Source of the DNA: Candidatus Bathyarchaeota archaeon
GTDB lineage: Archaea > Thermoproteota > Bathyarchaeia > Bathyarchaeales > Bathycorpusculaceae
NCBI GenBank assembly: GCA_963775895.1
Contig: CAVZKL010000014.1
Location: 1-55,659, forward strand
DNA: 55,659 nucleotides
Direction of reading: 5' to 3'
How positions within the stretch are numbered: position 1 is the stretch's first letter; each line of letters begins with the position of its first letter. Under the pieces are notes generated by a model. That model was given only the letters and a program-made list of their open reading frames with translations. It did not search any database and had not been told where the DNA came from. Of this stretch, positions 1 through 55,659 are shown in pieces. The translations under genes were made by a program, and so were the position numbers.

Positions 1-1
1 C

Positions 2-433
2 AAGGCTGTCTCAGGAGAAATAACCGCTATTATCCAGTATACGAATCAGCATGAGAAAATGGCTTTCCTTGAACTCCGTACGAAAAACACACCACTAGAA
101 ACCATCACTGAAACCAACAAAGCCGCCGTAGTAAGCAAAATATTAAAAGAAATCTTTGTGGCAGAAATGGACCACCTAGAAAAAATCAGCGAACGTATTT
201 ACCTGCTTGAAGGCGAAGCAACATACAAACCAGATCCACTACCGGTAGTCGGCGACACAGCCCAGGACTTTTTAACATTGGATCACGCATTGGAAAGCAC
301 CACAATATCACTGTACCGCCAAATCATCGCTGAAGCACTCAAATGCGGCGACACAACAACAAGACGCATGTTCGAAGACATCATAATCCAAGAAGAAAAC
401 CACTTCTGGACATTCGACGACTTCGTAAAATAA
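2..433 (+). CDS. Ferritin/bacterioferritin-like di-iron protein (5' truncated by window edge)
   Basis: Frame is open from base 2 (KAVSGEITAIIQY...); ExxH motifs EMDH and EENH; GDTTTRRMFEDIIIQEENH is typical of the ferritin superfamily. Confidence 0.85.
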   Translation, partial: KAVSGEITAIIQYTNQHEKMAFLELRTKNTPLETITETNKAAVVSKILKEIFVAEMDHLEKISERIYLLEGEATYKPDPLPVVGDTAQDFLTLDHALESTTISLYRQIIAEALKCGDTTTRRMFEDIIIQEENHFWTFDDFVK

Positions 434-461
434 AACAAAAATCCTTTTTTTATATCGAAAA

Positions 462-480
462 TTTTAGGCGCGCGCTAAAA
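462..480. repeat. Near-perfect 19-bp palindrome TTTTAGGCGCGCGCTAAAA after an oligo-T tract (terminator or operator)
   Basis: TTTTAG/CTAAAA arms read directly; T-tract at about 445-451 follows the ferritin stop. Confidence 0.5.
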
Positions 481-850
481 ATCACACTTTTTCAGACAGA
501 AGGTTCAAGAATCAAAGTGTAACTCCGTTTTCCATCAAGAACAGCTTTAACTTCTTCAAGAACAGCGAAGTATCGCGCGCGCTTGATGAACTTAACTATC
601 TTTGTATTCTGTAGTTTCTAAATACGATTTAAACGTGACTCGTATTATTGTCAAACATCAATTTCAAAATGCCTATAAGCTTCTTTCAACATGCCCATAC
701 GGCAGAAGGCATTAAAATTGCCGAAAAAAGAGCGGAAATCATATTAAACTTTCTTGCAGAAGGTTTGCAGTCAAACCTACCGATTTCGATGTTTGAAACA
801 GAACGTATATCAACCTAACTGAACAATGTGAAAGAAAGGTGAGACATTAA

Positions 851-1354
851 ATGGATAAAACTTCAGAGAATCTGAAGAATGCTTTCGCGGGGGAGTCGCA
901 GGCCAACCGACGCTACTTGGCTTTTGCTCAGAAAGCCGACGAAGAAGGACATCCTCAGATAGCCAGACTTTTCAGGGCAGCCGCTGAAGCGGAGACCGTT
1001 CATGCGTTGAATCACGTCAGGACTATGGGAGGCGTCAAAACGACCGCTGAAAATCTCAACGCGGCCGTGAGCGGAGAAACGTTCGAGTTCAAGCAGATGT
1101 ACCCCGACTACATCAAGATGGCAAAACAAGAGAACAACGCTCAAGCAGCATGGAGCTTCAACGTGGCCAACCAGGTTGAACAGATCCATGCAAACCTGTA
1201 CACAAAAGCGATCAACGCTCTGAAAAGTGGCAAGGAGCCTCCAAAAGCAGAATACTACGTCTGCAGCGTGTGCGGAAACACTGTTGAAAACGAAACGCCA
1301 GAAAAATGCCCGATCTGTGGATCGCCGAAATCAAAGTTTTTCAAAGTGGCCTAG
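851..1354 (+). CDS. rbr: Rubrerythrin
   Basis: AFAGESQANRRY, ExxH motifs, C-terminal CxxC...CxxC rubredoxin-like domain; AGGTGA RBS. Confidence 0.95.
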   Translation: MDKTSENLKNAFAGESQANRRYLAFAQKADEEGHPQIARLFRAAAEAETVHALNHVRTMGGVKTTAENLNAAVSGETFEFKQMYPDYIKMAKQENNAQAAWSFNVANQVEQIHANLYTKAINALKSGKEPPKAEYYVCSVCGNTVENETPEKCPICGSPKSKFFKVA

Positions 1355-1375
1355 ACTCTTCCCCACCAACTTTTT

Positions 1376-3503
1376 TTAGCTTTTGCGCTTTCGCTCATCG
1401 AGTTGTTCGAGCATAACATCGGAGTCTGTCGTTGGAAGATTGCACGTACGGTTTTGGCAGACGTAAGCGGTTGCTTTGCCATCCTTGCTGACCAAATCCT
1501 CAGTGAACTTGGCAACGTTCGTTATGTCGTCTTCTCCCTTTCTCGATGATCGGAACAACACCACTTTTCTAGGAATAAACCTTCTCTGCAAAGCCTCCAG
1601 CATTCTTGCAGTATCTTCCCCTTCAGGATCACCGACGATCACCACTTCGCTCGAAGGACCCAGAGCGAAATCTAGGGCAATCATCATCTGCGCATGAGCC
1701 GACGGAAGCGTGGCCACGTCCCTTGAAAATGCACGCATCAACTTTGCAGCTTGGTCTTCAAATGAGCGTTTCACCCGTCAATCGAGCAAGACGGACTAGA
1801 TCAAACGCTGCTGCCGAGTTCCCTGATGGGTAGGCACCGTCATGAGAATCCTTGTTTCTCACCAAAGCAACTTCAGAACTGTTTGCGGTCTGAAAGAAAC
1901 CGCCACGTTCTTCATCCCAGAACTGTTGAAACATCCTTTTCGCGAATTCGACTGCTAACTTTAGGTATTCTGCATCAAAGACGGTTTCGTACAGTTCGAT
2001 CAAACCCCAAACAAGAAAGGCGTAATCGTCCAAGAAACCCGTTATTGCAGCGTTCCCTTCGCGATACCGATGATACAGCCTGCCCTCTTCGTCAAGCATG
2101 CGTCCGATGATGAAGTCTGCGGCCTTCTTCGCCGCGAGAGCGTACTCTGGTTTGTTGAAAACTCGAGCTGATTCTGCGAGGGCGGCGATCATCAGTCCGT
2201 TCCAGTCTGTTAGAATTTTGTCGTCTCTGCTCGGACGAATGCGCTTTGACCTTGCGGCAAGAAGACGCTGGCGAGCCGCGTCTATGACTTTCTCGAGGTC
2301 GGACACTGGAATTTTCAGGTCTTCTGCAGTTTCCGCAAGCGGTTTACTGAGAAAAAGTATGTTCTTTCCGTTCTTCTTGCCGGTCGTGGCTTCTTCATAG
2401 TTGCCGAGTTTTTCAACGTTGAAAACCTTCTGCACGATGTCCGCTTCAGTCTCGGGCAAGAGTTGCCTGATCTGCTCTTCTGTCCACAGGTAATACTTTC
2501 CTTCTTCTCCTTCGCTGTCGGCGTCCTCAGCCGAGTAGAAACCACCTTGTGAGTCGGTCATTTCCTGCAGCACGTACGTGATCACTTCGCAGGCTGTCTG
2601 TTTGTATTCCTCCTTTCTCGTTGCCTGAAACGCCTCGGCGTAAGCCATCAACAGCATCGCTTGGTCGTAGAGCATTTTCTCGAAATGCGGCACTAGCCAT
2701 TTTGAATCCGTGGAGTAACGGTGAAAACCGAAGCCCAAGTGATCGTAGATTCCGCCGAGCCGCATCGATTTCAGTGTCGTCTCAACCATTTCCAAAGCTT
2801 TGGCGTCACCAGTTCTTTTCCAGTATCTCAAGAGAAAAGTCAGGTTCTGCGGCGAAGGAAACTTGGGTGCGCCTCCAAAGCCGCCGTGGCGCGGATCGTA
2901 GTTTTGTGCGAGCTCCAGAAAGGCCTCGTCCAGCGTGTGTTCTCCAAGTTCCTGGGATAACCGGGTTTGTGGAGTCTCTTCTTCTTTCTCGGTCAGAAGG
3001 TTAATGACTTTCTCTGCGGAGTCGAGCAGTTCATTTCTTCTCGAGGCCCAGAGATCACTAACGCGTTTCGTGAGTTGCTTGATGCCAATTTGGCCGTACC
3101 TGTTTTCTTTCGGGATGTAGGTCGCGGCGAAGAAGGGTTTCTTGTCGGGTGTCATGATTACGTGAAGAGGCCAGCCACCGGTGCCTGTCAGCGCTTGGCA
3201 CACTTTCATGTAGGCAGCGTCTAAATCGGGTCTTTCTTCTCGGTCAACCTTGATGCACACAAACGTCTCGTTGAGCAGTTTAGCCACTTCGGGATCCTCG
3301 AAGGATTCTTTTTCCATCACGTGGCACCAGTGGCAAGTCGAATAGCCTATGGACAGAAAGACTGGTTTGTCCTCTTCCTTTGCCTTCTCGAATGCCTCCG
3401 CACTCCATGGGAACCAATCTACGGGATTGAAGGCATGCTGCAGCAGGTAGGGACTCTTCTCGAAGACAAGCCGGTTTGGTCGGGCATCTGAGTCAGAGGA
3501 CAC
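1376..3503 (-). CDS. Thioredoxin-domain protein, YyaL/SSP411 (DUF255 plus alpha/alpha barrel); frameshift near 1760
   Basis: [21 protein letters not shown], [32 protein letters not shown]; C-terminus continues in ORF 1376..1774 ([12 protein letters not shown]). Confidence 0.93.
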
Positions 3504-3579
3504 GGTCGTTAACCTCCTTCATAGGGAAGACAATCCTCGAAAATAAGCCTATGTCTGTTGAAGAGTGGCGCAGGTTTTG

Positions 3580-4065
3580 TTAGATCGTTACGTCTTTGGA
3601 TTTTTTGCCAGTCATGTGGTCAATGTCGATTCTGCCGATTATCGTGTTTTGGAGTCTCTCTGGCTTCAAGTTCGCTATCAGTTTTTCGGGGTTTTTGTCA
3701 AGCTGGTTTATCATGCATTTTATCGCTTGAAGCTTTTCTTCGAAACTGTTGATTATGCTGACTCTTCCCGAAAAGTGGACTGAAGCGTACTTGTGCGTGC
3801 ATTCTCCTTGAACATAACCCCTGTCAATCAGCGCTTGGCCCCAAACGATGTTGTTTGATCGCAGGTATTCGAGTTTTTTGCCCTCATTTGCGCAGTGGAA
3901 AAAGAGACAGTTGCGAGCTTCATCGTATCCGTGGCTGAGCGACACCAAGTACGGTTGGTTGTCCATGGAAAGGGCCACCGTCACGTAGGTGGAGGATTTC
4001 AGTATTTTCTTCAGGGCCGCTGCGTCTGTTATTTCTATGTCTTTGCGTCTGACGTGAAATGACAT
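3580..4065 (-). CDS. Pyridoxamine 5'-phosphate oxidase-like FMN-binding protein (NimA family)
   Basis: RRKDIEI...PYLVSLSHGY...FHCANEGKK...YASV...MTGK. Confidence 0.85.
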   Translation of the reverse strand: MSFHVRRKDIEITDAAALKKILKSSTYVTVALSMDNQPYLVSLSHGYDEARNCLFFHCANEGKKLEYLRSNNIVWGQALIDRGYVQGECTHKYASVHFSGRVSIINSFEEKLQAIKCMINQLDKNPEKLIANLKPERLQNTIIGRIDIDHMTGKKSKDVTI

Positions 4066-4186
4066 AGTGAGAGTGCGTCTTTGCGAATCTATTAACTCTT
4101 GTGCAATGATTTGAGAGTAGCCGCATGATTCACACGTCTACGTGAGTCTCGATAGTCTTTTGGACCGCTGCAGCGTCAAGTTGAGT

Positions 4187-4858
4187 TTACGGTAGGGTTT
4201 CCGTTTTTACGATGTTGAAGACTTCGCAGTACTTTCCTTTTCCGGTCATTGCTCCCCTGTATCTTGCTAGTCCTTCCATCGCCTCGTCGTAGCGAATTTG
4301 CTCTATTTGCGATTTGTGTTCCTTCAGTGCGGCGATTTTTTTATCGATGAATTCGGAGATGTCTTCGACGTAGTTGAACTCGGAGAGTGGTGTCCACACT
4401 TCGTAGGCCAACACTGTGTCAACGCACCATAGGTTTCCTTGGTACTCTTGAAACAGGGGGGCACCGGCTCTTCCGACGGCTTCGTTCACGATTTGAAACG
4501 TCGCTTTGTGGTCTTGGTGAGCGTCTGTTTGATGGTGAACGTACACCAGGTTCGGCTGTTTCAGGCGCACGAGTTCAACCAGCTTCTTCAGGTTGTCCTG
4601 ATTGTATTGCAGGTAGCCATCGGGGTTTCTCAGGAAGGTGATGTCCTGGAAGCCGATGAGTCGTGCAGCGTTTCTCGCTTCGTTTTCTCTTGTTCTGCCA
4701 AGCTCTTCTTTGCTGCGATCTTGACTTGCGGCTTCTCCAGAGGTCATGTAGCAGACGGAAACCTGATTTCCGAGTTTGACGTGTTTTGCCATGCTTCCCC
4801 CGCATCCGATGAGGTCATCGTCTGGGTGTGCAGCGAAAACTAGTACGCGTTTGACCAT
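4187..4858 (-). CDS. PIG-L/LmbE family deacetylase
   Basis: AHPDDD and HxDH metal motifs, TSGEA, KIAALKEHKSQ. Confidence 0.92.
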   Translation of the reverse strand: MVKRVLVFAAHPDDDLIGCGGSMAKHVKLGNQVSVCYMTSGEAASQDRSKEELGRTRENEARNAARLIGFQDITFLRNPDGYLQYNQDNLKKLVELVRLKQPNLVYVHHQTDAHQDHKATFQIVNEAVGRAGAPLFQEYQGNLWCVDTVLAYEVWTPLSEFNYVEDISEFIDKKIAALKEHKSQIEQIRYDEAMEGLARYRGAMTGKGKYCEVFNIVKTETLP

Positions 4859-4991
4859 GGATTTGCGTTGGGACTTGTTTCTTTTAAGTCTTTGTGACGA
4901 TCAACGCACCTCGATTGACGATAGCGCGCGTGAGGTTGTCGGCAGGCTTTTAAACAATGCGGGGCTTACTTTTTCAAACGGTGAAAATGCA

Positions 4992-6098
4992 TTGGTTGAC
5001 AAGAGAATAGAGAAGCTGGCAAAACTCTGCGTTCATTACAGTGTCGACGTGAAACCTAAGGAACTCGTCGTCATTCAGGGCACTGACATGGCTTTTCCGA
5101 TTTTGCACGAGCTCTACAAGGAGTGTCTGTTGAGCGGTGCTTATCCGCAGATGATGCCGAACGTGGACGTTCAGTACACGTTCTTCAAGTACGCTAAGGA
5201 ACATCAGTTGAAGTATGTTTCGCCCATGGAGAAGTTCATGGCTGAAAACATGGATGTGAGCATAGGAATCTTCTGTGACACGAACCCGAAGAGGCTGACG
5301 AACATCGATCCCGCAAAGATCAGAGTGCGGCAGGCGTCAAGGCGGGAACTCGCGGATATCTTGTTCAAAAGGGAAGCCGAAGGAAAGTACAGATGGACGG
5401 GTTTGCCCTATCCCATAGTGGCAGGGGCTCAGGAAGCGTCGATGTCGTTGCAGGAGTACGAAGATTTCGTTTACACCAGCTGTCTCGTGGACAAGAAGGA
5501 CCCGATTGCGGAGTGGACCAAGATCAAGAAGGAGCAGGACAAGCTGTGCAAGTATCTGAATCAGACTGAAAAAATCCACGTGGTGGGCGAAGACACCGAT
5601 TTGACGTTCAGAGTCAAGGGAAGAAAATGGATCAACTGCAGCGGACAGAAGAACATGCCCGACGGAGAGGTTTTCACGGCGCCAATCGAGAACTCGGTGA
5701 ATGGCACGGTGAGATTCACTTTTCCAGGCATTTTCTCGGGCAGAGAAATCGAAGACATAAAACTGACGTTCAAAGCTGGCAAAGTCACGAAGGCGTCGGC
5801 TGCCAAGGGAAACGAATTGTTGCAGCAGCTTCTGAAGATTGAGGGCGCAAACAGGCTCGGAGAAACCGCGATCGGAACCAACTACAACATAACGAAGTTC
5901 ACGAAGAACATGCTCTTCGACGAAAAAATGGGCGGAACCATTCACATGGCTCTTGGATTGAACCCCATTCCAGAGACGGGCGGACTGAACAAATCGGCGT
6001 TGCACTGGGACATTCTGAAGGACATGAAGAAAGACGGAGAAATCTACGCCGACAAAACGCTGTTCTACAAGAACGGAAAATTCCTCAAAACTTCCTAA
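4992..6098 (+). CDS. Aminopeptidase, M29 family (AmpS/AmpT-like)
   Basis: NMPDGEVFTAP, GETAIGTN, LFDEKMGGTIHMALG, SALHWD; start moved to TTG 4992 behind a GGTGA RBS. Confidence 0.93.
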   Translation: MVDKRIEKLAKLCVHYSVDVKPKELVVIQGTDMAFPILHELYKECLLSGAYPQMMPNVDVQYTFFKYAKEHQLKYVSPMEKFMAENMDVSIGIFCDTNPKRLTNIDPAKIRVRQASRRELADILFKREAEGKYRWTGLPYPIVAGAQEASMSLQEYEDFVYTSCLVDKKDPIAEWTKIKKEQDKLCKYLNQTEKIHVVGEDTDLTFRVKGRKWINCSGQKNMPDGEVFTAPIENSVNGTVRFTFPGIFSGREIEDIKLTFKAGKVTKASAAKGNELLQQLLKIEGANRLGETAIGTNYNITKFTKNMLFDEKMGGTIHMALGLNPIPETGGLNKSALHWDILKDMKKDGEIYADKTLFYKNGKFLKTS

Positions 6099-6184
6099 GT
6101 GCTCAACACGGGTAGTCAAATCCGTGTGACGTGAAATCCGAAAAATCCGAGATGCCTTTCACATCTCATCTTTTTCTGTCACGA

Positions 6185-6742
6185 TCAGACAGACGTGAGA
6201 GATCCAGCGTTCGTTCGGCATGCACGTGTGTTCATCGTTGTCTGGGGTTTGAATACTATGCTGTAGAGGTTGAACAGATCTGAATTCTGTGAGAGGCGAT
6301 TCCTCGTGAAAATCGCGGTGTACTCTTTGGTTGCTTCTCTCACCTTCTCTTCATCTTTTCCGTATTTGAGGTGTAATAGCTCGTGTATGAGGGCGGCCCT
6401 TGCTCTGATTCTGACGTAGGATAAGAGCCCGTCTTTTCCAAACTCCCGCCTCAGTCTTGCGCAAAACTTGCGTGTTCTAGGGTAAATCTGGATTGTTCCC
6501 TTGTTGGTGTCGCAGTTGCCGGCGAGTCCGTTTCCGTTCTTTCTCTTGAGAGGAAGAACTCTCACTTGGACGTCTCTTACCATGTGTTCTTGTATGTTTT
6601 CTTTTCTCAGCATCCAAGATAGGAATTTCTGGAATGAGGGTCTCTTCAACGTTTTGAGAACGAAGGACGCGTACTTGGAGTAGAAATCGATGTGCTGCTG
6701 AGAGAATTTCTCGAGTTTTTCAGGGTGAACCGTGATCTTCAT
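6185..6742 (-). CDS. Hypothetical basic protein with HExxH zincin-like motif
   Basis: AALIHELLHLKY preceded by LAGNCDTNKGTIQIY; probable ATG at 6742. Confidence 0.6.
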   Translation of the reverse strand: MKITVHPEKLEKFSQQHIDFYSKYASFVLKTLKRPSFQKFLSWMLRKENIQEHMVRDVQVRVLPLKRKNGNGLAGNCDTNKGTIQIYPRTRKFCARLRREFGKDGLLSYVRIRARAALIHELLHLKYGKDEEKVREATKEYTAIFTRNRLSQNSDLFNLYSIVFKPQTTMNTRACRTNAGSLTSV

Positions 6743-7049
6743 CTTGTCGGAGAGCAAGCTTGTTTCTCGCAGAGCGGTCAACGTTGACTTCACCTTTCAA
6801 TTTGTTCTGTGTCGCGGATCGTCAAGGACGCGGATAGCCTGAACCTGGCGACGCGCACTTCGTCAATATAGATTCTCGGCTTGTCTTATAAAGATGAACC
6901 GCCTCGTTTGTGTTTTGTCTTCCCTTCTGCTTTTTTCCACTTCGCGAAGCGTTCTCACGCGTGCGGCTAACAGCTATAATTGCTTTTGGGAGACGCTATC
7001 TATAAAAGGCGAGTCCTCCATTCCGTACTATCGTGAAGCTTGGAAAAGC

Positions 7050-7382
7050 ATGACCGATGAATCTAACGTTAAGGAACCGATTTCACCTGAAAAGTTGTCG
7101 ATCGACAACACGTCAAACTTTCAGTTTCATGCGGCTTATCTCACTTACTCTGACGTCTTCGACAAGGTTGCTGACCCTGAGGCTAGGAAACAGTTGAACC
7201 AGAACATCGTGGATCTTCAGCAGAACACGATCGACTATCAGACTTTTTATGAAAGAATAAGCAGGTTCAGGGGGGAAGACGTCAGTCAGCGCAGCTTCGG
7301 TAGGGCGTTCATAAAAACACAGAAGAAACGGGAATGGCGTCGAAAGACGCAGAAGCACGAAAGAATCGAGCGGCACAAATAA
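7050..7382 (+). CDS. Hypothetical protein
   Basis: ATG 7050 downstream of a TATA-like TATAAAA; plausible helical protein with a basic C-terminus. Confidence 0.6.
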   Translation: MTDESNVKEPISPEKLSIDNTSNFQFHAAYLTYSDVFDKVADPEARKQLNQNIVDLQQNTIDYQTFYERISRFRGEDVSQRSFGRAFIKTQKKREWRRKTQKHERIERHK

Positions 7383-7488
7383 CAGCTGATACACCTGCGC
7401 TTGGCAACGCTCGTTAAGCGTGTTACCTAGCATGACTGAGCAGGCGTTGCTTGGAGAGTTGCAGGGGATTTTTTTGTTGAGTCAGAAT

Positions 7489-7946
7489 CTATAGGAATCT
7501 GCGTTTCTTCTTTTCGCTTCCGCTTTTTTCTTCTTGGGCGACTGGTTCGGTCGCTACTGTGTCGTCGAAGGCTGAGATCGTGACGTTCTCTTCTTCTGGT
7601 GGTTCGGCTGTTGCTTCGTTCGTTTCTTGTGGGACTTGTTCTGTGGTTCGACGGGTGGATTTGTTTCAGGCATGGTTTCTTGTGGGGGCTCAGGGTTTGC
7701 AGCGGTTTGCGAGACCTGTTTCAGCCTGTTCTCCAGTTCGTTCACTCTGGATTCCAGTTGGGCCACGGATTCGCTTGCGGTCTTGTTGTTGTTCTTGAGT
7801 TCTTCGATGGCGATTTTTTCTTCGAGCACTCTTGTACGTTCTTCTAAGTTCTCTTGCCTTTGTTTCAGAGAACGCGATTCATCTTCGAGTCCTGCTCTTT
7901 TGTTTTTGAGTTGTTCAAGTTCTGGGGATGTGCTCATTTGTATCAT
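7489..7946 (-). CDS. Coiled-coil protein with acidic linker and C-terminal KKKRRFL (frameshift near 7645)
   Basis: Heptad-rich N-half; an alternative frame continues EQVPQETNEATAEPPEEENVTISAFDD...EKKKRRFL to TAG at 7489. Confidence 0.6.
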
Positions 7947-8151
7947 CTGTATCCGAAGATATGACTGAGAAAATAACTAGTTTATGAAAGCAGAATTCAG
8001 ATTCATGATGCATCTACGTTCATCCAAGATTGGGTTGATAGCGCGTGTTGAGGCGTTGAGTAGCGTCTGCTGTCTGTCCTCAAAGAAGTGAACGTTGATG
8101 ATATAAGAGCCGAGAGGCTGGGGTTTGACAAGCCCTTCTCTGTTCTGGGAG

Positions 8152-9184
8152 CTATTCGCGTTTGTTGAAGTAGGCGACGCCTATGGCTATGTCTTTCATG
8201 TTGCAGACGCCGTCGTTGTTGACGTCCGCATTGGGGTTCCAGTTGGGCGAGTCTGGTTTGGTGTTGAACACCGCGACCATGTAGGCTATGTCCTTCATGT
8301 TCACCACTCCGTCGTGGACTCCTGGCGTTGAGCTTGATACGTCGGCGGGGATGCCGACGTGGACAGGATTGCTGAGCACGTAGGTGTTGTCTCCTGGGTT
8401 CACTTCGCCTGGAACCGTGTCGGCAACTGCCGTCAGAGTGTAGTTACCGGTTGCCAGTCCTGTGGCGTTCAAGACGATCGTTATCACTGTTGAATCGCCG
8501 GGGTTCTGCGTGACGCTTGCGATGCCAACGGCGGTGGCGTTGGCGTAGAGTGCGACGTTGTAGGTTTCGGGGAAGCCGCCGTGATCTTCAGCTGTCACCG
8601 TGACGTTGCCTGAGTATCCTTGACCGATGATAGTCTTTAAGGAGACCATTCCTGTTATTGCGACGTCGTGAGCTCCTCCGGCAACTATCACTGTTCCGTT
8701 GATGATGTGTATAGTTGATTGGTTGAGGCGGGATTTTTTCGTCTCCGAGTTTTACGTCGGTGAGCGTCAGACTTGTCGTTCCTCCGCTCATGGCTTTGAA
8801 GGTTAAGAGTGAGTATTGCCCGCCGCCGTTCACCGCGGTCATCCCCAGCAGCGTTGAGTATGCTAGGACTCGTCCGTGTGTGCTGTTGTAGTTGTTTGTG
8901 ATGTTTGCGTTGAAGAATGTTCCACCGCCAGTCTTCAGGAAGGGGCCTTCAACCCCGTTGGAACAGTTTACGATGGATCTCAGATAGAACAGGGTCAGTT
9001 GCCATGACGTGAAGTTGACGATGAAGTATACGGTAACGTTTATGCTGAAAGTTTGTCCGCCGTTCACGTTTGTGGTCTGAGGATCTACTGCAACCGTAGC
9101 TGTGACGGCGGATGCCCTGTAAATTGGGAACGTTAACAGGAATAGGCACAAAAAGAGATATACTATGATGTGCGTTTTTTTCAA
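8152..9184 (-). CDS. Array gene G1: signal peptide - cohesin-like - CARDB/Ig-like - dockerin (class A); frameshift near 8710
   Basis: ORFs 8588..9184 and 8152..8691; GQTFSINVTV...SWQ...EGPFLKTGG; duplicated Ca-loop DGVVNMKDI...DVNNDGVCNMKDI. Confidence 0.85.
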
Positions 9185-9191
9185 TATTCCC

Positions 9192-9261
9192 CTTCTCCCT
9201 CTAATTTGCAGTTAGTTAAATGGGAAAGATGGTATTTAAGAGTTCAGGAATTAACTTCTAT
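9192..9261 (-). promoter_or_regulatory. Array promoter/leader motif, copy P1
   Basis: + strand CTTCTCCCTCTAATTTGCAG...TATTTAAG-AG-TTCAGGAA-TTAAC-TTCTAT. Confidence 0.85.
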
Positions 9262-9338
9262 TACAAACGGACAATCTTGCATGCAAGGTTCACGCCTAAA
9301 AAAGGTAGGATGGAGAATGGGAGTTCTCCGTTGCGTGT

Positions 9339-12000
9339 TTACTGTGGGGGCACGTAGGTGAAGAGGAAGTTGACTGCGATTATACGTAGATCGAACACGT
9401 CGATGACACCATTGTTGTCCAAATCGTACGTTGATGCGGTGGGCCAAAGTGCATCTCCGATTTTGACGCCGAAGTATATTGCTACCAAGCGCAGGTCAAA
9501 GAGATCAACAGTGCCGTCATTGTTCACGTCACCCTGTATGGGTGAGAACGTGTAGACAAAGTATGGTCCAACGTCTATCTGGTTTAAGCCACTTCTCACG
9601 TACCGCAAGTCTGGGCCCGCTGGATAGCTTACGTTAGCTCCTTGGATGAAGATTGCGTCGCTCAAGTCATTCACTGCTCCGCTCTTCCAAACATGGTAGA
9701 ACGTTGCTTCAAATCTGATGGATACGAGAGTTTGACTTCCGTTTATCGGTGCGCCTGAAGTGTATCCTGTGATTACTCCGCCTGCGACGTTGATGGTTCC
9801 TGAACCCCAAGCGTTCCACGTTACATTGAAGTATGTGAGCAGCGTTGCGTTGTAATGGATTTCGAAGGCAAAGTCCTCGACGTTGAGAGCGTTGGAGATG
9901 TTGATTGTCACCTTGAAGTTTTCGCTGTACATGCGACAAGTCCTGCTCGCTGGGTTCATTTGAAGCAGCGGTTTTTCCGTGAAGTGAGCCGTGACCGAGA
10001 TAGTTGCCAGTCATACTCATCGTAGCTGGGTTGGCTGAACCGGACAAGGCGCCGCTCCAATAGTGGAAAATCCAACCCAGATTCGCAGAGGGGGTCAGGG
10101 TGACAACGTCACCGTAGTTGTAGTAAGGTCCTACAGGACTAACGCCGACTGAACCTTGGCCGTCGACGCTGACCGTCAACGTGTACTTGTTTTGAATGAA
10201 GGTAGCAGTAACTGACATGTTGCCTGTCACAGTAACCATAGTGGGGTTAGCTGTGCCGGAAGCGTCACCGCCCCAGCTGCCAAAACTATAGCCAGGACTA
10301 GGAGTAGCATTCAGCGTGACGACGGTGCCGTACGTGTAGGTGGCTTGATTGGGATTCTTAGTGACCGAGCCGCTGCCGACAGGCGTGACAGTGACGATCA
10401 GAGTGTACTGGTCCTGAGTGAAAGTAGCATTGACGATCGTGTTGCCAATAATTGTCAATGTTGCAGGATTGGCGGAGCCAGACAAGGCTTCGCTCCAATG
10501 ATCGAAGGTCCAACCAAGGGTGGCAGTCGCTGTTAACTGAACAACGTCGCCATAGTGAAGAGACCCAGTGTTGTTCTTGCTTACAGAACCGCTGCCGACA
10601 GTGTTAATCGTTAGTGTGTACACGTTCTGAGTGAAAGTACCAGTAACAGCCATGTTACCACTGATAGCTAGCGTGGCAGGGCTAGAAGAACCGATTAGGC
10701 CGCCACTCCAGTGGTCGAAGCTCCACCCTATTGTGGGAACAGCCGTCAACTGGACAACGTCGCCATAGTGGTAAGGTCCGCTGTTGTTCAGGTTCACTGT
10801 ACCACTGCCAACGGGATCCACTGACACGGATAGAGTGTACGTGAGTTGAATGAAGGTGGCAGTAACATCCATGTTGCCGGTTATTGTCAAGTTATCTGGG
10901 TTGGTGGAGCCAATTAGATTGCCGCTCCAGTGATCGAAGGACCATCCAATGTTAGCAGTAGCCGTCAATTGAACGACGTCGCCATAATGAAGGACTCCGG
11001 TGTTGTTCTTGCTTACAGAACCGCTGCCGACAGTGTTAATCGTTAGTGTGTACACGTTCTGAGTGAAAGTGGCAGTTACAGCTTTGTTGCCGGTCATATT
11101 TACGGTAGTTGAGCTAGATGTGCCTAGGGCGTCTCCGCTCCAGCTGGCGAACGTCCAGCCTATGTTTGCGTTGGCAGTTAGGTTGACATCCGTGCCGTAA
11201 GTGTATGTGGATTGGTCAGGATCCTTGGTGACTGAGCCGCTGCCGACGGGTGTGACAGTGACGGTCAGAGTGTACTGGTTCTGAGTGAAAGCGGCATTTA
11301 CAGAGGTATCGCCGGTCATAACTAGAGTAGCAGGGTTAGCCGATCCTGTTACCCCGCCACTCCAGCTGGAAAAACTCCAGCCAATGACTGGGATGGCTGT
11401 CAACAAAACTGCTTCTCCATTGTGGTAGTAAGGTCCGGTGTTGTTCAGAATCACGGAGCCGCTGCCTGAAGTCGTAACTGTCAGAGTGAAGGCTTGAACA
11501 TACGCTGTGCCGTCGATCGTTGTGTGTGTAATTGGCAGAGGGGGTATGTTTTGATCTCCGAGTTTTGTATCGGTCAGGTGAAGGAGTGAATTGCCTACTA
11601 CAGTGGCGTTGAAGGTGATAGTCGCTAGCACGCCACTGCCGTTCACGTAAGTGTTTCCAAATAGTGTGGCGTAAGCTTGCACGCTCCCCTGAGTGCTGCT
11701 GTAATTGTTGTTTATGTTTTCGCCGAAATAAGTTCCGCCCCCGCTTTTCAGGAACGAACCTTCAGTGACACCCGTGCAGTTTAGGACGGTGTTGTTGAAG
11801 TATACTGTGAATTGCCAAGAAGTGAGATAGGCAACGTCAGTAACGTTTACATCCACGCTGAAGGTTTTGCCGATTGTTACGTAGGAATTTGTAGGGTTGA
11901 TAGCTATTGTTGTCGAAGCTGCAGATATTTTGAATATTGGTATGATCAGCATGAGAAGAATGAGCGTTATAGGTACTAGTACGTATCTTTTTGATTTCAA
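9339..12000 (-). CDS. Array gene G2: signal peptide - cohesin-like - 7 InlB B-repeat/Flg_new-like repeats - cohesin-like - dockerin (class B); frameshift near 10000
   Basis: ORFs 9709..12000 and 9339..9959; seven ~72-aa repeats YTLT...GSGSV...YG.VV.LTA...GW.F..WSG; GDVNNDGTVDLFDL...DLDNNGVIDVFDL. Confidence 0.87.
10568..11070. repeat. 71-bp identical direct repeat (10568-10638 and 11000-11070) between B-repeat units of G2
   Basis: Direct comparison, offset 432 bp. Confidence 0.85.
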
Positions 12001-12004
12001 TTTC

Positions 12005-12076
12005 CTTTCTCCCTCTAAATTTGCAGTTTAATAACAGCAGAGCGGTCTATTTAAGAATTCAGGAATTAACCTCTAT
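12005..12076 (-). promoter_or_regulatory. Array promoter/leader motif, copy P2
   Basis: CTTTCTCCCTCTAAATTTGCAG...TATTTAAG-AA-TTCAGGAA-TTAAC-CTCTAT. Confidence 0.85.
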
Positions 12077-12184
12077 AGTTGCTTCTTCAATGGTTGAGCT
12101 GATTGTATGAGTCAAAGAAAGCGAAGCAAGCCCTTCGAGCGCGAATGTCAACATGAACCTATATGATCTGTTTGCATATTCCCT

Positions 12185-15100
12185 TCATGATACATAGGTG
12201 TATCCGAAGTTTGAAGCAGCAGTCCTCAGATCGAAAACGTCAATGATTCCACTGCCATCCAAATCATAAGATGATGCGACTGCCCAGTTGGGGTCTCCTT
12301 GCTTGACCAAATAGTATATTGCGACCGTGCGAAGATCGAGGACGTCAACGGTTCCATCGTTGTTCACGTCGCCTCTTATCGGAGAGAAAGTGTAAGCGAG
12401 ACCTGGATTTATATTGATCTGATTGAGACCACCTTTCTCGTAGTCCAAGTCCGGACCAACTAGATAGCTTAGATTGGCTCCATTGAAGAATATGGTGTCA
12501 ACCAAATCATTCGTCCAACCTGCAACGCTCTTCCAGACGTGACGGTAAGCAGCCTTGAGACTAACTGTCATTAACGTCTGTGTTCCACTCATCGCGACTC
12601 CTGCAGTGAGACCGTCTATCACTCCTTCAGCCTCATTCACATTCATCGTTCCTGATCCCCAAGCGTTCCAGCTGACGTTCACGTAGTCGAGCAACGTGGT
12701 GTTGTAGTGGATTTCAAACGCGAAACCGGTGACGTTGTCGGTATCAGAAACGTTCACCGCTAGAGTGAAAATCTCGTCAATTGTACGACAGACTCTGACT
12801 GAAGGATCCATTTCAAGCGTTGGAGCTTCAACGTACATATAGCCACCATCCTGAGACAAGTGTGCTATGGGTTCTGCCTGGGAATCACTCATTTTGTGGA
12901 TTGCAAAGTGAATAGAGGTCTCCTCCGGAGGTGTGGGACCATTCACAGAGAGCTCTAGCGTGAAGAGGGTTTGGCTTTGAGTTGTGTTGAAGCTGCCTGA
13001 CGTAGAAAGTGCCACGAGTCTACAGTAGCCTGGACCGTTCTCGTTCTTCGCGAGGAACCATTTGCCCGAACCCCACAAGGCGTCCAACGTGTCATTGTAG
13101 TAACAGTTCTTGAACGTCAACAAAGCACTGTCCCACGTGATATTGAAATCAAACCCCGACAAGTCAATCACGTTCTCGATCGTAACATTCACTTTGAAGC
13201 TACTGCCCACTTCAAGAGAACTCTTCTTTGTTGCAGAAGGACTAACGTACAACGAGGTTTCGTTCGTCTGTTCATTTCCCATAATTGTCACGGGTTCGGG
13301 AGATGAGTATTTGCGGACTGCTACCCAAAGCGATTTTATCGTTGCCGTTCCAGAGTAGACTCTGAATTCAACAGGCATCGAACCGAGAGTCTGTGAGTGA
13401 GTGGCCGCCAAAGAGTCATCAATGTAGTACTTCTCCGCACCAGACACGTACGTTATGCTATACCAATGGTAAGAATCTAGAAAACTTTGACTTATAGAAG
13501 TCGATTGAGCGTTAGGATACGTATAGGCAGCGAATGAGCCCCCACCACCTCTCTCAAACAAAGTGAAGGGGCCAGTCATGTCAGATGCGCAGAAGCCGAT
13601 CCAGTGATTGGTGGATGTTTCGCTTCCGACGTACGCTTCTGTCTCGAGGGCATATCCACTCCCGAAGCTGCTCAGACTCGTAATGGAGCCCGTTGTATCC
13701 AATACCAAGGCTCCACTCTCAACCCTCGGTGAACCTCTTGTCGACCATTTGCCGGTATCCAAAACGTTAAAATCGTCGAAAAACTCAAAGGTGTTTGTTC
13801 CATTCGAAGTCGAACTGGCTTTATAGTTACCGTAGTACATCCAGATCCATTTCAAGCTCGAGGTTGGTATGCTTGGAACTTTGACCCAGAAAATTGCGGA
13901 ATCTGAAGCCGTATAGTTCTGAATCCAATACGAGATCAACGTTGTACCGTCCGAGTCTGCGAACCTCAGGTCAGAGAAGTCTGTTTTCATGTCCGAATCG
14001 TAAGCCACGTTAATCCTCACCTGATAATCAATCAATTCGGGCGGTGTCGAGGGATGAGCGTAGGGATCGAATTGTTCAGTGTACGGTAATGCGCCTGAGC
14101 CATCTCTTCCTGCTATAGCATAGAGCTTTCCATTCATAATTCCACAGTTATGGCCGTCCCTTGGATGACTTGCTGATGGCAGTATCTGCCAAGTATTTGT
14201 TCCGGGATCATATACGCATGCGTCAGTGTAAATAAAGAAGTCATTCCGTGCGAAATGTAGATCTTTCCGTCAAGCGCAGCGTTTTCTCTGGCTAAGCCCC
14301 ACCTACTGAAAGGCATCGACGCTTTCGTACTCCAGCTGTCACTCGCTACATCATAAGCTTCGTTAGTGCTCAAATACCCCCCTGCAGGACCTCCACCGCC
14401 TATGGCATAAAGGACTCCGTTAACCTCAGAGAGTGAGAAAAACCTTCTAGGAGTCGGCATAGGAGCCTTCGACGTGTCATATGAATCCGTCAAAGGATCA
14501 TAAACGGTGACGTTTCCTGACGTGTCTCCATCTCTCCACCCGCCCATTACGTAGATCTTTCCGTCGTATGCTATTGATGAGGCACTGTGCATACCCAAAG
14601 TGATTGGAAAGTCCGAGCCAACGGACCATGAATCCGTAACGGTGTCATAAATGTACAGGGTTTTGTAGCCATCCCAGTTGTTGGAGTTGTCTATTCCTCC
14701 CCAGATGTACGCTTTGGTGCCAACTGCGCAAGCGGTTGCTGCGTAGGAATGATTACTCGGCATACTGGCTTTCTGTGACCAAGTGTCTGCTAAGGGGTCG
14801 TAGACATAAGTTTCGTTACAAACGTTTGTAGGAGATCCTGGACCGTAGCCTCCGAAAAGGTACAGTTTGCCGTTCACAACGACACTTGACGCGTCAGCTC
14901 TGGCTGCAGGCATCAAGGCTTTGTCACTCCACACTCCGTTAGGATTGCCAACTGGAGGCGTGTTGTTGATCGCGATCGGCTTCCTCTCAGTCCAGTTCCG
15001 ATTGTACCAGTCTGCGCTAGGTGGCACCGGAGGCGGTGGGGGCGGCGGAGGTGGTAATTCTTGTATCGACACTTTGAACCTCACGTCCCAATTCCCTTCT

Positions 15101-16017
15101 CGGTGGCTATAGTAGTAATAGACGTAGTCGCCTAACAGGTGAGGGAAGCCACATGCATCGTCGTTGGGCAGTATCGGGCTGTTCGGGCATTCACAAGCGC
15201 CGTCAAAGCAATTTGGTCCAAGCAATTCGCTGTAGAAGGCTCGAACCACCCATAGGCTACTGGGATACGACTCTGTTGTTAAATAGTAGGTGTTGTTCCT
15301 GTGGAAGATTCCTGGAGCGGCCAAAACGCCCATAGAACCATCGGTGCGAAGAACGATGTGGGGCGCCGTTACAATGTCTGTAAGGTTACTGGCGTGGCGG
15401 GCTCCGATGCTGTTTCCATTCTCAGCCGTGAGAAGCCACCACTCACCGTCAATGGGGCTGTGCCAGAGGAATGGATCATGTTCGCCGTTGCCACTCGCCG
15501 CGAGTTCTTGTTCTGTAAAAGTGTATCCGTCACTCACGGGTGAAGTGGCTCGGTATACTCCGTCAAGTATTCCGCCGTGTATGTAGAACATGTTTATTGT
15601 GCCGTCTTGTACGCCCACGGTAGGCCAACCCCATCCATCTACCAACGGAGTGGCAGATGAATAGCGAGTCCAGTTTTCCAAGTCTTCCGAGAAAGCCAAT
15701 CCCACTGACGCATGATCTGCTGTTCCATAGTATCCCCAGTATCGATGACCATCCTTGTTCAATTCAAGGATGTCTAGGTTATGAGGACCACCTCGGACCG
15801 AGTCCCAATATGAAGTGTTGTAGTCGAGGGCGACTTTTTCTTCGCCGAGAGTTGGAAAAGAGGAGACTGGTGGCGCGCTTGCTACAGGAGTCGGGACAAA
15901 TGTTAGTGCAACCAGATTTACGAATAGAATTATGAGAATTGCTGAAGCGAAACAGATTTTTGAACTCTGCTTGAAGCTCTTTATCGTCTTGTTCAGAATC
16001 AGCCCTACTGGTGACAT
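12185..16017 (-). CDS. Array gene G3: signal peptide - 5-bladed beta-propeller glycosidase-like - poly-Pro - DUF2341 with inserted Kelch propeller - 2 cohesin-like - dockerin (class B); frameshift near 14220
   Basis: ORFs 14134..16017 and 12185..14137; VGLAFSEDLENWTRY, HDPFLW; Kelch GKLYLFGG...YDPLADTW; DFSDLRFADSDG; GDVNNDGTVDVLDL. Confidence 0.85.
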
Positions 16018-16023
16018 CTAACC

Positions 16024-16091
16024 CCTTCCCTCTAATCTGCACAGAATACTCTATTGAAACGATATTTAAGACTTGAGGAAATAAGTTCTAT
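16024..16091 (-). promoter_or_regulatory. Array promoter/leader motif, copy P3
   Basis: CCTTCCCTCTAATCTGCA...TATTTAAG-AC-TTGAGGAA-ATAAG-TTCTAT. Confidence 0.8.
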
Positions 16092-16151
16092 TGTCAATTC
16101 CGCTCCTTGAATTTGAAGTATTAAATGAAAAAAGGGGGTTGTGAGGACCCA

Positions 16152-19128
16152 TTATGGATAGGTGAATCCGTAGTTGTGCGCTATCGTCACCAGGTCGAAT
16201 ATGTCAATGATGTTGTCGCCGTTCAAATCGTACGCTGAGGCTTGTGGCAGTTTGGATCTCCGAGTTTTGTATCGTAGAAAGCTGCTACAGTTCTAAGGTC
16301 AAAAACATCCACGACGCCGTTGTTCTCTACGTCTCCTTGTATGGGCGAGAACGTGCAGGTGACGCTTGAGCTCACAGTGATCTCATTCATCGCATCCTTT
16401 ACGTAGTGAAGCTTCCCACCACCCGAATAGCTCAAGTTGGCCGATTGGAAGAATATTTGACCAATCTGGTCGTTCTTCCAACCTGGGATCTTGCTCTCTT
16501 CCTTCCACACGCGGTAATAGGCTGCGCTGAACTGTACTGTCATTAACGTTTGAGAACCGCTAATGGAGTTGCCTGATGCTGTGCCAGTGATTTTGCCATT
16601 GGTGTCGTCTATGTTCGAGGTTCCTGATACCCACGCGGTCCAAACGACTCCTGTGCAATCCAAAAGTGTGGTGTTATAGTCGATCTCGAATTCGAAGCCG
16701 TTCACGTCGTAAGCGTTTGTGACTGTTATGGTTATCACAAAGTTCTCATTATGCACTCGACATGTCCTAGTCGTTGGACTCATTTGAAGACCGGGTTGTC
16801 CGCCCGTGATCTTGTAGGTTCCGTCATCGACTGTGTGGGTAATGGATGTGTAATGCGAATCGCTGAGTTTGTGAGTCAAGAAATGAATTGAAGTTTGTTT
16901 CAACAGGTTGGTTTGAGGATCTTCAACGCGGAATTCGATCGTGAACATCGTTTGGCTACCGGTGGTGCTGAAGCCGCTGACAGTAGACACAGCTACGAGC
17001 TTGTACCATCCTGCACCTGTTTCATTCTGTGCAACGAACCAGTTGCCTGCTCCCCACATAGCATCCAACGTTTTATTGAAATAGCAGTTGCTGAAGGTGA
17101 CCAACGTGTTGTCCCAAGTGACGTTACAATCAAACCCAAACAGGTCAGTGATACTGTCAATCTTGACGCTAACGTTGAAATATGTGCCTATGTCACTCAA
17201 TGTTTTCTGTACCAGCGATGGGTCAATGTGGAGTCTCGCTTCATAGGCTTCTTCCTGTCCCACGGTTGTCGTGGGTTCCGGTGATGAGTATTTCCGAACA
17301 GCTACCCACTGGGATTTGATCATTGCCAGTCCAGAGATGCCCTGAACTCTACAGGCATCGGGGTAAGGGTTGACACATGAGTGGCTTTTAAGCTGTCATC
17401 GATGTATACTTTCTCCGCGCCAGCCACAAAGGTAATAGTGTACCAATGGTAAGCGTTTAGGTAGTTCTGGTCAAGCGGCGTTGTTTGACCAACAGGAGGA
17501 TAGGTCCATGCTTGGAAAATGCCACTGGAACGATCAACTAGGATAAAAGGTCCAACCGCATCAGAAGCACAGAATCCAAGCCAGCCATTTGATGTTGTAC
17601 TCCCAACGTAGGCCTCTGTCTCGAGAGCATGACCATTTCCGAAACTGCTCAGACTAGTGACTTGGCTTACCGCGTCAATTATCAGAGCACCTCCCTCGAC
17701 TCTTGGAGAACCTTTGAGAGACCATTTGCCTGCGTCTAAAGTATTGAAATCGTCGAAAAAGTCGAAAGTAGTTGCTCCGTTAGATACAGAACTTGCAGCT
17801 GGGTTTCCATAATACATGTAGACTGTCATCGTGCTCGATCCAGGTATACTTGGAACCTTGACCCAAACAATCGCTGATACCGAATCGGTATAGCTTTGTA
17901 CCCAACACGAAATGAGCGTTGTGCCGTCTGCATCTGTGAACCTCAAATCAGAAAAGTCCGTTTTCATGTCTGAATCGTAAGCCACGTTGATCCTAATTTG
18001 ATAATCGACTAGACTGGTGGACCAGGAGGTTGATAATAGGGATCGAATTGTTCGTTGTAGGTAAGTGCGCCTGAACCGTCTCTCCCTCCGATGGCATATA
18101 GCTTCTTTCCGATGACTCCACAATTGTGACCGTCCCTCGCATGCTTTGCCGATGGAAGTATTTGCCAAGTATTCGTAACAGGATCATACACGCATGCGTC
18201 AGTAGTAGAAAGAGGAAGTCATGCCATGGGAAATGTAGATTTTTCCGTCCAATGCGGCGTTTTCTCTTGCTAGACCCCACCTGCTGAAAGGCATCGATGC
18301 TTTGGTGGTCCAAGTGTCGGATGCAATGTCATAAGCTTCGTTTGTGCTCAGAGTAAGATCTGTTGGTCCTCCTCCGCCTATAGCGTACAGAATTCCGTTG
18401 ACCTCAGAGAGCGAGAAGAACCGTCTAGGAGTCGGCATAGGAGCCTTCGATGTGTCATACGAATCCGTCACAGGATCATACACAATCACGCTGCCTGGAG
18501 TGGTTCCGTCTATCTCAAGCCGCCGATCACATAGATTTTTCCACCATATGCTATTACAGATGGGCTGTGGAGTCCTGATCGTGACTGGATAGTCTGCGCC
18601 TGATGACCAAGAGTCTGCAATCGAATCGTAAATGTAAAGTGTCTTGTAGATAGCTGCCGCCGCTGCTTATTCCTCCGAAGACATATGCTTTCGTGCCAAG
18701 TGCACACGCACCTGCCGCGTAAGAGTGACCGCCAGGCATGCTGGCTTTCTGTGTCCAGCTGTCAGTTGTTGGGTCATAGGCGTATACTTCGCTGCGAACG
18801 TCGCCTGCTCCGCCTGGACCGTATCCGCCAAATATGTAAATCTTGCCGTCTATGATGGCGCTTGATGCGTCCGATAGTCTCAGAGGCAGTGGGGCTTTGT
18901 CGCTCCAGATTCCAACAGGCACTTGCGACAATGTGTTGTCGATTGTTATGGGCTTTCTCTTCGTCCATGACGGATCGTACCAGCTTGGAGGCGCGGTGAC
19001 CGATGGGGTGGAAACGAAGGCGAAAATAAACATGGTGGAGAGGAGGATTGTAAGGATTGCTCGGCACGATGGGTTTTTGAACCTAGTGGAACATGAATTG
19101 CACTGCTTATTGAGAGAACTGGTTTCAT
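16152..19128 (-). CDS. Array gene G4: signal peptide - DUF2341 with inserted Kelch propeller - 2 cohesin-like - dockerin (class B); several frameshifts
   Basis: Fragments 18946..19128, 18554..19033, 18510..18707, 18199..18489, 18009..18191, 17320..18168 and 16223..17323 are collinear with G3; true end YDLNGDNIIDIFDLVTIAHNYGFTYP* at 16152. Confidence 0.8.
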
Positions 19129-19133
19129 ATTGT

Positions 19134-19204
19134 CCTTTCTCCTTTAATTTGCAGTTAAATATGAATCAGAAAAGGTATATAAGATTTCAGGAACGCACTT
19201 CTAT
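19134..19204 (-). promoter_or_regulatory. Array promoter/leader motif, copy P4
   Basis: CCTTTCTCCTTTAATTTGCAG...TATATAAG-AT-TTCAGGAA-CGCAC-TTCTAT. Confidence 0.85.
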
Positions 19205-19401
19205 GCCGGAACTACTTGGAAAAAAGACAAGCGCACGTGCTAGAAAAGAATTTTGACATGTCTTCTAGGTTTGCCTGAGCCTTGTTGTTACCAGCCGTAA
19301 TGAAAGTTCGTTGGAACAATTACGTGGGGCGCGAGCTGTTGAGATGCTTAGAGATTTCCTGCTACGAAGTGAACGTCGATCTAACGTCTACAAAAAGTAC
19401 T

Positions 19402-19512
19402 TCTTGCAAGAGTCTGTTGCAAGACTTTAGTATATATACTAAATTGCACTACCCCCTCCCACCCCCATAAAGAACCGCCTTGCCAGATTTCATAAACGGC
19501 CCATATGAAATC
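19402..19512. repeat. Cluster of intergenic dyads (TCTTGCAAGA; 18-bp TTTAGTATATATACTAAA; GATTTCATA-N9-TATGAAATC) around a C-rich tract
   Basis: Read directly at 19402-19411, 19426-19443, 19452-19466 and 19486-19512. Confidence 0.7.
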
Positions 19513-19585
19513 CTAATCAGTATTTGGGTTTATGGAACATAAGAAAAAAAGAGATTGTGGAGACGCGTCTTTCTGTTACAGTTTG

Positions 19586-20804
19586 CTATGGACTGTCTGG
19601 AACGTAATAGTTGAAGTTGGTAGCGACTACAACTAGGTCGAAGATATCAATGGTGCCGTCAGTCTTCACGTCGTATTTTGCTGGAGCTGGCGGGACAGCC
19701 TTGTCGTATTAGTGATGCAACCGTACGAAGGTCGTAAACGTCTACCTGTCCGTCAACTGCTACATCGCCTTGAATCAGATTGATCGTTAGGTCGATAGTT
19801 GCTGGTGGTGTGATCGGTGTAGGTCCGATTCCGTCTACATACAAAATGCCTTCAACAAAGCTTAGGTCACCATAGGTAGTATCAAGCGAAACTGTTGCGG
19901 CGTAGCGCATGGGGTGATGTGTGTTCTCCATATGTGTGTTTCTCTATCGTCGAATGCTACTTTGAAAGTCAATGTGAACAATAGTATGCGGTCACCCGTG
20001 GATGGACCGCCACTTGAAATCGAGACGTGAACAACGCCTGCTGTACTGTTGTCTACTATGCCTGTTCCAAAGGTGCTCCACGTGATCCACTCGTTATAGA
20101 ACATTAGCAGTTCTGACGTGTAGTCTATTTTGAGGTCATAGTCTGTGAGGCTTGAAGTGATGTGGGTTGCGTACACTTCAACTTTGAAGTATTTTCCGTA
20201 TTCATAGAGCTTGCTTGGATGGATGTTAACCAACGTGAAGTCGATGTCTGGGACTGTGGCGCTCATGCTGTACGGCCCGTCAGTCGGGTGTTGGAGTGAT
20301 AGCGTTCGCATTGTGATCACTGAGTGTTACTGTGTCGAAGTGCATTGATGTCGTATATGGAAAGTTGCCAGCTTTTACAATTGTAAAAGTAATTGTGAAA
20401 AGTGTTGTGGGACCTGCGCCTGTATACCCAAGCCCACCAGTCGCAACCGCTGAGTACCTAACGTAGCCCGGACCACTCTGTACCGGCGTGTTGGGCGGAA
20501 CCCATGCCAATGGTTCAAAGTATCCCTGAGGCCACACACTACTGAGAGGCGCATTATCGAGGCTTAGGAACGTTATTACCGAGCTATCCCAAGTAATTTT
20601 GATGTCGAAGCCGAACAAATCGGCAACGTTGCTAATCTGTACAGGTACCGTAAAAGTGCCTGGGAAGTCACTTGGGGTTTTTGACACCGACGGAATTGAA
20701 ATATCGGCCGTAGCTGCCGACACTTTGTTAATAGCGAGACCGAATGTGAAGACACTTGCGAGAAGCAATAGAGTTAGTATACTTGCTGCGTATTTCGTTT
20801 TCAT
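19586..20804 (-). CDS. Array gene G5: signal peptide - 2 cohesin-like - dockerin (class B); frameshifts
   Basis: Fragments 20280..20804, 19862..20320 and 19659..19931; DLFGFDIKITWD; GDVAVDGQVDVYDL; true end YDVKTDGTIDIFDLVVVATNFNYYVPDSP* at 19586. Confidence 0.8.
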
Positions 20805-20811
20805 GTTCCTT

Positions 20812-20884
20812 CCTTTCTCCTTCTAATATGCGTGATAATTAAGACTTCTCGAAGCTATTTAAGACTTCAGGAACAGTCTTCTAG
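20812..20884 (-). promoter_or_regulatory. Array promoter/leader motif, copy P5
   Basis: CCTTTCTCCTTCTAATATGCG...TATTTAAG-AC-TTCAGGAA-CAGTC-TTCTAG. Confidence 0.8.
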
Positions 20885-20960
20885 GCAACGCATTCCACGT
20901 TGAGTTTCCTACTTTCACGCGCAAAAACGAGGAAAAAACAAGTGGAGGTTATAGGTGGCT

Positions 20961-23900
20961 TTAGCTGAAGTTTGCGCCTATCAGTACGAGGTCGTAGATG
21001 TCGATTACTCCGTTGCCATTTAGGTCATATGCTGATGCTGCAGACCACAGTGGGTCACCCTGTTTGACATCGAAGTATGCGGCCACTGTTCTCAAGTCAG
21101 TGATGTCGACGATGCCGTCGTTGGTCAAGTCTCCTTGAATCGGCATGAATTTGAAAGCAACGTTGTTCACGCTGATCTGACCGAGCCCGCCTTCCTGGTA
21201 CACGAGTGGTTGAACCCCTACCCCTGAGAAGCTGAGGCTGGCACTGTGGAACCAGATTTGACCATCAAGCTCGTTGACTTGGCCTTGTTTCCATATCATC
21301 GTTGCAATGTCTTGGAACGTGATGTTCAGGAGCCAGCGGTTTCCGCTCATAGGAATTCCAGTTACATATCCTTCGAGTATGCCGTTCACAGGGTCGACAT
21401 TTGTGATTGTTCCTGAACCTAGTTCTCCCCATGAAACGCTTACGTAGCTCATCAATGTAGGACTGTAATATATCGTAAAGTTTAAGCCGTCCACAGTTAT
21501 TGCGTTGGTCACATTTACCTGCACTGTGAAGTGCTCGCCATATTTTCTACACGTTATCGTGTTCTGAGACATCTGAAGCTGGGGCTGATACGGCGGGCCG
21601 CCGTTAATGTTATATATTCTGCCGTGGCCGAAACCACTATCTCCAGTTCCGCCTAAGCTTTCAACTCCTACATACCAACAATCTAATGTGTTATCACTAT
21701 TGACAATGACGTTACCGTTGTCATCGACTTTGAAAGTCAGTCCTCCTGCTTCGCCCCCTTCCCAAGTACCTGCTGTGCCAATTGGAAGTATTGGATTGTA
21801 TGGAGAGAAGGTCAAGTTTGTCCAGTCTCCAACGCGGCAATATGCGACACCGTCTTCTTTGTAGTTGCCCGTCAAAGTCAAGTACATGGAACCGCCGTAT
21901 ATGTACGTGTAAAGCGGAGTGAGCAACGAGCTATACCAACCTGAACCTTGTGGGACAAGTATGTTTTTCTGCATATACGTCCAAGTCAACCCGTCCGGAG
22001 AACTTAGACAACTCACGGTTGTAGGGCCAATGTACCCTATCCAGAACGTGGAGTTGACCCGCGCACATGAAAACTCGTTGGCGCCTGAGACTATTGGATT
22101 TCCTGAATATCGGGTTACGTTTCCTACAGTGTAGCCACCACTCCCATCGGGCGCAATATCAAGAAATGCCAGACCTACCGACCCAGATTGGTAGTAAACC
22201 CAATAGGTTCCATTAATTTTGATATGGGTGGTTGTCCAGCATACCTCTGAGCTTTCCCATGTGCTTGGCAAAGGAGACAGTACTGGATTTCCGGCATATT
22301 TGGTCCAGTTGAGGCCGTTGGTGCTCCAAGCAAATCCGGCTCGTCTTTGTCCTATTGGGGCCCCATTGTAGAGCATAAAGTAAGTGCCAAAGTCGTGGTC
22401 AAACCATATGCATTCGTCGTAGACCCAGCCTTTTTCCCAAGGTTGCGTCGCCACAAAATCTGTGCGGACACGATCAGCCACGCCACCCGTGAAGTTGATT
22501 ACTACTTCGACGGACCACTCATGCTTCCCCGTCAATCCAAGCGCGCTCGCCGAAGCTGTAACGTTAAATACTCCAAGATTGCTGAAGGTGCAGTTCCATG
22601 AAGCAGTCTGTAGGTTGTAATCAACCTGCTGTTGCAAGCCGTTCATGTACCAAGTTATATCTGCCGGAATTATGTAAGACACCTGAAACGTTTGCTGACT
22701 TCCGCGATCGAGCGTTACCAGTGCCGCAGGTGATGCACTAGTAACCTCCAAATCTGACATCGTTTTGAAACTGAACGTCTGGTTGTTCCATATTCCAAAC
22801 AAGGGGTCTATCGCACACACCTGCCACGTGTAAGTAGTGTTAAGCTGGAGACCACTGACACCAACAGAATATGCACCATTATACACACCTAGACCCTGAC
22901 CCGAACCGATATTCGGACTCGTAGTAACATAGTAGTTCATCGAGTCGTTCAGATAGTCCGTCAAATCAAAGCTAAGCACAGACAACGAGGGACCAACCGT
23001 TGCGCCGATTGCTGGTGACAGGTTTGAGATGCTTGGAAATTTGAGCGAGAAGGTTTCTTCAGACGCAACGGTGTAGAAGGATGAAGGCGACTGCTGATTG
23101 TTGTACTCCGTTGACAACCATGACGCGCTCCTAACTATGTTTGAAATTCGCACCTCATCAACTGCACCGTTCCAAAATCGACTATAACCACTAAGATATC
23201 TTGCACCTATCACTCCATGATTAGGATCGTCGCTAGAAAACCAGCTTGGCACGCTACTACTCAAGGTTTGCGCTGCACCATTAAGATAAAAGGCAATATT
23301 ATTCGCGGCAGTTACCGCGTCGCACCAATACGCCCACGTTCCAGCAGTCAAATAGGTACTAACGCCCGTTAAGCCATAATGGTACAGAGAGTTTCCAATG
23401 AGTATTTCGTTGTCAGTGGCGAATATCCCCATACCAACTCCGCTTCCACCCGAATCTGTCTGTCCAAAACTAACAATCGGACTGCTTTGGTTGAGCGTGG
23501 TTGGATTTGCCCAACATTCGATAGTATAAGGCGGTGACAGCACAAAGGGAATAGTAGCATAGGAGCTTGAACCGTCGAAGCCCGCAGCACCATCAATCTT
23601 CCCACTCACATTCTGACTGACCCCACCATATGGCGTGCAATTGTAGTGGTATCCAGTCGAATCAATGAATGTTCCAGTAGCCTGCTCCAGATGCTGCACC
23701 ATAAGATAGTTTGAATCCCACGTACCTGCACTGTTCTGCTGATTAGAAGCGGAGGGGTTCCCATAATACATGTACAAAACAGTATCACTCACCGAGGACA
23801 GAGTAGGAACGTTAACCCAGGCGACCAACCTGCCGGCGCCATTATCATAGAATTCTATTTCATGATTGAGTTTGTTGCCGTAAGTATCAGCAAAGACAAT

Positions 23901-25460
23901 GTCGTTGCCGCTGACTTGAGCCTTATTCGCCAAATCTAGATCCGTAGTATCTATCAAAACTGTGAAGTTTGCTAGACTTCCGGTGACTTTCGCGTGGTCA
24001 ATTATTATTGCTTTTCTGTAAGGCCAGTCGATGTTCCACCAGTTTCCATAAAATTCTATAGTTTTGAAACTGAACGTCTGGTTGTTCCATATTCCAAACA
24101 AGGGGTCTATCGCACACACCTGCCACGTGTAAGTAGTGTTAAGCTGGAGACCACTGACACCAACAGAATATGCACCATTATACACACCTAGACCCTGACC
24201 CGAACCGATATTCGGACTCGTAGTAACATAGTAGTTCATCGAGTCGTTCAGATAGTCCGTCAAATCAAAGCTAAGCACAGACAACGAGGTGGACACCCGC
24301 GTTGCGCCGTTCAATGGCGACGGGTTTGAAATTGTCAGAGTCGCAAATGCTTCCTCAGACCCAACGGTGTAGAAGGATGAAGGCGACTGCTGATTGTTGT
24401 ACTCCGTTGACAACCATGACGCGCTCCTTACGATGTTTGAAATTCGCACCTCATCAACTGCACCGTTCCAAAATCGACTATAACTGGTAGAATGTCTTGC
24501 ACCTATCACCCTGTAATTGGCGTCGTTAGAGTAATAGCTGTTCGGGCTAGAACTCAGGGTTTGCGCTGCACCGTTAAGATAAAAGGCAATATTATTCGCG
24601 GCAGTTACCGCGTCGCACCAATACGCCCACGTTCCAGCAGTCAAATGGGTACTAACGCCTGATAAGGCATATTGGTACGCATAGTTTCCAACGGCTAGCG
24701 CGTTCTTAGTGTTGTATATGCCCATACTAACTCCGCTTCCGCCTGAATCTGTCTGCTGAAAACTGACAATAGCGTTATCTTGTGTGAGCGTCACAGGGTT
24801 TGCCCAACATTCAATAGTATAGGGCGGTGACAAGCCAAATGGAATAGTGGCATAAGAGCTTGAACCATCGAAACCAGCAGCACCATCAATCTCTCCAGTA
24901 ACATTATGGCTGACCCCGCCATTTGGCGCGCAGTCATTGTGGTTCCCAGTCGAATCAATAAACGATCCAGTAGCCTGCCCGAGATGCTGCACCATAACAT
25001 AATTCGAATCCCACGTACCAGCAACATTCTGCTGATTAGAAGCGCTTGGATTTCCGTAATACATGTAGAGGATCGTGTCTGCAGTCGAAGAGAGACTCGG
25101 CACCTTCACCCACGCAACCAAATAACCAGTCGGTGAATTGAATAGCTCTATCTCATGATTCAGCTTGTTCCCAGAATAATCGGCAAAGGCAATGTCGTTG
25201 CCACTCGATTGTGCATGAGATGAGAGACTGGAATCCGTAATATTGATCAGAATAGGAAAATTAGTGAGATTTGCCGAAACCTTCGTATGATCGATCATTA
25301 TGTTCTTCCGATACTGCCAATTGGAATCCCACCACACTCCACCCCCCTTAGCAAAATAGGGATTGAAGGCAACAGCAAAAAAACAGATGAGCAAAAGACA
25401 AGTTATCGTCAGAACAGAGAATTTCTTGGATTTCGTTCTAGACAAGCACATAATCCCCAA
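20961..25460 (-). CDS. Array gene G6 (1499 aa): signal peptide - 2x[DUF2341 - LamG/ConA-like - FN3/Ig-like] - Ig - 5-bladed glycosidase-like propeller - cohesin-like - dockerin (class B)
   Basis: WQYRKNIMIDHTKV, FWNGAVDEVRISNIVRS twice; GFAWSTNGLNWTKYAGNPVL; GDLTNDGIVDITDL...DLNGNGVIDIYDL. Confidence 0.9.
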   Translation of the reverse strand: MGIMCLSRTKSKKFSVLTITCLLLICFFAVAFNPYFAKGGGVWWDSNWQYRKNIMIDHTKVSANLTNFPILINITDSSLSSHAQSSGNDIAFADYSGNKLNHEIELFNSPTGYLVAWVKVPSLSSTADTILYMYYGNPSASNQQNVAGTWDSNYVMVQHLGQATGSFIDSTGNHNDCAPNGGVSHNVTGEIDGAAGFDGSSSYATIPFGLSPPYTIECWANPVTLTQDNAIVSFQQTDSGGSGVSMGIYNTKNALAVGNYAYQYALSGVSTHLTAGTWAYWCDAVTAANNIAFYLNGAAQTLSSSPNSYYSNDANYRVIGARHSTSYSRFWNGAVDEVRISNIVRSASWLSTEYNNQQSPSSFYTVGSEEAFATLTISNPSPLNGATRVSTSLSVLSFDLTDYLNDSMNYYVTTSPNIGSGQGLGVYNGAYSVGVSGLQLNTTYTWQVCAIDPLFGIWNNQTFSFKTIEFYGNWWNIDWPYRKAIIIDHAKVTGSLANFTVLIDTTDLDLANKAQVSGNDIVFADTYGNKLNHEIEFYDNGAGRLVAWVNVPTLSSVSDTVLYMYYGNPSASNQQNSAGTWDSNYLMVQHLEQATGTFIDSTGYHYNCTPYGGVSQNVSGKIDGAAGFDGSSSYATIPFVLSPPYTIECWANPTTLNQSSPIVSFGQTDSGGSGVGMGIFATDNEILIGNSLYHYGLTGVSTYLTAGTWAYWCDAVTAANNIAFYLNGAAQTLSSSVPSWFSSDDPNHGVIGARYLSGYSRFWNGAVDEVRISNIVRSASWLSTEYNNQQSPSSFYTVASEETFSLKFPSISNLSPAIGATVGPSLSVLSFDLTDYLNDSMNYYVTTSPNIGSGQGLGVYNGAYSVGVSGLQLNTTYTWQVCAIDPLFGIWNNQTFSFKTMSDLEVTSASPAALVTLDRGSQQTFQVSYIIPADITWYMNGLQQQVDYNLQTASWNCTFSNLGVFNVTASASALGLTGKHEWSVEVVINFTGGVADRVRTDFVATQPWEKGWVYDECIWFDHDFGTYFMLYNGAPIGQRRAGFAWSTNGLNWTKYAGNPVLSPLPSTWESSEVCWTTTHIKINGTYWVYYQSGSVGLAFLDIAPDGSGGYTVGNVTRYSGNPIVSGANEFSCARVNSTFWIGYIGPTTVSCLSSPDGLTWTYMQKNILVPQGSGWYSSLLTPLYTYIYGGSMYLTLTGNYKEDGVAYCRVGDWTNLTFSPYNPILPIGTAGTWEGGEAGGLTFKVDDNGNVIVNSDNTLDCWYVGVESLGGTGDSGFGHGRIYNINGGPPYQPQLQMSQNTITCRKYGEHFTVQVNVTNAITVDGLNFTIYYSPTLMSYVSVSWGELGSGTITNVDPVNGILEGYVTGIPMSGNRWLLNITFQDIATMIWKQGQVNELDGQIWFHSASLSFSGVGVQPLVYQEGGLGQISVNNVAFKFMPIQGDLTNDGIVDITDLRTVAAYFDVKQGDPLWSAASAYDLNGNGVIDIYDLVLIGANFS
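22762..24289. repeat. 229-bp apparently identical direct repeat (22762-22990 and 24061-24289) inside a ~1.3-kb tandem duplication in G6
   Basis: Direct comparison, offset 1299 bp; second near-identical block at about 23066-23185 and 24362-24481. Confidence 0.9.
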
Positions 25461-25530
25461 TCTCCCCTTCTAATTTGCAGAATAAAATACATACCTGAGA
25501 ATATTTAAAGGTTCAGGAACGCAATTCTAT
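25461..25530 (-). promoter_or_regulatory. Array promoter/leader motif, copy P6
   Basis: TCTCCCCTTCTAATTTGCAG...TATTTAAA-GG-TTCAGGAA-CGCAA-TTCTAT. Confidence 0.85.
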
Positions 25531-26094
25531 TCAGAATCCAAGCGCGCGTGTTTGAAGCACTTCAATAAGCTTGAAAAGAACTTGGCCATCAACAAAAACA
25601 AGTTCTAACGAATCTGAGGTAATGAATTCATAGTTGAGATGAACTGTGCGCAAAATCATTCCGCGCAAATTAAAAGGGAAAGGAACAACGAGCGCACAGC
25701 CCATCTCATATCTGTAACGAAGCCGAGGGCAAATATAAACATTCTTACGAATGGAAAAGTTTCAATCGACTCAACAATAGAGAAACCCTTCCACCGCTCA
25801 GCACTAGCCATACAAGAACTGTTCATCCATCTATCAGACAATTGTTTCAAGTAAAACAGAATTTGCATAGCGCACATTCATTGCCAATAATGGTGCCCCA
25901 TAAGTGTATTCGATGAGAATTTCCGCAACAACACTTATATTTTACGCAGACGATAATTCTTGTAGGGAGAAAGGGAAGGACAGCCGAGCGCACCGCCTAT
26001 GGGTAGCTTTGGTTTTTGAACCGTTTTTCGCCAAACAGAACAACAGTCCCGCTTGTTCCGCTACTTGTATTTCATACCTAATGCTTCAGAAAGG

Positions 26095-28913
26095 CTAGTC
26101 ATGCTGGTTGAAATAGAATACGGCTATGGCTATGTCTCTTATGTTGCAGACATCGTCGCTATTGATGTCCGCGTTGGGATTCCAGTTAGATGAGCTCGGT
26201 TTACTGTTGAACAACGACACCAAGTAAGCGACATCCCTCATGTTCACAAGGCCATCCGGGACTCCAGGAGTGATGCTGGACACGTCTCCGGGCACGCCGA
26301 TCCTGATGTTTTGACAGCATCCTGTGTTGTCGTCCAAGTCCGATTCGTTTGGCACCGCGTCCAAAACGGCTGTGAGGGTGTAGTTGCCGTAGCTGAATCC
26401 ATCGGCATTCCACGTGAAAGTCACCACGGTTTGCTGCCCGCTTAAGAAGCCGATCAGTTGAAATGAAGCGTTGGGAATCGGGTTTTGATTGGCATAGATG
26501 GTCAAGTTGGATATCTCATCGTAATCGCCTTCATCGTTCATAGTCACGGTTACAAGGGTTAAGTATCCCTTTCCCACGATAGGCTTCGAGCGGCTGACCG
26601 CGGTCACGCTGATGTCATCATGAGTCCCAACACTCGGTCCGAGATGCACCGATGCCTCCGATGAAGTTGTTGTCAAACAAGTACGTTTCGTTGGGAACTG
26701 GAATTGCGTAAGCAGATATGGTGTAGTAGCCTTCACCGCAATTGTCGGTAAACCATACGCACTGATAACTCGTTATCTGCCACGGAGGAAGTGCGACGAT
26801 GTTCAGCGTTGCAATCGGAATGCCATTAGCACGAACGGTGACGTTGCAATCCTGAGCCGCATAATATTCATTATAAGCAGAGACCGTGATTTTCACGGAA
26901 TGTCCGACGTACGTGTCGGACGTCGACGTTGTCACGTTGACAATGCCAACATTGGGCTGAGGAGCCCGTATAGTGAAATTGGAAACAAATTCGGGTGAAG
27001 CCCGTCCGCCGATAAATTCCCGTGCACAGGTGTAAACCGTCGCAGGTCCTGGGTAAGTATTCATAGGGATTTGCCCCGCGTTGAAGATGACAACGGTTTG
27101 ATTTGGCTGGACATAATATGCTCGAGATACGGTAGGTCTAAGAGTTGCAGGTTAACATCCTGAACAGTTACACTCACTTCAGCAACAGTTGGAAATATAC
27201 GATTATTCGTGATGGTCACGATTAGACGCAACGGTTCGCCCAAGTCAAAGTAATTTTTCGGTACACCGTTTATATCGCATGGAACCGCTGATGTCACTTG
27301 AACGAGCCAGTTTATGCCAAACTCACATACGTCCGACACCGTTTTTGTTCCGATGGTTACACTAGCGTTAACGCTATATTCTCCAAAATCGGGCAAAGCA
27401 TAAACAAGGAAAGTGAAGTACGCAATTCCGTTGCTAAAGGTTTGGGTAGCTCTGCGTATCCTCAGGGTTCCGTTTGGATAGTAAACGTTGAAGGTGACCA
27501 CTTTGCCAGCCACTGGAACGAGATCGTAAGTTGCATACGCGTATATGATGATCAATTCTTCTGGTGCGAAAGTGTCGCTGGGCTGGTTCAACCCATTTCC
27601 ACCTTTTTGAGTGTAAACGTCAATGGATGGACCCACCGGGAGTGCAATTACTGTCACGATCTTGGAGAATGAGCCAGTCAGGTTATTGTCATCTGTCACC
27701 ACGAGAGTCACGTTAAATGATCCGGGATTTGAGAAGGCGTGGTTGAGAATCATTCCTTGTCCGTGGAAACCGTCACCGAAGGTCCAGTTGTAGTTCACGA
27801 TAATGCCGTGGAGGTTGTTCGCGGTTGAACTTGAGGCATCAAAAGTTATTGAGTCATTCACGTATGGCAAACCTGGTGACCAGGTGAAGTACGCTGTGGG
27901 CGGTTTAGGAATTCCAGGAAGTAATTCAAAGAAACCTGGCTGAACGTTCGCCGATATTTGGGCGTTGTTTGCGTCGAGAAGCAAGACGTTTTGAAGAGCA
28001 ATTGATGAAGAACCTGTGTCCTTGACCCTGAAGGTGACATAAGCCAGAGTGCCACTTCCGTTTGCACCGATATTAGTGGCCAAATGTGCGCCGTAGGGAG
28101 TTATCACACCAGCGTTGTTATCAATGGTGCCTGGCTGCCACACAGTGGTTCCGGCACTTGCCAGAAACGGGCCCTCAGTGTAGTTGATGCATTCAAGAAC
28201 GTTGGGGTTGAAGGATACGCCTGCTTGCCAATAGTTCAGGTTAAGGATAGTAACTAGGCGCACAAGTAATGGTTATGTTGACTGTGAATGTTCCGTTTAT
28301 TGGAATCCATTCTGGTGGCCCGGAAAGGTTAGCTGGTGAAACAAATACGTCATACACGTCTGGTGGAGGAGCCGTCACTTGGACAGTTCCGTCTGAATCT
28401 GTGTGCGGAATTGGCTGTCGGAGGAATCTTCTCGTCGGCCAACTTCGTCTGAGTAAAATGAAGAGTTGTGTTTCCCTCACCTATGGCTTGAAACGTCACC
28501 TGAGCCAAGAGCCCATTTCCGTCAACCCAAACACCTACACCCAAAAGAGCACATGCCGCAAACACAAAACCAGTAGTGGAATTGTACGTGTTGTTCAGCG
28601 ATACGGTGAAAAATGTTGAACCACCAGAGTTCAAAAATGATCCTTCAGAAACTCCTGTGGCGCTTAGCACATCGTTGCGGTAGTAGAGCCCGAACTGCCA
28701 ACCCGTACAGTTCACTACGTCCGCGATCGTGATGTTAACCAGAAAAGTCTGACGCTGCGAAACAACATAGGTAGTGGGGGCAACTGCTATCGTCGTGGAT
28801 TGTGCGATGCCTCTTAATGGTGCGAGTTCGAACAGAAGCACAAAAACTAAAAAGACGCAGAAGCAAGCTTTACTCAGAAACTTGCTCGATAGTATTGCCT
28901 TATGAAACGTCAA
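26095..28913 (-). CDS. Array gene G7: signal peptide - 2 cohesin-like - PKD - Ig-like - CARDB-like x2 - dockerin (class A); several frameshifts
   Basis: Fragments 28350..28913, 28241..28480, 27061..28263, 26618..27064 and 26095..26736; PKD YNWTFGDG...GSFNVTLVVTD; DGLVNMRDV...DINSDDVCNIRDI. Confidence 0.8.
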
Positions 28914-29215
28914 CCCTCACTCATCTCTCACTTCAGCTTTCTCCCCGTACCGCGCGCACTCAGTGCAACGCTGAAGGAAATACTTCTGGACCAAACCTTA
29001 TATATCTTTTGAATTTAAGTTCTATTTCTTACGCATACGCGACATCATCCATGAACTATCGTATTAAATGAAACACATCTATCCAGACAGCAATGATCAG
29101 AAAATCAAGAGATTATCCATTTGTTCGGCCTCGAACCTCGTTCATTTCTCAAACAATACAATCCAGAACGTTCCGTGCGCGTGAGAGAAATCTTGCAGTG
29201 CCCACCGATGAAGCT

Positions 29216-29878
29216 TCAAGCGTTCTTCGTTGATGATCTCTCTTTTTGCAGACCTGAACCTATGCCCGGTGGCAGTTCGGGCAGTTTTTCGTTGATTCTC
29301 TGTTCGGCAACGGTTGCTGCCTCATTCAATATCTTGCTCGCATCCTCATTCAAAGCGTTGAAATTCAGAGTCATCCCAGAACTCTGCCCAGCATCGAACA
29401 TCACGCCGTTCAGCATGTTAGCGATCTCGCCGATCTCGTTCTCAGCCTCAGGAAGAACCCCCACAAGCCCCGTTCTGATAGAACCCAGAACTCCTATCAC
29501 CGGTCCGAGCGTAGACACAACGTCTCCTAGCTCCGACACTGTGCGCAGTCTAAGCAGCACCTGATCGAGCGCCAACCTCGCGTTCATCACCAGCTTCTCA
29601 ACCTTACGAACCTCCGCCAACTCGTTCGCATACACGTTCGCGTGTGCAGTGTCATGCTTCGTGTAAGAATCAACCACCTTCGCAAAAAGCGTCCTATCCT
29701 TCTGCCCGAACCTTTCCGAAGCCTGATCCAACCTCTGAACCTGAAGCTCGATACGCCTCACCGCAACGTCCAAACGAGGCTTCAACGCCCCCTCAGGCCT
29801 AACAGCACTTTTAACACGACTCGGAAAACGCTGCTCTTCTCGACTGGCTTCCCACTTCTTACCAAACCTCTCGGACAA
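29216..29878 (-). CDS. cdvB: ESCRT-III/Snf7 family protein (CdvB paralogue)
   Basis: GALKPRL...YANELAEVRK...LRLRTVSELGDVVSTLGP...ILNEAATVAE...LPELP resembles TACK CdvB-type proteins; TTG start 29878 behind GAGGT. Confidence 0.88.
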   Translation of the reverse strand: MSERFGKKWEASREEQRFPSRVKSAVRPEGALKPRLDVAVRRIELQVQRLDQASERFGQKDRTLFAKVVDSYTKHDTAHANVYANELAEVRKVEKLVMNARLALDQVLLRLRTVSELGDVVSTLGPVIGVLGSIRTGLVGVLPEAENEIGEIANMLNGVMFDAGQSSGMTLNFNALNEDASKILNEAATVAEQRINEKLPELPPGIGSGLQKERSSTKNA

Positions 29879-30052
29879 ACCCACAACCTCAAACCAGAAA
29901 GCTGCCCGCTGCACTCTTATGCGTTGCTAACATGCAGAAAACATGCTCAGATATATGCCCACTCAGACCACACTGGCTCACGCCACCTTGCCCACAAAGC
30001 CCAACAGAAAACCTCAAAACCTAACCGTCCAAGTGAACGCTTCCAAATCGCC

Positions 30053-30148
30053 CGCGCATATTTGGATCCTAATATTCATGATACATCGAAACCGAGGTGG
30101 ATAGGGCACACGATGGCTAAAAAAACAGCCACTAAAGAAACCTTCAAC
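30053..30148 (+). repeat. ~90-bp dispersed element, copy 1 (most diverged in its 3' half)
   Basis: Core GCATATTTGGATCCTAATATTCATGATACATCGAAAC. Confidence 0.9.
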
Positions 30149-30281
30149 GACTAAACCGAGACGAGAAGACAATGTGAGACGTGGCTGTAGAACTGTTATA
30201 GAACCTTGTTTCAAAACATAGATAACAATCGGATACAATATTGCTTCTGAACATTCTCGGGAGAACGGAGGAGGTGATTCC

Positions 30282-31328
30282 ATAAACAAGAAAGATCTGA
30301 TCCTTGTTGTCCTGGCAACCTTCTGTCTGACAGCCACGATATTCATGATACTGCCATCGAGGAGCACAGGACTTTACGACCCATGGAACGACGTCTACCC
30401 AATAGAACCCGACGGCGTAATCAACATGAAAGACATCGCATGGGAAATAGCGAGCTTCAACGCCAAAGCAACGGACAACACAACCGCGAGCACAACAAGG
30501 AAAGTCGCAGTAGACACTTACTCATGGAACGTCTCCAGTTACACCATGAACATGGCACCTCACTCCCTCAACAACCTCAACATATCCACCGCGGGCTACC
30601 AACACGTGTCCCTCATACTAAACGCAAGCTACCTGCTGAACCCCGTGGGCGTCAGAACCGGATTCCTCCTCAACAACGGCTACGCCGGCGTAGACACCTT
30701 CAACGTGGGACCACCTCCTACCTCATCCTCCGGAAATTCACCAAACGCCATGTGGATTCAAGCCCCGAAAACAACAGGAAACGTCGGAGAAAAGTTCAAC
30801 GTCACAGTCTGGGTGTACCTCAAAGATGACAGCGTCTCCTGGCAAGCGGCAGTCAGGTACCCTGCCGGCACACTGAACCTCACAAGAATCGGCTACACCG
30901 CCGGAAACGAAAGCGACTGGGCAACACATCAAAACCCACCCGGCGGAGCCACAACACCCGCAGGACCAGTATCAACGCCCGGATACGTCATCCTCGGAGA
31001 AGCCTTAGCCACCAACGAGCGCGTCCCCGGAATCGTCTACGCAAGCCTCTTCTGGATTGAATTTCAAACATTGACCCCTTCATTCGAAACCAAACTCGAA
31101 CTAGCCAACGTAGGAACAGACACCTTCATCGTGGCCCCAGACCTCAGCCCCCTGCAGTTCACAGCATCAAACATCGACTGGACATACTACCACCTGATCA
31201 ACGCGTTCGAAGCAGAGAAATCCTACCAGATCGCAGGACCAATCCTCACCATCGAATCCGCCAACCCAAACGACTTCAACGTCACACTCAGCATCCAAGC
31301 ATACTTAACAACAGCACCAGGAAACTAA
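30282..31328 (+). CDS. G8: N-terminal hydrophobic signal/anchor - single dockerin-like Ca-loop - beta domain with cohesin-like segment
   Basis: In-frame ATA at 30282 behind GGAGGAGGTGA gives (M)NKKDLILVVLATFCLTATIFMILPSRS; YDPWND...DGVINMKDI; VGEKFNVTVWV...SWQ. Confidence 0.75.
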   Translation: MNKKDLILVVLATFCLTATIFMILPSRSTGLYDPWNDVYPIEPDGVINMKDIAWEIASFNAKATDNTTASTTRKVAVDTYSWNVSSYTMNMAPHSLNNLNISTAGYQHVSLILNASYLLNPVGVRTGFLLNNGYAGVDTFNVGPPPTSSSGNSPNAMWIQAPKTTGNVGEKFNVTVWVYLKDDSVSWQAAVRYPAGTLNLTRIGYTAGNESDWATHQNPPGGATTPAGPVSTPGYVILGEALATNERVPGIVYASLFWIEFQTLTPSFETKLELANVGTDTFIVAPDLSPLQFTASNIDWTYYHLINAFEAEKSYQIAGPILTIESANPNDFNVTLSIQAYLTTAPGN

Positions 31329-31377
31329 CCCACAACAAACCCTCTCTTTCCCTCGCACCCGCAAGCACAGAAACAGA

Positions 31378-31469
31378 GCATATTTGGATCCTAATATTCA
31401 TGATACATTGAAACGAGGGAGGGGAGGGTACACAATAAGCCTTTTTTCAGCGAATAAACAGCCCTCAAC
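31378..31469 (+). repeat. ~90-bp dispersed element, copy 2
   Basis: GCATATTTGGATCCTAATATTCATGATACATTGAAACGAGGGAGGGGAGGGTACACAATAAGCCTTTTTTCAGCGAATAAACAGCCC. Confidence 0.92.
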
Positions 31470-31604
31470 AGCGTCATTGAGCGTTCGGAAATAAAGTATA
31501 ATACACGCATCCTGGACAGTGAATGCTTGGAGAAAAATAGGTTCAGCCCCTCGGACACACAGTGAGTCCGTTCAACCCAACAACGAACAAGGAGAAGGCG
31601 GCGA

Positions 31605-32378
31605 GTGCACAAAAGATACGCAATGGGAATACTGTTTCTGGCACTACTCTCAACACTCCTAGCAGCAAACAGTTCCCCTTCAACCCAAGATCCACTACAA
31701 TCACAACACCCAAATCCGACAGAACAGACCTCCACAACGATAAACATCGACGGCGACGTCGCGCTCACACCAGAACAAAACAGAATGTACTGGAACCCAC
31801 ACTCAACAGGACTAACGAACGCCTCAACGTGGAAAACAACCTTCGAAAACGAAACAGAAATCTCACTTAAAACCACCGCGAACGAAGCCGGACACGTCGC
31901 AACCGGCGCATGGTGGACAACCAGCTTCAAAACAAAAGAAAAACTCCCACTCTACACGTCAAAACCCACCCAAGTCCTCGCAAGCTTCAAGATAAACATA
32001 ATCAACATCACCTACCAAAAAGAAAACGAATGGCTCAGAATCGCACTAGCCAGCGCCACACAACGCACCGACGGATCAGTCGTCTACACCGAAACGGACG
32101 TCTGGGACAGCCCCGCAGCACTACAGTCCCCAAACGGCAACATACCACTCGGAGGAAACACAGTCTACAAAGGCGGCAACGTCGTCGAGTACAAAACAAC
32201 CCAAGCCACCCTGGGCGAATGGAAAAACTACTCCATGAACCTCACGAACCAAATCAACTCTGCCTGGTCACTCAAACCTGGCGACCTGCTTGAAAGCGCT
32301 TACATAGTAATCGAAGTCATCGGAGACGTCTCCGTCACAATCAAAGTTGACGACCTCTGGCTCACCACACTCAATTAA
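31605..32378 (+). CDS. Secreted or membrane-anchored hypothetical protein (Trp-rich beta-sandwich, possibly carbohydrate-binding)
   Basis: N-terminal signal KRYAMGILFLALLSTLLAA, S/T/Q/P linker; GGAG RBS. Confidence 0.65.
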   Translation: MHKRYAMGILFLALLSTLLAANSSPSTQDPLQSQHPNPTEQTSTTINIDGDVALTPEQNRMYWNPHSTGLTNASTWKTTFENETEISLKTTANEAGHVATGAWWTTSFKTKEKLPLYTSKPTQVLASFKINIINITYQKENEWLRIALASATQRTDGSVVYTETDVWDSPAALQSPNGNIPLGGNTVYKGGNVVEYKTTQATLGEWKNYSMNLTNQINSAWSLKPGDLLESAYIVIEVIGDVSVTIKVDDLWLTTLN

Positions 32379-33133
32379 GCAGAACCCCCAGCAAACAAGG
32401 ATTCTTGCGAAAACAAGCTTTTCACCACAAACGCCAACCAGTCTATGAACTGCGAACCCTTCAACTTCGTCTCGCCGTCCTTACGATTGACAAAAGTTAT
32501 CGGAACCTCCTTGACGTTGAAGCCACGTTTTTTCGCCACGGCGATCGCCTCTACGACCCACTCAAACCCTTTGGCCCTCGTCGAACTCACAATCACCTCT
32601 GCACACCTACGGGAATACACTCTAAAGTTCCCAGTGCTGTCATGAACAGAAGTCCTCACAACCAGCTTACAAATCAGGTTGGCCACGTAGCTCACCAATC
32701 GTCTCTTGAAGCCCCAGCGCGCGACCAACCCATCTCGAACGTACCGGCTTCCCTGAATCAAATCCGCATTTTCAGCCGCGCACAACAACCTAGGGATTTC
32801 ACCCGGATCATGCGAGAAGTCAGCGTCCAAAGTCACAATCCATTCAACGTCACCATCCGAAAGAGCCACCTTCAACCCTGTGAGAAGTGCAGAACCCAAG
32901 CCAGACTTCTTTGCTCTCACCTTGACCGTTATGTTCCCGTAAACGCAGTTTAACCTCTCAGCCACTCCAGCAGTATCGTCAGGGCTACCATCATCCACGA
33001 CTATCAAACCAAAACTGAAGCCCTGCAGAACCCTTTCTATCTTCTCCGCAAGACTTGGAAGATTCGCAGCCTCATTGTACGTTGGCACGACAACACAGAT
33101 TTTGCTCAACCAAACTCCCCCTAAACGCTTCAC
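32375..33133 (-). CDS. GT2 polyprenol/dolichol-phosphate mannose synthase-like glycosyltransferase
   Basis: VVVPTYNEA, VDDGSPDDT, LDADFSHDP, GSRY, EVPITFVNRKDGETKL. Confidence 0.92.
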   Translation of the reverse strand: MKRLGGVWLSKICVVVPTYNEAANLPSLAEKIERVLQGFSFGLIVVDDGSPDDTAGVAERLNCVYGNITVKVRAKKSGLGSALLTGLKVALSDGDVEWIVTLDADFSHDPGEIPRLLCAAENADLIQGSRYVRDGLVARWGFKRRLVSYVANLICKLVVRTSVHDSTGNFRVYSRRCAEVIVSSTRAKGFEWVVEAIAVAKKRGFNVKEVPITFVNRKDGETKLKGSQFIDWLAFVVKSLFSQESLFAGGSA

Positions 33134-33136
33134 AGC

Positions 33137-34060
33137 TCAAGTAAACTTCGTAGATTTGATCACCGGCCAAACACCGTACTGACGAGCGAACAAACGGTCC
33201 AACAGGGACAGCAGATAGATAACGCCTTCAATCATTATTGCCCCCAAAAGATATCCCGCGTCCTTGGGCTTATCAGCCACCTCTTCCATCAACACCTGAA
33301 GAGCAACGCCGGGTTTTGAAAGAACGATCGTATCCAGCACCGTTGGATACTCGCCTGTCATTTTCTTTGTCTGCAGGTGTCCGAACAGCCATCTCCTCCT
33401 CTGATTAATATAGTCCCTGAGGTTTGAAGGCCTCAAGTTGTAACAAATGGCTTTAGAAGCGAACTTTATCAGACCCCTTCGCTTGGCTTTTATAGCGATG
33501 AATGAATCGTCAGCAGCACACTCATTAGGAATTTCAGTTTTCACATCGCTTCTTATGGCCATAAACTCTCCACTCGTGTGAGCCATCATTCCCTGATCAT
33601 TAAGTCTAGCCATCAACCTAGCCCAAAGACGAAAAGTCATGTTCGCCAAATAACCTGAAAACCCGTTGGAAACCTTGTTGGGGGTCTGCATCGGATGACC
33701 GCTCACGGCTGAGACTCTTTTGTTTCTGAACGGCAAGAGCAAATGGAACATGGCCTCCTCAGCAAGAGAAACATCCGCAGGGATCAACGCAATATAGTCC
33801 CCGGACGTGACGTCAAAAGCCCTGTTCAACGCTTCGGCTTTCCCCGACCTTTCCTGCTCCTCTATGAGACTTATTTTTCCATCTTTCATCTGCTCTTTCA
33901 CGACGTCAACTGTGCCATCCGTGCATCCTGAGGCAACAACAACTATTTCTCTTTCATCCACCTCTGAAGGAACCTTCTGACTCATCAGTTGTTGGAGAAG
34001 AGGACCTATCGATTTCTCTTCATTGTAGGCACAAACAATAACACTCAACTTCAACCGCAC
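33137..34060 (-). CDS. GT2 glycosyltransferase with QRRRW motif (processive-synthase-like catalytic domain)
   Basis: VIVCAYNEE, GKAEALN, ADD, QRRRW. Confidence 0.88.
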   Translation of the reverse strand: MRLKLSVIVCAYNEEKSIGPLLQQLMSQKVPSEVDEREIVVVASGCTDGTVDVVKEQMKDGKISLIEEQERSGKAEALNRAFDVTSGDYIALIPADVSLAEEAMFHLLLPFRNKRVSAVSGHPMQTPNKVSNGFSGYLANMTFRLWARLMARLNDQGMMAHTSGEFMAIRSDVKTEIPNECAADDSFIAIKAKRRGLIKFASKAICYNLRPSNLRDYINQRRRWLFGHLQTKKMTGEYPTVLDTIVLSKPGVALQVLMEEVADKPKDAGYLLGAIMIEGVIYLLSLLDRLFARQYGVWPVIKSTKFT

Positions 34061-35223
34061 ATCACACTCCCTACTACCTTGTCGAGTTCAGACACGATCC
34101 TGCTGCAGGAACAGTTCTCACGAACAAACTTGGATCCTTCCACCGCAACCTCATCGATTTCGTCAGGAGTTTTAAGAAGCCCGTGAAGGTCAGCAGCGGC
34201 CTTTTCCACGTCATTAGATAACAGGAAACCGTAAGTACCCCGCAACGGCGTTTTGGGTGACGCTTTAAAAGCTGCCACTGGTGTGCCGCAAGCTAGACTC
34301 TCCTGTATCGCACCGTCAAACCACCCGTCAACGTCGTACACTTGAATAGGCGAGAAGGTAATCGCCGAACATCCATAAAACCGCGGAAGTTGGCTGTGAG
34401 GAACATACCCATGGAAGACCACGTGCTCACTAATTCCCAGTCTCTTAGCGAGGCTTCGTCCTCTTGAAAGTCCGGGACCGTCTCCCACAATGTCCAAATT
34501 GAAGTCATTTGAACGTCGTAAGAGCCTCTTAAGAATCTCAATCAGCAGGAAAGGAGACTTCTCGCCATATGCAGTTTCAGGGTTAGGAATCCTGCCAACG
34601 TACAATAGTCGGTTCGTGCGTTTGCGTCGCTTTGATCCCTTTGGCCTGAAGATTTCAGGATTGATACCCGGGACTGGAAGTTTGAAGGCTTTCTCTGCCA
34701 AGCCCAGTTTGACAAACGTCTCCTTCTCTGGTGCGTAGCTATAGAGAATTCTGTCGGCGTTTCTAAGTGCAAGAAGATTTGGTAGATACATCCATTTGCG
34801 TATCAAACGATTGTCGTATCCATGAAGCTGCGCGATGAGTGGTTTCCTGAGCTTCCTCTTGACAAATGCCGCGATGTACGGAAATGAGAAAAGATAGTAA
34901 CTGTGGAAATGAACTAGCTCCGGCTGATCGATCATCATCTCTCTCATTATTTGCGTAGGATTGTGATCGTTTCCGAAGCGGAGAAAAGGAGGGAAGCGGA
35001 ATTTCACGGGAAAAATCTTCACAATTCCAGTCTTCTCCACAGTGTATGTCTGTTTTGACGATACCCCTTGGTGGTAAGAATAGAGAAGCGGTTCGAAGCC
35101 TACCTGTCTGTAGAACTTCAAATACTCGATTGAGAAGTGTTTCCTTCCAATCTTTTCTTCCGATGTCCAGCCGCTGAATCGTTCGTCATGAAGAAGAAGC
35201 GTGAGAGCCCTCGTTACGACCAC
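34051..35223 (-). CDS. GT4 (GT-B) glycosyltransferase
   Basis: LLYVGRI, VGDGP, VVFHGYVPH, ESLACGTPV; start approximate. Confidence 0.88.
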   Translation of the reverse strand: MVVTRALTLLLHDERFSGWTSEEKIGRKHFSIEYLKFYRQVGFEPLLYSYHQGVSSKQTYTVEKTGIVKIFPVKFRFPPFLRFGNDHNPTQIMREMMIDQPELVHFHSYYLFSFPYIAAFVKRKLRKPLIAQLHGYDNRLIRKWMYLPNLLALRNADRILYSYAPEKETFVKLGLAEKAFKLPVPGINPEIFRPKGSKRRKRTNRLLYVGRIPNPETAYGEKSPFLLIEILKRLLRRSNDFNLDIVGDGPGLSRGRSLAKRLGISEHVVFHGYVPHSQLPRFYGCSAITFSPIQVYDVDGWFDGAIQESLACGTPVAAFKASPKTPLRGTYGFLLSNDVEKAAADLHGLLKTPDEIDEVAVEGSKFVRENCSCSRIVSELDKVVGSVMCG

Positions 35224-36557
35224 CTCAACCTCTTTGTGACGTAACGCCAGCACATCACGAGCCAGCTGAACGTCAGAATCGTCATCAGCAGTAGCCTCGT
35301 CCATCCAAGCGGGCCATCAGCGAACGCGCTACTTGCCGAGACCGTCCAGGGCAACGGAAGCCAGAAGAAAGACACCGCAGGCACATGTACGAGTACAAAG
35401 ATGAACAAAAGCAACCATAGCAGCTCGACTCTATCCCAATCGGACGGAAACTGCAGAAACACGCTCAGCGCAAAGAAGGCAAAGAGAAAAATCAAGTTCT
35501 GCTCAGAAACCCAGGCTCGACTGGTGAAAAACGCAAGCATCAGCAGCAACGACCATTGAACGGTTGAAGAAAAACCCGCAATGCCTTTGATGCCTTTGAG
35601 TGTCATCGTGCAAGAGCGAAAGAGCAAGTAGTATATGACTATGCACGCAGGGATCCACGCATAGAGAAGCACCCATGGTGGCTGGAAAGCGTTGCCCCCC
35701 ACGTTGACCAAGAGCGTGAACGCGTTGAAGGGGCTCGCCGCACCGTAAGGGAATGAAGCGAGGGTATCGTACGACGGGTTCGACGTTGTAACATGGTAGA
35801 TGAGCGCGTTGTACATGTTGCTGAGCGGCCAGTTGAAAACGATCATTGGTAGAAAAGTGAGAACACTAGTGATCGTAATCGTGTGAAAGACATAGTTGGC
35901 GGCTCCTTTTTTGCCTCTTCCCGATTTGTACAAAAGCAGGCCATACAGGGGGGCGAGCACGATTGGGTAAAGTTTAAGAGCCGAAGCCACTGAAAGGAAG
36001 ACCCAGGAGTATCCCCCGCTTCGGTATAGGGTGTACGCTGCCAACAGCGTGAATATGAGGGCAACGACGTCGAACATTCCCCATATAGTGCCTACGGCAA
36101 GTATGAACGGACAGAATATGAATATGAGATACGTGGCTGTGGCGATTCTCTCGTTGGTTTCAACCTTCAGTATGTTGTAGATAAGAGAAGCTAGAAACAG
36201 CTCTCCCAATATTATCGGGATTTTCAACGCTAGAACATAGGCGTAAAGATTATTGGGTGCGATCGCAAAGGACAGCAAGCGCATGAGACCGATGACCAAA
36301 CCCCACACTGCTGGGTAACCTAAGCCGGGAAACACGCCGGACAGAAGCGGGTGTGGTGATGCGGCGAACATGTTTTGAAGAACGTATTGCCCGTAGGGCG
36401 TTGTTCCTTGAGACACGGCTACGCCAACTGCCATGAAAACTCGCATGTCAAATGGATGGCTGAGGAATGGGGCCAGGAACAGACGCAGGGCTAATCCTGC
36501 CACGAAATAGCCTTTTTTTGGAATTTTGAACAGCTTTAGATAATCTGAAAACAGCAT
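35214..36557 (-). CDS. Polytopic GT-C-like membrane glycosyltransferase (PIG-M/DUF2029-like)
   Basis: LRLFLAPFLSHPFDM, YPAVW, LKIPIILGE, WGMFD, KLYP; about 10 or more TM segments. Confidence 0.75.
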   Translation of the reverse strand: MLFSDYLKLFKIPKKGYFVAGLALRLFLAPFLSHPFDMRVFMAVGVAVSQGTTPYGQYVLQNMFAASPHPLLSGVFPGLGYPAVWGLVIGLMRLLSFAIAPNNLYAYVLALKIPIILGELFLASLIYNILKVETNERIATATYLIFIFCPFILAVGTIWGMFDVVALIFTLLAAYTLYRSGGYSWVFLSVASALKLYPIVLAPLYGLLLYKSGRGKKGAANYVFHTITITSVLTFLPMIVFNWPLSNMYNALIYHVTTSNPSYDTLASFPYGAASPFNAFTLLVNVGGNAFQPPWVLLYAWIPACIVIYYLLFRSCTMTLKGIKGIAGFSSTVQWSLLLMLAFFTSRAWVSEQNLIFLFAFFALSVFLQFPSDWDRVELLWLLLFIFVLVHVPAVSFFWLPLPWTVSASSAFADGPLGWTRLLLMTILTFSWLVMCWRYVTKRLRWS

Positions 36558-36687
36558 GCAAGTCGAACCGCGTCAGCTTTTCCGTTCATTAGCCTCTTCC
36601 ATGCAAAAATGTATTAAGTATTATGTATTGATAATCAATATACATTGCTTCTGCGCGTGTTCTTTCTGAACAACATGAGTGCAGCTC

Positions 36688-38643
36688 TCAACCGGAGCTT
36701 ATGGTGACGTTCACTCCGAAGTCCGTGATACCTGCGATGGACTGGTTCACGTACAACATCAAATCTATCGGTACTGTCTCTCCAGGTCCAATGGGGTCAC
36801 CTGAATAGTTCCAGCCTATGCTCAGATAGTCCGAGGCGTTAGGCGGGTTCCATCCCGAAACGTTGAGTGAGAGAACCGTGCTGCTTTCGCCCTCGTTCCG
36901 CACAAAAACTGTTACGTTTTCAATATCGCCAGCACCCAGTTTTCCCCAGTCTATTGATTGCACGACGGTCTTGCAGTTTAGATCCCAGTACAGATCAATG
37001 CTTCTTCCTTCTCCCACGATCTCCACGAGACTTAGAGAATCCAAGTATCCGTCACCATTCGAATCATAATATTTGACTATGGCAGAGTTTCCGTACACGC
37101 TCCAGTTCCAGTAGGTCGCCAACAATCTCGACGCGGCTCCGGTCCCAGGTCCACCCAGTCCCGCCGCGACAACCACCCACCATCCGTGATTCGAGTCATA
37201 GTACAAAGTCACCACACCGTAATCCGCACTTACTCTGCCCTGACTGTCATATTCGATCGTGTACTGATGTCCACTGGATGGCACGTTGATGTAGTCAGTT
37301 CCATTTGGAAACTTGTCGAAGTATGCAGACAAGACTTTCGTTCCATTCGGATATCTCAGGTTGTTGTAATACCAAGTGACCTGGTTCACTCCTGGTCCAC
37401 CTATGACCAGCAGATTGCTTGTCAACGAAGTGAAGTTCATTTGTGTAGTAACCAGGTCGTAAGTTGTTATGTAGTCGTCGAGAGTTGAAGCAAGAGAGCC
37501 TCCTGTGGCGTCTTCGCCAAACTGCGCAGCCACCATTATTCCTCCCATCACGTCCATGGTGTGTGCTCCGCCGCAGGGACCGTGACCGACGCTGGAAGCG
37601 ACAACAGCCGTACAATTCAGGAGACCTCCCGCAGCGACGAAGGGGTGTGAGAAATCTCTGAACGTGAAAATCAGAGTGCCCGGATCGGAATAGACAATCA
37701 AAGAGACCTGGGCTGCGGCTACGAATATGAGGACGAAACAAGCTTCGACCAATCTTCGTTTGCGGAAAACCCTGCGCTTCAAAGACTTGGCCTTGGGCAG
37801 GATTGCCGCTCCAAACATTTCAAAAGGCAGTGGGAGGAGTATGTTCGAGACGTTCACGATGCCCGAGACAGACTCAACGATCGTGAGCTTATCCAGAAAC
37901 CCGTCGCCGTTGGTGTCACTGTATTGGACGATCGCCACGCTACCGTGAAGGTTCCATGAATCATACGTCGAGATCACGTCGCAAGCCGCCCAAGTACCGT
38001 ATCCGCCGAGCCCGGCGAGAATTAGCACCTGACGCCCGTGATCGCCGAATGTTAGGACAAGCCCGTAATCAGCTTTCACTCTGCTCTGGTTGTCGTATTG
38101 AATTGTGTATCTGTGTCCCGTGCCAACTACGTAGATGTAATCTGTTCCGTTGGCAAACTTGTCGAAGTAGGCGGGCAGTTCCCTGGTTCCATTTGGATAT
38201 CTCAGGTTGTTGTAGTACCACGTGACTTGGTTGACGCCCGGGCCGCCGATCACCACCAGGTTGGAAGTAAGATCCTTGAGGGTGATTTTTGCCGACGTGA
38301 AATTGTAGGATGAAATCGTGTCATCCATCGTTGCCTCTAGCGTGCCGTTGTGGCTTTTCAAGCCGAATTTGGCACCGACCATTATGGCGCCCATTACGTC
38401 CATGGTATGACATCCCCCACACGGACCATGACCAACGCTCGAAGCAACGACAGCCGTAACGTTCACTGATTGGGTTGACGAAACGAACGGGCTTGGAAGA
38501 TTCTCGAGTCCAAACGCTGTGGCATAAGCGTTCTGTGCGAGTTGAGAAAACAGAAGCAGCGCCAAGGCTGCGAACCCGAAAACGATGAGTACTGACGTCT
38601 TGTTGAATAGACGGAACCGTCTGCATTTGCCAGGATATGGCAA
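36688..38643 (-). CDS. Surface protein with two tandem S-layer-like alpha/beta domains and a C-terminal Ig-like domain
   Basis: Duplicated VASSVGHGPCGG(C/A)HTMD...NL(V/L)VIGGPGVNQVT...AGLGG.GT.AA...D.NGDG.LD; central hydrophobic segments. Confidence 0.7.
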   Translation of the reverse strand: MPYPGKCRRFRLFNKTSVLIVFGFAALALLLFSQLAQNAYATAFGLENLPSPFVSSTQSVNVTAVVASSVGHGPCGGCHTMDVMGAIMVGAKFGLKSHNGTLEATMDDTISSYNFTSAKITLKDLTSNLVVIGGPGVNQVTWYYNNLRYPNGTRELPAYFDKFANGTDYIYVVGTGHRYTIQYDNQSRVKADYGLVLTFGDHGRQVLILAGLGGYGTWAACDVISTYDSWNLHGSVAIVQYSDTNGDGFLDKLTIVESVSGIVNVSNILLPLPFEMFGAAILPKAKSLKRRVFRKRRLVEACFVLIFVAAAQVSLIVYSDPGTLIFTFRDFSHPFVAAGGLLNCTAVVASSVGHGPCGGAHTMDVMGGIMVAAQFGEDATGGSLASTLDDYITTYDLVTTQMNFTSLTSNLLVIGGPGVNQVTWYYNNLRYPNGTKVLSAYFDKFPNGTDYINVPSSGHQYTIEYDSQGRVSADYGVVTLYYDSNHGWWVVVAAGLGGPGTGAASRLLATYWNWSVYGNSAIVKYYDSNGDGYLDSLSLVEIVGEGRSIDLYWDLNCKTVVQSIDWGKLGAGDIENVTVFVRNEGESSTVLSLNVSGWNPPNASDYLSIGWNYSGDPIGPGETVPIDLMLYVNQSIAGITDFGVNVTISSG

Positions 38644-38854
38644 GTCTTGGTCTCCCTGAAGTATGGTGGGATGTATCCTCTTGCTTCTGAATGAGAGAGT
38701 GTATGATGTCTTAATAAACCTTATTCATCGCAACTTCAACAAGAAATCCCTCTAGCAAGCGCATCAAGCTCAACTCGTCGCTGTCCCTTGGTGGAAAGAT
38801 TAAAAGCCAAATCAGTATGAAGAGCCTAATCAGGATATCAAGGAGAGCTATTCG

Positions 38855-39661
38855 ATGAGCACTCGACAAAGAAGAAAGCGAGAAACCGCGCCGAAGAGGT
38901 ATTTGTGGTTTGATGAACTGAGCATGGAAGAAGCGGGAAAGATGGCTAAGGCTGGAAAACCGATCATAATTCCAGTCGGAAGCGTTGAAGAGCATGGTGA
39001 TCATCTGCCGCTGTGCACGGACAGTATCCAGCCCGAGTACGTTGCGCTTGAAGTGGCTGAGAGGAAAGATTGCTTGGTCGCGCCGCCTTTGCGGTATGGT
39101 ATATGTACTTCAGCGCGGAATTTTGCAGGCACCATCTCGATAAGCTTTGAAGCGCTGCACAGGATCATGCTTGATGTTCTTGAAGAGTTCGTTCGAAACG
39201 GTTTCACGAGAATACTCGTCGTGAGTGGGCATGCTGGTCAATATCATATGACCGCGCTCAGACTCGCAGCTCAAGAAGTCGTTCTGAATCACGAGAGGGG
39301 TGATCCAGGCAGGATGCCGAGGATCATGGTTTGTTCCGACTATGACTTCGCTTACGAATTGAGGGGTAAGTATTTCAGTGAAAAAGATGGGCATGCTGGC
39401 ACGATCGAGACTTCACGGGTCATGGCTATCCGGCCTGATCTGGTGAAGAAGAAGGGTAAGGCAAGTTATCCCGAGTTTCCGAGGTTCGAGGTCGTTGCCC
39501 ATCCTGAACGCTACTTTCCGACGGGCGTTATCGGCGATCCTAATGCAGCATCGAGAAAGAAGGGTCGAACGATCAACGAGTACATTGTACAGAACGTTGC
39601 GAAGCTGATCGACGAACTACGCTCTGAAGCGATTGGGAACAACCGGGTGAGAAGAGGATAG
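38855..39661 (+). CDS. Creatininase/ArfB family amidohydrolase
   Basis: PVGSVEEHGDHLPLCTD, SGHAG, HAGTIETS, GVIGDP. Confidence 0.9.
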   Translation: MSTRQRRKRETAPKRYLWFDELSMEEAGKMAKAGKPIIIPVGSVEEHGDHLPLCTDSIQPEYVALEVAERKDCLVAPPLRYGICTSARNFAGTISISFEALHRIMLDVLEEFVRNGFTRILVVSGHAGQYHMTALRLAAQEVVLNHERGDPGRMPRIMVCSDYDFAYELRGKYFSEKDGHAGTIETSRVMAIRPDLVKKKGKASYPEFPRFEVVAHPERYFPTGVIGDPNAASRKKGRTINEYIVQNVAKLIDELRSEAIGNNRVRRG

Positions 39662-39670
39662 TGAGCGCTT

Positions 39671-39758
39671 GGGCTGTTTATTCGCTGAAAAAAGCTTATT
39701 GTGTACCTCCCCTCCTCGGTTTCAATGTATCATGAATATTAGGATCCAAATATGCGCG
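39671..39758 (-). repeat. ~90-bp dispersed element, copy 3 (inverted relative to copies 1 and 2)
   Basis: Reverse complement CGCGCATATTTGGATCCTAATATTCATGATACATTGAAACCGAGGAGGGGAGGTACACAATAAGCTTTTTTCAGCGAATAAACAGCCC. Confidence 0.92.
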
Positions 39759-39764
39759 TGTCCT

Positions 39765-40040
39765 CTATTCTAGACGTTTGATGATGTGGTATCCGAACTT
39801 TGTTTTGACGATTGGTGAAGTCTGTCCCTTCTGCAGTCCGAAGGCTGCTGTCTCGAATTCTTTGACCATTTTTCCTCTGGTGAAGGTTCCGAGGTCTCCT
39901 CCGCGTTTTCCGGATGGACAGAGTGAGGCTTCTTTGGCGATGTTGGTGAACTTCTCCCCTTTGTTGAGGCGTTCCACGATGGTTTTGGCTTCTTGTTCGG
40001 TCTTCACAAGAATGTGGGCGCAGTGAACTTTGTCTGGCAT
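39765..40040 (-). CDS. ppiC: Parvulin-type peptidyl-prolyl isomerase
   Basis: HILVK, SLCPSGKRGGDLG, MVKEFE, KTKFGYHII; ATG 40040. Confidence 0.93.
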   Translation of the reverse strand: MPDKVHCAHILVKTEQEAKTIVERLNKGEKFTNIAKEASLCPSGKRGGDLGTFTRGKMVKEFETAAFGLQKGQTSPIVKTKFGYHIIKRLE

Positions 40041-40158
40041 AGTCCAGTGATATTTGAGCCATGACTTAAGAACCTTTGTCAAACGTGGAGACATAAAGGC
40101 TTTTGAAGGATTGTTGATTCGCTGACGCTTGCTGTTCATCCGACTCGGAACTGCTCAT

Positions 40159-41033
40159 TTACTGTTTGGATTCAACCTCGGCTTCGTCTTCTTTTTTGTG
40201 TTCAACGTTTTCGGGCACGTGAAGAGTCGGATGATGATGTTGGATTCCCACGAACATTTTCATGCGGAAGAATTCCTCGCCCAGAACGTTAAGCAGCTCA
40301 GGTGAAGGAAACCCGAAGACTCTCATCTTGACTCTGTTGGCTGCAAACTGTGCTACGAACACTGTCGCAGCAAACAGAATGCCCGTGAAAAGGAGGACGA
40401 AGGGAGGGAAAAACCAGAAAAAGGCGGTAGCCGCAAATATGAGCACCTGCCGTTCGCGAAAGACTCCAGACAAAAACATCCACTACGTATGGGACTGCTA
40501 AGGAGGTTGCGAAGAAAATAGCCGCAACCGTGAGATGATAGTTGCTTAGTCTCGGAAGGGTCGTTCTCAGGAAGTCCATAACCTCGATATCGCCTTTGCC
40601 AAAGCTTTCCCGCTTCTTCAAAGCGTTCAGAATCGCGCTGGCGTTTTTGTAGACATCCAGAGTTTCATCGATCAGCAGAAAACCAAGACAAATGATCATC
40701 GTGAAAAAGGCAAGTAGAAAACCGAATTCAAAAATCTTCATTATGGCATAGCCTATGCCTATGAAAGATCCATAAATGGCTACCAAGATAAGCAGTTGAA
40801 GATGCTCATGAATCACGCTTCTCTTCTCGGCGTAGGGGTTGAAAACGTTGAAGGTTTTCCTGAACATTCCAACCTGTATCTCTCGTGGAAACTTTCTCAA
40901 GGCACGCGATTTTCTGTGCAACATCAAAGAGATTGCCAGTGACGCGCAGGCCATCGTGATCAGAACTACAGACGCCGCGAAAGAAGGAGCGTCAGACGGA
41001 AGTATGCTAACCGTATGGTCACCGGCTCTCCAT
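40159..41033 (-). CDS. Hypothetical membrane protein (frameshifted)
   Basis: ORFs 40298..40954 and 40159..40479 carry consecutive TM segments; probable ATG at 41033 is out of frame by an indel. Confidence 0.55.
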
Positions 41034-41119
41034 TATAGTTAAGCGAGAGTTAAACTTAAATTGCTGTCGATCTCTGCATGATTCCAAGCTGAACCCTGAA
41101 GCCACTCTGCAATGGAGTC

Positions 41120-41916
41120 TTGATGGTAGGAAAAACGCTGCCCGAATCAGTTCAAGAGAGGTTATGCACCACACGCTTTGGAAAGCAGATCTTTTTCAGT
41201 CGAACGGTCAGATCCACCAACGAGTGGGCCAGACAGCTCGCCGAGTCCGGTGCAGAGGAAGGAACAGTCACTGTCGCGGAGACGCAAACAGCTGGACGCG
41301 GAAGGCTCGGAAGAGAATGGATTTCCCCCCAAGGTGGCTTGTGGTTTTCGATCGTTCTCCGGCCCCGCAAGAGCGCCACTGAAGTATCAAAGCTCGCGTT
41401 CGTGGCCAGCCTAGCTGTGGCCAGGGTCTTGCGTCGGAAATATGGGCTCCGCGCTGAAACAAAGTGGCCGAACGATGTGACGGTCAATGGACGCAAAATT
41501 TGCGGCATCTTGGGCGAAACAGACTTTTCGGGCAAAACGTCAAATTTCACGGTGCTAGGGATCGGCATCAACGCAAACATCCAAACGAGCATGTATTTTT
41601 CACCGTCGATTAGGACCTATCGTGACTTCTATTCAGGATGAACTGGAACGAAAAATCTGCTGTTGACAAATTGCTTAGGGCAGTCCTTGAGCAACTGGAA
41701 AAATTCTACGACCTTTTCATTATTAAAGGCTTTGATCCTGTACTCACGCGGTGGAAGAAATATGCTGGTTTTCTGGGCAAACAGATCGCAGTGCAGGATG
41801 GAACCGAAAGAATCCGCGGTTTAGCCTACGACGTTGATACGGAGGGAGCCTTAATTCTCAAGCTCGAGAACGCTTCATTGAGGCGTGTGGTCGTCGGAGA
41901 CGTGTCTTTGCCATAG
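41120..41916 (+). CDS. birA: Biotin--protein ligase without N-terminal HTH; frameshift near 41620
   Basis: STN, QTAGRGRLGREW, KWPND, KICGIL; C-terminal SH3-like part in ORF 41638..41916 (GALIL...VVVGDV). Confidence 0.93.
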
Positions 41917-42059
41917 AAATGAAGATTGTTCTTGCGCATTACGTGACTGTGACCCTACGCCTTCTACGTGTGCGTTTCCACAAACCATAAGACTGAGACA
42001 GATGAAATCAATAATTGAAGCATAGAGAGTGTTTCTGTCGTTATGGAGGTGGAGGAAAA

Positions 42060-43859
42060 ATGTTTCCGTTGTTATGGTGGTTCACATGGATATTGGTGTT
42101 CGTGTTTCCCATGACAAGAGGCTCAATCAGAAACAAGTCGCGATACCTGCTGTTCGGGGTTTTCGGCGCGTTGTTCGGGTTCATTGCCATTGCGACCGTA
42201 ACGATCGACGTTTACATGGTTCTTTGGCTCATATTCTTCAAACTTTTCATCACCGCGGCAGAGTGGTTTTTCGCGTACGTGAACATCTACAGATTATCCG
42301 ACCGTGAGGAACGACCCATATACGAGAAATATGAGAACAGGAGAATCAGGTCGATGTTTGGTCGAGGCAACCGAAAAGACGAGTACAGATGGCTGGCCGG
42401 CTTTGCAATGGTGGTGGTAATCGTGTTTTCTGTCGTTATGCTTTGGCAGACTCAAGCTGCTTCGGCAGTTAACAACGCAGTTGCTTTCAACCAGATGCTA
42501 ACTTTTCAGCCAACAGGAACTCCCCTGTTTCAGCATGAAATACCAAACAACATGCTGCGGTTGACGACTGAGGAGCTGGCGAAAAGCATCGCATTAAGGA
42601 GTGCTGCGCACTTCGGAAGCGTAAAAGTGGGATCGGCACACATAACGATATACAACGGCCGCCTCGTTTGGGTTGTCACGATGGTGCCTCCAAACCTGTA
42701 CGGCGATAATTCCATAAAGGGATTAGTCATCGTTGACGCAAACAACCCCGAACTCGACGTGGAAATCATCGACAAACCCTTCACAGTCGGCGAAGGACTG
42801 ATCTACTTTCCACCATTTTACACAGGGGACATACAAGGAAACGCCTATTGGGGACAGTCGACCGCCGATGCGTACGGCAGAGCCACACTAACACCCGACG
42901 ATAAAGGTAACTGGAAATACGTGCTAACTGCCACGGAAGTCCAACAATGGTCGTTCGTCGCAAGCCCAAAAGGAGTGTACGTGTACAACGAGTCAGGACA
43001 AGTCGAAAACTTCTACAGCATGAACCATGTCCCCGACTGGGTCACCCAACGCTACGACGAAGGCTGGCTCAAAAGCATGATCAACGTGTGGGGCGGCACC
43101 AAAAGAGGAAACGGCTTTGACATATTCGCGGGAGGCTTCGCTTGGATACCCGCGTCAACTAACAGGGTGGAAATCTCGGACGACGTTCGATGGATCGTTG
43201 ACCCCGACACAAACAAGATAACTGCCCTCGTTGCAGTCGACTTCGTCGGCGAAGCACAGACGATGGCGGGGCTGTTTAAAACCACCGACAACGGAATAGA
43301 ATACTACGACACGAGAGGCTTAGACATTAAGAGTGGGTTGCAGGCGCAGAACGTCATCGAATCTCACATCCTAATGCCGACCACCGGTGCCTACGAAGCA
43401 GAAATGCCTCTGATTTACCCGATAAACGGTGAAAACGCCTGGTTCGTGCCACTGTACTGGCGTACCGTACAGGGCCAATCCACGTCGGCACAGGCGACCA
43501 TCAAACTAGCCGGCCTCGGAATCGTCGATGCGGTGAACCTTGACCACTACACGATAGTCATGACGAGCGAAGGATATCAAGGCGCGGCGCTGGTTGCAGA
43601 GGCAAAAAGCAGGTTCGAAGCAGGGATAGTTCAACCTTCAAACGAGAAAACAGTAACAGGAACACTGAACAACAGATTCTCTTACGTCAACAACGGCAAC
43701 ACTGTCTACGTCCTGACCATCAACCAAACCGACTACGCAGTCTACACGCAGACCTTAGATTTCACAACAGTCAGCAGGATCGAAAAACTTCAGATAGGCA
43801 GCACGGTGACCATAATAGTCAACTCGAACAACAACGAATTCATAAGATTTCCGAGTTAG
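42060..43859 (+). CDS. Hypothetical membrane protein with N-terminal TM helices and a large extracytoplasmic beta-rich domain
   Basis: About 600-aa ORF; GGAGG RBS before ATG 42060; about 4 N-terminal hydrophobic segments. Confidence 0.75.
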   Translation: MFPLLWWFTWILVFVFPMTRGSIRNKSRYLLFGVFGALFGFIAIATVTIDVYMVLWLIFFKLFITAAEWFFAYVNIYRLSDREERPIYEKYENRRIRSMFGRGNRKDEYRWLAGFAMVVVIVFSVVMLWQTQAASAVNNAVAFNQMLTFQPTGTPLFQHEIPNNMLRLTTEELAKSIALRSAAHFGSVKVGSAHITIYNGRLVWVVTMVPPNLYGDNSIKGLVIVDANNPELDVEIIDKPFTVGEGLIYFPPFYTGDIQGNAYWGQSTADAYGRATLTPDDKGNWKYVLTATEVQQWSFVASPKGVYVYNESGQVENFYSMNHVPDWVTQRYDEGWLKSMINVWGGTKRGNGFDIFAGGFAWIPASTNRVEISDDVRWIVDPDTNKITALVAVDFVGEAQTMAGLFKTTDNGIEYYDTRGLDIKSGLQAQNVIESHILMPTTGAYEAEMPLIYPINGENAWFVPLYWRTVQGQSTSAQATIKLAGLGIVDAVNLDHYTIVMTSEGYQGAALVAEAKSRFEAGIVQPSNEKTVTGTLNNRFSYVNNGNTVYVLTINQTDYAVYTQTLDFTTVSRIEKLQIGSTVTIIVNSNNNEFIRFPS

Positions 43860-44248
43860 TCAAGACCACAAGGGCGCACCAAAACCTATTAGGTTCGATG
43901 ACCGGTGAATTCGATCGGTGTGCCTCGTGCACATGTTGGCCGTCTATCTCGGCGTCCAGACGAAACAAAAGGACGTTTGATCGAAGTTGTACGTTTCAAA
44001 TGTTACAGACTAACATTAATGAACCGTGCGCTGATAATGACATCTGGGAGTGCAGATCCGCAAAACACGCTCATAAATTCTTTTCTTCCCTTCTTCTCTC
44101 CTCTCCGCTTCATTTGCGGACGCACTCCTTACCGCGCATCCTGACACAGCTTTTTCGCCGTGACAGTCTTTCAGTTTTTTGCTATTGCTTTTTCCCGCAC
44201 CGTCTAATGGTTGTTATCATTACGCACGCGAGGCGTCGTTCCCGAAAT

Positions 44249-44416
44249 TCAACCTCTTTTGGTTCCTCTTTTGCTCTGTTTAAATCGCTCGGCACATTTT
44301 GGGCAGCAGAAAGTGTATTCCTTTCCATCTATCGTTGTTGCATGCGTTGCAAACGTGCACGGTTCCGCTATGATTTCGGTCTTGCAGAAGTCGCATTGGA
44401 TGAACTTGGTTTTCAT
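44249..44416 (-). CDS. Small TRASH/YHS-like metal-binding protein (55 aa; not in the ORF track)
   Basis: MKTKFIQCDFCKTEIIAEPCTFATHATTIDGKEYTFCCPKCAERFK...; ATGA overlap with iscU stop; GAGGTGA RBS. Confidence 0.85.
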   Translation of the reverse strand: MKTKFIQCDFCKTEIIAEPCTFATHATTIDGKEYTFCCPKCAERFKQSKRGTKRG

Positions 44417-44799
44417 TTCGTCACCTCTTTGTTCTTCTGTTTCTCGTAGTAATCCTCTATCGCTGCGTGTAAGGCATCTGCAGCAAGGTTTGAGCAGTGC
44501 ATCTTCACGGGAGGCAAACCACCTAGCTGGTCTGCCACGTCTGCTCTGGTGATCTTCAACGCTTCCTCAAGCGTTTTGCCCATAGCAATATCAGTTACCA
44601 TACTACTCGTCGCGATCGCCGAGCCGCAACCGTACGTCTTGAACTTAATGTCGGTCAGCCGGTTGTCTTTGACCTTGATGTAAATCGTCATCATATCGCC
44701 GCACACAGGATTTCCGACCGATCCGATCCCGTCCGCGTCTGGTATTTCGCCCATGTTGTGCGGGTTTTTGAAGTGTTCCATCACTTTCTGAGTGTACAT
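44413..44799 (-). CDS. iscU: Fe-S cluster scaffold IscU/NifU
   Basis: GNPVCGD, GCGSAIA, KMHCSNLA. Confidence 0.96.
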   Translation of the reverse strand: MYTQKVMEHFKNPHNMGEIPDADGIGSVGNPVCGDMMTIYIKVKDNRLTDIKFKTYGCGSAIATSSMVTDIAMGKTLEEALKITRADVADQLGGLPPVKMHCSNLAADALHAAIEDYYEKQKNKEVTK

Positions 44800-45983
44800 T
44801 ATTGATTCAACTCTTTTGGTGTTAGAGGTGACATGGCTCTTAATCTTTTCACTATTCCAGGCATCAGGCTGATCACATAATCAACTTCTTCTTCGGTGTT
44901 CTCTCTTCCCAGAGTGAACATCAGTGAACCGTGGGCTTCCTCGTGCTTGAGTCCGAGCGCTAGGAGTACGTGAGACGGTTCAAGAGTCTTCGAAGTGCAG
45001 GCTGAACCCGATGAAGCAAACACTCCTTCCAAGTCGAGACTCAGCAGCATTGACTCACCCTCTATGAAATTGTACCTTACGGAGGCGTTGTCTGGGAGTC
45101 TCTTCGTCGGGTGTCCGTTGATGAAAGAATAGGGAATCGGTTTAAGCAAACCTTCGAAAAGTCTGTCTCTTAGCTTCGCGAGTTTAGCAGCGTTCATCGG
45201 CATTTCCTTTCTCGCTATTTCGGCTGCTTTTCCAAATCCCACAATTCCAGAGAGGTTTTCCGTTCCTGATCTGAGCCCGCGTTCTTGTCCACCGCCGTGC
45301 AACAGAGGTTCCAATCGGACGCCGTCCTTGACGTACAAGGCGCCGACGCCTTTGGGACCGTACATGTCATTAGACGAGATCGTCAGCAGATCTATGCCTT
45401 CGCTCCTCACGTCAATAGGTATTTGTCCACAAGCAGATGTGGCGTCAACGTGCAGGTATGCATTCTTTTGATGTGTAATTTTGCTGATTTCTTTGATCGG
45501 TTCGATCGTTCCTATTTCACTGTTTGCATAGACCACGGAAACCAAGACTGTTTTTTCAGTCAATTGCTTTTCAAGCGCGTCGAGTAGCACGAAACCATAC
45601 TGGTCGACTGGCACGAATACGGCCTCAAAACCCTTTGTGGTCAAGTATTTGATTGGGTTGACGACTGACATGTGTTCAACGCTTGACGTTATTATTCGTG
45701 TTCCTCGGTCCTTGTTTCGGTTCGCCACTCCTTTTATTGCCATGTTGTTGCTTTCTGTCGCTCCTGAGGTGAAAATGATGTTCTCCTTTTTCTCAGCGTT
45801 GATCAGCCCTGCAATTCTACCTCTTGCTTCTTCCAGAGCCCGTTTAGCTTCTTGTCCGACGGCGTGCAACGATGAGGGGTTACCGTAGAGTGATTTCATG
45901 TAGGGCAACATTGTCTCTAGTGCCTGAGGGTCAACAGGTTTGCCTGCCGCATGATCCATGTTAATTCTTCGAGGCGTCGACAT
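44799..45983 (-). CDS. iscS: IscS/NifS family protein with Asp in place of the PLP-binding Lys
   Basis: TSGATESNN, SSNDMYGPKG, GGGQERGLRSGTEN, SSGSACTS; ATG 45983 behind GGAGGA. Confidence 0.93.
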   Translation of the reverse strand: MSTPRRINMDHAAGKPVDPQALETMLPYMKSLYGNPSSLHAVGQEAKRALEEARGRIAGLINAEKKENIIFTSGATESNNMAIKGVANRNKDRGTRIITSSVEHMSVVNPIKYLTTKGFEAVFVPVDQYGFVLLDALEKQLTEKTVLVSVVYANSEIGTIEPIKEISKITHQKNAYLHVDATSACGQIPIDVRSEGIDLLTISSNDMYGPKGVGALYVKDGVRLEPLLHGGGQERGLRSGTENLSGIVGFGKAAEIARKEMPMNAAKLAKLRDRLFEGLLKPIPYSFINGHPTKRLPDNASVRYNFIEGESMLLSLDLEGVFASSGSACTSKTLEPSHVLLALGLKHEEAHGSLMFTLGRENTEEEVDYVISLMPGIVKRLRAMSPLTPKELNQ

Positions 45984-46026
45984 GTTTTTATCCTCCAGAA
46001 GCATGCACGCTTTTGTCCGCCTCTTT

Positions 46027-46263
46027 TTACTTGATCTTCTTGATTACTATTTGAACTTGATCTCCATTCCTTTCAACGCTGACAAGTTCCTGTTCTAGGT
46101 TCTTGACCAAGCTCCTTATGTCAGACTCTGCTGCTGGATCGTCTGCCAAAACCTCCAAGGTTTCGCCGACTTTCATTTCGTCGAGTTCCAACCTTGTCTT
46201 GAAGACGGGTTCAGGACAGTACAATCCTACACAATCCAGTTTCCTGTCAGGTTTTGATTTCAT
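46027..46263 (-). CDS. tusA: TusA family sulfur-carrier protein
   Basis: LDCVGLYCPEP, LEVLADDP. Confidence 0.92.
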   Translation of the reverse strand: MKSKPDRKLDCVGLYCPEPVFKTRLELDEMKVGETLEVLADDPAAESDIRSLVKNLEQELVSVERNGDQVQIVIKKIK

Positions 46264-46374
46264 GTTATTTCCTCAGTTACTAGAGCGGACATAGGATACT
46301 AGAAAAAGGTTTCGCAAAACAGCAAACCAAAACGCTGGCCAAAAGAGAGAGAAAAAATATCGATTTTCAGTTGT

Positions 46375-46692
<318 letters not shown>

Positions 46693-46807
46693 TCACCTAT
46701 CTTAGAGGACAGTCCTGAGAATATTAACTCTTCCATTATCAATGATCTTTGACGAAATTTACACTCGACTCGATTTCTTTGACGCATCGCGAAGCGCTGC
46801 GCTGAGA

Positions 46808-46848
46808 CCACAACCTTGTGGACCATCTTGAGGTCACAAAGGTTTAAA
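46808..46848 (+). promoter_or_regulatory. Dyads CCACAA-CC-TTGTGG and GACC-N7-GGTC directly upstream of the sod TATA box (TTTAAA)
   Basis: Read directly at 46808-46821, 46821-46835 and 46843-46848. Confidence 0.55.
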
Positions 46849-46890
46849 ACTTCTCGAATTACAAGTTACTAGTTGCAGGAGAAAAGAATC

Positions 46891-47511
46891 ATGGAACAAA
46901 GCAAAACGTACGTATTGCCAAAGCTACCGTACGATTACGGTGATCTACAGCCGTACATGTCCAAAGAACAGCTGACGATACACCACGATAAGCACCACCA
47001 AGCATACGTAAACGGTGCAAACGCAATACTTCAAAAACTAGACAAGGCGCGAAAAGAAGGAACAGACGTGGACATCAAATCCACTCTGAAGGAACTCTCG
47101 TTCAACATCGGTGGAAATCTTCTCCATTCGCTGTTCTGGAATAATCTGGCACCACCGAAGAAAGCAGGCGGAAAACCCGGCGGGGCACTAGGAAATGCGA
47201 TAGACAGCGAGTTCGGAAACTTCGATAGGTTCAAGAAAGAATTCTCACAGGCAGCTTCCAGCGTGGAAGGCTCAGGATGGGCCGCACTGACCATGTGCAA
47301 GCAAACCAAGAGACCCATCATAATGCAAATAGAGAAACACAACACGAACGTTTACCCAGGCTTCCACATACTAATGGTCCTGGACGTCTTCGAACACGCA
47401 TACTACATCGACTACAAAAACGATAGAGCCAAGTACGTGGAAGCATTCTGGAACATAGTCAACTGGAACAAAGCAAACGAACGACTCGAAGATTTCCGCA
47501 AAAAAACCTGA
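46891..47511 (+). CDS. sod: Fe/Mn superoxide dismutase
   Basis: [33 protein letters not shown]. Confidence 0.96.
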
Positions 47512-47704
47512 AAAGATCGACATCCACAAACCCCACTCTTTCTTTGTCCCTTTTTACGTTCTCGCAAGGTTTTCAATGTGGTTCGGTCATCCTCTCAATG
47601 ACCCGGACCGAAATCATCTGGGAAAGAACATCGATTCCCTAACGTCGTGATTACCTGAAAAAATAAGAACTGGTTTCTGGGATCTATTTAATCTTCAGAT
47701 TGGG

Positions 47705-48655
47705 CTACTTTACGATGAGCACCGCATTGTTCGCGTAGTGAAGAACGTGGTCACTCACACTGCCCAACAAGAATCTTCTAACGTTGCCGTGACCCTTGTT
47801 GCCCATAACTATCAAGTCATAATCATCTTTGTCAGCAATTTGAGTGATGACGTTGCCCACATCACCCGATTCCAACCTTTGCTCAAGCTTCATGCCTTTC
47901 AGGTTACTTGCCACGCTGGAGAGCACATTTTTCCCGATTTCCTCAGACAATTTAGGCCTTATCCTTGCTAACGTTGACTCTTGAACATACAACAAAGTCA
48001 AATCAGCGCCGATTTTGCTCGCCAAGAGTCGGGCAAAGTCGGCCGCTCTCATCGAAGCTTTGGAACCGTCAACAGGAACCAACAATTTCGTAAGCTGTCT
48101 TTTATCTGCCGCAACCAGAACCGAAGTCTTTCCGTGACGCGCAACTTTCGAAGCTATGCTTCCCAAGTGCGGTTTCTTTTCCTCTTCTCCCGCGCTTCGC
48201 CCCATGACGATAAGGTCGAAGTCCTCATCCTCAGCTTCTTCGATGATCGACTGAGCCGGATCCTTATCCTCCACGAGTTCCTCGTCCACCCTCACTCCTT
48301 CATCCTTGAAAAGAGTAACAGCATTCTTGACGGCGTGCTCTCCCATCTCGCGATAAATACTGGTAATCTCACCTACCATTGTTCTCGGTGGAGAAGTCGA
48401 AGGCTGCCTGGGCAACTGCGTCGGAATCGTAAAGTCTCCTCTAGTTATGCCTGCGGAAAGAACATCCGTGTCAGCGCCTCCCAGGGTGAAATCCTTCCTG
48501 GCGACGTTCATCAGCTCATGGGCCACAACGTTCATAACCGTCACTTTCGAGCCGAACTTCTTGGCAATGGACGCCGTCAACTCCTGCGCAATAGTAGACG
48601 AAGTCGAACCGTCAACGGGAATCAAAATCTTTTGAAGGAACTCTTTTCCTGGCAT
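47705..48655 (-). CDS. Universal stress protein with tandem Usp domains
   Basis: Two (I/L)LxPVDGS...DLIVMG...LGS(I/V) units. Confidence 0.93.
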   Translation of the reverse strand: MPGKEFLQKILIPVDGSTSSTIAQELTASIAKKFGSKVTVMNVVAHELMNVARKDFTLGGADTDVLSAGITRGDFTIPTQLPRQPSTSPPRTMVGEITSIYREMGEHAVKNAVTLFKDEGVRVDEELVEDKDPAQSIIEEAEDEDFDLIVMGRSAGEEEKKPHLGSIASKVARHGKTSVLVAADKRQLTKLLVPVDGSKASMRAADFARLLASKIGADLTLLYVQESTLARIRPKLSEEIGKNVLSSVASNLKGMKLEQRLESGDVGNVITQIADKDDYDLIVMGNKGHGNVRRFLLGSVSDHVLHYANNAVLIVK

Positions 48656-48827
48656 TGTCGCACCTTTTTTTGTGTATAGTAGCTAGCCTATTAAGGCTTT
48701 TTGAACCAATTCCAGACACTCGACGCTCCAAAGTAAACAAACGCAACAATGCAGATCTTAAGTCTGGACAAGCTTTAAGAAAGCAAACAGCATAAAATCA
48801 CGATCAGAGTTCTCTAAAACTCGTTGA

Positions 48828-50211
<1,384 letters not shown>

Positions 50212-50321
50212 TAATGAAATGGCTGCACAGTAGCACTCTCGAACAGCGTCAACATTGCGACGAATCTAAATCATTATATTTCAGGTCATAAATAACGCTC
50301 CAAGGAAAAGGCAGTGAAAAC

Positions 50322-50606
50322 ATGAACAAGATAAAGGTCTCAGGCAAAAACAGTAAACACAAAGTCCTTCTGTACGCGTTGAGCACATGCGCGTGGTGCA
50401 AAATGACTAAGAAATTCCTCACCGATAGTGGAGTAGAGTTTGAATATGTTGATGTTGACCTCGCCAGCGATCAAGACCATGAAAAGATCCGCGATGACAT
50501 GGTCAGTAGAGGCGCCGACCCCAGCTATCCGACGATCATCGTTGACAATAAGACCGTAATCACAGGCTTCCGTAAAGACCTTCTGAAAGAGGCTCTGGAA
50601 CTTTGA
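50322..50606 (+). CDS. Glutaredoxin-like protein (CAWC)
   Basis: LYALSTCAWCKMTK, SYPTIIV, ITGF. Confidence 0.9.
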   Translation: MNKIKVSGKNSKHKVLLYALSTCAWCKMTKKFLTDSGVEFEYVDVDLASDQDHEKIRDDMVSRGADPSYPTIIVDNKTVITGFRKDLLKEALEL

Positions 50607-51149
50607 TCACATCTGGAGAAAGTGAGACAGAGAGCCGAAGCTGACGCCAAAACATACGGGTACTATCTAAATCCAGACTCAGATTTTCTTCAGGATCTTC
50701 TGGACGGGCTGAAAAAGAACGAAGAAAGATACGGTTATCCGTCATGCCCTTGCAGAGTAGCTACGGGCAATCTGGAACTTGACAGGGACATAATATGTCC
50801 ATGTGACTATCGAGATCCAGACGTGGCAGAGTACGGAACGTGCTACTGCGCCCTTTACATGCGAAAAGACTTGTACGAGGGCAAAACACCCATAACGCCT
50901 ATTCCAGAACGCCGTCCACCTGAAAAGCAGGCGAGAGCGTACGCCGTTGGGCAGACCAGTGTCTCAAAGGAGACAGAGAAAGTGCAAGCAACCAAACCCG
51001 TCGAGCAGCCCGGCGAAGTGAAGAAAAAATTGTGGTATTGCAGACAGTGTGGTTACGTGGTGTTTCGCGAAGATCCGCCCTACGTGTGTCCGATCTGCAA
51101 AGCTAAACGAGAGATGTTTGCTCCAATAGAAATAGGCGCGAAAGGTTAG
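50603..51149 (+). CDS. Ferredoxin:thioredoxin reductase catalytic subunit fused to a C-terminal rubredoxin (FDR-like); probable indel near the start
   Basis: CPCR, CPCDY, CYC motifs; C-terminal CRQCG...CPIC; TTG 50603 overlaps the grx stop. Confidence 0.9.
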
Positions 51150-51176
51150 AAAGAAAAGAAACCGTTATCCAGTCTT

Positions 51177-51326
51177 TTACTTTGTCACTTGTATCTCGAT
51201 CTTCTTCCAGTCTTTGTTTATGCCTCGTAAGGAAGTAACGGCTCCGACAACCGTTCCGCTCATTACGCTGTTAACGAACTCGTTCAAAGGAATCTCTTTA
51301 CCATCTACCAAGAGTTTTGTGTTCAC
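51177..51326 (-). CDS. Small 49-aa protein resembling the C-terminal extension of archaeal MobB proteins (not in the ORF track)
   Basis: (M)NTKLLVDGKEIPLNEFVNSVMSGTVVGAVTSLRGINKDWKKIEIQVTK; AGGTGA RBS. Confidence 0.7.
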   Translation of the reverse strand: MNTKLLVDGKEIPLNEFVNSVMSGTVVGAVTSLRGINKDWKKIEIQVTK

Positions 51327-51421
51327 AGACAATCACCTGTTAGCTAGTCTGTGAAGCGCATCGTAAAAGCTTTCTGTAACCTTTTTTAGCACGAAAAATA
51401 CACTCAAAGTTGGAAAGGAAA

Positions 51422-52078
51422 ATGAAGAAATTCACTGAAGCAGAAAACAAACGAAGAGCCCTTCAGATAATTGGACTTCTGGAAGAAGAATTCCCTAACG
51501 CAAAGATCGCTTTGCATTACACCAACCCTCTCGAACTCCTTGTAGCCACGATTCTTTCTGCGCAATGCACTGACGAGAGGGTAAACATGGTCACAAAATC
51601 GCTGTTCCAAAAGTACAGAAAAGCAAAAGACTACGCCGCTGCAGATCTGCCTGAACTCGAACAGGAGATAAGATCCACTGGCTTCTATCATAACAAGGCC
51701 AAAAACATCAAGAATGCGGCGGAAATGTTGGTTCAAAAGTACAACTCGCAAGTTCCCAGAACGATGCAAGAAATACAGGAGCTTCCAGGCGTGGCCAGAA
51801 AAACCGCAAACATAGTGCTACAGAACGCGTACGGCGTTGTTGAAGGAATAGCCGTCGACACTCACGTCCGAAGAGTTTCGGCCCGACTCGGACTGACAGA
51901 GAACCAAGATCCAGACAAGATAGAACAGGACTTAATGAGAATAGTGCCAAGAGAAAAGTGGGCAAGAATAACCGATCTGCTCATCTTCCTTGGCAGAAAC
52001 GTCTGCACTGCCAAGAAACCCAAATGTGAAGTGTGTGTCTTGAACAAAATCTGCCCCTCGGCATTCACTTTCAAGTGA
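51422..52078 (+). CDS. nth: Endonuclease III
   Basis: LSAQCTD, HhH LPGVARKTAN, VDTHV, CxxxxxxCxxCxxxxxC. Confidence 0.96.
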   Translation: MKKFTEAENKRRALQIIGLLEEEFPNAKIALHYTNPLELLVATILSAQCTDERVNMVTKSLFQKYRKAKDYAAADLPELEQEIRSTGFYHNKAKNIKNAAEMLVQKYNSQVPRTMQEIQELPGVARKTANIVLQNAYGVVEGIAVDTHVRRVSARLGLTENQDPDKIEQDLMRIVPREKWARITDLLIFLGRNVCTAKKPKCEVCVLNKICPSAFTFK

Positions 52079-52144
52079 TAAATCAGCTAATCGCACGCGA
52101 GAAGATGTTTTGAACGTTTGAAAGATCCTCAAACTCGAAGTCGC

Positions 52145-52784
52145 TTAAGATGTACTTCCGTCAGATTCTGTCCTATGACGCAATCTACCCTTGATTGTTT
52201 TTATGGAGAATAGGATTATGGTGACGCAGGCTATCAATAGAAGAAGGGCTGTGATCGCGATTATCACGGGATTTTCGGTCTCTAATAAGAACGCCAGTGA
52301 GACTGCTGCAAGGAAAAACGGCAAAATAGAAACCGGCACGACTCGCTGAGAATTCACTGAGCTCCTTCATGATCACCTTGGAATACTTGTTGACAAGAAC
52401 CAGAATTGAAGCAAGAGCGAGAAGTATAATGATGAACGTGTAACTGATTCCGGTCCAGTAGTTTTCTCCGCGAAAGGTGAGAAGGATTCCAACTTCGTCG
52501 CCTATGAGACCTCCCCCCGCCCCAAAAATGATCGCTGCTATGCGATCGATTCTGCGATCGTTGTAGCTGATGCCCAGCCAACCGCCTATTGCAAGCATGA
52601 GTATTCCGAACCAAAAATGGTGAATATGAAAACCGGATGGTCTCAACACAAGCGGATTCAGAATCGTAAACAGCCTGGCAATACCAAAGGAAAGGGCAAA
52701 CGAGATCAAAGCCAAAACCGAAAGGCTTGGACGCCCTTCAATGCCCTTATCTTCCGTCGACCCTGCCAATATGACTTCCCTCAT
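52145..52784 (-). CDS. Hypothetical membrane protein with HIHH motif (frameshift near 52310)
   Basis: GFHIHHFWFG...GGGLIGDEVG; TM-rich; tail lies in ORF 52145..52357. Confidence 0.7.
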
Positions 52785-52830
52785 TCATCCAGAGCATTTT
52801 CATCTTCCAATTTCGCTGCGAAACAATAGA

Positions 52831-53766
52831 CTAAGGCATAATGCTCAACGTCACGTCAAAGTATTGTTGGAAGCCTCTGCGGAAAACGGTGACTCGAACG
52901 TTTTCCCCTGCTTTTCTCTTGTGTATCTCGTTCAACAGGTCCTCTATCGTCTCGATATTCACTTCGTCAATTTTGAGGATTATGTCGCCCATAATCATAC
53001 CTGCATGCTGTGCGGGGCTTCCATCAACGACCTTCGTGACGAGAACCCCGTGCTCCAGTGGCAGATTGTAGTATTGAGACATCTCCGGGTTTAGGCTTAA
53101 CCCCACTATTCCGAGCCAAGGCCTTGCGACCACGCCTTCCCGTATCATGTCACTAGTGCATTGTTTGGCCGTGTTGATCGGAATCGCAAACCCGATTCCT
53201 TGAGCGTAGGGTATAATGGCTGTGTTGACCGCGATCACCCTTCCTTCAAGATCCACAAGAGGACCTCCACTGTTTCCAGGGTTTATCGCCGCGTCAGTTT
53301 GCACAAGGTTCTCGATGAGTCCTCTTTGAGATTCTATGGTTCTTTTCGTTGCACTTATCACGCCTGAAGTCACTGTGGGTTCGCCAGTCAACCCGAAAGG
53401 GTTTCCAATGGCATAGACCCTCTGTCCAACCCTAAGCTTCTCGGAGTCACCTAATTCGGCTGCAGGCAAGCCCTGTCTCTTGACCTTGATTATCGCTGTG
53501 TCGTGTACAGCACACGCACCCACGATCGTGCCTTCCAGGACATCACCGTTCCAGAGAGTTACGGATATTTTCTCTGCGCCGCCAACCACATGATTGTTGG
53601 TCAGAATCTGTCCTTTCGAGTCGATTATCGTTCCCGAACCCATGCCTTCCACGGGGATTGCTTGATAGAACATTCGACTGACAAGTTTCACCGTGCTTAT
53701 GTTGACTACGCTCTTGCTGACTTTTTCAAGGATGTCGAGAACGGCTTTCTCATCAAACGACGACAT
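52831..53766 (-). CDS. HtrA/DegP-like trypsin serine protease with one PDZ domain, no signal peptide
   Basis: GSG, TNNHV, IGNPFG, QTDAAINPGNSGGPL; ATG 53766 behind GGAGTGA. Confidence 0.94.
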   Translation of the reverse strand: MSSFDEKAVLDILEKVSKSVVNISTVKLVSRMFYQAIPVEGMGSGTIIDSKGQILTNNHVVGGAEKISVTLWNGDVLEGTIVGACAVHDTAIIKVKRQGLPAAELGDSEKLRVGQRVYAIGNPFGLTGEPTVTSGVISATKRTIESQRGLIENLVQTDAAINPGNSGGPLVDLEGRVIAVNTAIIPYAQGIGFAIPINTAKQCTSDMIREGVVARPWLGIVGLSLNPEMSQYYNLPLEHGVLVTKVVDGSPAQHAGMIMGDIILKIDEVNIETIEDLLNEIHKRKAGENVRVTVFRRGFQQYFDVTLSIMP

Positions 53767-53770
53767 AGCT

Positions 53771-54172
53771 TCACTCCACTCTGCTCTTAGACTTGATTTC
53801 ATCGCAGAAGTCGCATTCCTCGATTTTGACTTTGGGGTCTGACCTCCTGCAAAACTGGCACATCAAACCTGTTCTTCTGACAACCTCGCAAACTCTGCAG
53901 AAGAGCTCCAAGAATTCTCCTCTCTCATACTCATCGCTCATCACCATGACGATCATGTCGGTTATGAGCGGATGTATACCTTCCACCTTATCAATTTCTA
54001 CAACGTACCCCCTGACCTTGTTAGAGTACTTGCTCACCGCGGATTGAGAGATGCCAAGGATCTCAGCTACTTGACCTTGCTTCAGACCATGACGTTCAAC
54101 GAGTTCCTGAGCCATCAAAGCTTTAACAGCAGGTACGATCGACTTCACTGCGACCTCACATGGAAGTATCAA
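53771..54172 (-). CDS. HTH transcriptional regulator (XRE-like, COG2522-type) with a Cys-rich C-terminus
   Basis: PCEVAVK...QGQVAEILGISQSAVSKY; three CxxC motifs. Confidence 0.85.
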   Translation of the reverse strand: MILPCEVAVKSIVPAVKALMAQELVERHGLKQGQVAEILGISQSAVSKYSNKVRGYVVEIDKVEGIHPLITDMIVMVMSDEYERGEFLELFCRVCEVVRRTGLMCQFCRRSDPKVKIEECDFCDEIKSKSRVE

Positions 54173-54217
54173 TAAGATTCACTGTTTCAGATAGATTATG
54201 TGGAAAAGTATATAAAG

Positions 54218-54252
54218 ATGACGTATGTCATATCTAGTATGACGTATGTCAT
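54218..54252. promoter_or_regulatory. Tandem operator: two identical ATGAC-GTAT-GTCAT dyads 21 bp apart next to a TATA box
   Basis: 54218-54231 and 54239-54252; TATATAAA at 54209-54216. Confidence 0.85.
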
Positions 54253-54344
54253 GACAGGTTCAGCATCCCCAAAATCGGATTCTGAGCGCAAGTTTGACTC
54301 CTTTCTCCTCGACCTGCCATGACGTACAATTGAAGGCGGGAAAA

Positions 54345-55385
54345 ATGATGCAAATCGAACAGAATGGAAGTTCGGCTAGTTGCATGGAGAGCGAAACCAG
54401 TTTAGGATCTTTGATAAAGAATTTGGAAGAAAAGTGCAGGAATTGTAAACCCGTTTCAGCGATAATCTGTGTCTCAGACTGTAAGACTTGGAGATTGAAG
54501 AATCAAATTCGGATGATGCATGAAAGGATTCAGAGACCAGATTTCCTTGAGCATTTACTGAATACGCTGAAAAACCAGCGACGACTGCAATTGCTCGAAA
54601 TGATATCTAAGCATCGTCGTTCAATAACCCAGCTTCAAGATGAGCTAAAGTCTCTGGGCCACAGCCACAGCCAACAGACGATTGTCGAAGAATACATAAC
54701 TCCAATGATAGAAGTCGGACTCGTCCAAGAAGGACAAAACCCGTACGCTGTTACGTTGTTAGGATCCAGAGTTAACAATTTGGTCATGGACTTCCACGAC
54801 CTTGAGCAGGCGTTGCCGGCTCACTCTGAATGCTACGAGGAAACAACGTTGGACGCGCTTCTCGAAAGACCTAGAACCCACGAAGAAACCAGGAAGATCA
54901 TACCGACCACTAGCGTTCCACGCGTTCTCAGTCGATTACACAAGGTCGGCCTGATCCAGGCGAGTGAAGAGAAGAACTACGTTTTCTTTTTCAAGACAAA
55001 AAGAGATTCTCGTTTGTCAACGTTGTCTGCCACTGAGAGCAAAGTGTATGAAAACATTCCTGAAGACGGAATTTCCGCGAAGAAACTGTCCGATAACGCT
55101 CGCATATCATTGAGAAGAACTTACAAATACTTGCGAAAACTGAAAGGAAAGAAACTGGTCTTTGAGAGAAAAAAACCATTACAATACTTCTTAACCGAGA
55201 AGGGTAGAAAAGTGGCGGAAATGCTGAAAGCGTTGAGAAAACTTTCAACAGAAACTCGAATAGCAACTAGTCAGTTTTTGCAGGACGAAGACAAAAACAT
55301 ACACGAAGAACCGATAAGTGGCACGCTTAAGAACAACAACAGCCTTGCCACTTCAGCCAAAAAAGGCACGCTCGACATAGCCTAG
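54345..55385 (+). CDS. Hypothetical multi-winged-helix protein with an N-terminal Cys cluster
   Basis: CRNC-x7-CVSDC; ArsR/MarR-like segments NQRRLQLLEMI, YAVTLLG, SLRRTYKYLRKL, YFLTEKG. Confidence 0.7.
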   Translation: MMQIEQNGSSASCMESETSLGSLIKNLEEKCRNCKPVSAIICVSDCKTWRLKNQIRMMHERIQRPDFLEHLLNTLKNQRRLQLLEMISKHRRSITQLQDELKSLGHSHSQQTIVEEYITPMIEVGLVQEGQNPYAVTLLGSRVNNLVMDFHDLEQALPAHSECYEETTLDALLERPRTHEETRKIIPTTSVPRVLSRLHKVGLIQASEEKNYVFFFKTKRDSRLSTLSATESKVYENIPEDGISAKKLSDNARISLRRTYKYLRKLKGKKLVFERKKPLQYFLTEKGRKVAEMLKALRKLSTETRIATSQFLQDEDKNIHEEPISGTLKNNNSLATSAKKGTLDIA

Positions 55386-55478
55386 CCTTCACCTTTTTCA
55401 GACACGCATGCGCTATGAATGACTTTGAAGTTTTGAAGCAAAAATAGGGAAAAAGTTGTTTGAGCTTGTGCTTGATGT

Positions 55479-55658
55479 TTAGCCGCCTGGTGAACCATGG
55501 AAGGGAACGTCCTTCCAGATTATGTCCCACCAGTCTGCTTCGGTTATCGTTTCGCCTTTAACTAGGATCTCCAGTATTTGCTTCAGAAGACCATGATGTC
55601 TTTTCTCGTCTTCTAGTATCGCGCTCAGCAAGAGCTTAACTTTGCCGTCTTTGACCGT
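55479..55658 (-). CDS. Ferritin-like/rubrerythrin-family protein, C-terminal part (runs off the window)
   Basis: ...KVKLLLSAILEDEKRHHGLLKQILEILVKGETITEADWWDIIWKDVPFHGSPGG*. Confidence 0.8.
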   Translation of the reverse strand, partial: TVKDGKVKLLLSAILEDEKRHHGLLKQILEILVKGETITEADWWDIIWKDVPFHGSPGG

Positions 55659-55659
55659 G

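Follow-up and report, generated by a model that had tools for sequence, protein, structure and literature searches.

Seven genes arranged in tandem in the genome of a Candidatus Bathyarchaeota archaeon encode proteins that each carry one or two cohesins and a dockerin at the C-terminus. Our analysis suggests, with a probability of roughly 60%, that this is a real tandem cluster and the cohesin-rich hub of a genome-wide, non-cellulosomal network, and that the frameshifts in it are mostly artefacts. The cluster is located in a stretch of 55,659 nucleotides of contig CAVZKL010000014.1 (assembly GCA_963775895.1), referred to here as the window.

The genes, A to G, are all encoded in the same direction and an additional gene, G8, is on the opposite strand, as a preliminary description of this DNA had stated (Table 1). 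All seven N-termini, inspected by eye, begin with basic residues that lead into a hydrophobic, signal-like segment. This is consistent with the signal peptides proposed earlier, and suggests that the A–G proteins are exported. All seven chains end directly after the dockerin, again judged by eye, and have no transmembrane tail, which agrees with the proposed absence of a C-terminal anchor. In A, B and D–G, cargo, cohesin and dockerin are found together on one putatively secreted chain, and gene C has no cargo. Genes D and E are paralogous, and the N-terminal domain of E is missing from D. Just upstream of the starts of G, F and D, a 78-nt stretch is conserved in three copies with 65–72% identity to the reference copy. 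It carries a TATA-like box rich in A and T and a ribosome-binding stretch rich in purines, and may be a shared promoter and leader. An Rfam scan of the window gave no match.

Table 1. Positions and module order of the cluster genes, their modules and G8 in the window.
Feature	Position	Strand	Size and frame	Order or content
Cluster A–G	28913–8155	minus, co-oriented	seven genes	each with cohesin(s) and dockerin
Gene A	26098–28913	minus	~930 aa bridged; 5 frame pieces, 4 breaks	signal-like N-terminus, class I cohesin, second cohesin, PKD, 2 CARDB, class ii dockerin
A, class I cohesin	28380–28799	minus		
A, second cohesin	~27955–28400	minus		
A, class ii dockerin	26098–26307	minus		
Gene B	20964–25460	minus	1499 aa; unbroken	signal-like N-terminus, 2 x (DUF2341 + Laminin_G_3), weak GH130-like region, class II cohesin, class i dockerin
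B, cassette	20964–21620	minus		class II cohesin, class i dockerin
Gene C	19589–20804	minus	~400 aa; 4 pieces, 3 breaks	cassette alone: signal-like N-terminus, class III cohesin, divergent class II cohesin, class i dockerin
Gene D	16155–19075	minus	~975 aa; 7 pieces, 6 breaks	signal-like N-terminus, Kelch propeller, DUF2341, lectin-like region, class III and class II cohesins, class i dockerin
Gene E	12188–16017	minus	~1270 aa; 2 pieces, 1 break near 14230	signal-like N-terminus, weak GH43-like domain, proline-rich linker, Kelch, DUF2341, lectin-like region, class III cohesin, class II cohesin, class i dockerin
E, cassette	12188–13282	minus		
Gene F	9342–12000	minus	~885 aa; 1 break near 9943–9999	signal-like N-terminus, class I cohesin, 7 Flg_new_2 repeats, class II cohesin, class i dockerin
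F, class I cohesin	11446–11919	minus		
F, class II cohesin and class i dockerin	9342–9980	minus		
Gene G	8155–9184	minus	~345 aa; 1 break near 8703–8708	signal-like N-terminus, class I cohesin, CARDB-like Ig domain, class ii dockerin
G, class I cohesin	8711–9106	minus		
G, class ii dockerin	8155–8364	minus		
78-nt stretch, G	9184–9261	minus		
78-nt stretch, F	11999–12076	minus		
78-nt stretch, D	19127–19204	minus		
G8	30285–31328	plus	347 aa read from frame opening at 30285	N-terminal transmembrane/signal-anchor-like segment, one dockerin repeat, divergent cohesin-like C-terminal domain

Pfam matches and the fold both identify the modules as genuine cohesins and dockerins. Matches to Cohesin (PF00963, cut-off 24.1 bits) above the cut-off are found in E (58.6 bits), D (42.3), C (32.1), A (26.9) and B (24.5), with a further one in F, in its N-terminal module (37.5). 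The class II cohesin of F alone scores 16.6 bits, under the cut-off, and the N-terminal class I modules of A and G had no Pfam match when searched alone. The latter two are 42–50% identical to the N-terminal module of F (BLASTP), and the three sub-threshold modules share 42–56% identity with Pfam-positive paralogues. Matches to Dockerin_1 (PF00404, cut-off 22.9 bits) are above the cut-off in G (29.3 bits), F (28.5), B (27.2) and E (25.8). The dockerin of A scores 21.7 bits in one search and 24.0 in a six-frame search. The dockerins of C and D are cut by frameshifts and have no whole-module scores; both repeats are directly legible in each. The dockerin profile matches a solved dockerin, 2Y3N_B, with an E value of 4.7e-6.

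An all-against-all BLASTP comparison of 20 modules divided the cohesins into three classes. Class I is N-terminal and is present on A, F and G. Classes III and II and the class i dockerin make up a C-terminal cassette, in which the dockerin is always fused behind the class II cohesin. Class II is the most divergent, with partial Pfam coverage (positions 13–101 of 139, 16–29 bits). The class i dockerin contains two canonical repeats of a Ca-binding loop and a helix (D-x-N/D-x-D/N-G ... D). The class ii dockerin, present on A and G, always follows a CARDB-like Ig domain. This CARDB and dockerin tail is near-identical on at least nine proteins of the genome, mostly on cohesin-less cargo, and nine full-length class ii dockerins in the genome score at least 121 bits. 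Loop 2 in this class is canonical, whereas loop 1 has a 6-residue insertion and is not a canonical DxNxDG loop. The duplicated DxNxDG dockerin assigned earlier to all seven proteins is thus correct in that each has two repeats, and needs to be amended for the atypical first loop in A and G. The conserved loop residues suggest that the dockerins are Ca-dependent.

The fold was analyzed by modelling the E cassette in AlphaFold2. The model, based on an alignment of 65 rows, has a pLDDT of 95 and a pTM of 0.77, and contains two cohesin folds. It supersedes an earlier model with a 7-row alignment, which had a pLDDT of 62 and was confident in the dockerin part alone. The best Foldseek matches are cohesin dyads and cohesins, including 3L8Q (E 1e-15), the cohesin dyad of Acetivibrio cellulolyticus ScaA. 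In VIA-align, residues 5–152 gave Z scores of 16.3 to 6KGD_A and 16.1 to 2XDH, the solved Archaeoglobus fulgidus cohesin, and residues 152–301 gave 15.2 to 2VO8 and 3UL4_A. The two modelled cohesins superpose on solved cohesins with an rmsd of 1.9–2.9 over 127–137 residues. The PF00963 matches and this fold bear out the earlier view that the beta-sandwiches are cohesins.

The order of modules in the cassette is the same as in the C-terminal cohesin-X-dockerin segment of C. thermocellum CipA, and 3KCP and 4FL4, structures of that segment, are among the top structural matches. The similarity would fit a simple surface display, in which the dockerins attach the proteins singly to an anchor (G8-type or S-layer) and the cassette cohesins are a stalk or X-module-like support and not receptors. 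The pTM value, which suggests a fixed packing between domains, and the divergence of the class II cohesin point in the same direction. So do glycosyltransferases and an S-layer-like protein (S_layer_C, 33.5 bits) encoded 1–7 kb beyond G8. However, both cassette domains superpose on dockerin-binding cohesins with Z scores of 15–16, which argues against X-modules or plain Ig domains. Across all three modules the rmsd to 3KCP and 4FL4 is 11.5–11.7, indicating that the arrangement in the E cassette is different. In addition, no membrane anchor with a Pfam-confirmed cohesin was found among the ORFs inspected. We consider such a display quite improbable.

Analysis of the whole genome revealed a larger set of these modules, consistent with the hub reading. 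Cohesin matches number 14 in the genome, with nine of them on this contig, and there are 22 dockerin matches, spread over 12 contigs, in three cohesin classes and two dockerin classes. Dockerin-only proteins encoded elsewhere carry peptidase-like, beta-helix, PQQ-like propeller and ABC substrate-binding cargo, the last on contigs C18 and C19. One protein (C3) has three cohesins, CARDB and a dockerin, compared to a maximum of two cohesins per protein in the window, and another is cohesin-only. The earlier proposal of a scaffoldin-free system, in which every subunit is both plug and socket, is valid inside the window. It does not extend to the genome: the network is not scaffoldin-free, because dockerin-only cargo proteins and the three-cohesin protein are encoded. 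The presence of dockerin-only and cohesin-only proteins also indicates that the whole system is hierarchical and not uniform.

The same proteins bear on whether A–G build literal head-to-tail polymers, with dockerins inserting into cohesins of their own class and branching at two-cohesin subunits, to produce a free, scaffoldin-less, Ca-dependent mesh. Cohesin and dockerin are combined in every cluster protein, none of which has an anchor at the C-terminus, and the conservation of the C-terminal cassette on more than 100 protein clusters has the look of a universal self-association tag. There is also a precedent. Passages of PMC4611034 describe Ruminococcus bromii Amy4, a secreted protein with cargo, one cohesin and a C-terminal dockerin, in which the cohesin binds its own dockerin, and cite similar pairs in A. 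fulgidus. By analogy, self-polymerisation of A–G is plausible. Against the mesh, many proteins in the genome are dockerin-only and one is cohesin-only. The dockerin of the E cassette follows the last cohesin strand with hardly any linker in the secondary structure of the model, which may constrain the geometry. The mesh would also require each dockerin to recognise cohesins of its own protein's class. A complex prediction for two copies of the 365-residue E cassette, based on the alignment of 65 rows, gave a score of 0.00 (mark 0.42), which speaks neither for nor against pairing. Strict class I cohesins and strict class ii dockerins are both strong in this genome and in G005 alone, and G007 (65% complete) has the class ii dockerin and not the class I cohesin. 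No partners are inferred from this co-occurrence, because the genomes are few and closely related. On balance the mesh is unlikely, and the hierarchical network with the cluster as its hub is the preferred reading.

The cargo domains suggested that this network is different from a cellulosome. Kelch, DUF2341, Laminin_G_3, Flg_new_2 (seven InlB-type B-repeats), PKD and CARDB were confirmed in a Pfam search, in agreement with the Kelch, DUF2341/LamG, B-repeat and PKD cargo described earlier. The ‘glycosidase-like propellers’ of that description are less secure: the GH43 match scores 19 bits compared to a cut-off of 32.2, and the match to a GH130 phosphorylase in the PDB has an E value of 1e-4 over 67 residues. 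A PDB sequence search with the N-terminal domain of E returned chance-level MHC matches alone (E ≥0.017). No glycoside hydrolase family passes its cut-off in a Pfam search of the seven cluster proteins, and no cellulose-binding module family was reported for these and the three-cohesin protein. No C-terminal membrane segment was found among the cohesin-bearing ORFs inspected, and no SLH or sortase anchor in this system. With no convincing glycoside hydrolase or cellulose-binding module among the matches, the A–G system is not a cellulosome, and the label ‘cellulosome-like’ is not backed.

G8 has the single N-terminal loop described earlier. Its one dockerin repeat resembles repeat 1 of the class ii dockerin and does not constitute a full dockerin. 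Over 141 aa, the C-terminal domain shares 28% identity with a Pfam-positive cohesin encoded at another locus of this genome (40 bits, E 9e-8); this pairwise match and a language-model lead suggest that it is cohesin-like. A Pfam search with this domain gave no match, and a profile-profile comparison between the G8 family and the cassette alignment gave no meaningful match (probability 0.5%). The codon at the position of the start Met in homologues is ATA, and the first canonical start, ATG at 30345, is inside the hydrophobic segment. G8 belongs to a family of membrane-anchored, single-repeat ‘half-dockerin’ proteins. Single EF-hands pair up, and the half-dockerins of this family might pair in the same manner into a complete dockerin, or present a cohesin, and so tether to the cell a coat or matrix that one order of Bathyarchaeia would build from dozens of different cargo proteins, with the cassette as a lineage-wide self-association tag. 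This seems decidedly unlikely. If it is true, it would represent an archaeal surface-assembly principle apart from S-layers and cellulosomes.

The cluster is interrupted by 16 breaks in six of the seven genes, with B intact. Their density, 16 in ~21 kb, is far above that in the other genes of the window, which are mostly full-length Pfam matches, and the sites are not homopolymers. These two properties suggest that there may be real inactivation, at least of D with its six breaks. A decaying locus, a pseudogene graveyard in this strain with no present function, would also account for the domain that D lacks compared to its paralogue and for the absence of a canonical start ahead of the membrane segment in G8. 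However, environmental contigs and relatives argue against decay. Among the 12 of 64 indels listed, which cover the junctions of G and F and two of the four in A, the environmental contigs have 1-nt deletions at 26653 and 28247/28250 in A, inside two of its junctions, a 1-nt deletion at 9999 in F, and +1 at 8706 and −2 at 8715 in G. Among those listed, related environmental contigs are without the window’s indels at all four junctions. The contigs spanning C and D have 1–9 gaps each. At 26653, a minority of the contig depth in run X1 (~5.5 of 29.3) matches the window, and since this minority agrees with it, the broken form may occur in nature.

Relatives of this genome carry intact counterparts. 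The counterpart of A (936 aa, G005:C1) has two class I cohesins and a class ii dockerin. A syntenic Candidatus Bathyarchaeota contig (L011) has intact counterparts of C (398 aa), F (878 aa) and G (343 aa) and the same flank of M29 peptidase, DsbH and rubrerythrin, so the synteny in relatives that the preliminary description had put forward as a check is present in part. F and G also have open frames in G005, of 902 and 353 aa, respectively. A 977-aa protein, P0047, aligns over its full length with D at 62–66% identity, and reads through the Kelch-DUF2341 junction where E breaks. The frames of A–G are otherwise clean: apart from the single-base shifts, they have accumulated no in-frame stops or deletions. 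A housekeeping synthetase gene is likewise split in this genome, which points to assembly quality. A genome-wide scan for frameshift-like ORF pairs gave 341 candidates and was dropped, as ordinary operon neighbours satisfy its rule. Given the environmental-contig indels at several sites and the unbroken counterparts, some of them syntenic, artefacts of assembly or strain are the probable cause of the breaks, and decay of the locus is extremely improbable.

Outside this genome, cohesin is present in 24 of 31 related genomes, this one counted, and in nine of ten of the same genus. The cassette is common to 129 proteins at E ≤1e-5, with varied cargo Pfams, and to 118 representative metagenomic clusters at E ≤1e-30; in nearly all of the matches listed it is located at the extreme C-terminus. 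A scan of genome contigs with one peptide pattern found two loci, and says little on distribution. Our literature search found no paper on cohesin or dockerin in Bathyarchaeia: both words occur together in ten papers, in none of them in the title or abstract.

Cohesin-dockerin networks outside cellulosomes, including proteins with both modules and self-binding proteins, are already documented. The background given in the preliminary description was incomplete in this respect. It left out ANME archaea, for which passages of PMC9012536 report proteins with a dockerin and up to five cohesins, and the self-binding of Amy4 (PMC4611034). Parts of PMC9012536 and PMC5244752 also describe archaeal CARDB and carbohydrate-binding-type domains with these modules, and dockerins on ABC substrate-binding proteins. 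The present system resembles those of A. fulgidus and ANME in that it is archaeal, non-cellulolytic and has both modules in one polypeptide. In superposition, the first of the two E-cassette cohesins matches that of A. fulgidus, and CARDB and dockerin-bearing ABC substrate-binding proteins are shared with these archaeal systems. Unlike these systems, it is in a different phylum, and reuses a fixed C-terminal cohesin-(cohesin)-dockerin cassette on over 100 architectures of cargo. It also has a membrane-anchored half-dockerin family and a second class of dockerin in which the first loop is atypical.

Amy4 is similar to the cluster proteins in the combination of cargo, cohesin and C-terminal dockerin on one chain, and is proposed in the sections of PMC4611034 that deal with it to multimerise and to recruit other dockerin-bearing proteins. 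Its self-binding has been measured, whereas A–G are known here from sequence and models. In addition, its cargo is a proven GH13 amylase and that of the cluster is mostly binding-type domains, and Amy4 is single in its genome whereas the cluster has seven such genes in tandem and more elsewhere. The adaptor scaffoldins ScaA and CipA, the best structural matches of the E cassette, also have cohesins and a dockerin on one chain, which permits hierarchical assembly. Compared to them, proteins here have at most 2–3 cohesins, and no cellulose-binding module, SLH or sortase anchor, or glycoside hydrolase at family cut-off was found.

These data are consistent with a model in which the proteins of the window are adaptor or mini-scaffoldin subunits. 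In this model, cohesins and dockerins would pair among these modules. The dockerins, once exported, would insert into cohesins of other subunits, so that the window proteins would bind one another and also recruit the dockerin-only cargo encoded elsewhere. The product would be cell-associated hetero-oligomers for adhesion and polymer capture, with the membrane-anchored G8 as a candidate tether.

The lineage, the fixed cassette and the half-dockerin anchor family are new, and the kind of system is not. For protein engineering, the modules are a candidate source of orthogonal cohesin-dockerin pairs from archaea. The Bathyarchaeia are sediment archaea that are abundant and uncultured, and to our knowledge no mechanism for their polymer capture and cell-cell contact has been described. 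A docking cassette on more than 100 cargo architectures is a concrete, testable handle on their cell-surface organisation.

The window is contig C14 in full (55.7 kb) of a source genome of 1.77 Mb in 28 contigs (completeness 88.8%, contamination 3.5%). Seven of its genes, named A to G in transcription order, had been described preliminarily as a co-oriented array carrying both cohesin and dockerin in each gene and as a candidate for head-to-tail polymerisation into a scaffoldin-free, cellulosome-like mesh. The architecture was borne out in all seven (see table); the two labels were not. Signal-like N-termini were judged by eye from the translated sequences, and the same inspection found no C-terminal hydrophobic tail in A to G. 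B is the only intact gene among the seven, a single unbroken ORF of 1499 aa. A 78-nt upstream element is common to G, F and D.

Coordinates and layout of the features (window positions unless another contig is named; environmental indels are relative to the window)
Feature	Position	Strand	Description
Cluster A-G	28913 to 8155	minus	seven co-oriented genes
A		minus	signal-like N-terminus, cohesin, cohesin, PKD, CARDB x2, dockerin (Pfam, frames bridged)
B		minus	signal-like N-terminus, (DUF2341 + Laminin_G_3) x2, weak GH130-like region, cohesin, dockerin (Pfam)
C		minus	signal-like N-terminus, cohesin, cohesin, dockerin (Pfam, frames bridged)
D		minus	signal-like N-terminus, Kelch, DUF2341, lectin-like region, cohesin, cohesin, dockerin (Pfam, frames bridged)
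E		minus	D-like order plus weak GH43-like domain at N-terminus (Pfam, frames bridged)
F		minus	signal-like N-terminus, cohesin, seven Flg_new_2 repeats, cohesin, dockerin (Pfam, frames bridged)
G		minus	signal-like N-terminus, cohesin, CARDB-like domain, dockerin (Pfam, frames bridged)
Environmental indels, G	8706 +1; 8715 -2		metagenome contigs
Environmental indel, F	9999 -1		metagenome contigs
Environmental indel, A	26653 -1		all four runs
Environmental indel, A	28247/28250 -1		metagenome contigs
Junction breaks, E and D	14225-14245, 18195-18215	minus	each within about 10 nt of one spot
Coiled-coil-type ORF	29216-29914	minus	232 aa, between A and G8
Dispersed element	30059-30133, 31381-31455, 39752 (minus strand)		about 75 nt
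G8	from 30285	plus	basic stretch, hydrophobic segment, one dockerin repeat, then beta-rich domains
G8 start region	30285-30345	plus	ATA where most homologues that include the N-terminus have the start Met (MNKKDL...)
Cell-envelope genes	within 32375-38643	minus	just past G8: GT2, GT2, GT4/GT1; 447-aa ORF with no Pfam match; 651-aa protein with two S-layer-like halves (S_layer_C, 33.5 bits, Pfam)
Pyr_redox_2 gene	49204-50211	plus	covers profile positions 95-289 only
Split synthetase gene	G000:C22:24099-26079	minus	open frames of 430 and 576 aa
Half-dockerins	C18:34821-35054, C3:615-851, C17:120262-120570, C20:34372-34464		single dockerin repeat
Cassette on contig titled as bacterial	L012:1699-2316		54% identity

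Pfam searches placed cohesin (PF00963) above cut-off in A, B, C, D, E and the N-terminal module of F, and Dockerin_1 in B, E, F and G, with A borderline. The proposed cohesin β-sandwiches do model as such in the E cassette, which comprises two C-terminal cohesins and the dockerin of gene E. Its AlphaFold2 model has a pLDDT of 95 and a pTM of 0.77 (65-row alignment). The best PDB matches by Foldseek are the A. cellulolyticus ScaA cohesin dyad 3L8Q (E 1e-15) and the CipA segments 3KCP and 4FL4. In VIA-align, residues 5-152 match CaCohA2 (Z 16.3) and the A. fulgidus cohesin 2XDH (Z 16.1), and residues 152-301 match 2VO8 and 3UL4_A (Z 15.2) and type II cohesins (Z about 14).

BLASTP among 20 modules revealed three cohesin classes. 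Class I is found at the N-termini of A, F and G (42-50% identity). B, D, E and F carry a class II cohesin immediately ahead of the dockerin (38-56%), and a distant copy is found in C. Class III, located ahead of class II in C, D and E, also occurs in a protein on contig C27 (37-60%). The dockerins fall into two classes, with Ca-loop residues conserved. In class i, borne by B to F, both loops are canonical and a class II cohesin always comes directly before, almost without a linker. Class ii, borne by A and G, is preceded by a CARDB-like domain, and 6 residues are inserted in its first loop.

The modules extend well beyond the cluster. Profile searches found 14 cohesin matches in the source genome, 9 of them on C14, and 22 dockerin matches across 12 contigs. 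At least nine proteins end in a nearly identical tail of CARDB and class ii dockerin (≥121 bits). By sequence reading, their cargo resembles large peptidase/β-helix proteins, a NosD-type β-helix, a PQQ-like propeller, a C39-like peptidase and ABC substrate-binding proteins; among the cohesin or dockerin proteins outside the window, Pfam covered those on C27, C3, C13, C20 and C10. One C3 protein combines three cohesins with CARDB and a dockerin, and the C27 protein joins NosD/β-helix to a cohesin without a dockerin. With these three kinds of protein counted, the network is hierarchical and A-G is where its cohesins concentrate, so the description as a closed, scaffoldin-free set does not hold. 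The cellulosome-like label also fails, as the GH43- and GH130-like matches are weak and no glycoside hydrolase exceeds the Pfam cut-off in A-G.

G8, a separate plus-strand gene beyond A, agrees in outline with its preliminary description (opposite strand, single N-terminal loop). The repeat matches repeat 1 of the class ii dockerin. This N-terminal anchor plus single repeat is common to 14 relatives, whose C-termini are variable. The C-terminal domain is only tentatively a cohesin: residues 167-296 align with the first of the C3 protein's Pfam-positive cohesins (28% identity over 141 aa; 40 bits, pairwise E 9e-8), and neither Pfam nor profile-profile comparison gave a match for the domain. As a lead only, G8 adjoins ‘Cohesin/Dockerin’ clusters at 0.92 in a protein atlas. 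The G8 frame is open upstream of its listed ATG at 30345, which lies within the hydrophobic segment and has no canonical in-frame start ahead of it. The ATA codon is 5-7 nt downstream of a GGAGGTGA stretch. Here the start may be non-canonical, the base may be an error, or the protein may be truncated. With four further ORFs that carry the single repeat of G8, the half-dockerins are a small family within the source genome.

Two copies of a highly conserved dispersed element flank G8, and another is upstream of a dockerin gene on C2. There are 36 copies in the genome (30-nt core, ≤4 mismatches), 33 of them on other contigs. The element combines an AT-rich box with a strong purine-rich stretch; beyond these, copies have an ATG-led short frame or else a version in which a T-run takes the place of an A-run between short inverted arms. 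It has no Rfam match; candidate readings are a shared promoter/leader, a small mobile element and a small RNA. The 232-aa ORF resembles Snf7/ESCRT-III only faintly (13.4 bits where the cut-off is 27.3, E 0.061) and is outside the cohesin-dockerin set. The genes past G8 are a cell-envelope neighbourhood.

Single-base shifts split six genes (4 breaks in A, 3 in C, 6 in D and 1 each in E, F and G; 16 in total), and homopolymers are absent from the break sites. Contigs from four wetland/freshwater-sediment metagenome runs were aligned to the window at ≥90% identity. Among the 12 of 64 indels listed, indels fall exactly inside break junctions; at 26653 one run has a minority contig agreeing with the window. 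Contigs spanning C and D have 1-9 gaps each. Synteny was found in a contig titled Candidatus Bathyarchaeota archaeon (L011), where the counterparts of C, F and G are single ORFs of 398, 878 and 343 aa. In the related genome G005, A, F and G correspond to open frames of 936, 902 and 353 aa. An intact 977-aa relative (P0047) aligns with D end to end (62-66% identity) and is unbroken across the Kelch-to-DUF2341 junction, where D and E are both broken. At this junction D and E seem to carry distinct single-base changes, a few bases from each other and directly ahead of a shared GCATGC-containing stretch. This context may be prone to consensus errors, such as those from a modified motif in long reads. 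Elsewhere in the source genome, RpoB and two long class-I aminoacyl-tRNA synthetase genes are whole, but a third such synthetase gene is divided between two frames. Together with the partial Pyr_redox_2 gene, this split indicates assembly breaks or truncations beyond the locus too. Most remaining window genes have full-length Pfam matches, and the excess of breaks at the A-G locus relative to them is real. Since environmental indels coincide with junctions, counterparts are intact and a synthetase gene is split, errors of a strain-mixed assembly are a more likely cause than gene decay.

Cohesin is present in 24 of 31 related genomes, the source genome included, and in 9 of 10 of the same genus, with a maximum of 28 per genome. 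In an even sample of the class (E≤1e-7), 19 of 121 genomes have it: 15 of 29 in families labelled as the same order, compared to 3 of 91 in the rest. A search with the E cassette found 129 proteins at E≤1e-5 (candidates of 381-1215 aa), with cargo including DUF2341, Laminin_G_3, Flg_new_2, Beta_helix/NosD, GH43, GH130, Metallophos, PKD, Kelch and F5/8 type C. Few matches carry names; one is annotated as a Bathyarchaeia PKD protein. A profile of class II cohesin plus dockerin matched 118 representative clusters at E≤1e-30 and 482 at E≤1e-10, at the extreme C-terminus in nearly all rows listed, in proteins of up to 2463 aa. The same cassette is found on a 20226-base contig titled as a Candidatus Acidiferrales bacterium, which points to a mis-binned archaeal contig or to transfer.

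Non-cellulosomal cohesins and dockerins are established in all three domains of life (Peer et al., 2009, as cited in PMC9012536, PMC5244752). ANME archaea have domain counts of up to 80 cohesins and 149 dockerins (PMC5244752, Table 2), single proteins with a dockerin and up to five cohesins, and dockerins attached to ABC binding proteins (PMC9012536). In R. bromii Amy4, a single protein unites cargo with a cohesin and a dockerin, and it binds its own dockerin; its authors noted similar pairs in other microbes, A. fulgidus included (PMC4611034). Of ten papers found to mention both Bathyarchaeia and dockerin, none does so in title or abstract. New here are the order-level cohesin-dockerin expansion in Bathyarchaeia, the fixed C-terminal cohesin-dockerin cassette and the half-dockerin family with a membrane anchor.

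We propose that the A-G proteins would be exported and their dockerins would then dock into cohesins of other chains. The proteins would then act as adaptors that connect to one another and gather, on or close to the cell surface, cargo bearing only a dockerin. The analysis itself shows secretion-type N-termini (by eye), true modules, conserved Ca-loop residues, conserved classes and synteny, and the 78-nt element upstream of G, F and D. Because binding-type domains dominate the cargo, adhesion or polymer capture fits better than hydrolysis.

Follow-up and report, generated by a model that had tools for sequence, protein, structure and literature searches.

A conserved Bathyarchaeia gene cluster with two dockerin classes: a putative non-cellulosomal cohesin-dockerin system

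Introduction

Several dockerin specificities within one system are known from bacterial cellulosomes. In R. flavefaciens FD-1, several dockerin groups, delimited in part by presumed recognition residues, have separate cohesin partners, the adaptor ScaC carries one cohesin and one dockerin, and short half dockerins also occur (excerpts of PMC5301203). Clostridial type II systems offer solved XDoc structures, among them the C. thermocellum CipA XDoc with the SdbA cohesin (2b59), the A. cellulolyticus ScaA XDoc (4u3s/4wi0) and the B. cellulosolvens Cel48 dockerin (2y3n); in a B. cellulosolvens dockerin, the residue at position 10 is Met (PMC8063739, in part). Among archaea, ANME genomes encode secreted non-cellulolytic cohesin-dockerin proteins with ABC substrate-binding cargo, as well as scaffoldin-like proteins that combine a dockerin with several cohesins (excerpts of PMC9012536).

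Here we describe a locus in a 55,659-nucleotide stretch of DNA, called the window below. The host is an uncultured sediment archaeon of the Bathyarchaeia. Members of this lineage abound in anoxic sediments and wetlands; to our knowledge, there are no cultures in which binding could be tested, and little is known of how extracellular enzymes are retained at their cells. We give a probability of roughly one in two to our main reading, that the region is a conserved Bathyarchaeia cluster for a non-cellulosomal cohesin-dockerin system with two separate plug families that pair as proposed below.

Results

Composition of the cluster

The conserved cluster occupies positions 8152..28916 of the window on the minus strand and comprises seven genes (G1 to G7) for modular secreted proteins. 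We call the EGxFL cohesins type I, the GFDxxxTWD cohesins type II and the dockerin-adjacent cohesins type III. Letter pairs in brackets are the residues at positions 10-11 of dockerin loops 1 and 2.

G1, 8152..9184, minus strand: signal peptide, type I cohesin (8708-9094), CARDB and class A dockerin (8155-8358; MK/MK); 1 frame break at ~8706.
G2 (adaptor), 9339..12000, minus strand: signal peptide, type I cohesin (11518-11907), 7 Flg_new_2 repeats and a C-terminal class B unit, consisting of the adjacent (type III) cohesin (9543-9974) and a class B dockerin (9348-9542; LF/VF); 1 frame break at ~9999.
G3, 12185..16017, minus strand: signal peptide, N-terminal domain with no family assignment, proline linker, Kelch propeller, DUF2341, type II cohesin (12851-13252), type III cohesin (12383-12826) and class B dockerin (12188-12382; VL/VF); 1 frame break at ~14230.
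G4, 16155..19075, minus strand: tandem paralog of G3 with Kelch, DUF2341, type II cohesin (16826-17233), type III cohesin (16346-16789) and class B dockerin (VF/IF); at least 5 frame breaks.
G5, 19589..20804, minus strand: signal peptide, type II cohesin (20283-20705), divergent type III cohesin and class B dockerin (VY/IF); 3 frame breaks.
G6, 20961..25460, minus strand: 1499 aa, the sole unbroken cluster gene; signal peptide, two DUF2341 + Laminin_G_3 repeats (Pfam), propeller-like region, type III cohesin (21144-21578) and class B dockerin (20967-21143; IT/IY).
G7, 26095..28916, minus strand: signal peptide, two type I cohesins (28404-28790 and 27940-28269), PKD, CARDB copies and class A dockerin (26098-26300; MR/IR); 4 frame breaks, at about 28410, 28247, 27125 and 26660.
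G8, 30345..31328, plus strand: 327-aa ORF with a single class-A-like loop, PDGVINMKDIA (MK), at ~30420.

Pfam matches included Flg_new_2 in G2 (4.6e-83, 7 stretches), Kelch_1 (7.8e-37), DUF2341 (6.4e-27) and Cohesin (1e-15) in G3, and PKD_4, CARDB and Cohesin in G7. G8 lies beyond the coordinate range given in the original prediction; a Pfam scan of it returned no family at E <= 0.001, and its loop was found with the DocA HMM (E 7.5e-6) and by regular expression, alongside a weak cohesin-like match (cohesin HMM, E 0.002). Direct repeats with a spacing of 3977-3978 tie G4 to G3, and G6 contains an internal 1.3-kb duplication that includes 232 nt of 100% identity. For the propeller-like region of G6 (residues 870-1290), all Atlas matches were below 0.8 and serve as a lead only.

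Frame breaks

At least 17 frame breaks, on which the original prediction was silent, fall within 20.7 kb and affect six of the seven cluster genes (1 each in G1, G2 and G3, at least 5 in G4, 3 in G5 and 4 in G7, plus shifted stretches). Their positions are approximate, and no homopolymer origin is evident in their sequence contexts. A syntenic, intact cluster is present in the Bathyarchaeota MAG L001. The G1 ortholog there (13590-14648, 353 aa, 74-75% identical, intact) maps to 9211-8708 and 8703-8155 in two frames, the G2 ortholog (10760-13465, 902 aa) to 12072-10000 and 9998-9345, the intact G5 ortholog (7338-8564, 409 aa) to 20822-20289 and 20284-19589 with a shifted segment at 19934-19677, and the G7 ortholog (3-2603) maps in five pieces. 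Another protein, P0072 (977 aa), aligns with G3 in two frames (15009-14230 and 14230-12194) and with G4 in four pieces at 62-66% identity, 18201-18050 being a shifted stretch.

The breaks are denser here than in three long tRNA-synthetase genes, where one is split, as might be expected if the cluster were decaying into pseudogenes and had no function in this genome today. We regard decay as very improbable, since every break is a shift, no stop occurs within the in-frame aligned segments and identity to intact orthologs is 52-75%. Housekeeping genes are split too (lipoamide dehydrogenase and one tRNA synthetase), and several cohesin and dockerin genes on other contigs are also broken. At three break sites, contigs of other runs carry a restoring indel (indels at 8706/8715 in G1 and one base fewer at 9999 in G2 for runs X1 and X3; one base fewer at 26653 in G7 for runs X1, X2 and X3), although these contigs come from related strains, 90-99% alike, and thereby neither prove nor disprove the window's own breaks. 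The frame breaks are probably assembly or strain indels.

Two dockerin classes

In keeping with PF00404, the dockerins show a pair of 12-residue EF-hand-like calcium loops with a helix after each. The Pfam Dockerin_1 model (PF00404, cut-off 22.9 bits) recognised G1 (29.3 bits), G2 (28.5), G3 (25.8) and G6 (27.2), and scored G7 at 21.7 or 24.0 bits in two scans. The G4 and G5 dockerins match only as halves because of the frame breaks; their second loops lie in another reading frame.

The original prediction had sorted these dockerins into two classes by the residues at positions 10-11, and on re-reading all of the pairs were as claimed. The classes also cluster: in a tree of 27 modules, class B separated from class A with 100/100 support on a long branch. 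Both signatures hold across relatives that are 40-88% identical. By alignment count among class A relatives (the best 120 of 616 matches), position 10 is Met in 111/120 first loops and 109/120 second loops, and position 11 is Lys or Arg in 106/120 and 107/120. The corresponding counts for class B relatives are Val, Ile or Leu at position 10 in 99/102 and 95/102, with no Met, and F, Y, L, I, V or W at position 11 in 96/102 and 88/102, where Lys or Arg occurs 0 times and once.

That positions 10-11 are specificity determinants, as had been assumed, is stated in the excerpts of PMC8063739 that we cite. However, these positions are not isolated as the cause here, because the two classes diverge over the full module and each is joined to a beta-sandwich module of a different kind. 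The long branch and the different fused modules would also suit a reading with no orthogonality at all, in which both classes use overlapping cohesins and positions 10-11 differ through descent and through packing against different neighbours. There is a precedent in R. flavefaciens, where sequence groups and specificities do not correspond one to one (six groups to four specificities; excerpts of PMC5301203). We consider this reading improbable. Retention of the signatures across such divergent relatives suggests that selection acts on them, the domain grammar is strict (mixed chains were absent from the 102 class B proteins and the best 120 of 616 class A proteins), and the role given to positions 10-11 in PMC8063739 also argues against it. 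Orthogonal pairing of the two classes is plausible but unproven.

The CARDB + class A unit

Class A dockerins have a canonical second loop. The first loop of G1 and G7 has the predicted insertion, of 6 residues (DVSSSTPGVHDG in G1 and DVSSITPGVPDG in G7), with the DG..N..D end kept, and both proteins have the NWNPNAD linker. By a loose pattern, the insertion is present in 70 of the best 120 of 616 relatives. We considered a division into insertion-loop and canonical-loop subtypes, but these are not supported as clades in the dockerin tree.

The predicted CARDB domain precedes the dockerin in both proteins, as judged by Pfam for G7 and by fold for the G1 unit. The last CARDB copy of G7 scored 19.5 bits (E 1.1e-3), below the 22.7 cut-off, with better values for an upstream copy (7.9e-5) and for the L001 ortholog (2.1e-7). 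A Pfam scan of G1 gave no CARDB match; the AF2 model of its unit matched the P. furiosus CARDB structure 3idu (chains A and B) as well as 2kl6 (E 1e-6, TMt 0.68-0.75). This is a confident two-domain model (pLDDT 94.5, pTM 0.84) with helices at 132-140 and 165-173.

Seven of the eight PDB sequence matches of the G1 unit were type II dockerin or XDoc chains. By sequence, the best solved relatives of the class A dockerin belong to the clostridial type II systems: 2y3n_B (8.7e-7), 5k39_B (9.8e-6), 4wi0_B and 4u3s_B (1.1e-5) and 2b59_B (2e-4). There, too, an Ig-like module stands directly before the dockerin with no linker, and the first loop of 5k39_B is also lengthened. Unlike in the clostridial proteins, the upstream module is CARDB and not an X module, and the proteins come from an archaeon and bear non-cellulolytic cargo. 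The class A unit did not share the solved XDoc arrangement when superposed on 2b59_B, 4u3s_B, 4wi0_B and 5m0y_B (rmsd 12-15 Å, TM 0.29-0.36, or TM 0.29-0.32 for the matches over 145-149 columns).

The host genome has 17 class A matches. Class A cargo consists of proteases (C25, C39 and S8 peptidases), beta-helix proteins, propellers and binding proteins, and cellulolytic cargo is absent. Class A is a genome-wide C-terminal tag, whereas class B is cluster-specific.

The type III cohesin + class B unit

As predicted, a cohesin-like module precedes every class B dockerin in the window (5/5), and it does so in 101/102 relatives. Both class B loops are canonical, with Asp at position 12 in 101/102 and 98/102. 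The gap between the type III cohesin and the dockerin was 0 residues at 101/101 junctions. AF2 returned a confident two-domain model (pLDDT 90.8, pTM 0.82) with helices at 170-177, 189-195 and 205-213. Whole-unit Foldseek searches were led by the Coh-X-Doc chains 3kcp_A and 4fl4, which we set aside because an rmsd of 22-23 Å reflects shared domain content only. The closest solved relative of the class B dockerin is that of R. flavefaciens 5lxv_B (E 6e-4), which has Val-Phe at loop-1 positions 10-11.

The type III module itself has a cohesin fold, matching 4dh2_A (TMt 0.71), 2vn5_C (0.72) and the Archaeoglobus fulgidus cohesin 2xdh (0.69) at Foldseek probability 1.0. Together with the near-inseparability of type III and class B, the modelling of the unit as one body and the hydrophobic faces of class B, this would fit type III as the true class B socket, whether as an intramolecular clasp or swapped into dimers or chains, with type II binding something else. 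We think this quite unlikely. The zero-residue junction would leave little reach to the usual binding face, the segment with the signature motifs of types I and II is absent from type III (20-module alignment), and type II would be left with no partner confined to the same genomes.

Three cohesin types

The predicted three-way division of the cohesins is recovered in a tree of 20 modules, where the labels need only the minimum of 2 changes, a count matched by 0/200 shuffles. Support was 88/94 for the adjacent type (G2, G3, G4, G6) and 94/97 for the EGxFL core (G1, the N-terminal module of G2, and 28404-28790). The GFDxxxTWD cohesins formed two supported subclades whose union had no support in this tree, and the second cohesin of G7 and the adjacent cohesin of G5 fell outside their own groups on long branches. 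Against Pfam PF00963 (cut-off 24.1 bits), scores were 39.8 (G3) and 31.4 (G5) for type II, 36.8 (G2 N-terminal) and 27.8 (G7) for type I, and 27.8 (G6), 22.8 (G3) and 16.4 (G2) for type III.

Type II shares the chain in 57/102 class B proteins, standing 9 residues upstream of type III in 47/57, and no class B protein carries a class A dockerin (0/102). Among the best 120 of 616 class A proteins, all cohesin matches above 80 bits were type I (20 modules in 19 proteins), and type II and III labels reached 13-27 bits only.

Distribution among genomes

A search of 201 sampled genomes of the Bathyarchaeia class found the class A unit in 22 and type I-like cohesins in 30; the two sets overlap in 15 genomes. 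The whole class B unit was restricted to this cluster and 2 of the 201 genomes, and a locus search with two peptide patterns gave 3 whole-unit loci. True type II cohesins (145-219 bits) occurred only in the same 2 genomes as class B, all other matches scoring 55 bits or less, although this co-occurrence is partly trivial because type II and class B so often share a chain. Both dockerin systems stand side by side, intact, in L001 and G118.

Pairing of dockerins and cohesins

Complex prediction for the class B unit with a type II cohesin gave ipSAE values of 0.46, 0.41 and 0.20 (median 0.41), against 0.00 for the best of 3 controls. The partner pLDDT was at least 88 and at least 98% of contacts were common to the runs. 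The mark used for such predictions is reached by 116/157 solved complexes and 2/215 mismatched pairs, but only 18/157 solved complexes score 0.60 or lower. The prediction argues weakly for this pairing. One of the three runs fell to 0.20, and the model may remember solved cohesin-dockerin complexes.

The class A proteins G1 and G7 carry type I cohesins on the same chain, as does the class B protein G2, and the class B proteins G3-G5 carry type II, so any pairing scheme makes some proteins self-complementary. In classical scaffoldins, a dockerin does not pair with cohesins of the chain that carries it. By that rule, type I on class A chains (G1, G7, and a strong match in 19 of the best 120 of 616) and type II on more than half of class B chains favour a crossed scheme in which class A would bind type II and class B type I, G1/G7-type and G3-G5-type proteins alternating in a hetero-assembly. 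The two gene sets are also always adjacent. However, 20 of the 22 class A genomes have no true type II cohesin, and class A therefore needs another socket there. The G2-type adaptors break the same self-avoidance rule, and the complex prediction leans, weakly, towards class B with type II. Overall, we judge crossed pairing unlikely.

Discussion

The cluster proteins probably snap together through two different dockerin-cohesin systems. In the uncrossed scheme that we infer, class A would be a rigid CARDB-dockerin serving as the organism's general C-terminal tag, and would most likely plug into the widespread type I cohesins. The class B unit would most likely plug into type II cohesins. Its fusion and confident model suggest that type III is most likely a built-in support, like an X module, and not a socket.

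The hierarchical assembly that the original prediction envisaged is invited by the architecture of G2, with its N-terminal type I cohesin and C-terminal class B unit, an arrangement found in 27/102 class B proteins. On domain order G2 fits a ScaC-like adaptor scaffoldin, with putative specificities, and such adaptors would link general class A cargo to the class B assembly. Because most type II cohesins precede a class B unit on their own chain by 9 residues, G3, G4 and G5 could chain head to tail, and G6-type proteins would end the chain. A more ambitious version is tentative: proteins of the form cargo-type II-type III-class B may be self-complementary blocks that polymerise head to tail into an extracellular, scaffoldin-free filament or matrix displaying lectin-like and glycosidase-like cargo, a cohesin having been recruited as a rigid X-like support, and G2-type adaptors may dock the whole class A secretome (C25, C39 and S8 peptidases and binding proteins) onto it.

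Several dockerin groups in one genome, an adaptor (G2) and a half dockerin (G8) are all shared with R. flavefaciens FD-1, to the extent that the excerpts of PMC5301203 describe it. Unlike in that species, a cohesin-derived module is fused to the dockerin here, cellulase cargo is absent, and the cohesin and dockerin of what is presumably the same system occur in one chain; binding was measured there and is predicted here. The archaeal proteins of PMC9012536 are likewise non-cellulosomal, and the host genome encodes, on its contig C3, a scaffoldin-like protein with a dockerin and several cohesins like those in the portion of that paper cited above. The same portion describes no two-class system, CARDB-dockerin unit or fused cohesin-dockerin unit, and the lineage here is Bathyarchaeia.

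By analogy, this is probably an archaeal variant of the way in which cellulose-degrading bacteria build cellulosomes. Several specificities, adaptors and X modules are already established in bacterial cellulosomes, so the gain is a new variant and a new lineage, and no new type of mechanism. If true, the system would provide two naturally occurring module pairs, probably free of cross-reaction, for use in protein assembly. It would also be a concrete, testable two-tier model, with a CARDB-dockerin tag on peptidases and binding proteins and a cluster-specific unit on lectin-like proteins. Together, the two tiers suggest how these archaea may organise their secreted proteins.

Dockerin classes and their loop signatures

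The source genome bin spans 1.77 Mb in 28 contigs at 88.8% completeness, and the window is its contig C14. It carries a cluster of seven genes for secreted modular proteins, all of which begin, by reading of the ORFs, with hydrophobic signal-like segments. Pfam domains in the cluster are Cohesin, Dockerin_1, CARDB, PKD, Flg_new_2 (7 repeats), DUF2341, Laminin_G_3, and Kelch. Relatives of the cluster proteins come from records labelled Candidatus Bathyarchaeota or Bathyarchaeia, and the sequencing runs with similar DNA are wetland and freshwater-sediment metagenomes (best word share 0.43). The sequences of the cluster proteins abound in N-x-S/T sequons, which makes it likely that these surface proteins are N-glycosylated.

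8152–28916, minus strand: cluster genes G1–G7
30345–31328, plus strand: ORF G8, with a single dockerin loop
33137–36557: GT2-like and GT4-like glycosyltransferase genes (NCBIfam), a few kb from the cluster

The original prediction divided the dockerins by the residues at positions 10 and 11 of their calcium loops, and the pairs read as it described. Class A has Met, or Ile in the second loop of G7, followed by Lys or Arg in G1 (MK/MK), G7 (MR/IR), and the single loop of G8 (MK), an ORF beyond the range that the prediction gave. Class B has hydrophobic pairs in G2 (LF/VF), G3 (VL/VF), G6 (IT/IY), G4 (VF/IF), and G5 (VY/IF), the second loops of the last two being taken from shifted frames. A phylogeny of 27 dockerin modules from the source genome, the syntenic locus L001 of a Bathyarchaeota MAG, and a second genome from another family (G118) split the classes with support of 100/100.

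The signatures extend to relatives. Among the best 120 of 616 class A matches, position 10 is Met in 111 (loop 1) and 109 (loop 2), and position 11 is Lys or Arg in 106 and 107. In the alignment of 102 class B proteins, position 10 is Val, Ile, or Leu in 99 and 95, position 11 is F, Y, L, I, V, or W in 96 and 88, Met is absent from the signature positions, and Lys/Arg occurs 0 and 1 times. The observation is genuine and clearly exceeds what chance would give. PMC8063739 describes positions 10 and 11 as specificity determinants. Because classes A and B differ all along, our data do not single out these positions as the cause.

Conserved units and cohesin types

A search with the last 221 residues of G3 returned 102 proteins, nearly all matching the class B unit at 42–65% identity over 95–100% of its length. 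In a library of 1.84 billion representatives the unit has 93 clusters at E ≤ 1e-30, and among the best 150 listed the match reaches within a few residues of the C-terminus in nearly all. Class B had been described as always following a cohesin-like module; this holds in 101 of 102 proteins, with a type III (adjacent) cohesin joined to the dockerin at a gap of 0 residues at 101 of 101 junctions. The exception is one truncated protein. A search with the 180 C-terminal residues of a class A paralog found 616 proteins, of which the best 120 cover 70–100% of the CARDB–dockerin unit (118 at ≥93%) at 49–88% identity.

AF2 models built from the relatives' alignments gave a confident single body for each unit (pLDDT 90.8 and pTM 0.82 for class B; 94.5 and 0.84 for class A). 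In the class A model, the N-terminal half matches the CARDB structure 3idu, in agreement with the CARDB-like domain described there; the class B model matches solved cohesins over its N-terminal part.

The proposed division of the cohesins into EGxFL (type I), GFDxxxTWD (type II), and adjacent (type III) modules held. On a tree of 20 modules, the labels fit at the minimum of 2 changes, which none of 200 shuffles equalled; the adjacent type (support 88/94) and the EGxFL core (94/97) were recovered. The GFDxxxTWD type formed two supported subclades whose joint grouping had no support. The second cohesin of G7 and the adjacent cohesin of G5, which are long or truncated rows, fell outside their own groups. 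In the cohesin alignment, type III lacks the motif-bearing segment of types I and II and has an insertion of its own.

The 102 class B proteins have the form type II–type III–class B (45), carry two type II cohesins (12), have an N-terminal type I cohesin as in the G2 adaptor (27), or consist of the unit alone (17), besides the truncated one. Types II and III are separated by 9 residues in 47 of 57 cases. Class A was found in none of these 102. Among the best 120 of 616 class A matches, cohesin matches above 80 bits are all type I (20 modules in 19 proteins), and matches labelled type II or III reach just 13–27 bits.

Synteny, frame breaks, and repeats

Locus L001 has the same gene order as the window, with open frames. 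In G118, both systems adjoin on one contig.

Architectures of the L001 proteins
867 aa (partial): type I, type I ... class A
1313 aa: ... type II–type III–class B
409 aa: type II–type III–class B
586 aa: type II–type II–type III–class B
902 aa: type I ... type III–class B
353 aa: type I–CARDB–class A

We placed the 17 or more frame breaks of the cluster by mapping the L001 orthologs and P0072, a 977-aa relative of G3 and G4.

Frame breaks in the cluster genes (all minus strand)
G1: near 8706
G2: near 9999
G3: near 14230
G4: at least 5
G5: 3
G6: none
G7: 4

We consider true decay of the cluster in the source strain very unlikely. No stops were found within the in-frame aligned segments of the cluster genes, and contigs from other runs carry a frame-restoring indel at 8706/8715, 9999, and 26653. 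As those contigs come from related strains, they indicate that open frames exist in nature rather than that the window is in error. Housekeeping genes are broken as well: a split is found in one of the three long tRNA-synthetase genes and in a dihydrolipoyl (lipoamide) dehydrogenase-like gene at 48837–50211, where ORF 49204–50211 begins at profile position 125 of 474 and the overlapping ORF 48837–49277 presumably holds the N-terminal part. Cohesin and dockerin genes on other contigs of the source genome are also broken. The breaks are probably mostly assembly or strain indels.

The cluster is repeat-rich in places. G3 and G4 (12185–19075) are tandem paralogs with direct repeats spaced 3977–3978 apart and 70–82% identical; at its N-terminus G3 also carries an additional domain of about 330 aa, for which Pfam gave no match. 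Within G6, a block of DUF2341, Laminin_G_3, and an Ig-like domain is duplicated (about 1.3 kb, 22759–24820). The copies at 22759–22990 and 24058–24289 are 100% identical over 232 nt, with flanking parts at 81–90%, which points to recent duplication, gene conversion, or assembly collapse. In related-strain contigs from two metagenome runs (X1 and X3), joints omit or duplicate stretches of the Flg_new_2 array of G2 (10238–11351) at a high depth of 912 and 235. Repeat number is probably strain-variable, or the repeats confused short-read assembly.

Distribution and cargo

In the source genome, 17 matches to the class A unit are spread over 11 contigs. Its cargo there includes Peptidase_C25 with NosD beta-helix, a C39-like peptidase, a PQQ propeller, and beta-helix proteins; by eye, one more copy follows an apparent substrate-binding-protein end with no Pfam family. 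An S8 subtilase bears a type I-like cohesin. The five class B copies all lie inside the window.

We searched a sample of 201 genomes of the class; any absence refers to the genomes searched, and related genomes do not count as independent cases. Of the 201, 22 carry the class A unit and 30 carry type I-like cohesins, 15 of these 30 being among the 22. Within this sample, the whole class B unit occurs only in the source genome and G118, exactly the two genomes with type II cohesins at 145–219 bits; all remaining type II matches are at or below 55 bits.

Other loci of the source genome carry related genes. A second cohesin/dockerin cluster lies on contig C3 (5454–12544, of which 7396–10465 is locus L023), with a scaffoldin-like 641-aa protein of three cohesins, CARDB, and a canonical-loop class A dockerin, besides several cohesin fragments in short frames. 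On contig C27, and thereby outside the main cluster, two near-identical type II cohesins lie at 4009–6709 (locus L024). The 561-aa protein there has an N-terminal hydrophobic segment, a type II cohesin, NosD/beta-helix, and a C-terminal Ig-like domain but lacks a dockerin, and is a candidate for a receptor or anchor that serves the class B system. An 85-aa frame at 33196–33450 of the same contig has only a signal-like segment and a canonical two-loop dockerin (MK/LR) and appears to be a stand-alone dockerin. Outside the source genome, a 774-aa protein from a Candidatus Acidiferrales bacterium bin (locus L003) holds a whole class B unit (50% identical), which reflects either a mis-binned archaeal contig or transfer.

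Possible pairing and assembly

By sequence, class A is nearest to type II dockerins, but CARDB and dockerin are arranged differently from the domains of solved XDoc chains, on which the unit fails to superpose. Class B is nearest to a Ruminococcus flavefaciens dockerin that likewise has Val-Phe at positions 10–11, so the hydrophobic pairs have precedent. PMC5301203 describes six dockerin groups in R. flavefaciens FD-1 that correspond to four specificities, alongside half dockerins and a ScaC adaptor, and PMC9012536 describes many dockerin and cohesin proteins in ANME archaea, including binding-protein cargo and scaffoldin-like chains. A full-text search, which covers few subscription journals, found no description of a Bathyarchaeia cohesin–dockerin system or of such fused units.

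Types II and III are both restricted to genomes with class B, which makes one or the other the likely socket for it. Because type III comes fused directly to the dockerin throughout and lacks the type I/II motif segment, we favor a role for it as a built-in, X-module-like support of the class B dockerin. A complex prediction that paired the class B unit and type II cohesin, both entered as alignments, gave ipSAE scores of 0.46, 0.41, and 0.20 (median 0.41, to which likeness to solved complexes may add; best control 0.00), with partner pLDDT of at least 88 and contact agreement of at least 98%. Of 157 solved complexes, 116 reached the prediction mark, as did 2 of 215 mismatches, but a score of 0.60 or less was seen in just 18 of those 157. 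The prediction hints that class B may bind type II. Because 20 genomes have class A without type II, type I-like cohesins are the candidate class A sockets in those genomes. A crossed arrangement, with class A on type II and class B on type I, fits classical scaffoldin logic better than the favored one, G2 being the exception, and we regard it as improbable.

If class B binds type II, proteins of the G3–G5 type would complement themselves and could link into chains, with G2 as the bridge to class A cargo. Self-complementary chains arise under every pairing scheme. Two orthogonal codes for hierarchical assembly are a reasonable interpretation of the two classes, and one that is only partly supported.

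Follow-up and report, generated by a model that had tools for sequence, protein, structure and literature searches.

Dispersed copies of the 5' end of a putative small terminase gene as candidate chromosomal packaging sites in Bathyarchaeia

In many phages the packaging site pac lies within the small terminase gene, as stated in 10.1101/851345. Sites resembling pac can also lie on the host chromosome; PMC10996546 describes about ten such pseudo-pac sites for P22, degenerate look-alikes of 12–17 bp. Here we describe a chromosomal repeat family of an uncultured archaeon, whose copies we compare with these sites. The window, i.e. the whole stretch of DNA analysed, comprises 55,659 nucleotides of a Candidatus Bathyarchaeota assembly (GCA_963775895.1, contig CAVZKL010000014.1). 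In the following, G000 denotes the genome under study, C numbers its contigs, and other G numbers the compared genomes. The first-pass annotation had noticed three copies of the element, two on the plus strand and one on the minus strand, and all three were recovered, with a 37-bp core that varies at a single position (C/T) and with GGATCC, AATATT, TCATGA, the G-tract and the CAGC...TAAA tail as it had described them. The dyad was misplaced there: rather than TTTGGAT...ATTGAAA, the conserved dyad is the 16-bp TATTWG-N4-CWAATA with GGATCC at its centre, and a box of the (C/TG)ATTGAAA type follows 9 bp after it. The features of the window are as follows.

30056–30136, plus strand: element copy 1, with core, G-tract and tail of type B; 5' end of a terS-like gene
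30059–30074, plus strand: 16-bp dyad TATTWG-N4-CWAATA of copy 1, extending across the TTG at which the parent gene probably starts
30140–34060, plus strand: A/C-rich tract after copies 1 and 2, fourfold-site A+C 0.85 and 0.78, in genes of both orientations
30345–31328, plus strand: gene G8, 327 aa, no Pfam match
31378–31458, plus strand: element copy 2, with tail of type A
31381–31413, plus strand: core of copy 2 as found across the order (dyad, 11 bp and TTGAAA box)
31605–38643: genes for a secreted protein, two GT2 and one GT4 glycosyltransferases, a membrane protein and an S-layer-like protein
37600–39670, minus strand: weak tract after copy 3, fourfold-site A+C 0.61 on the minus strand
38855–39661, plus strand: creatininase-family gene, downstream flank of copy 3
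39677–39755, minus strand: element copy 3, with tail of type A
39765–40139, minus strand: parvulin-type PPIase gene, ending at a stop some 10 bp away from copy 3 (left end)

Between copies 2 and 3 the identity is 94% over 87 nt, far above chance. The type A tail of copy 2 includes a T-tract, which corresponds to the type B tail in local reverse complement. A genome-wide count gave 36 dispersed copies in G000 (16 plus, 20 minus; about one per 49 kb), excluding a 37th pattern match that is one copy read in reverse through its own dyad. All 36 lie outside the genes called by our own ORF caller; the tail is of type A in 28, of type B in 7 and missing in one. The window holds three of these 36, and copies 1/2 and 2/3 do not pair up as the designed bracket around gene cassettes that had been proposed. 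The reported lack of a target-site duplication held up in 34 copies, whose longest common flank word averaged 3.65 against 3.55 in shuffled sequence (p=0.28; element ends set by eye, filled alleles only). The copies in G000 also lack a terminal inverted repeat. Across the order, 86 of 301 genomes contain the core motif and copy numbers range over 0–87 per genome, several near-complete genomes being devoid of it, and a single occurrence was found outside the order among 150 genomes of the class. No enzyme gene adjoins the dispersed copies among 53 neighbours in other genomes.

The element of about 80 bp corresponds to the first ~27 codons of a gene of ~120 aa. G000 retains one intact gene copy, solo and satellite-type (C22:53811–54197; 61% and 47% identical), in which the type B tail of copy 1 is still in frame, and in the near-single-copy genomes G020, G183 and G127 a small ORF begins inside the core. 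Genus-wide, profile matches to the small gene start at positions 2–4 and end anywhere from 21 to 128; that is, the left end of the copies is fixed while the right truncation point varies. The gene start appears to be constrained at the DNA level, with TAT-TTG in 21/21 matched rows, AAT in 20/21 and AAA in 19/21, counts that arise partly by construction of the search pattern. The element copies are almost certainly derived from this small gene, those of G000 from its solo intact copy.

The same gene is found in tailed-virus contexts, next to terL in viruses and in proviral modules. In four IMG/VR contigs the motif opens a gene that precedes terL, the neighbour being assigned to TerL by phrog_2 (E=1e-40). 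We collected 41 viral and genomic terL loci and kept the 33 with a profile match and a near-full TerL; the small gene ends between −80 and +5 nt from the terL start in all 33. The motif marks its 5' end in 6 of 11 viral contigs and in 10 of 25 genomic terL-linked genes. Head and tail genes lie near the terL locus in G153 and G001, and none lies close to it in G223 and G251. Dispersed copies occur in 10/10 hosts whose terL-linked gene bears the dyad versus 5/15 hosts with a dyad-less gene (Fisher p=0.001, kin not being independent). In five hosts of the dyad-less type, the dispersed copies match instead the 5' end of the gene that the host itself carries. Cognate agreement between the host gene type and the dispersed-copy type, a mark of pseudo-pac sites, was thus found.

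The small-protein family counts 241 representatives at E≤0.001 and has no Pfam or PHROG family match. Viral contigs were found with a degenerate pattern (4) and with an alignment (7), and viral scans with the G000-specific pattern or with a single protein gave no match. The predicted model has four helices forming a generic four-helix bundle without an HTH; fold searches (BFVD, PDB Foldseek, VIA wide) returned only generic matches of this kind, and neither sequence nor fold matched any known TerS. In the ESM Atlas the protein falls in unnamed, partly viral clusters, which serve as a lead only. A complex prediction of the small protein with TerL scored 0.01 and was used neither for nor against any reading. 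Since the gene abuts terL and sits in tRNA-Cys satellites, its position argues that it very probably encodes the small terminase. No prior description of the system as a whole was found in the open-access literature; the gene tables of PMC10541130 and PMC11705971, outside the scope of that search, may label the gene TerS.

These satellites came to light by clustering 1185 ORFs from 239 loci. As in PICI-like satellites, the elements of G127, G020 and G183 each carry their own terS-like gene and neither TerL nor capsid genes, and that of G127, a 4.2-kb element containing the small gene and an integrase, is flanked by 21-bp att repeats of the tRNA-Cys end. In loci L263, L265, L244 and L268, tblastn gave no match to TerL, two capsid proteins, portal or tail tube. 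The integrase of G020 adjoins tRNA-Cys, with no second att found within its contig, and the G183 contig terminates inside the integrase. The satellite integrase is a zinc-ribbon tyrosine integrase. The parent system is best read as a Bathyarchaeia family of tailed viruses and satellites. G000 (89% complete) yielded no match to TerL, portal, capsid or tail proteins; neither terL nor terS was found in G137, a single contig with 56 sites, and terS was not found in G227, G075 and G086. The enzyme that would act on the sites must hence be transient or gone in these genomes.

The DNA that follows the copies has an unusual composition. Over +85 to +2085 in G000, A+C at fourfold sites of the element strand is 0.713 as compared with 0.504±0.017 (maximum 0.555 in 300 draws), and 31 of 35 copies have a downstream value above 0.55. 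This excess fades over 4 kb, and the upstream mean from −4000 to −1500 is neutral at 0.495. The skew is seen in genes of either orientation with no strong context preference; twofold sites shift T>C and G>A, and an APOBEC-like context was not seen in the skewed tracts. Orthologues without a like-oriented site show A+C of 0.52–0.59 versus 0.73–0.76 in G000 (three of four genomes); in G009 (C36) a tract of 0.78–0.79 covers these genes and no site was found, and 67 of the 159 strongly skewed segments of G000 have no copy nearby, C15:22–44 kb being one such unanchored tract. In other genomes the polarity agrees at 81/103 T-tract loci. Other congeners and G-tract loci have a weak skew, 21/34 and 20/38 being above 0.5, with similar upstream values and unclear polarity. 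The polarity of the A/C tract agrees with the 5'→3' resection pattern of yeast breaks, where, according to PMC6786661, G of the top strand is mutated to the right of the break. The tract reads as the imprint of an opposite strand that was single-stranded; that resected transduced ends made this imprint we rate slightly below an even chance.

Gene order also changes at the element. Synteny with G005 breaks at all three copies of the window, a check that the first-pass annotation had named. At the site of copy 3, G005 and G009 hold a block of 7.6–8 kb, which lies on contig C23 in G000. The gene order of the 31605–38643 block is conserved in G002, G005, G008 and G009, and this glycan/S-layer block is passenger host DNA, not part of the element. 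Among ten congeners, an orthologue of G8 occurs only in G005 (47%); it lies on a different contig and is preceded, at 370 bp, by an oppositely oriented element. Contigs from four sequencing runs break at the repeat, none spans a copy, and none contains a joint expected from inversion or from loss of G8. The 20 sequencing runs listed include no virion fraction, and no RNA run is listed.

Among the options proposed earlier, a site loaded by a DNA-transaction protein that acts in trans comes closest, with the amendment that the protein is most likely a viral terminase and not Orc1 or a recombinase. The copies are probably working pac sites; that they are functional chromosomal pac copies that start transducing packaging, with binding and cutting as predicted steps, is our main reading, to which we assign a probability of roughly 55%. 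TerS would bind the dyad and the box, the TerL of a helper virus would cut near the site, and host DNA would be packaged in the direction of the element. In the recipient cell the pac-proximal end would be resected 5'→3', so that the strand opposite the element strand becomes single-stranded, where it may deaminate (C>T, A>G) or win G:T heteroduplex mismatches. On the element strand the outcome would be G>A and T>C, fading over ~4 kb; since headful fragments would be tens of kb long, this decay must stem from end processing, an added assumption. The resected end would recombine with other copies or unrelated DNA, giving synteny breaks and new copies, and preferential packaging would spread the copies as a drive. 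Because both ends are common to 34/36 copies in G000, gene conversion or unit copying beyond simple transduction is needed as well.

The strongest competitor requires no transfer: a terminase, or a nuclease recruited by TerS, would cut the chromosome in cells that survive, and local break repair would make the tracts and rearrangements; in a variant, the copies may serve the host as decoys for viral terminase. The skew in G137 is two-sided and antisymmetric (downstream +0.049, upstream negative at 18/22 sites), which fits a cut repaired in place and not a one-ended incoming fragment, and upstream values fall below 0.5 in the pooled T-tract loci as well. Two-sided tracts beside integrase remnants in G000 (C11 at ~8 kb, C18 at ~105 kb) show that breaks leave such a signature, and two-sided and tandem sites exist. 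The tract of G000 is one-sided, however, and neutral beyond −1.5 kb upstream; packaging normally ends in cell lysis, and cutting in place leaves the multiplication of copies unexplained, so we regard it as unlikely. Alternatively, the unit could be a non-autonomous mobile element, a MITE-like remnant of the tRNA-Cys satellite that either host repair or the satellite's zinc-ribbon tyrosine integrase moves around, the dyad being an integrase or regulator site that overlaps the small gene by chance and the tracts arising during mobilisation. The core indeed lies 370–520 bp before the integrase in all three satellites, whatever the replication module; G000 has 10 tyrosine-recombinase matches, congeners contain copies of the core plus a tRNA-Cys fragment, the G000 copies are uniform in length (80 bp), and the central 4 bp of the dyad occur in both orientations across the order. 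But the satellite att is the tRNA-Cys end and not the core, the motif is also found in terL operons without an adjoining integrase, dyad-less terS lineages spawn dispersed 5' ends of their own, and neither terminal inverted repeats nor target-site duplications accompany the copies, making this origin quite unlikely. A search of G000 limited to Y1 transposases found none.

If the satellite had passed on a unidirectional replication origin or polar fork barrier, with the tract left by strand displacement or stalled forks, this would fit the replication gene that stops just before the core in G020 (a primase-polymerase/helicase) and G183, and the G000 copy 2 kb from cdc6, at whose orthologous place G147 has its single copy. 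This we judge highly improbable: the G127 element has the core and no replication gene, those of G020 and G183 have only a C-terminal zinc finger in common and are otherwise unrelated, the motif tracks the terS gene rather than the rep gene across loci, and the polarity is opposite to that of an origin firing away from the site, since the element strand loses G and T. The likeness to ORB elements suggested earlier did not survive, as the true ORBs by cdc6, an inverted pair (C18:25429 and 25594) obtained with an ORB motif, differ in sequence and spacing. The least probable reading is that of dif/att-like pairs which excise G8 and invert the glycan block. Breaks in synteny at every window copy would suit it, and some congeners allow an imperfect 11-6-11 symmetry to be placed around GGATCC; yet the copies number 36 and are dispersed, and the supposedly invertible 31.5–39.7 kb block has the same order and orientation in G005 and G009 when set against its right-hand neighbours, the creatininase, parvulin and birA genes, which speaks against an inverted segment. 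Bare or doubled dyads, the expected crossover products, did not exceed the control in G000 (11 weak bare matches versus 11 in the reversed control). Single or paired sites tied to one recombinase locus do not fit the 0–87 dispersed copies, and a universal single-copy dif-like site is rejected on the many near-complete genomes that show only background matches. The proposed small RNA family found no backing in Rfam, with 0 matches at gathering score in the window, and a tRNA scan of the window gave none. Nor does the element have the layout of a CRISPR repeat, as ATTGAAAS words in G000 show no 58–82 nt spacing and the sequence after the 37-mer is conserved.

Taken further, the reading as chromosomal pac copies leads to selfish "pac-drive" repeats, tens of true packaging-signal copies seeded in Bathyarchaeia chromosomes. 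We offer this only tentatively, the judgement applying jointly to seeding, virus-borne transfer, spread by packaging, restructuring at the left end and the 4-kb composition bias. If true, each packaged copy would spread, restructure the genome at its left end and bias the next 4 kb; passing viruses would provide targeted gene transfer from all parts of the chromosome, and transduction history could be read from one genome sequence. More generally, packaging from the copies would define a chromosomal gene-transfer route in an abundant uncultured archaeal group, with its start points mapped and its recognising protein named, and add a mutational force, the strand-specific A/C enrichment after packaging starts, that alters the codon usage of core genes. 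It would also predict, for viromes of wetland sediments, coverage steps at 36 coordinates with known slope direction. On this reading, a family of unannotated proteins gains a putative function, and Bathyarchaeia would have PICI-like satellites.

Compared with headful phages (P22, SPP1, Sf6 and T4-like phages), the site likewise lies in the 5' part of a small gene abutting terL, while its host is an archaeon and its recognition and cleavage are predicted. Archaeal MITEs are, like the element, short, multicopy, intergenic, non-coding and patchy among relatives; unlike them, it has no terminal inverted repeat or target-site duplication, and its parent is a packaging gene rather than a transposase. 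P22 pseudo-pac sites in Salmonella, as covered in PMC10996546, resemble the copies in being chromosomal, on both strands and directional. The family described here differs in that 36 (up to 87) near-identical pieces of 47–80 bp were physically copied from the gene, are homogenised within species, and lie at rearrangement junctions with a mutation tract. With respect to SaPI/PICI satellites and island-mediated generalized transduction, the present satellites are archaeal, target tRNA-Cys and use a zinc-ribbon integrase, their helper dependence being putative; the accessible portions of PMC6687093 and PMC9006064 describe neither amplification of pac copies as a repeat family nor a compositional footprint. 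A further analogy is offered by the DNA uptake sequences of Neisseria and Pasteurellaceae and their molecular drive (PMC2397512 and PMC7811141): in both cases a transfer signal would build up in the chromosome by biasing the choice of DNA for transfer. The element would differ from them in being virus-derived and long, in numbering tens and not thousands of copies, and in serving packaging rather than uptake.

The repeat of the window belongs to an element family with 36 members in the source genome G000 (1.77 Mb, 28 contigs). Three members lie in the window, as the first-pass annotation had described, among the following features.

30056–30136, plus strand: element copy 1
31378–31458, plus strand: element copy 2
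39677–39755, minus strand: element copy 3
8152–28913, minus strand: secreted-protein cluster (dockerin, cohesin, PKD, Kelch, DUF2341 and InlB B-repeat domains)
9184–9263, 11999–12078, 16059–16093, 19127–19206, 20852–20886, 25498–25532: upstream motif in six copies of 35–78 nt (repeat families D14, D16)
29216–29914: 232-aa gene with no Pfam hit, 66% conserved in the related genome G001

Of the 35 columns beginning with the C of CATATTT, 33 carry the same base in 35 or all 36 element copies. The tail is of type A in 28 copies and type B in 7, the two differing through a local reverse complement, while one copy is tailless. None of the 36 copies lies inside a gene as predicted by our own ORF caller, their flanking genes show no orientation preference, and the G000 copies have no TIRs and, as had been noted for the window, no target-site duplications. 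An Rfam scan of the window matched no family. One copy (C18:28975) is flanked by the genes for the DNA polymerase D small subunit and a phoU-like protein and is 2 kb away from cdc6; a copy in G147, a genome of another family, occupies the orthologous position (C48:5057).

The six-copy motif consists of a TATA-like TTTAAATA on the minus strand and a conserved tail; it precedes dockerin/cohesin surface-protein genes and may be a shared promoter or regulon. The secreted-protein cluster contains internal tandem duplications and, judged by its domains, could be an archaeal cellulosome-like surface assembly. The 232-aa gene product presumably resembles ESCRT-III/CdvB proteins. Additionally, contig depth at 41952–43000 is 10–20x that of the flanks in all four sequencing runs, and the 614-aa gene at 42015–43859 is conserved at 80% DNA identity in the congeners G002 and G008; the depth excess points to a gene either highly conserved or common to other organisms.

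The core was matched by BLAST in 9 of 10 congeners, at 3–13 places each. A degenerate pattern (TATTWG-N4-CWAATA, then 11 bp, then TTGAAA), whose reversed controls gave near zero, is present in 86 of 301 genomes of the order (0 to 87 copies each) and in 1 of 150 beyond it. Because several near-complete genomes show background-level matches only, the element is no universal feature of the chromosome. Its sequence is unlike that of the true origin boxes beside cdc6, which disfavors the ORB-like function suggested earlier. After the core comes a G-tract or a T-tract, depending on the lineage, and there are also tandem, two-sided and arrayed variants. No enzyme gene adjoins the copies in other families (53 neighbors), the flanks being housekeeping genes. 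Nearly all of 80 rows of motif-bearing named records are titled Bathyarchaeota/Bathyarchaeia; one contig labeled as a non-archaeal genus (L097) bears the exact genus-type core and is probably misbinned or mislabeled.

Synteny, which under the recombination model of the first-pass annotation should break at the elements, does so at all three window copies. At the position of copy 3, G005 and G009 hold 7.6–8 kb that in G000 lies on C23; the orthologue of G8, the 327-aa gene between copies 1 and 2, occurs in 1 of 10 congeners, on a different contig from the next gene; and the gene preceding copy 1 is also located elsewhere. In G005, separate elements lie upstream of both G8 and the 31605 gene, in opposite orientation. 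Thus, all three copies mark junctions and do not look like the ends of the mobile cassettes that they had been thought to bracket. The block at 31.6–38.6 kb is intact in G002, G005, G008 and G009, and in G005 and G009 it points the same way with respect to the creatininase, parvulin and birA genes as in G000, so the block shows no inversion against these two genomes and the proposed invertible glycan block finds no support.

The element originates from a small gene. By clustering ORFs from around 239 loci, we found that in genomes with about one copy (G020, G183, G127) a ~120-aa ORF begins with the core, and that a zinc-ribbon tyrosine integrase and tRNA-Cys come after this ORF. Upstream lies a primase-polymerase/helicase gene in G020, a different replication-type gene in G183 and none in G127, whose satellite spans 4.2 kb bounded by 21-bp tRNA-Cys repeats. 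The satellite contigs have no matches to TerL (terminase large subunit), capsid, portal or tail tube. Likely defense cargo was seen in two satellites: a DNA methylase and PLD nuclease in G020 (L263:268–9822), and what we take to be a two-gene abortive-infection-like pair in G127 (L265:5306–9569). The small gene is present intact once in G000, as a solo copy (C22:53811–54197), of which the 80-bp unit with tail B forms the first ~27 codons. Nearly all profile hits in the genus start at positions 2–4 and end at 21 to 128; thus, the left end is fixed and the right end variable. Tails taken from one locus recur, namely 70 bp with a tRNA-Cys fragment and 235 bp of the small gene.

Homologues of the small gene also stand directly before terL. 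In four IMG/VR contigs, the motif opens a homologue overlapping terL (phrog_2, E=1e-40), and an alignment search recovered seven further contigs. The TerL family is present in about half of the 301 genomes (154 tallied), often in several copies, and has no match in G000. Among 41 terL loci examined (viral plus top genomic), 5 lack a profile hit and 3 have an intein-split TerL; in all 33 remaining loci, the small gene ends −80 to +5 nt from the terL start. At L282:911–3790, L283:308–3070 and L285:1931–4810, the TerL gene contains an intein that has a separate, endonuclease-like ORF in a different frame. The terL loci of G153 and G001 are full head-tail clusters; these (L388 and L379) are compact, with short tape-measure-like genes (205 and 407 aa), and the 20-kb regions fetched showed no replication gene. 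Those of G223 (L374/L375) and G251 (L376/L377) are five-gene packaging modules amid host genes (135 aa, 85-aa membrane protein, terS-like, terL, ABC-ATPase/acetyltransferase). No gene for a capsid or portal protein lies within 18 kb of these modules, which are possibly domesticated, gene-transfer-agent-like machinery. In a tree of 45 proteins, the G000 gene groups (99/89) with the solo copies that congeners carry, close to the satellites and inside a weakly supported group of dyad-bearing genes. The small protein has no family hit and its four-helix model gives generic fold matches only, so we assign it as TerS by position, as it is placed like a small terminase. According to an excerpt of 10.1101/851345, pac, the packaging-initiation site, is frequently within terS.

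Gene and repeats follow a cognate pattern. The dyad is carried by 10 of 25 genomic terL-linked small genes, and each of their hosts has two or more pattern matches (2–75); among the 15 dyad-less hosts, 10 have zero (Fisher p=0.001 for dyad in gene versus dispersed copies, with kin non-independent and the best terL locus per genome only). In five dyad-less hosts, the 5′ motif of their own gene gave 22 matches at one mismatch versus 1 control match, many of which extend into downstream words shared with the gene.

DNA downstream of the copies carries a compositional tract. At G000 fourfold sites, A+C on the element strand is 0.713 over +85 to +2085, versus 0.504±0.017 at random intergenic points (300 draws, maximum 0.555). 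The excess holds in genes of either orientation, peaks at 0.25–1 kb and has vanished by 4 kb; 31 of 35 copies exceed 0.55 downstream, while upstream means are 0.57 in the first kb and 0.495 at −4000 to −1500. Twofold sites downstream show T>C and G>A shifts, and the tract mutations have no strong sequence context. The three genes after copy 2 reach 0.73–0.76 in G000 versus 0.59, 0.57 and 0.52 in G005, G002 and G008; they reach 0.79 in G009, yet no element site was found there. T-tract loci of other genomes show the same polarity (>0.5 downstream in 81/103, upstream in 42/79); other congeners and G-tract loci show it weakly, loci within one genome being non-independent. An element copy anchors 92 of 159 strongly skewed G000 windows, and some others are divergent pairs near integrase remnants. 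Divergent two-sided tracts lie on C11 (~8 kb), C18 (~105 kb) and C2 (~13 kb), the first two adjoining such remnants, and long strong tracts with no element copy nearby span C15:22000–44500, C18:53000–63000 and C28:10500–20000.

G and T are lost on the element strand, therefore the changes are C>T and A>G on the opposite strand, which is the pattern of single-stranded DNA; alternatively, we infer that G:T-tolerant heteroduplex could yield it. The tract lies on the side expected if a DNA end at the element were resected 5′→3′ (polarity as in an excerpt of PMC6786661). We propose that TerS would bind the dyad and box, and that a helper TerL would cut near the element and package in its direction. 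Once delivered, the DNA would be resected at its pac end, which would then recombine, fixing strand-biased transitions, joining copies to new neighbors and converting tails, and copies would multiply because of preferential packaging. G000 has neither a TerL nor a capsid match, and several high-copy genomes lack the small gene; therefore, the machinery must come from infection. Less probably, cuts at elements are instead repaired in place, the copies perhaps being decoys. The two-sided skew in G137 fits such repair: it is +0.049 downstream (null −0.003±0.017, maximum of 500, 0.050), and 18 of 22 sites are negative upstream, from 24 of 26 site groups in 20 fetched regions of a genome with 56 matches.

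Excerpts of two Bathyarchaeia virus papers (PMC10541130, PMC11705971) mention terminases and not such repeats, supplements aside. The sites would work like the pseudo-pac sites of P22 (PMC10996546) and of SaPI, where they direct one-way packaging of host genes (PMC6687093, PMC9006064). What sets the Bathyarchaeia sites apart is that they are true copies that have been amplified and carry a compositional footprint.
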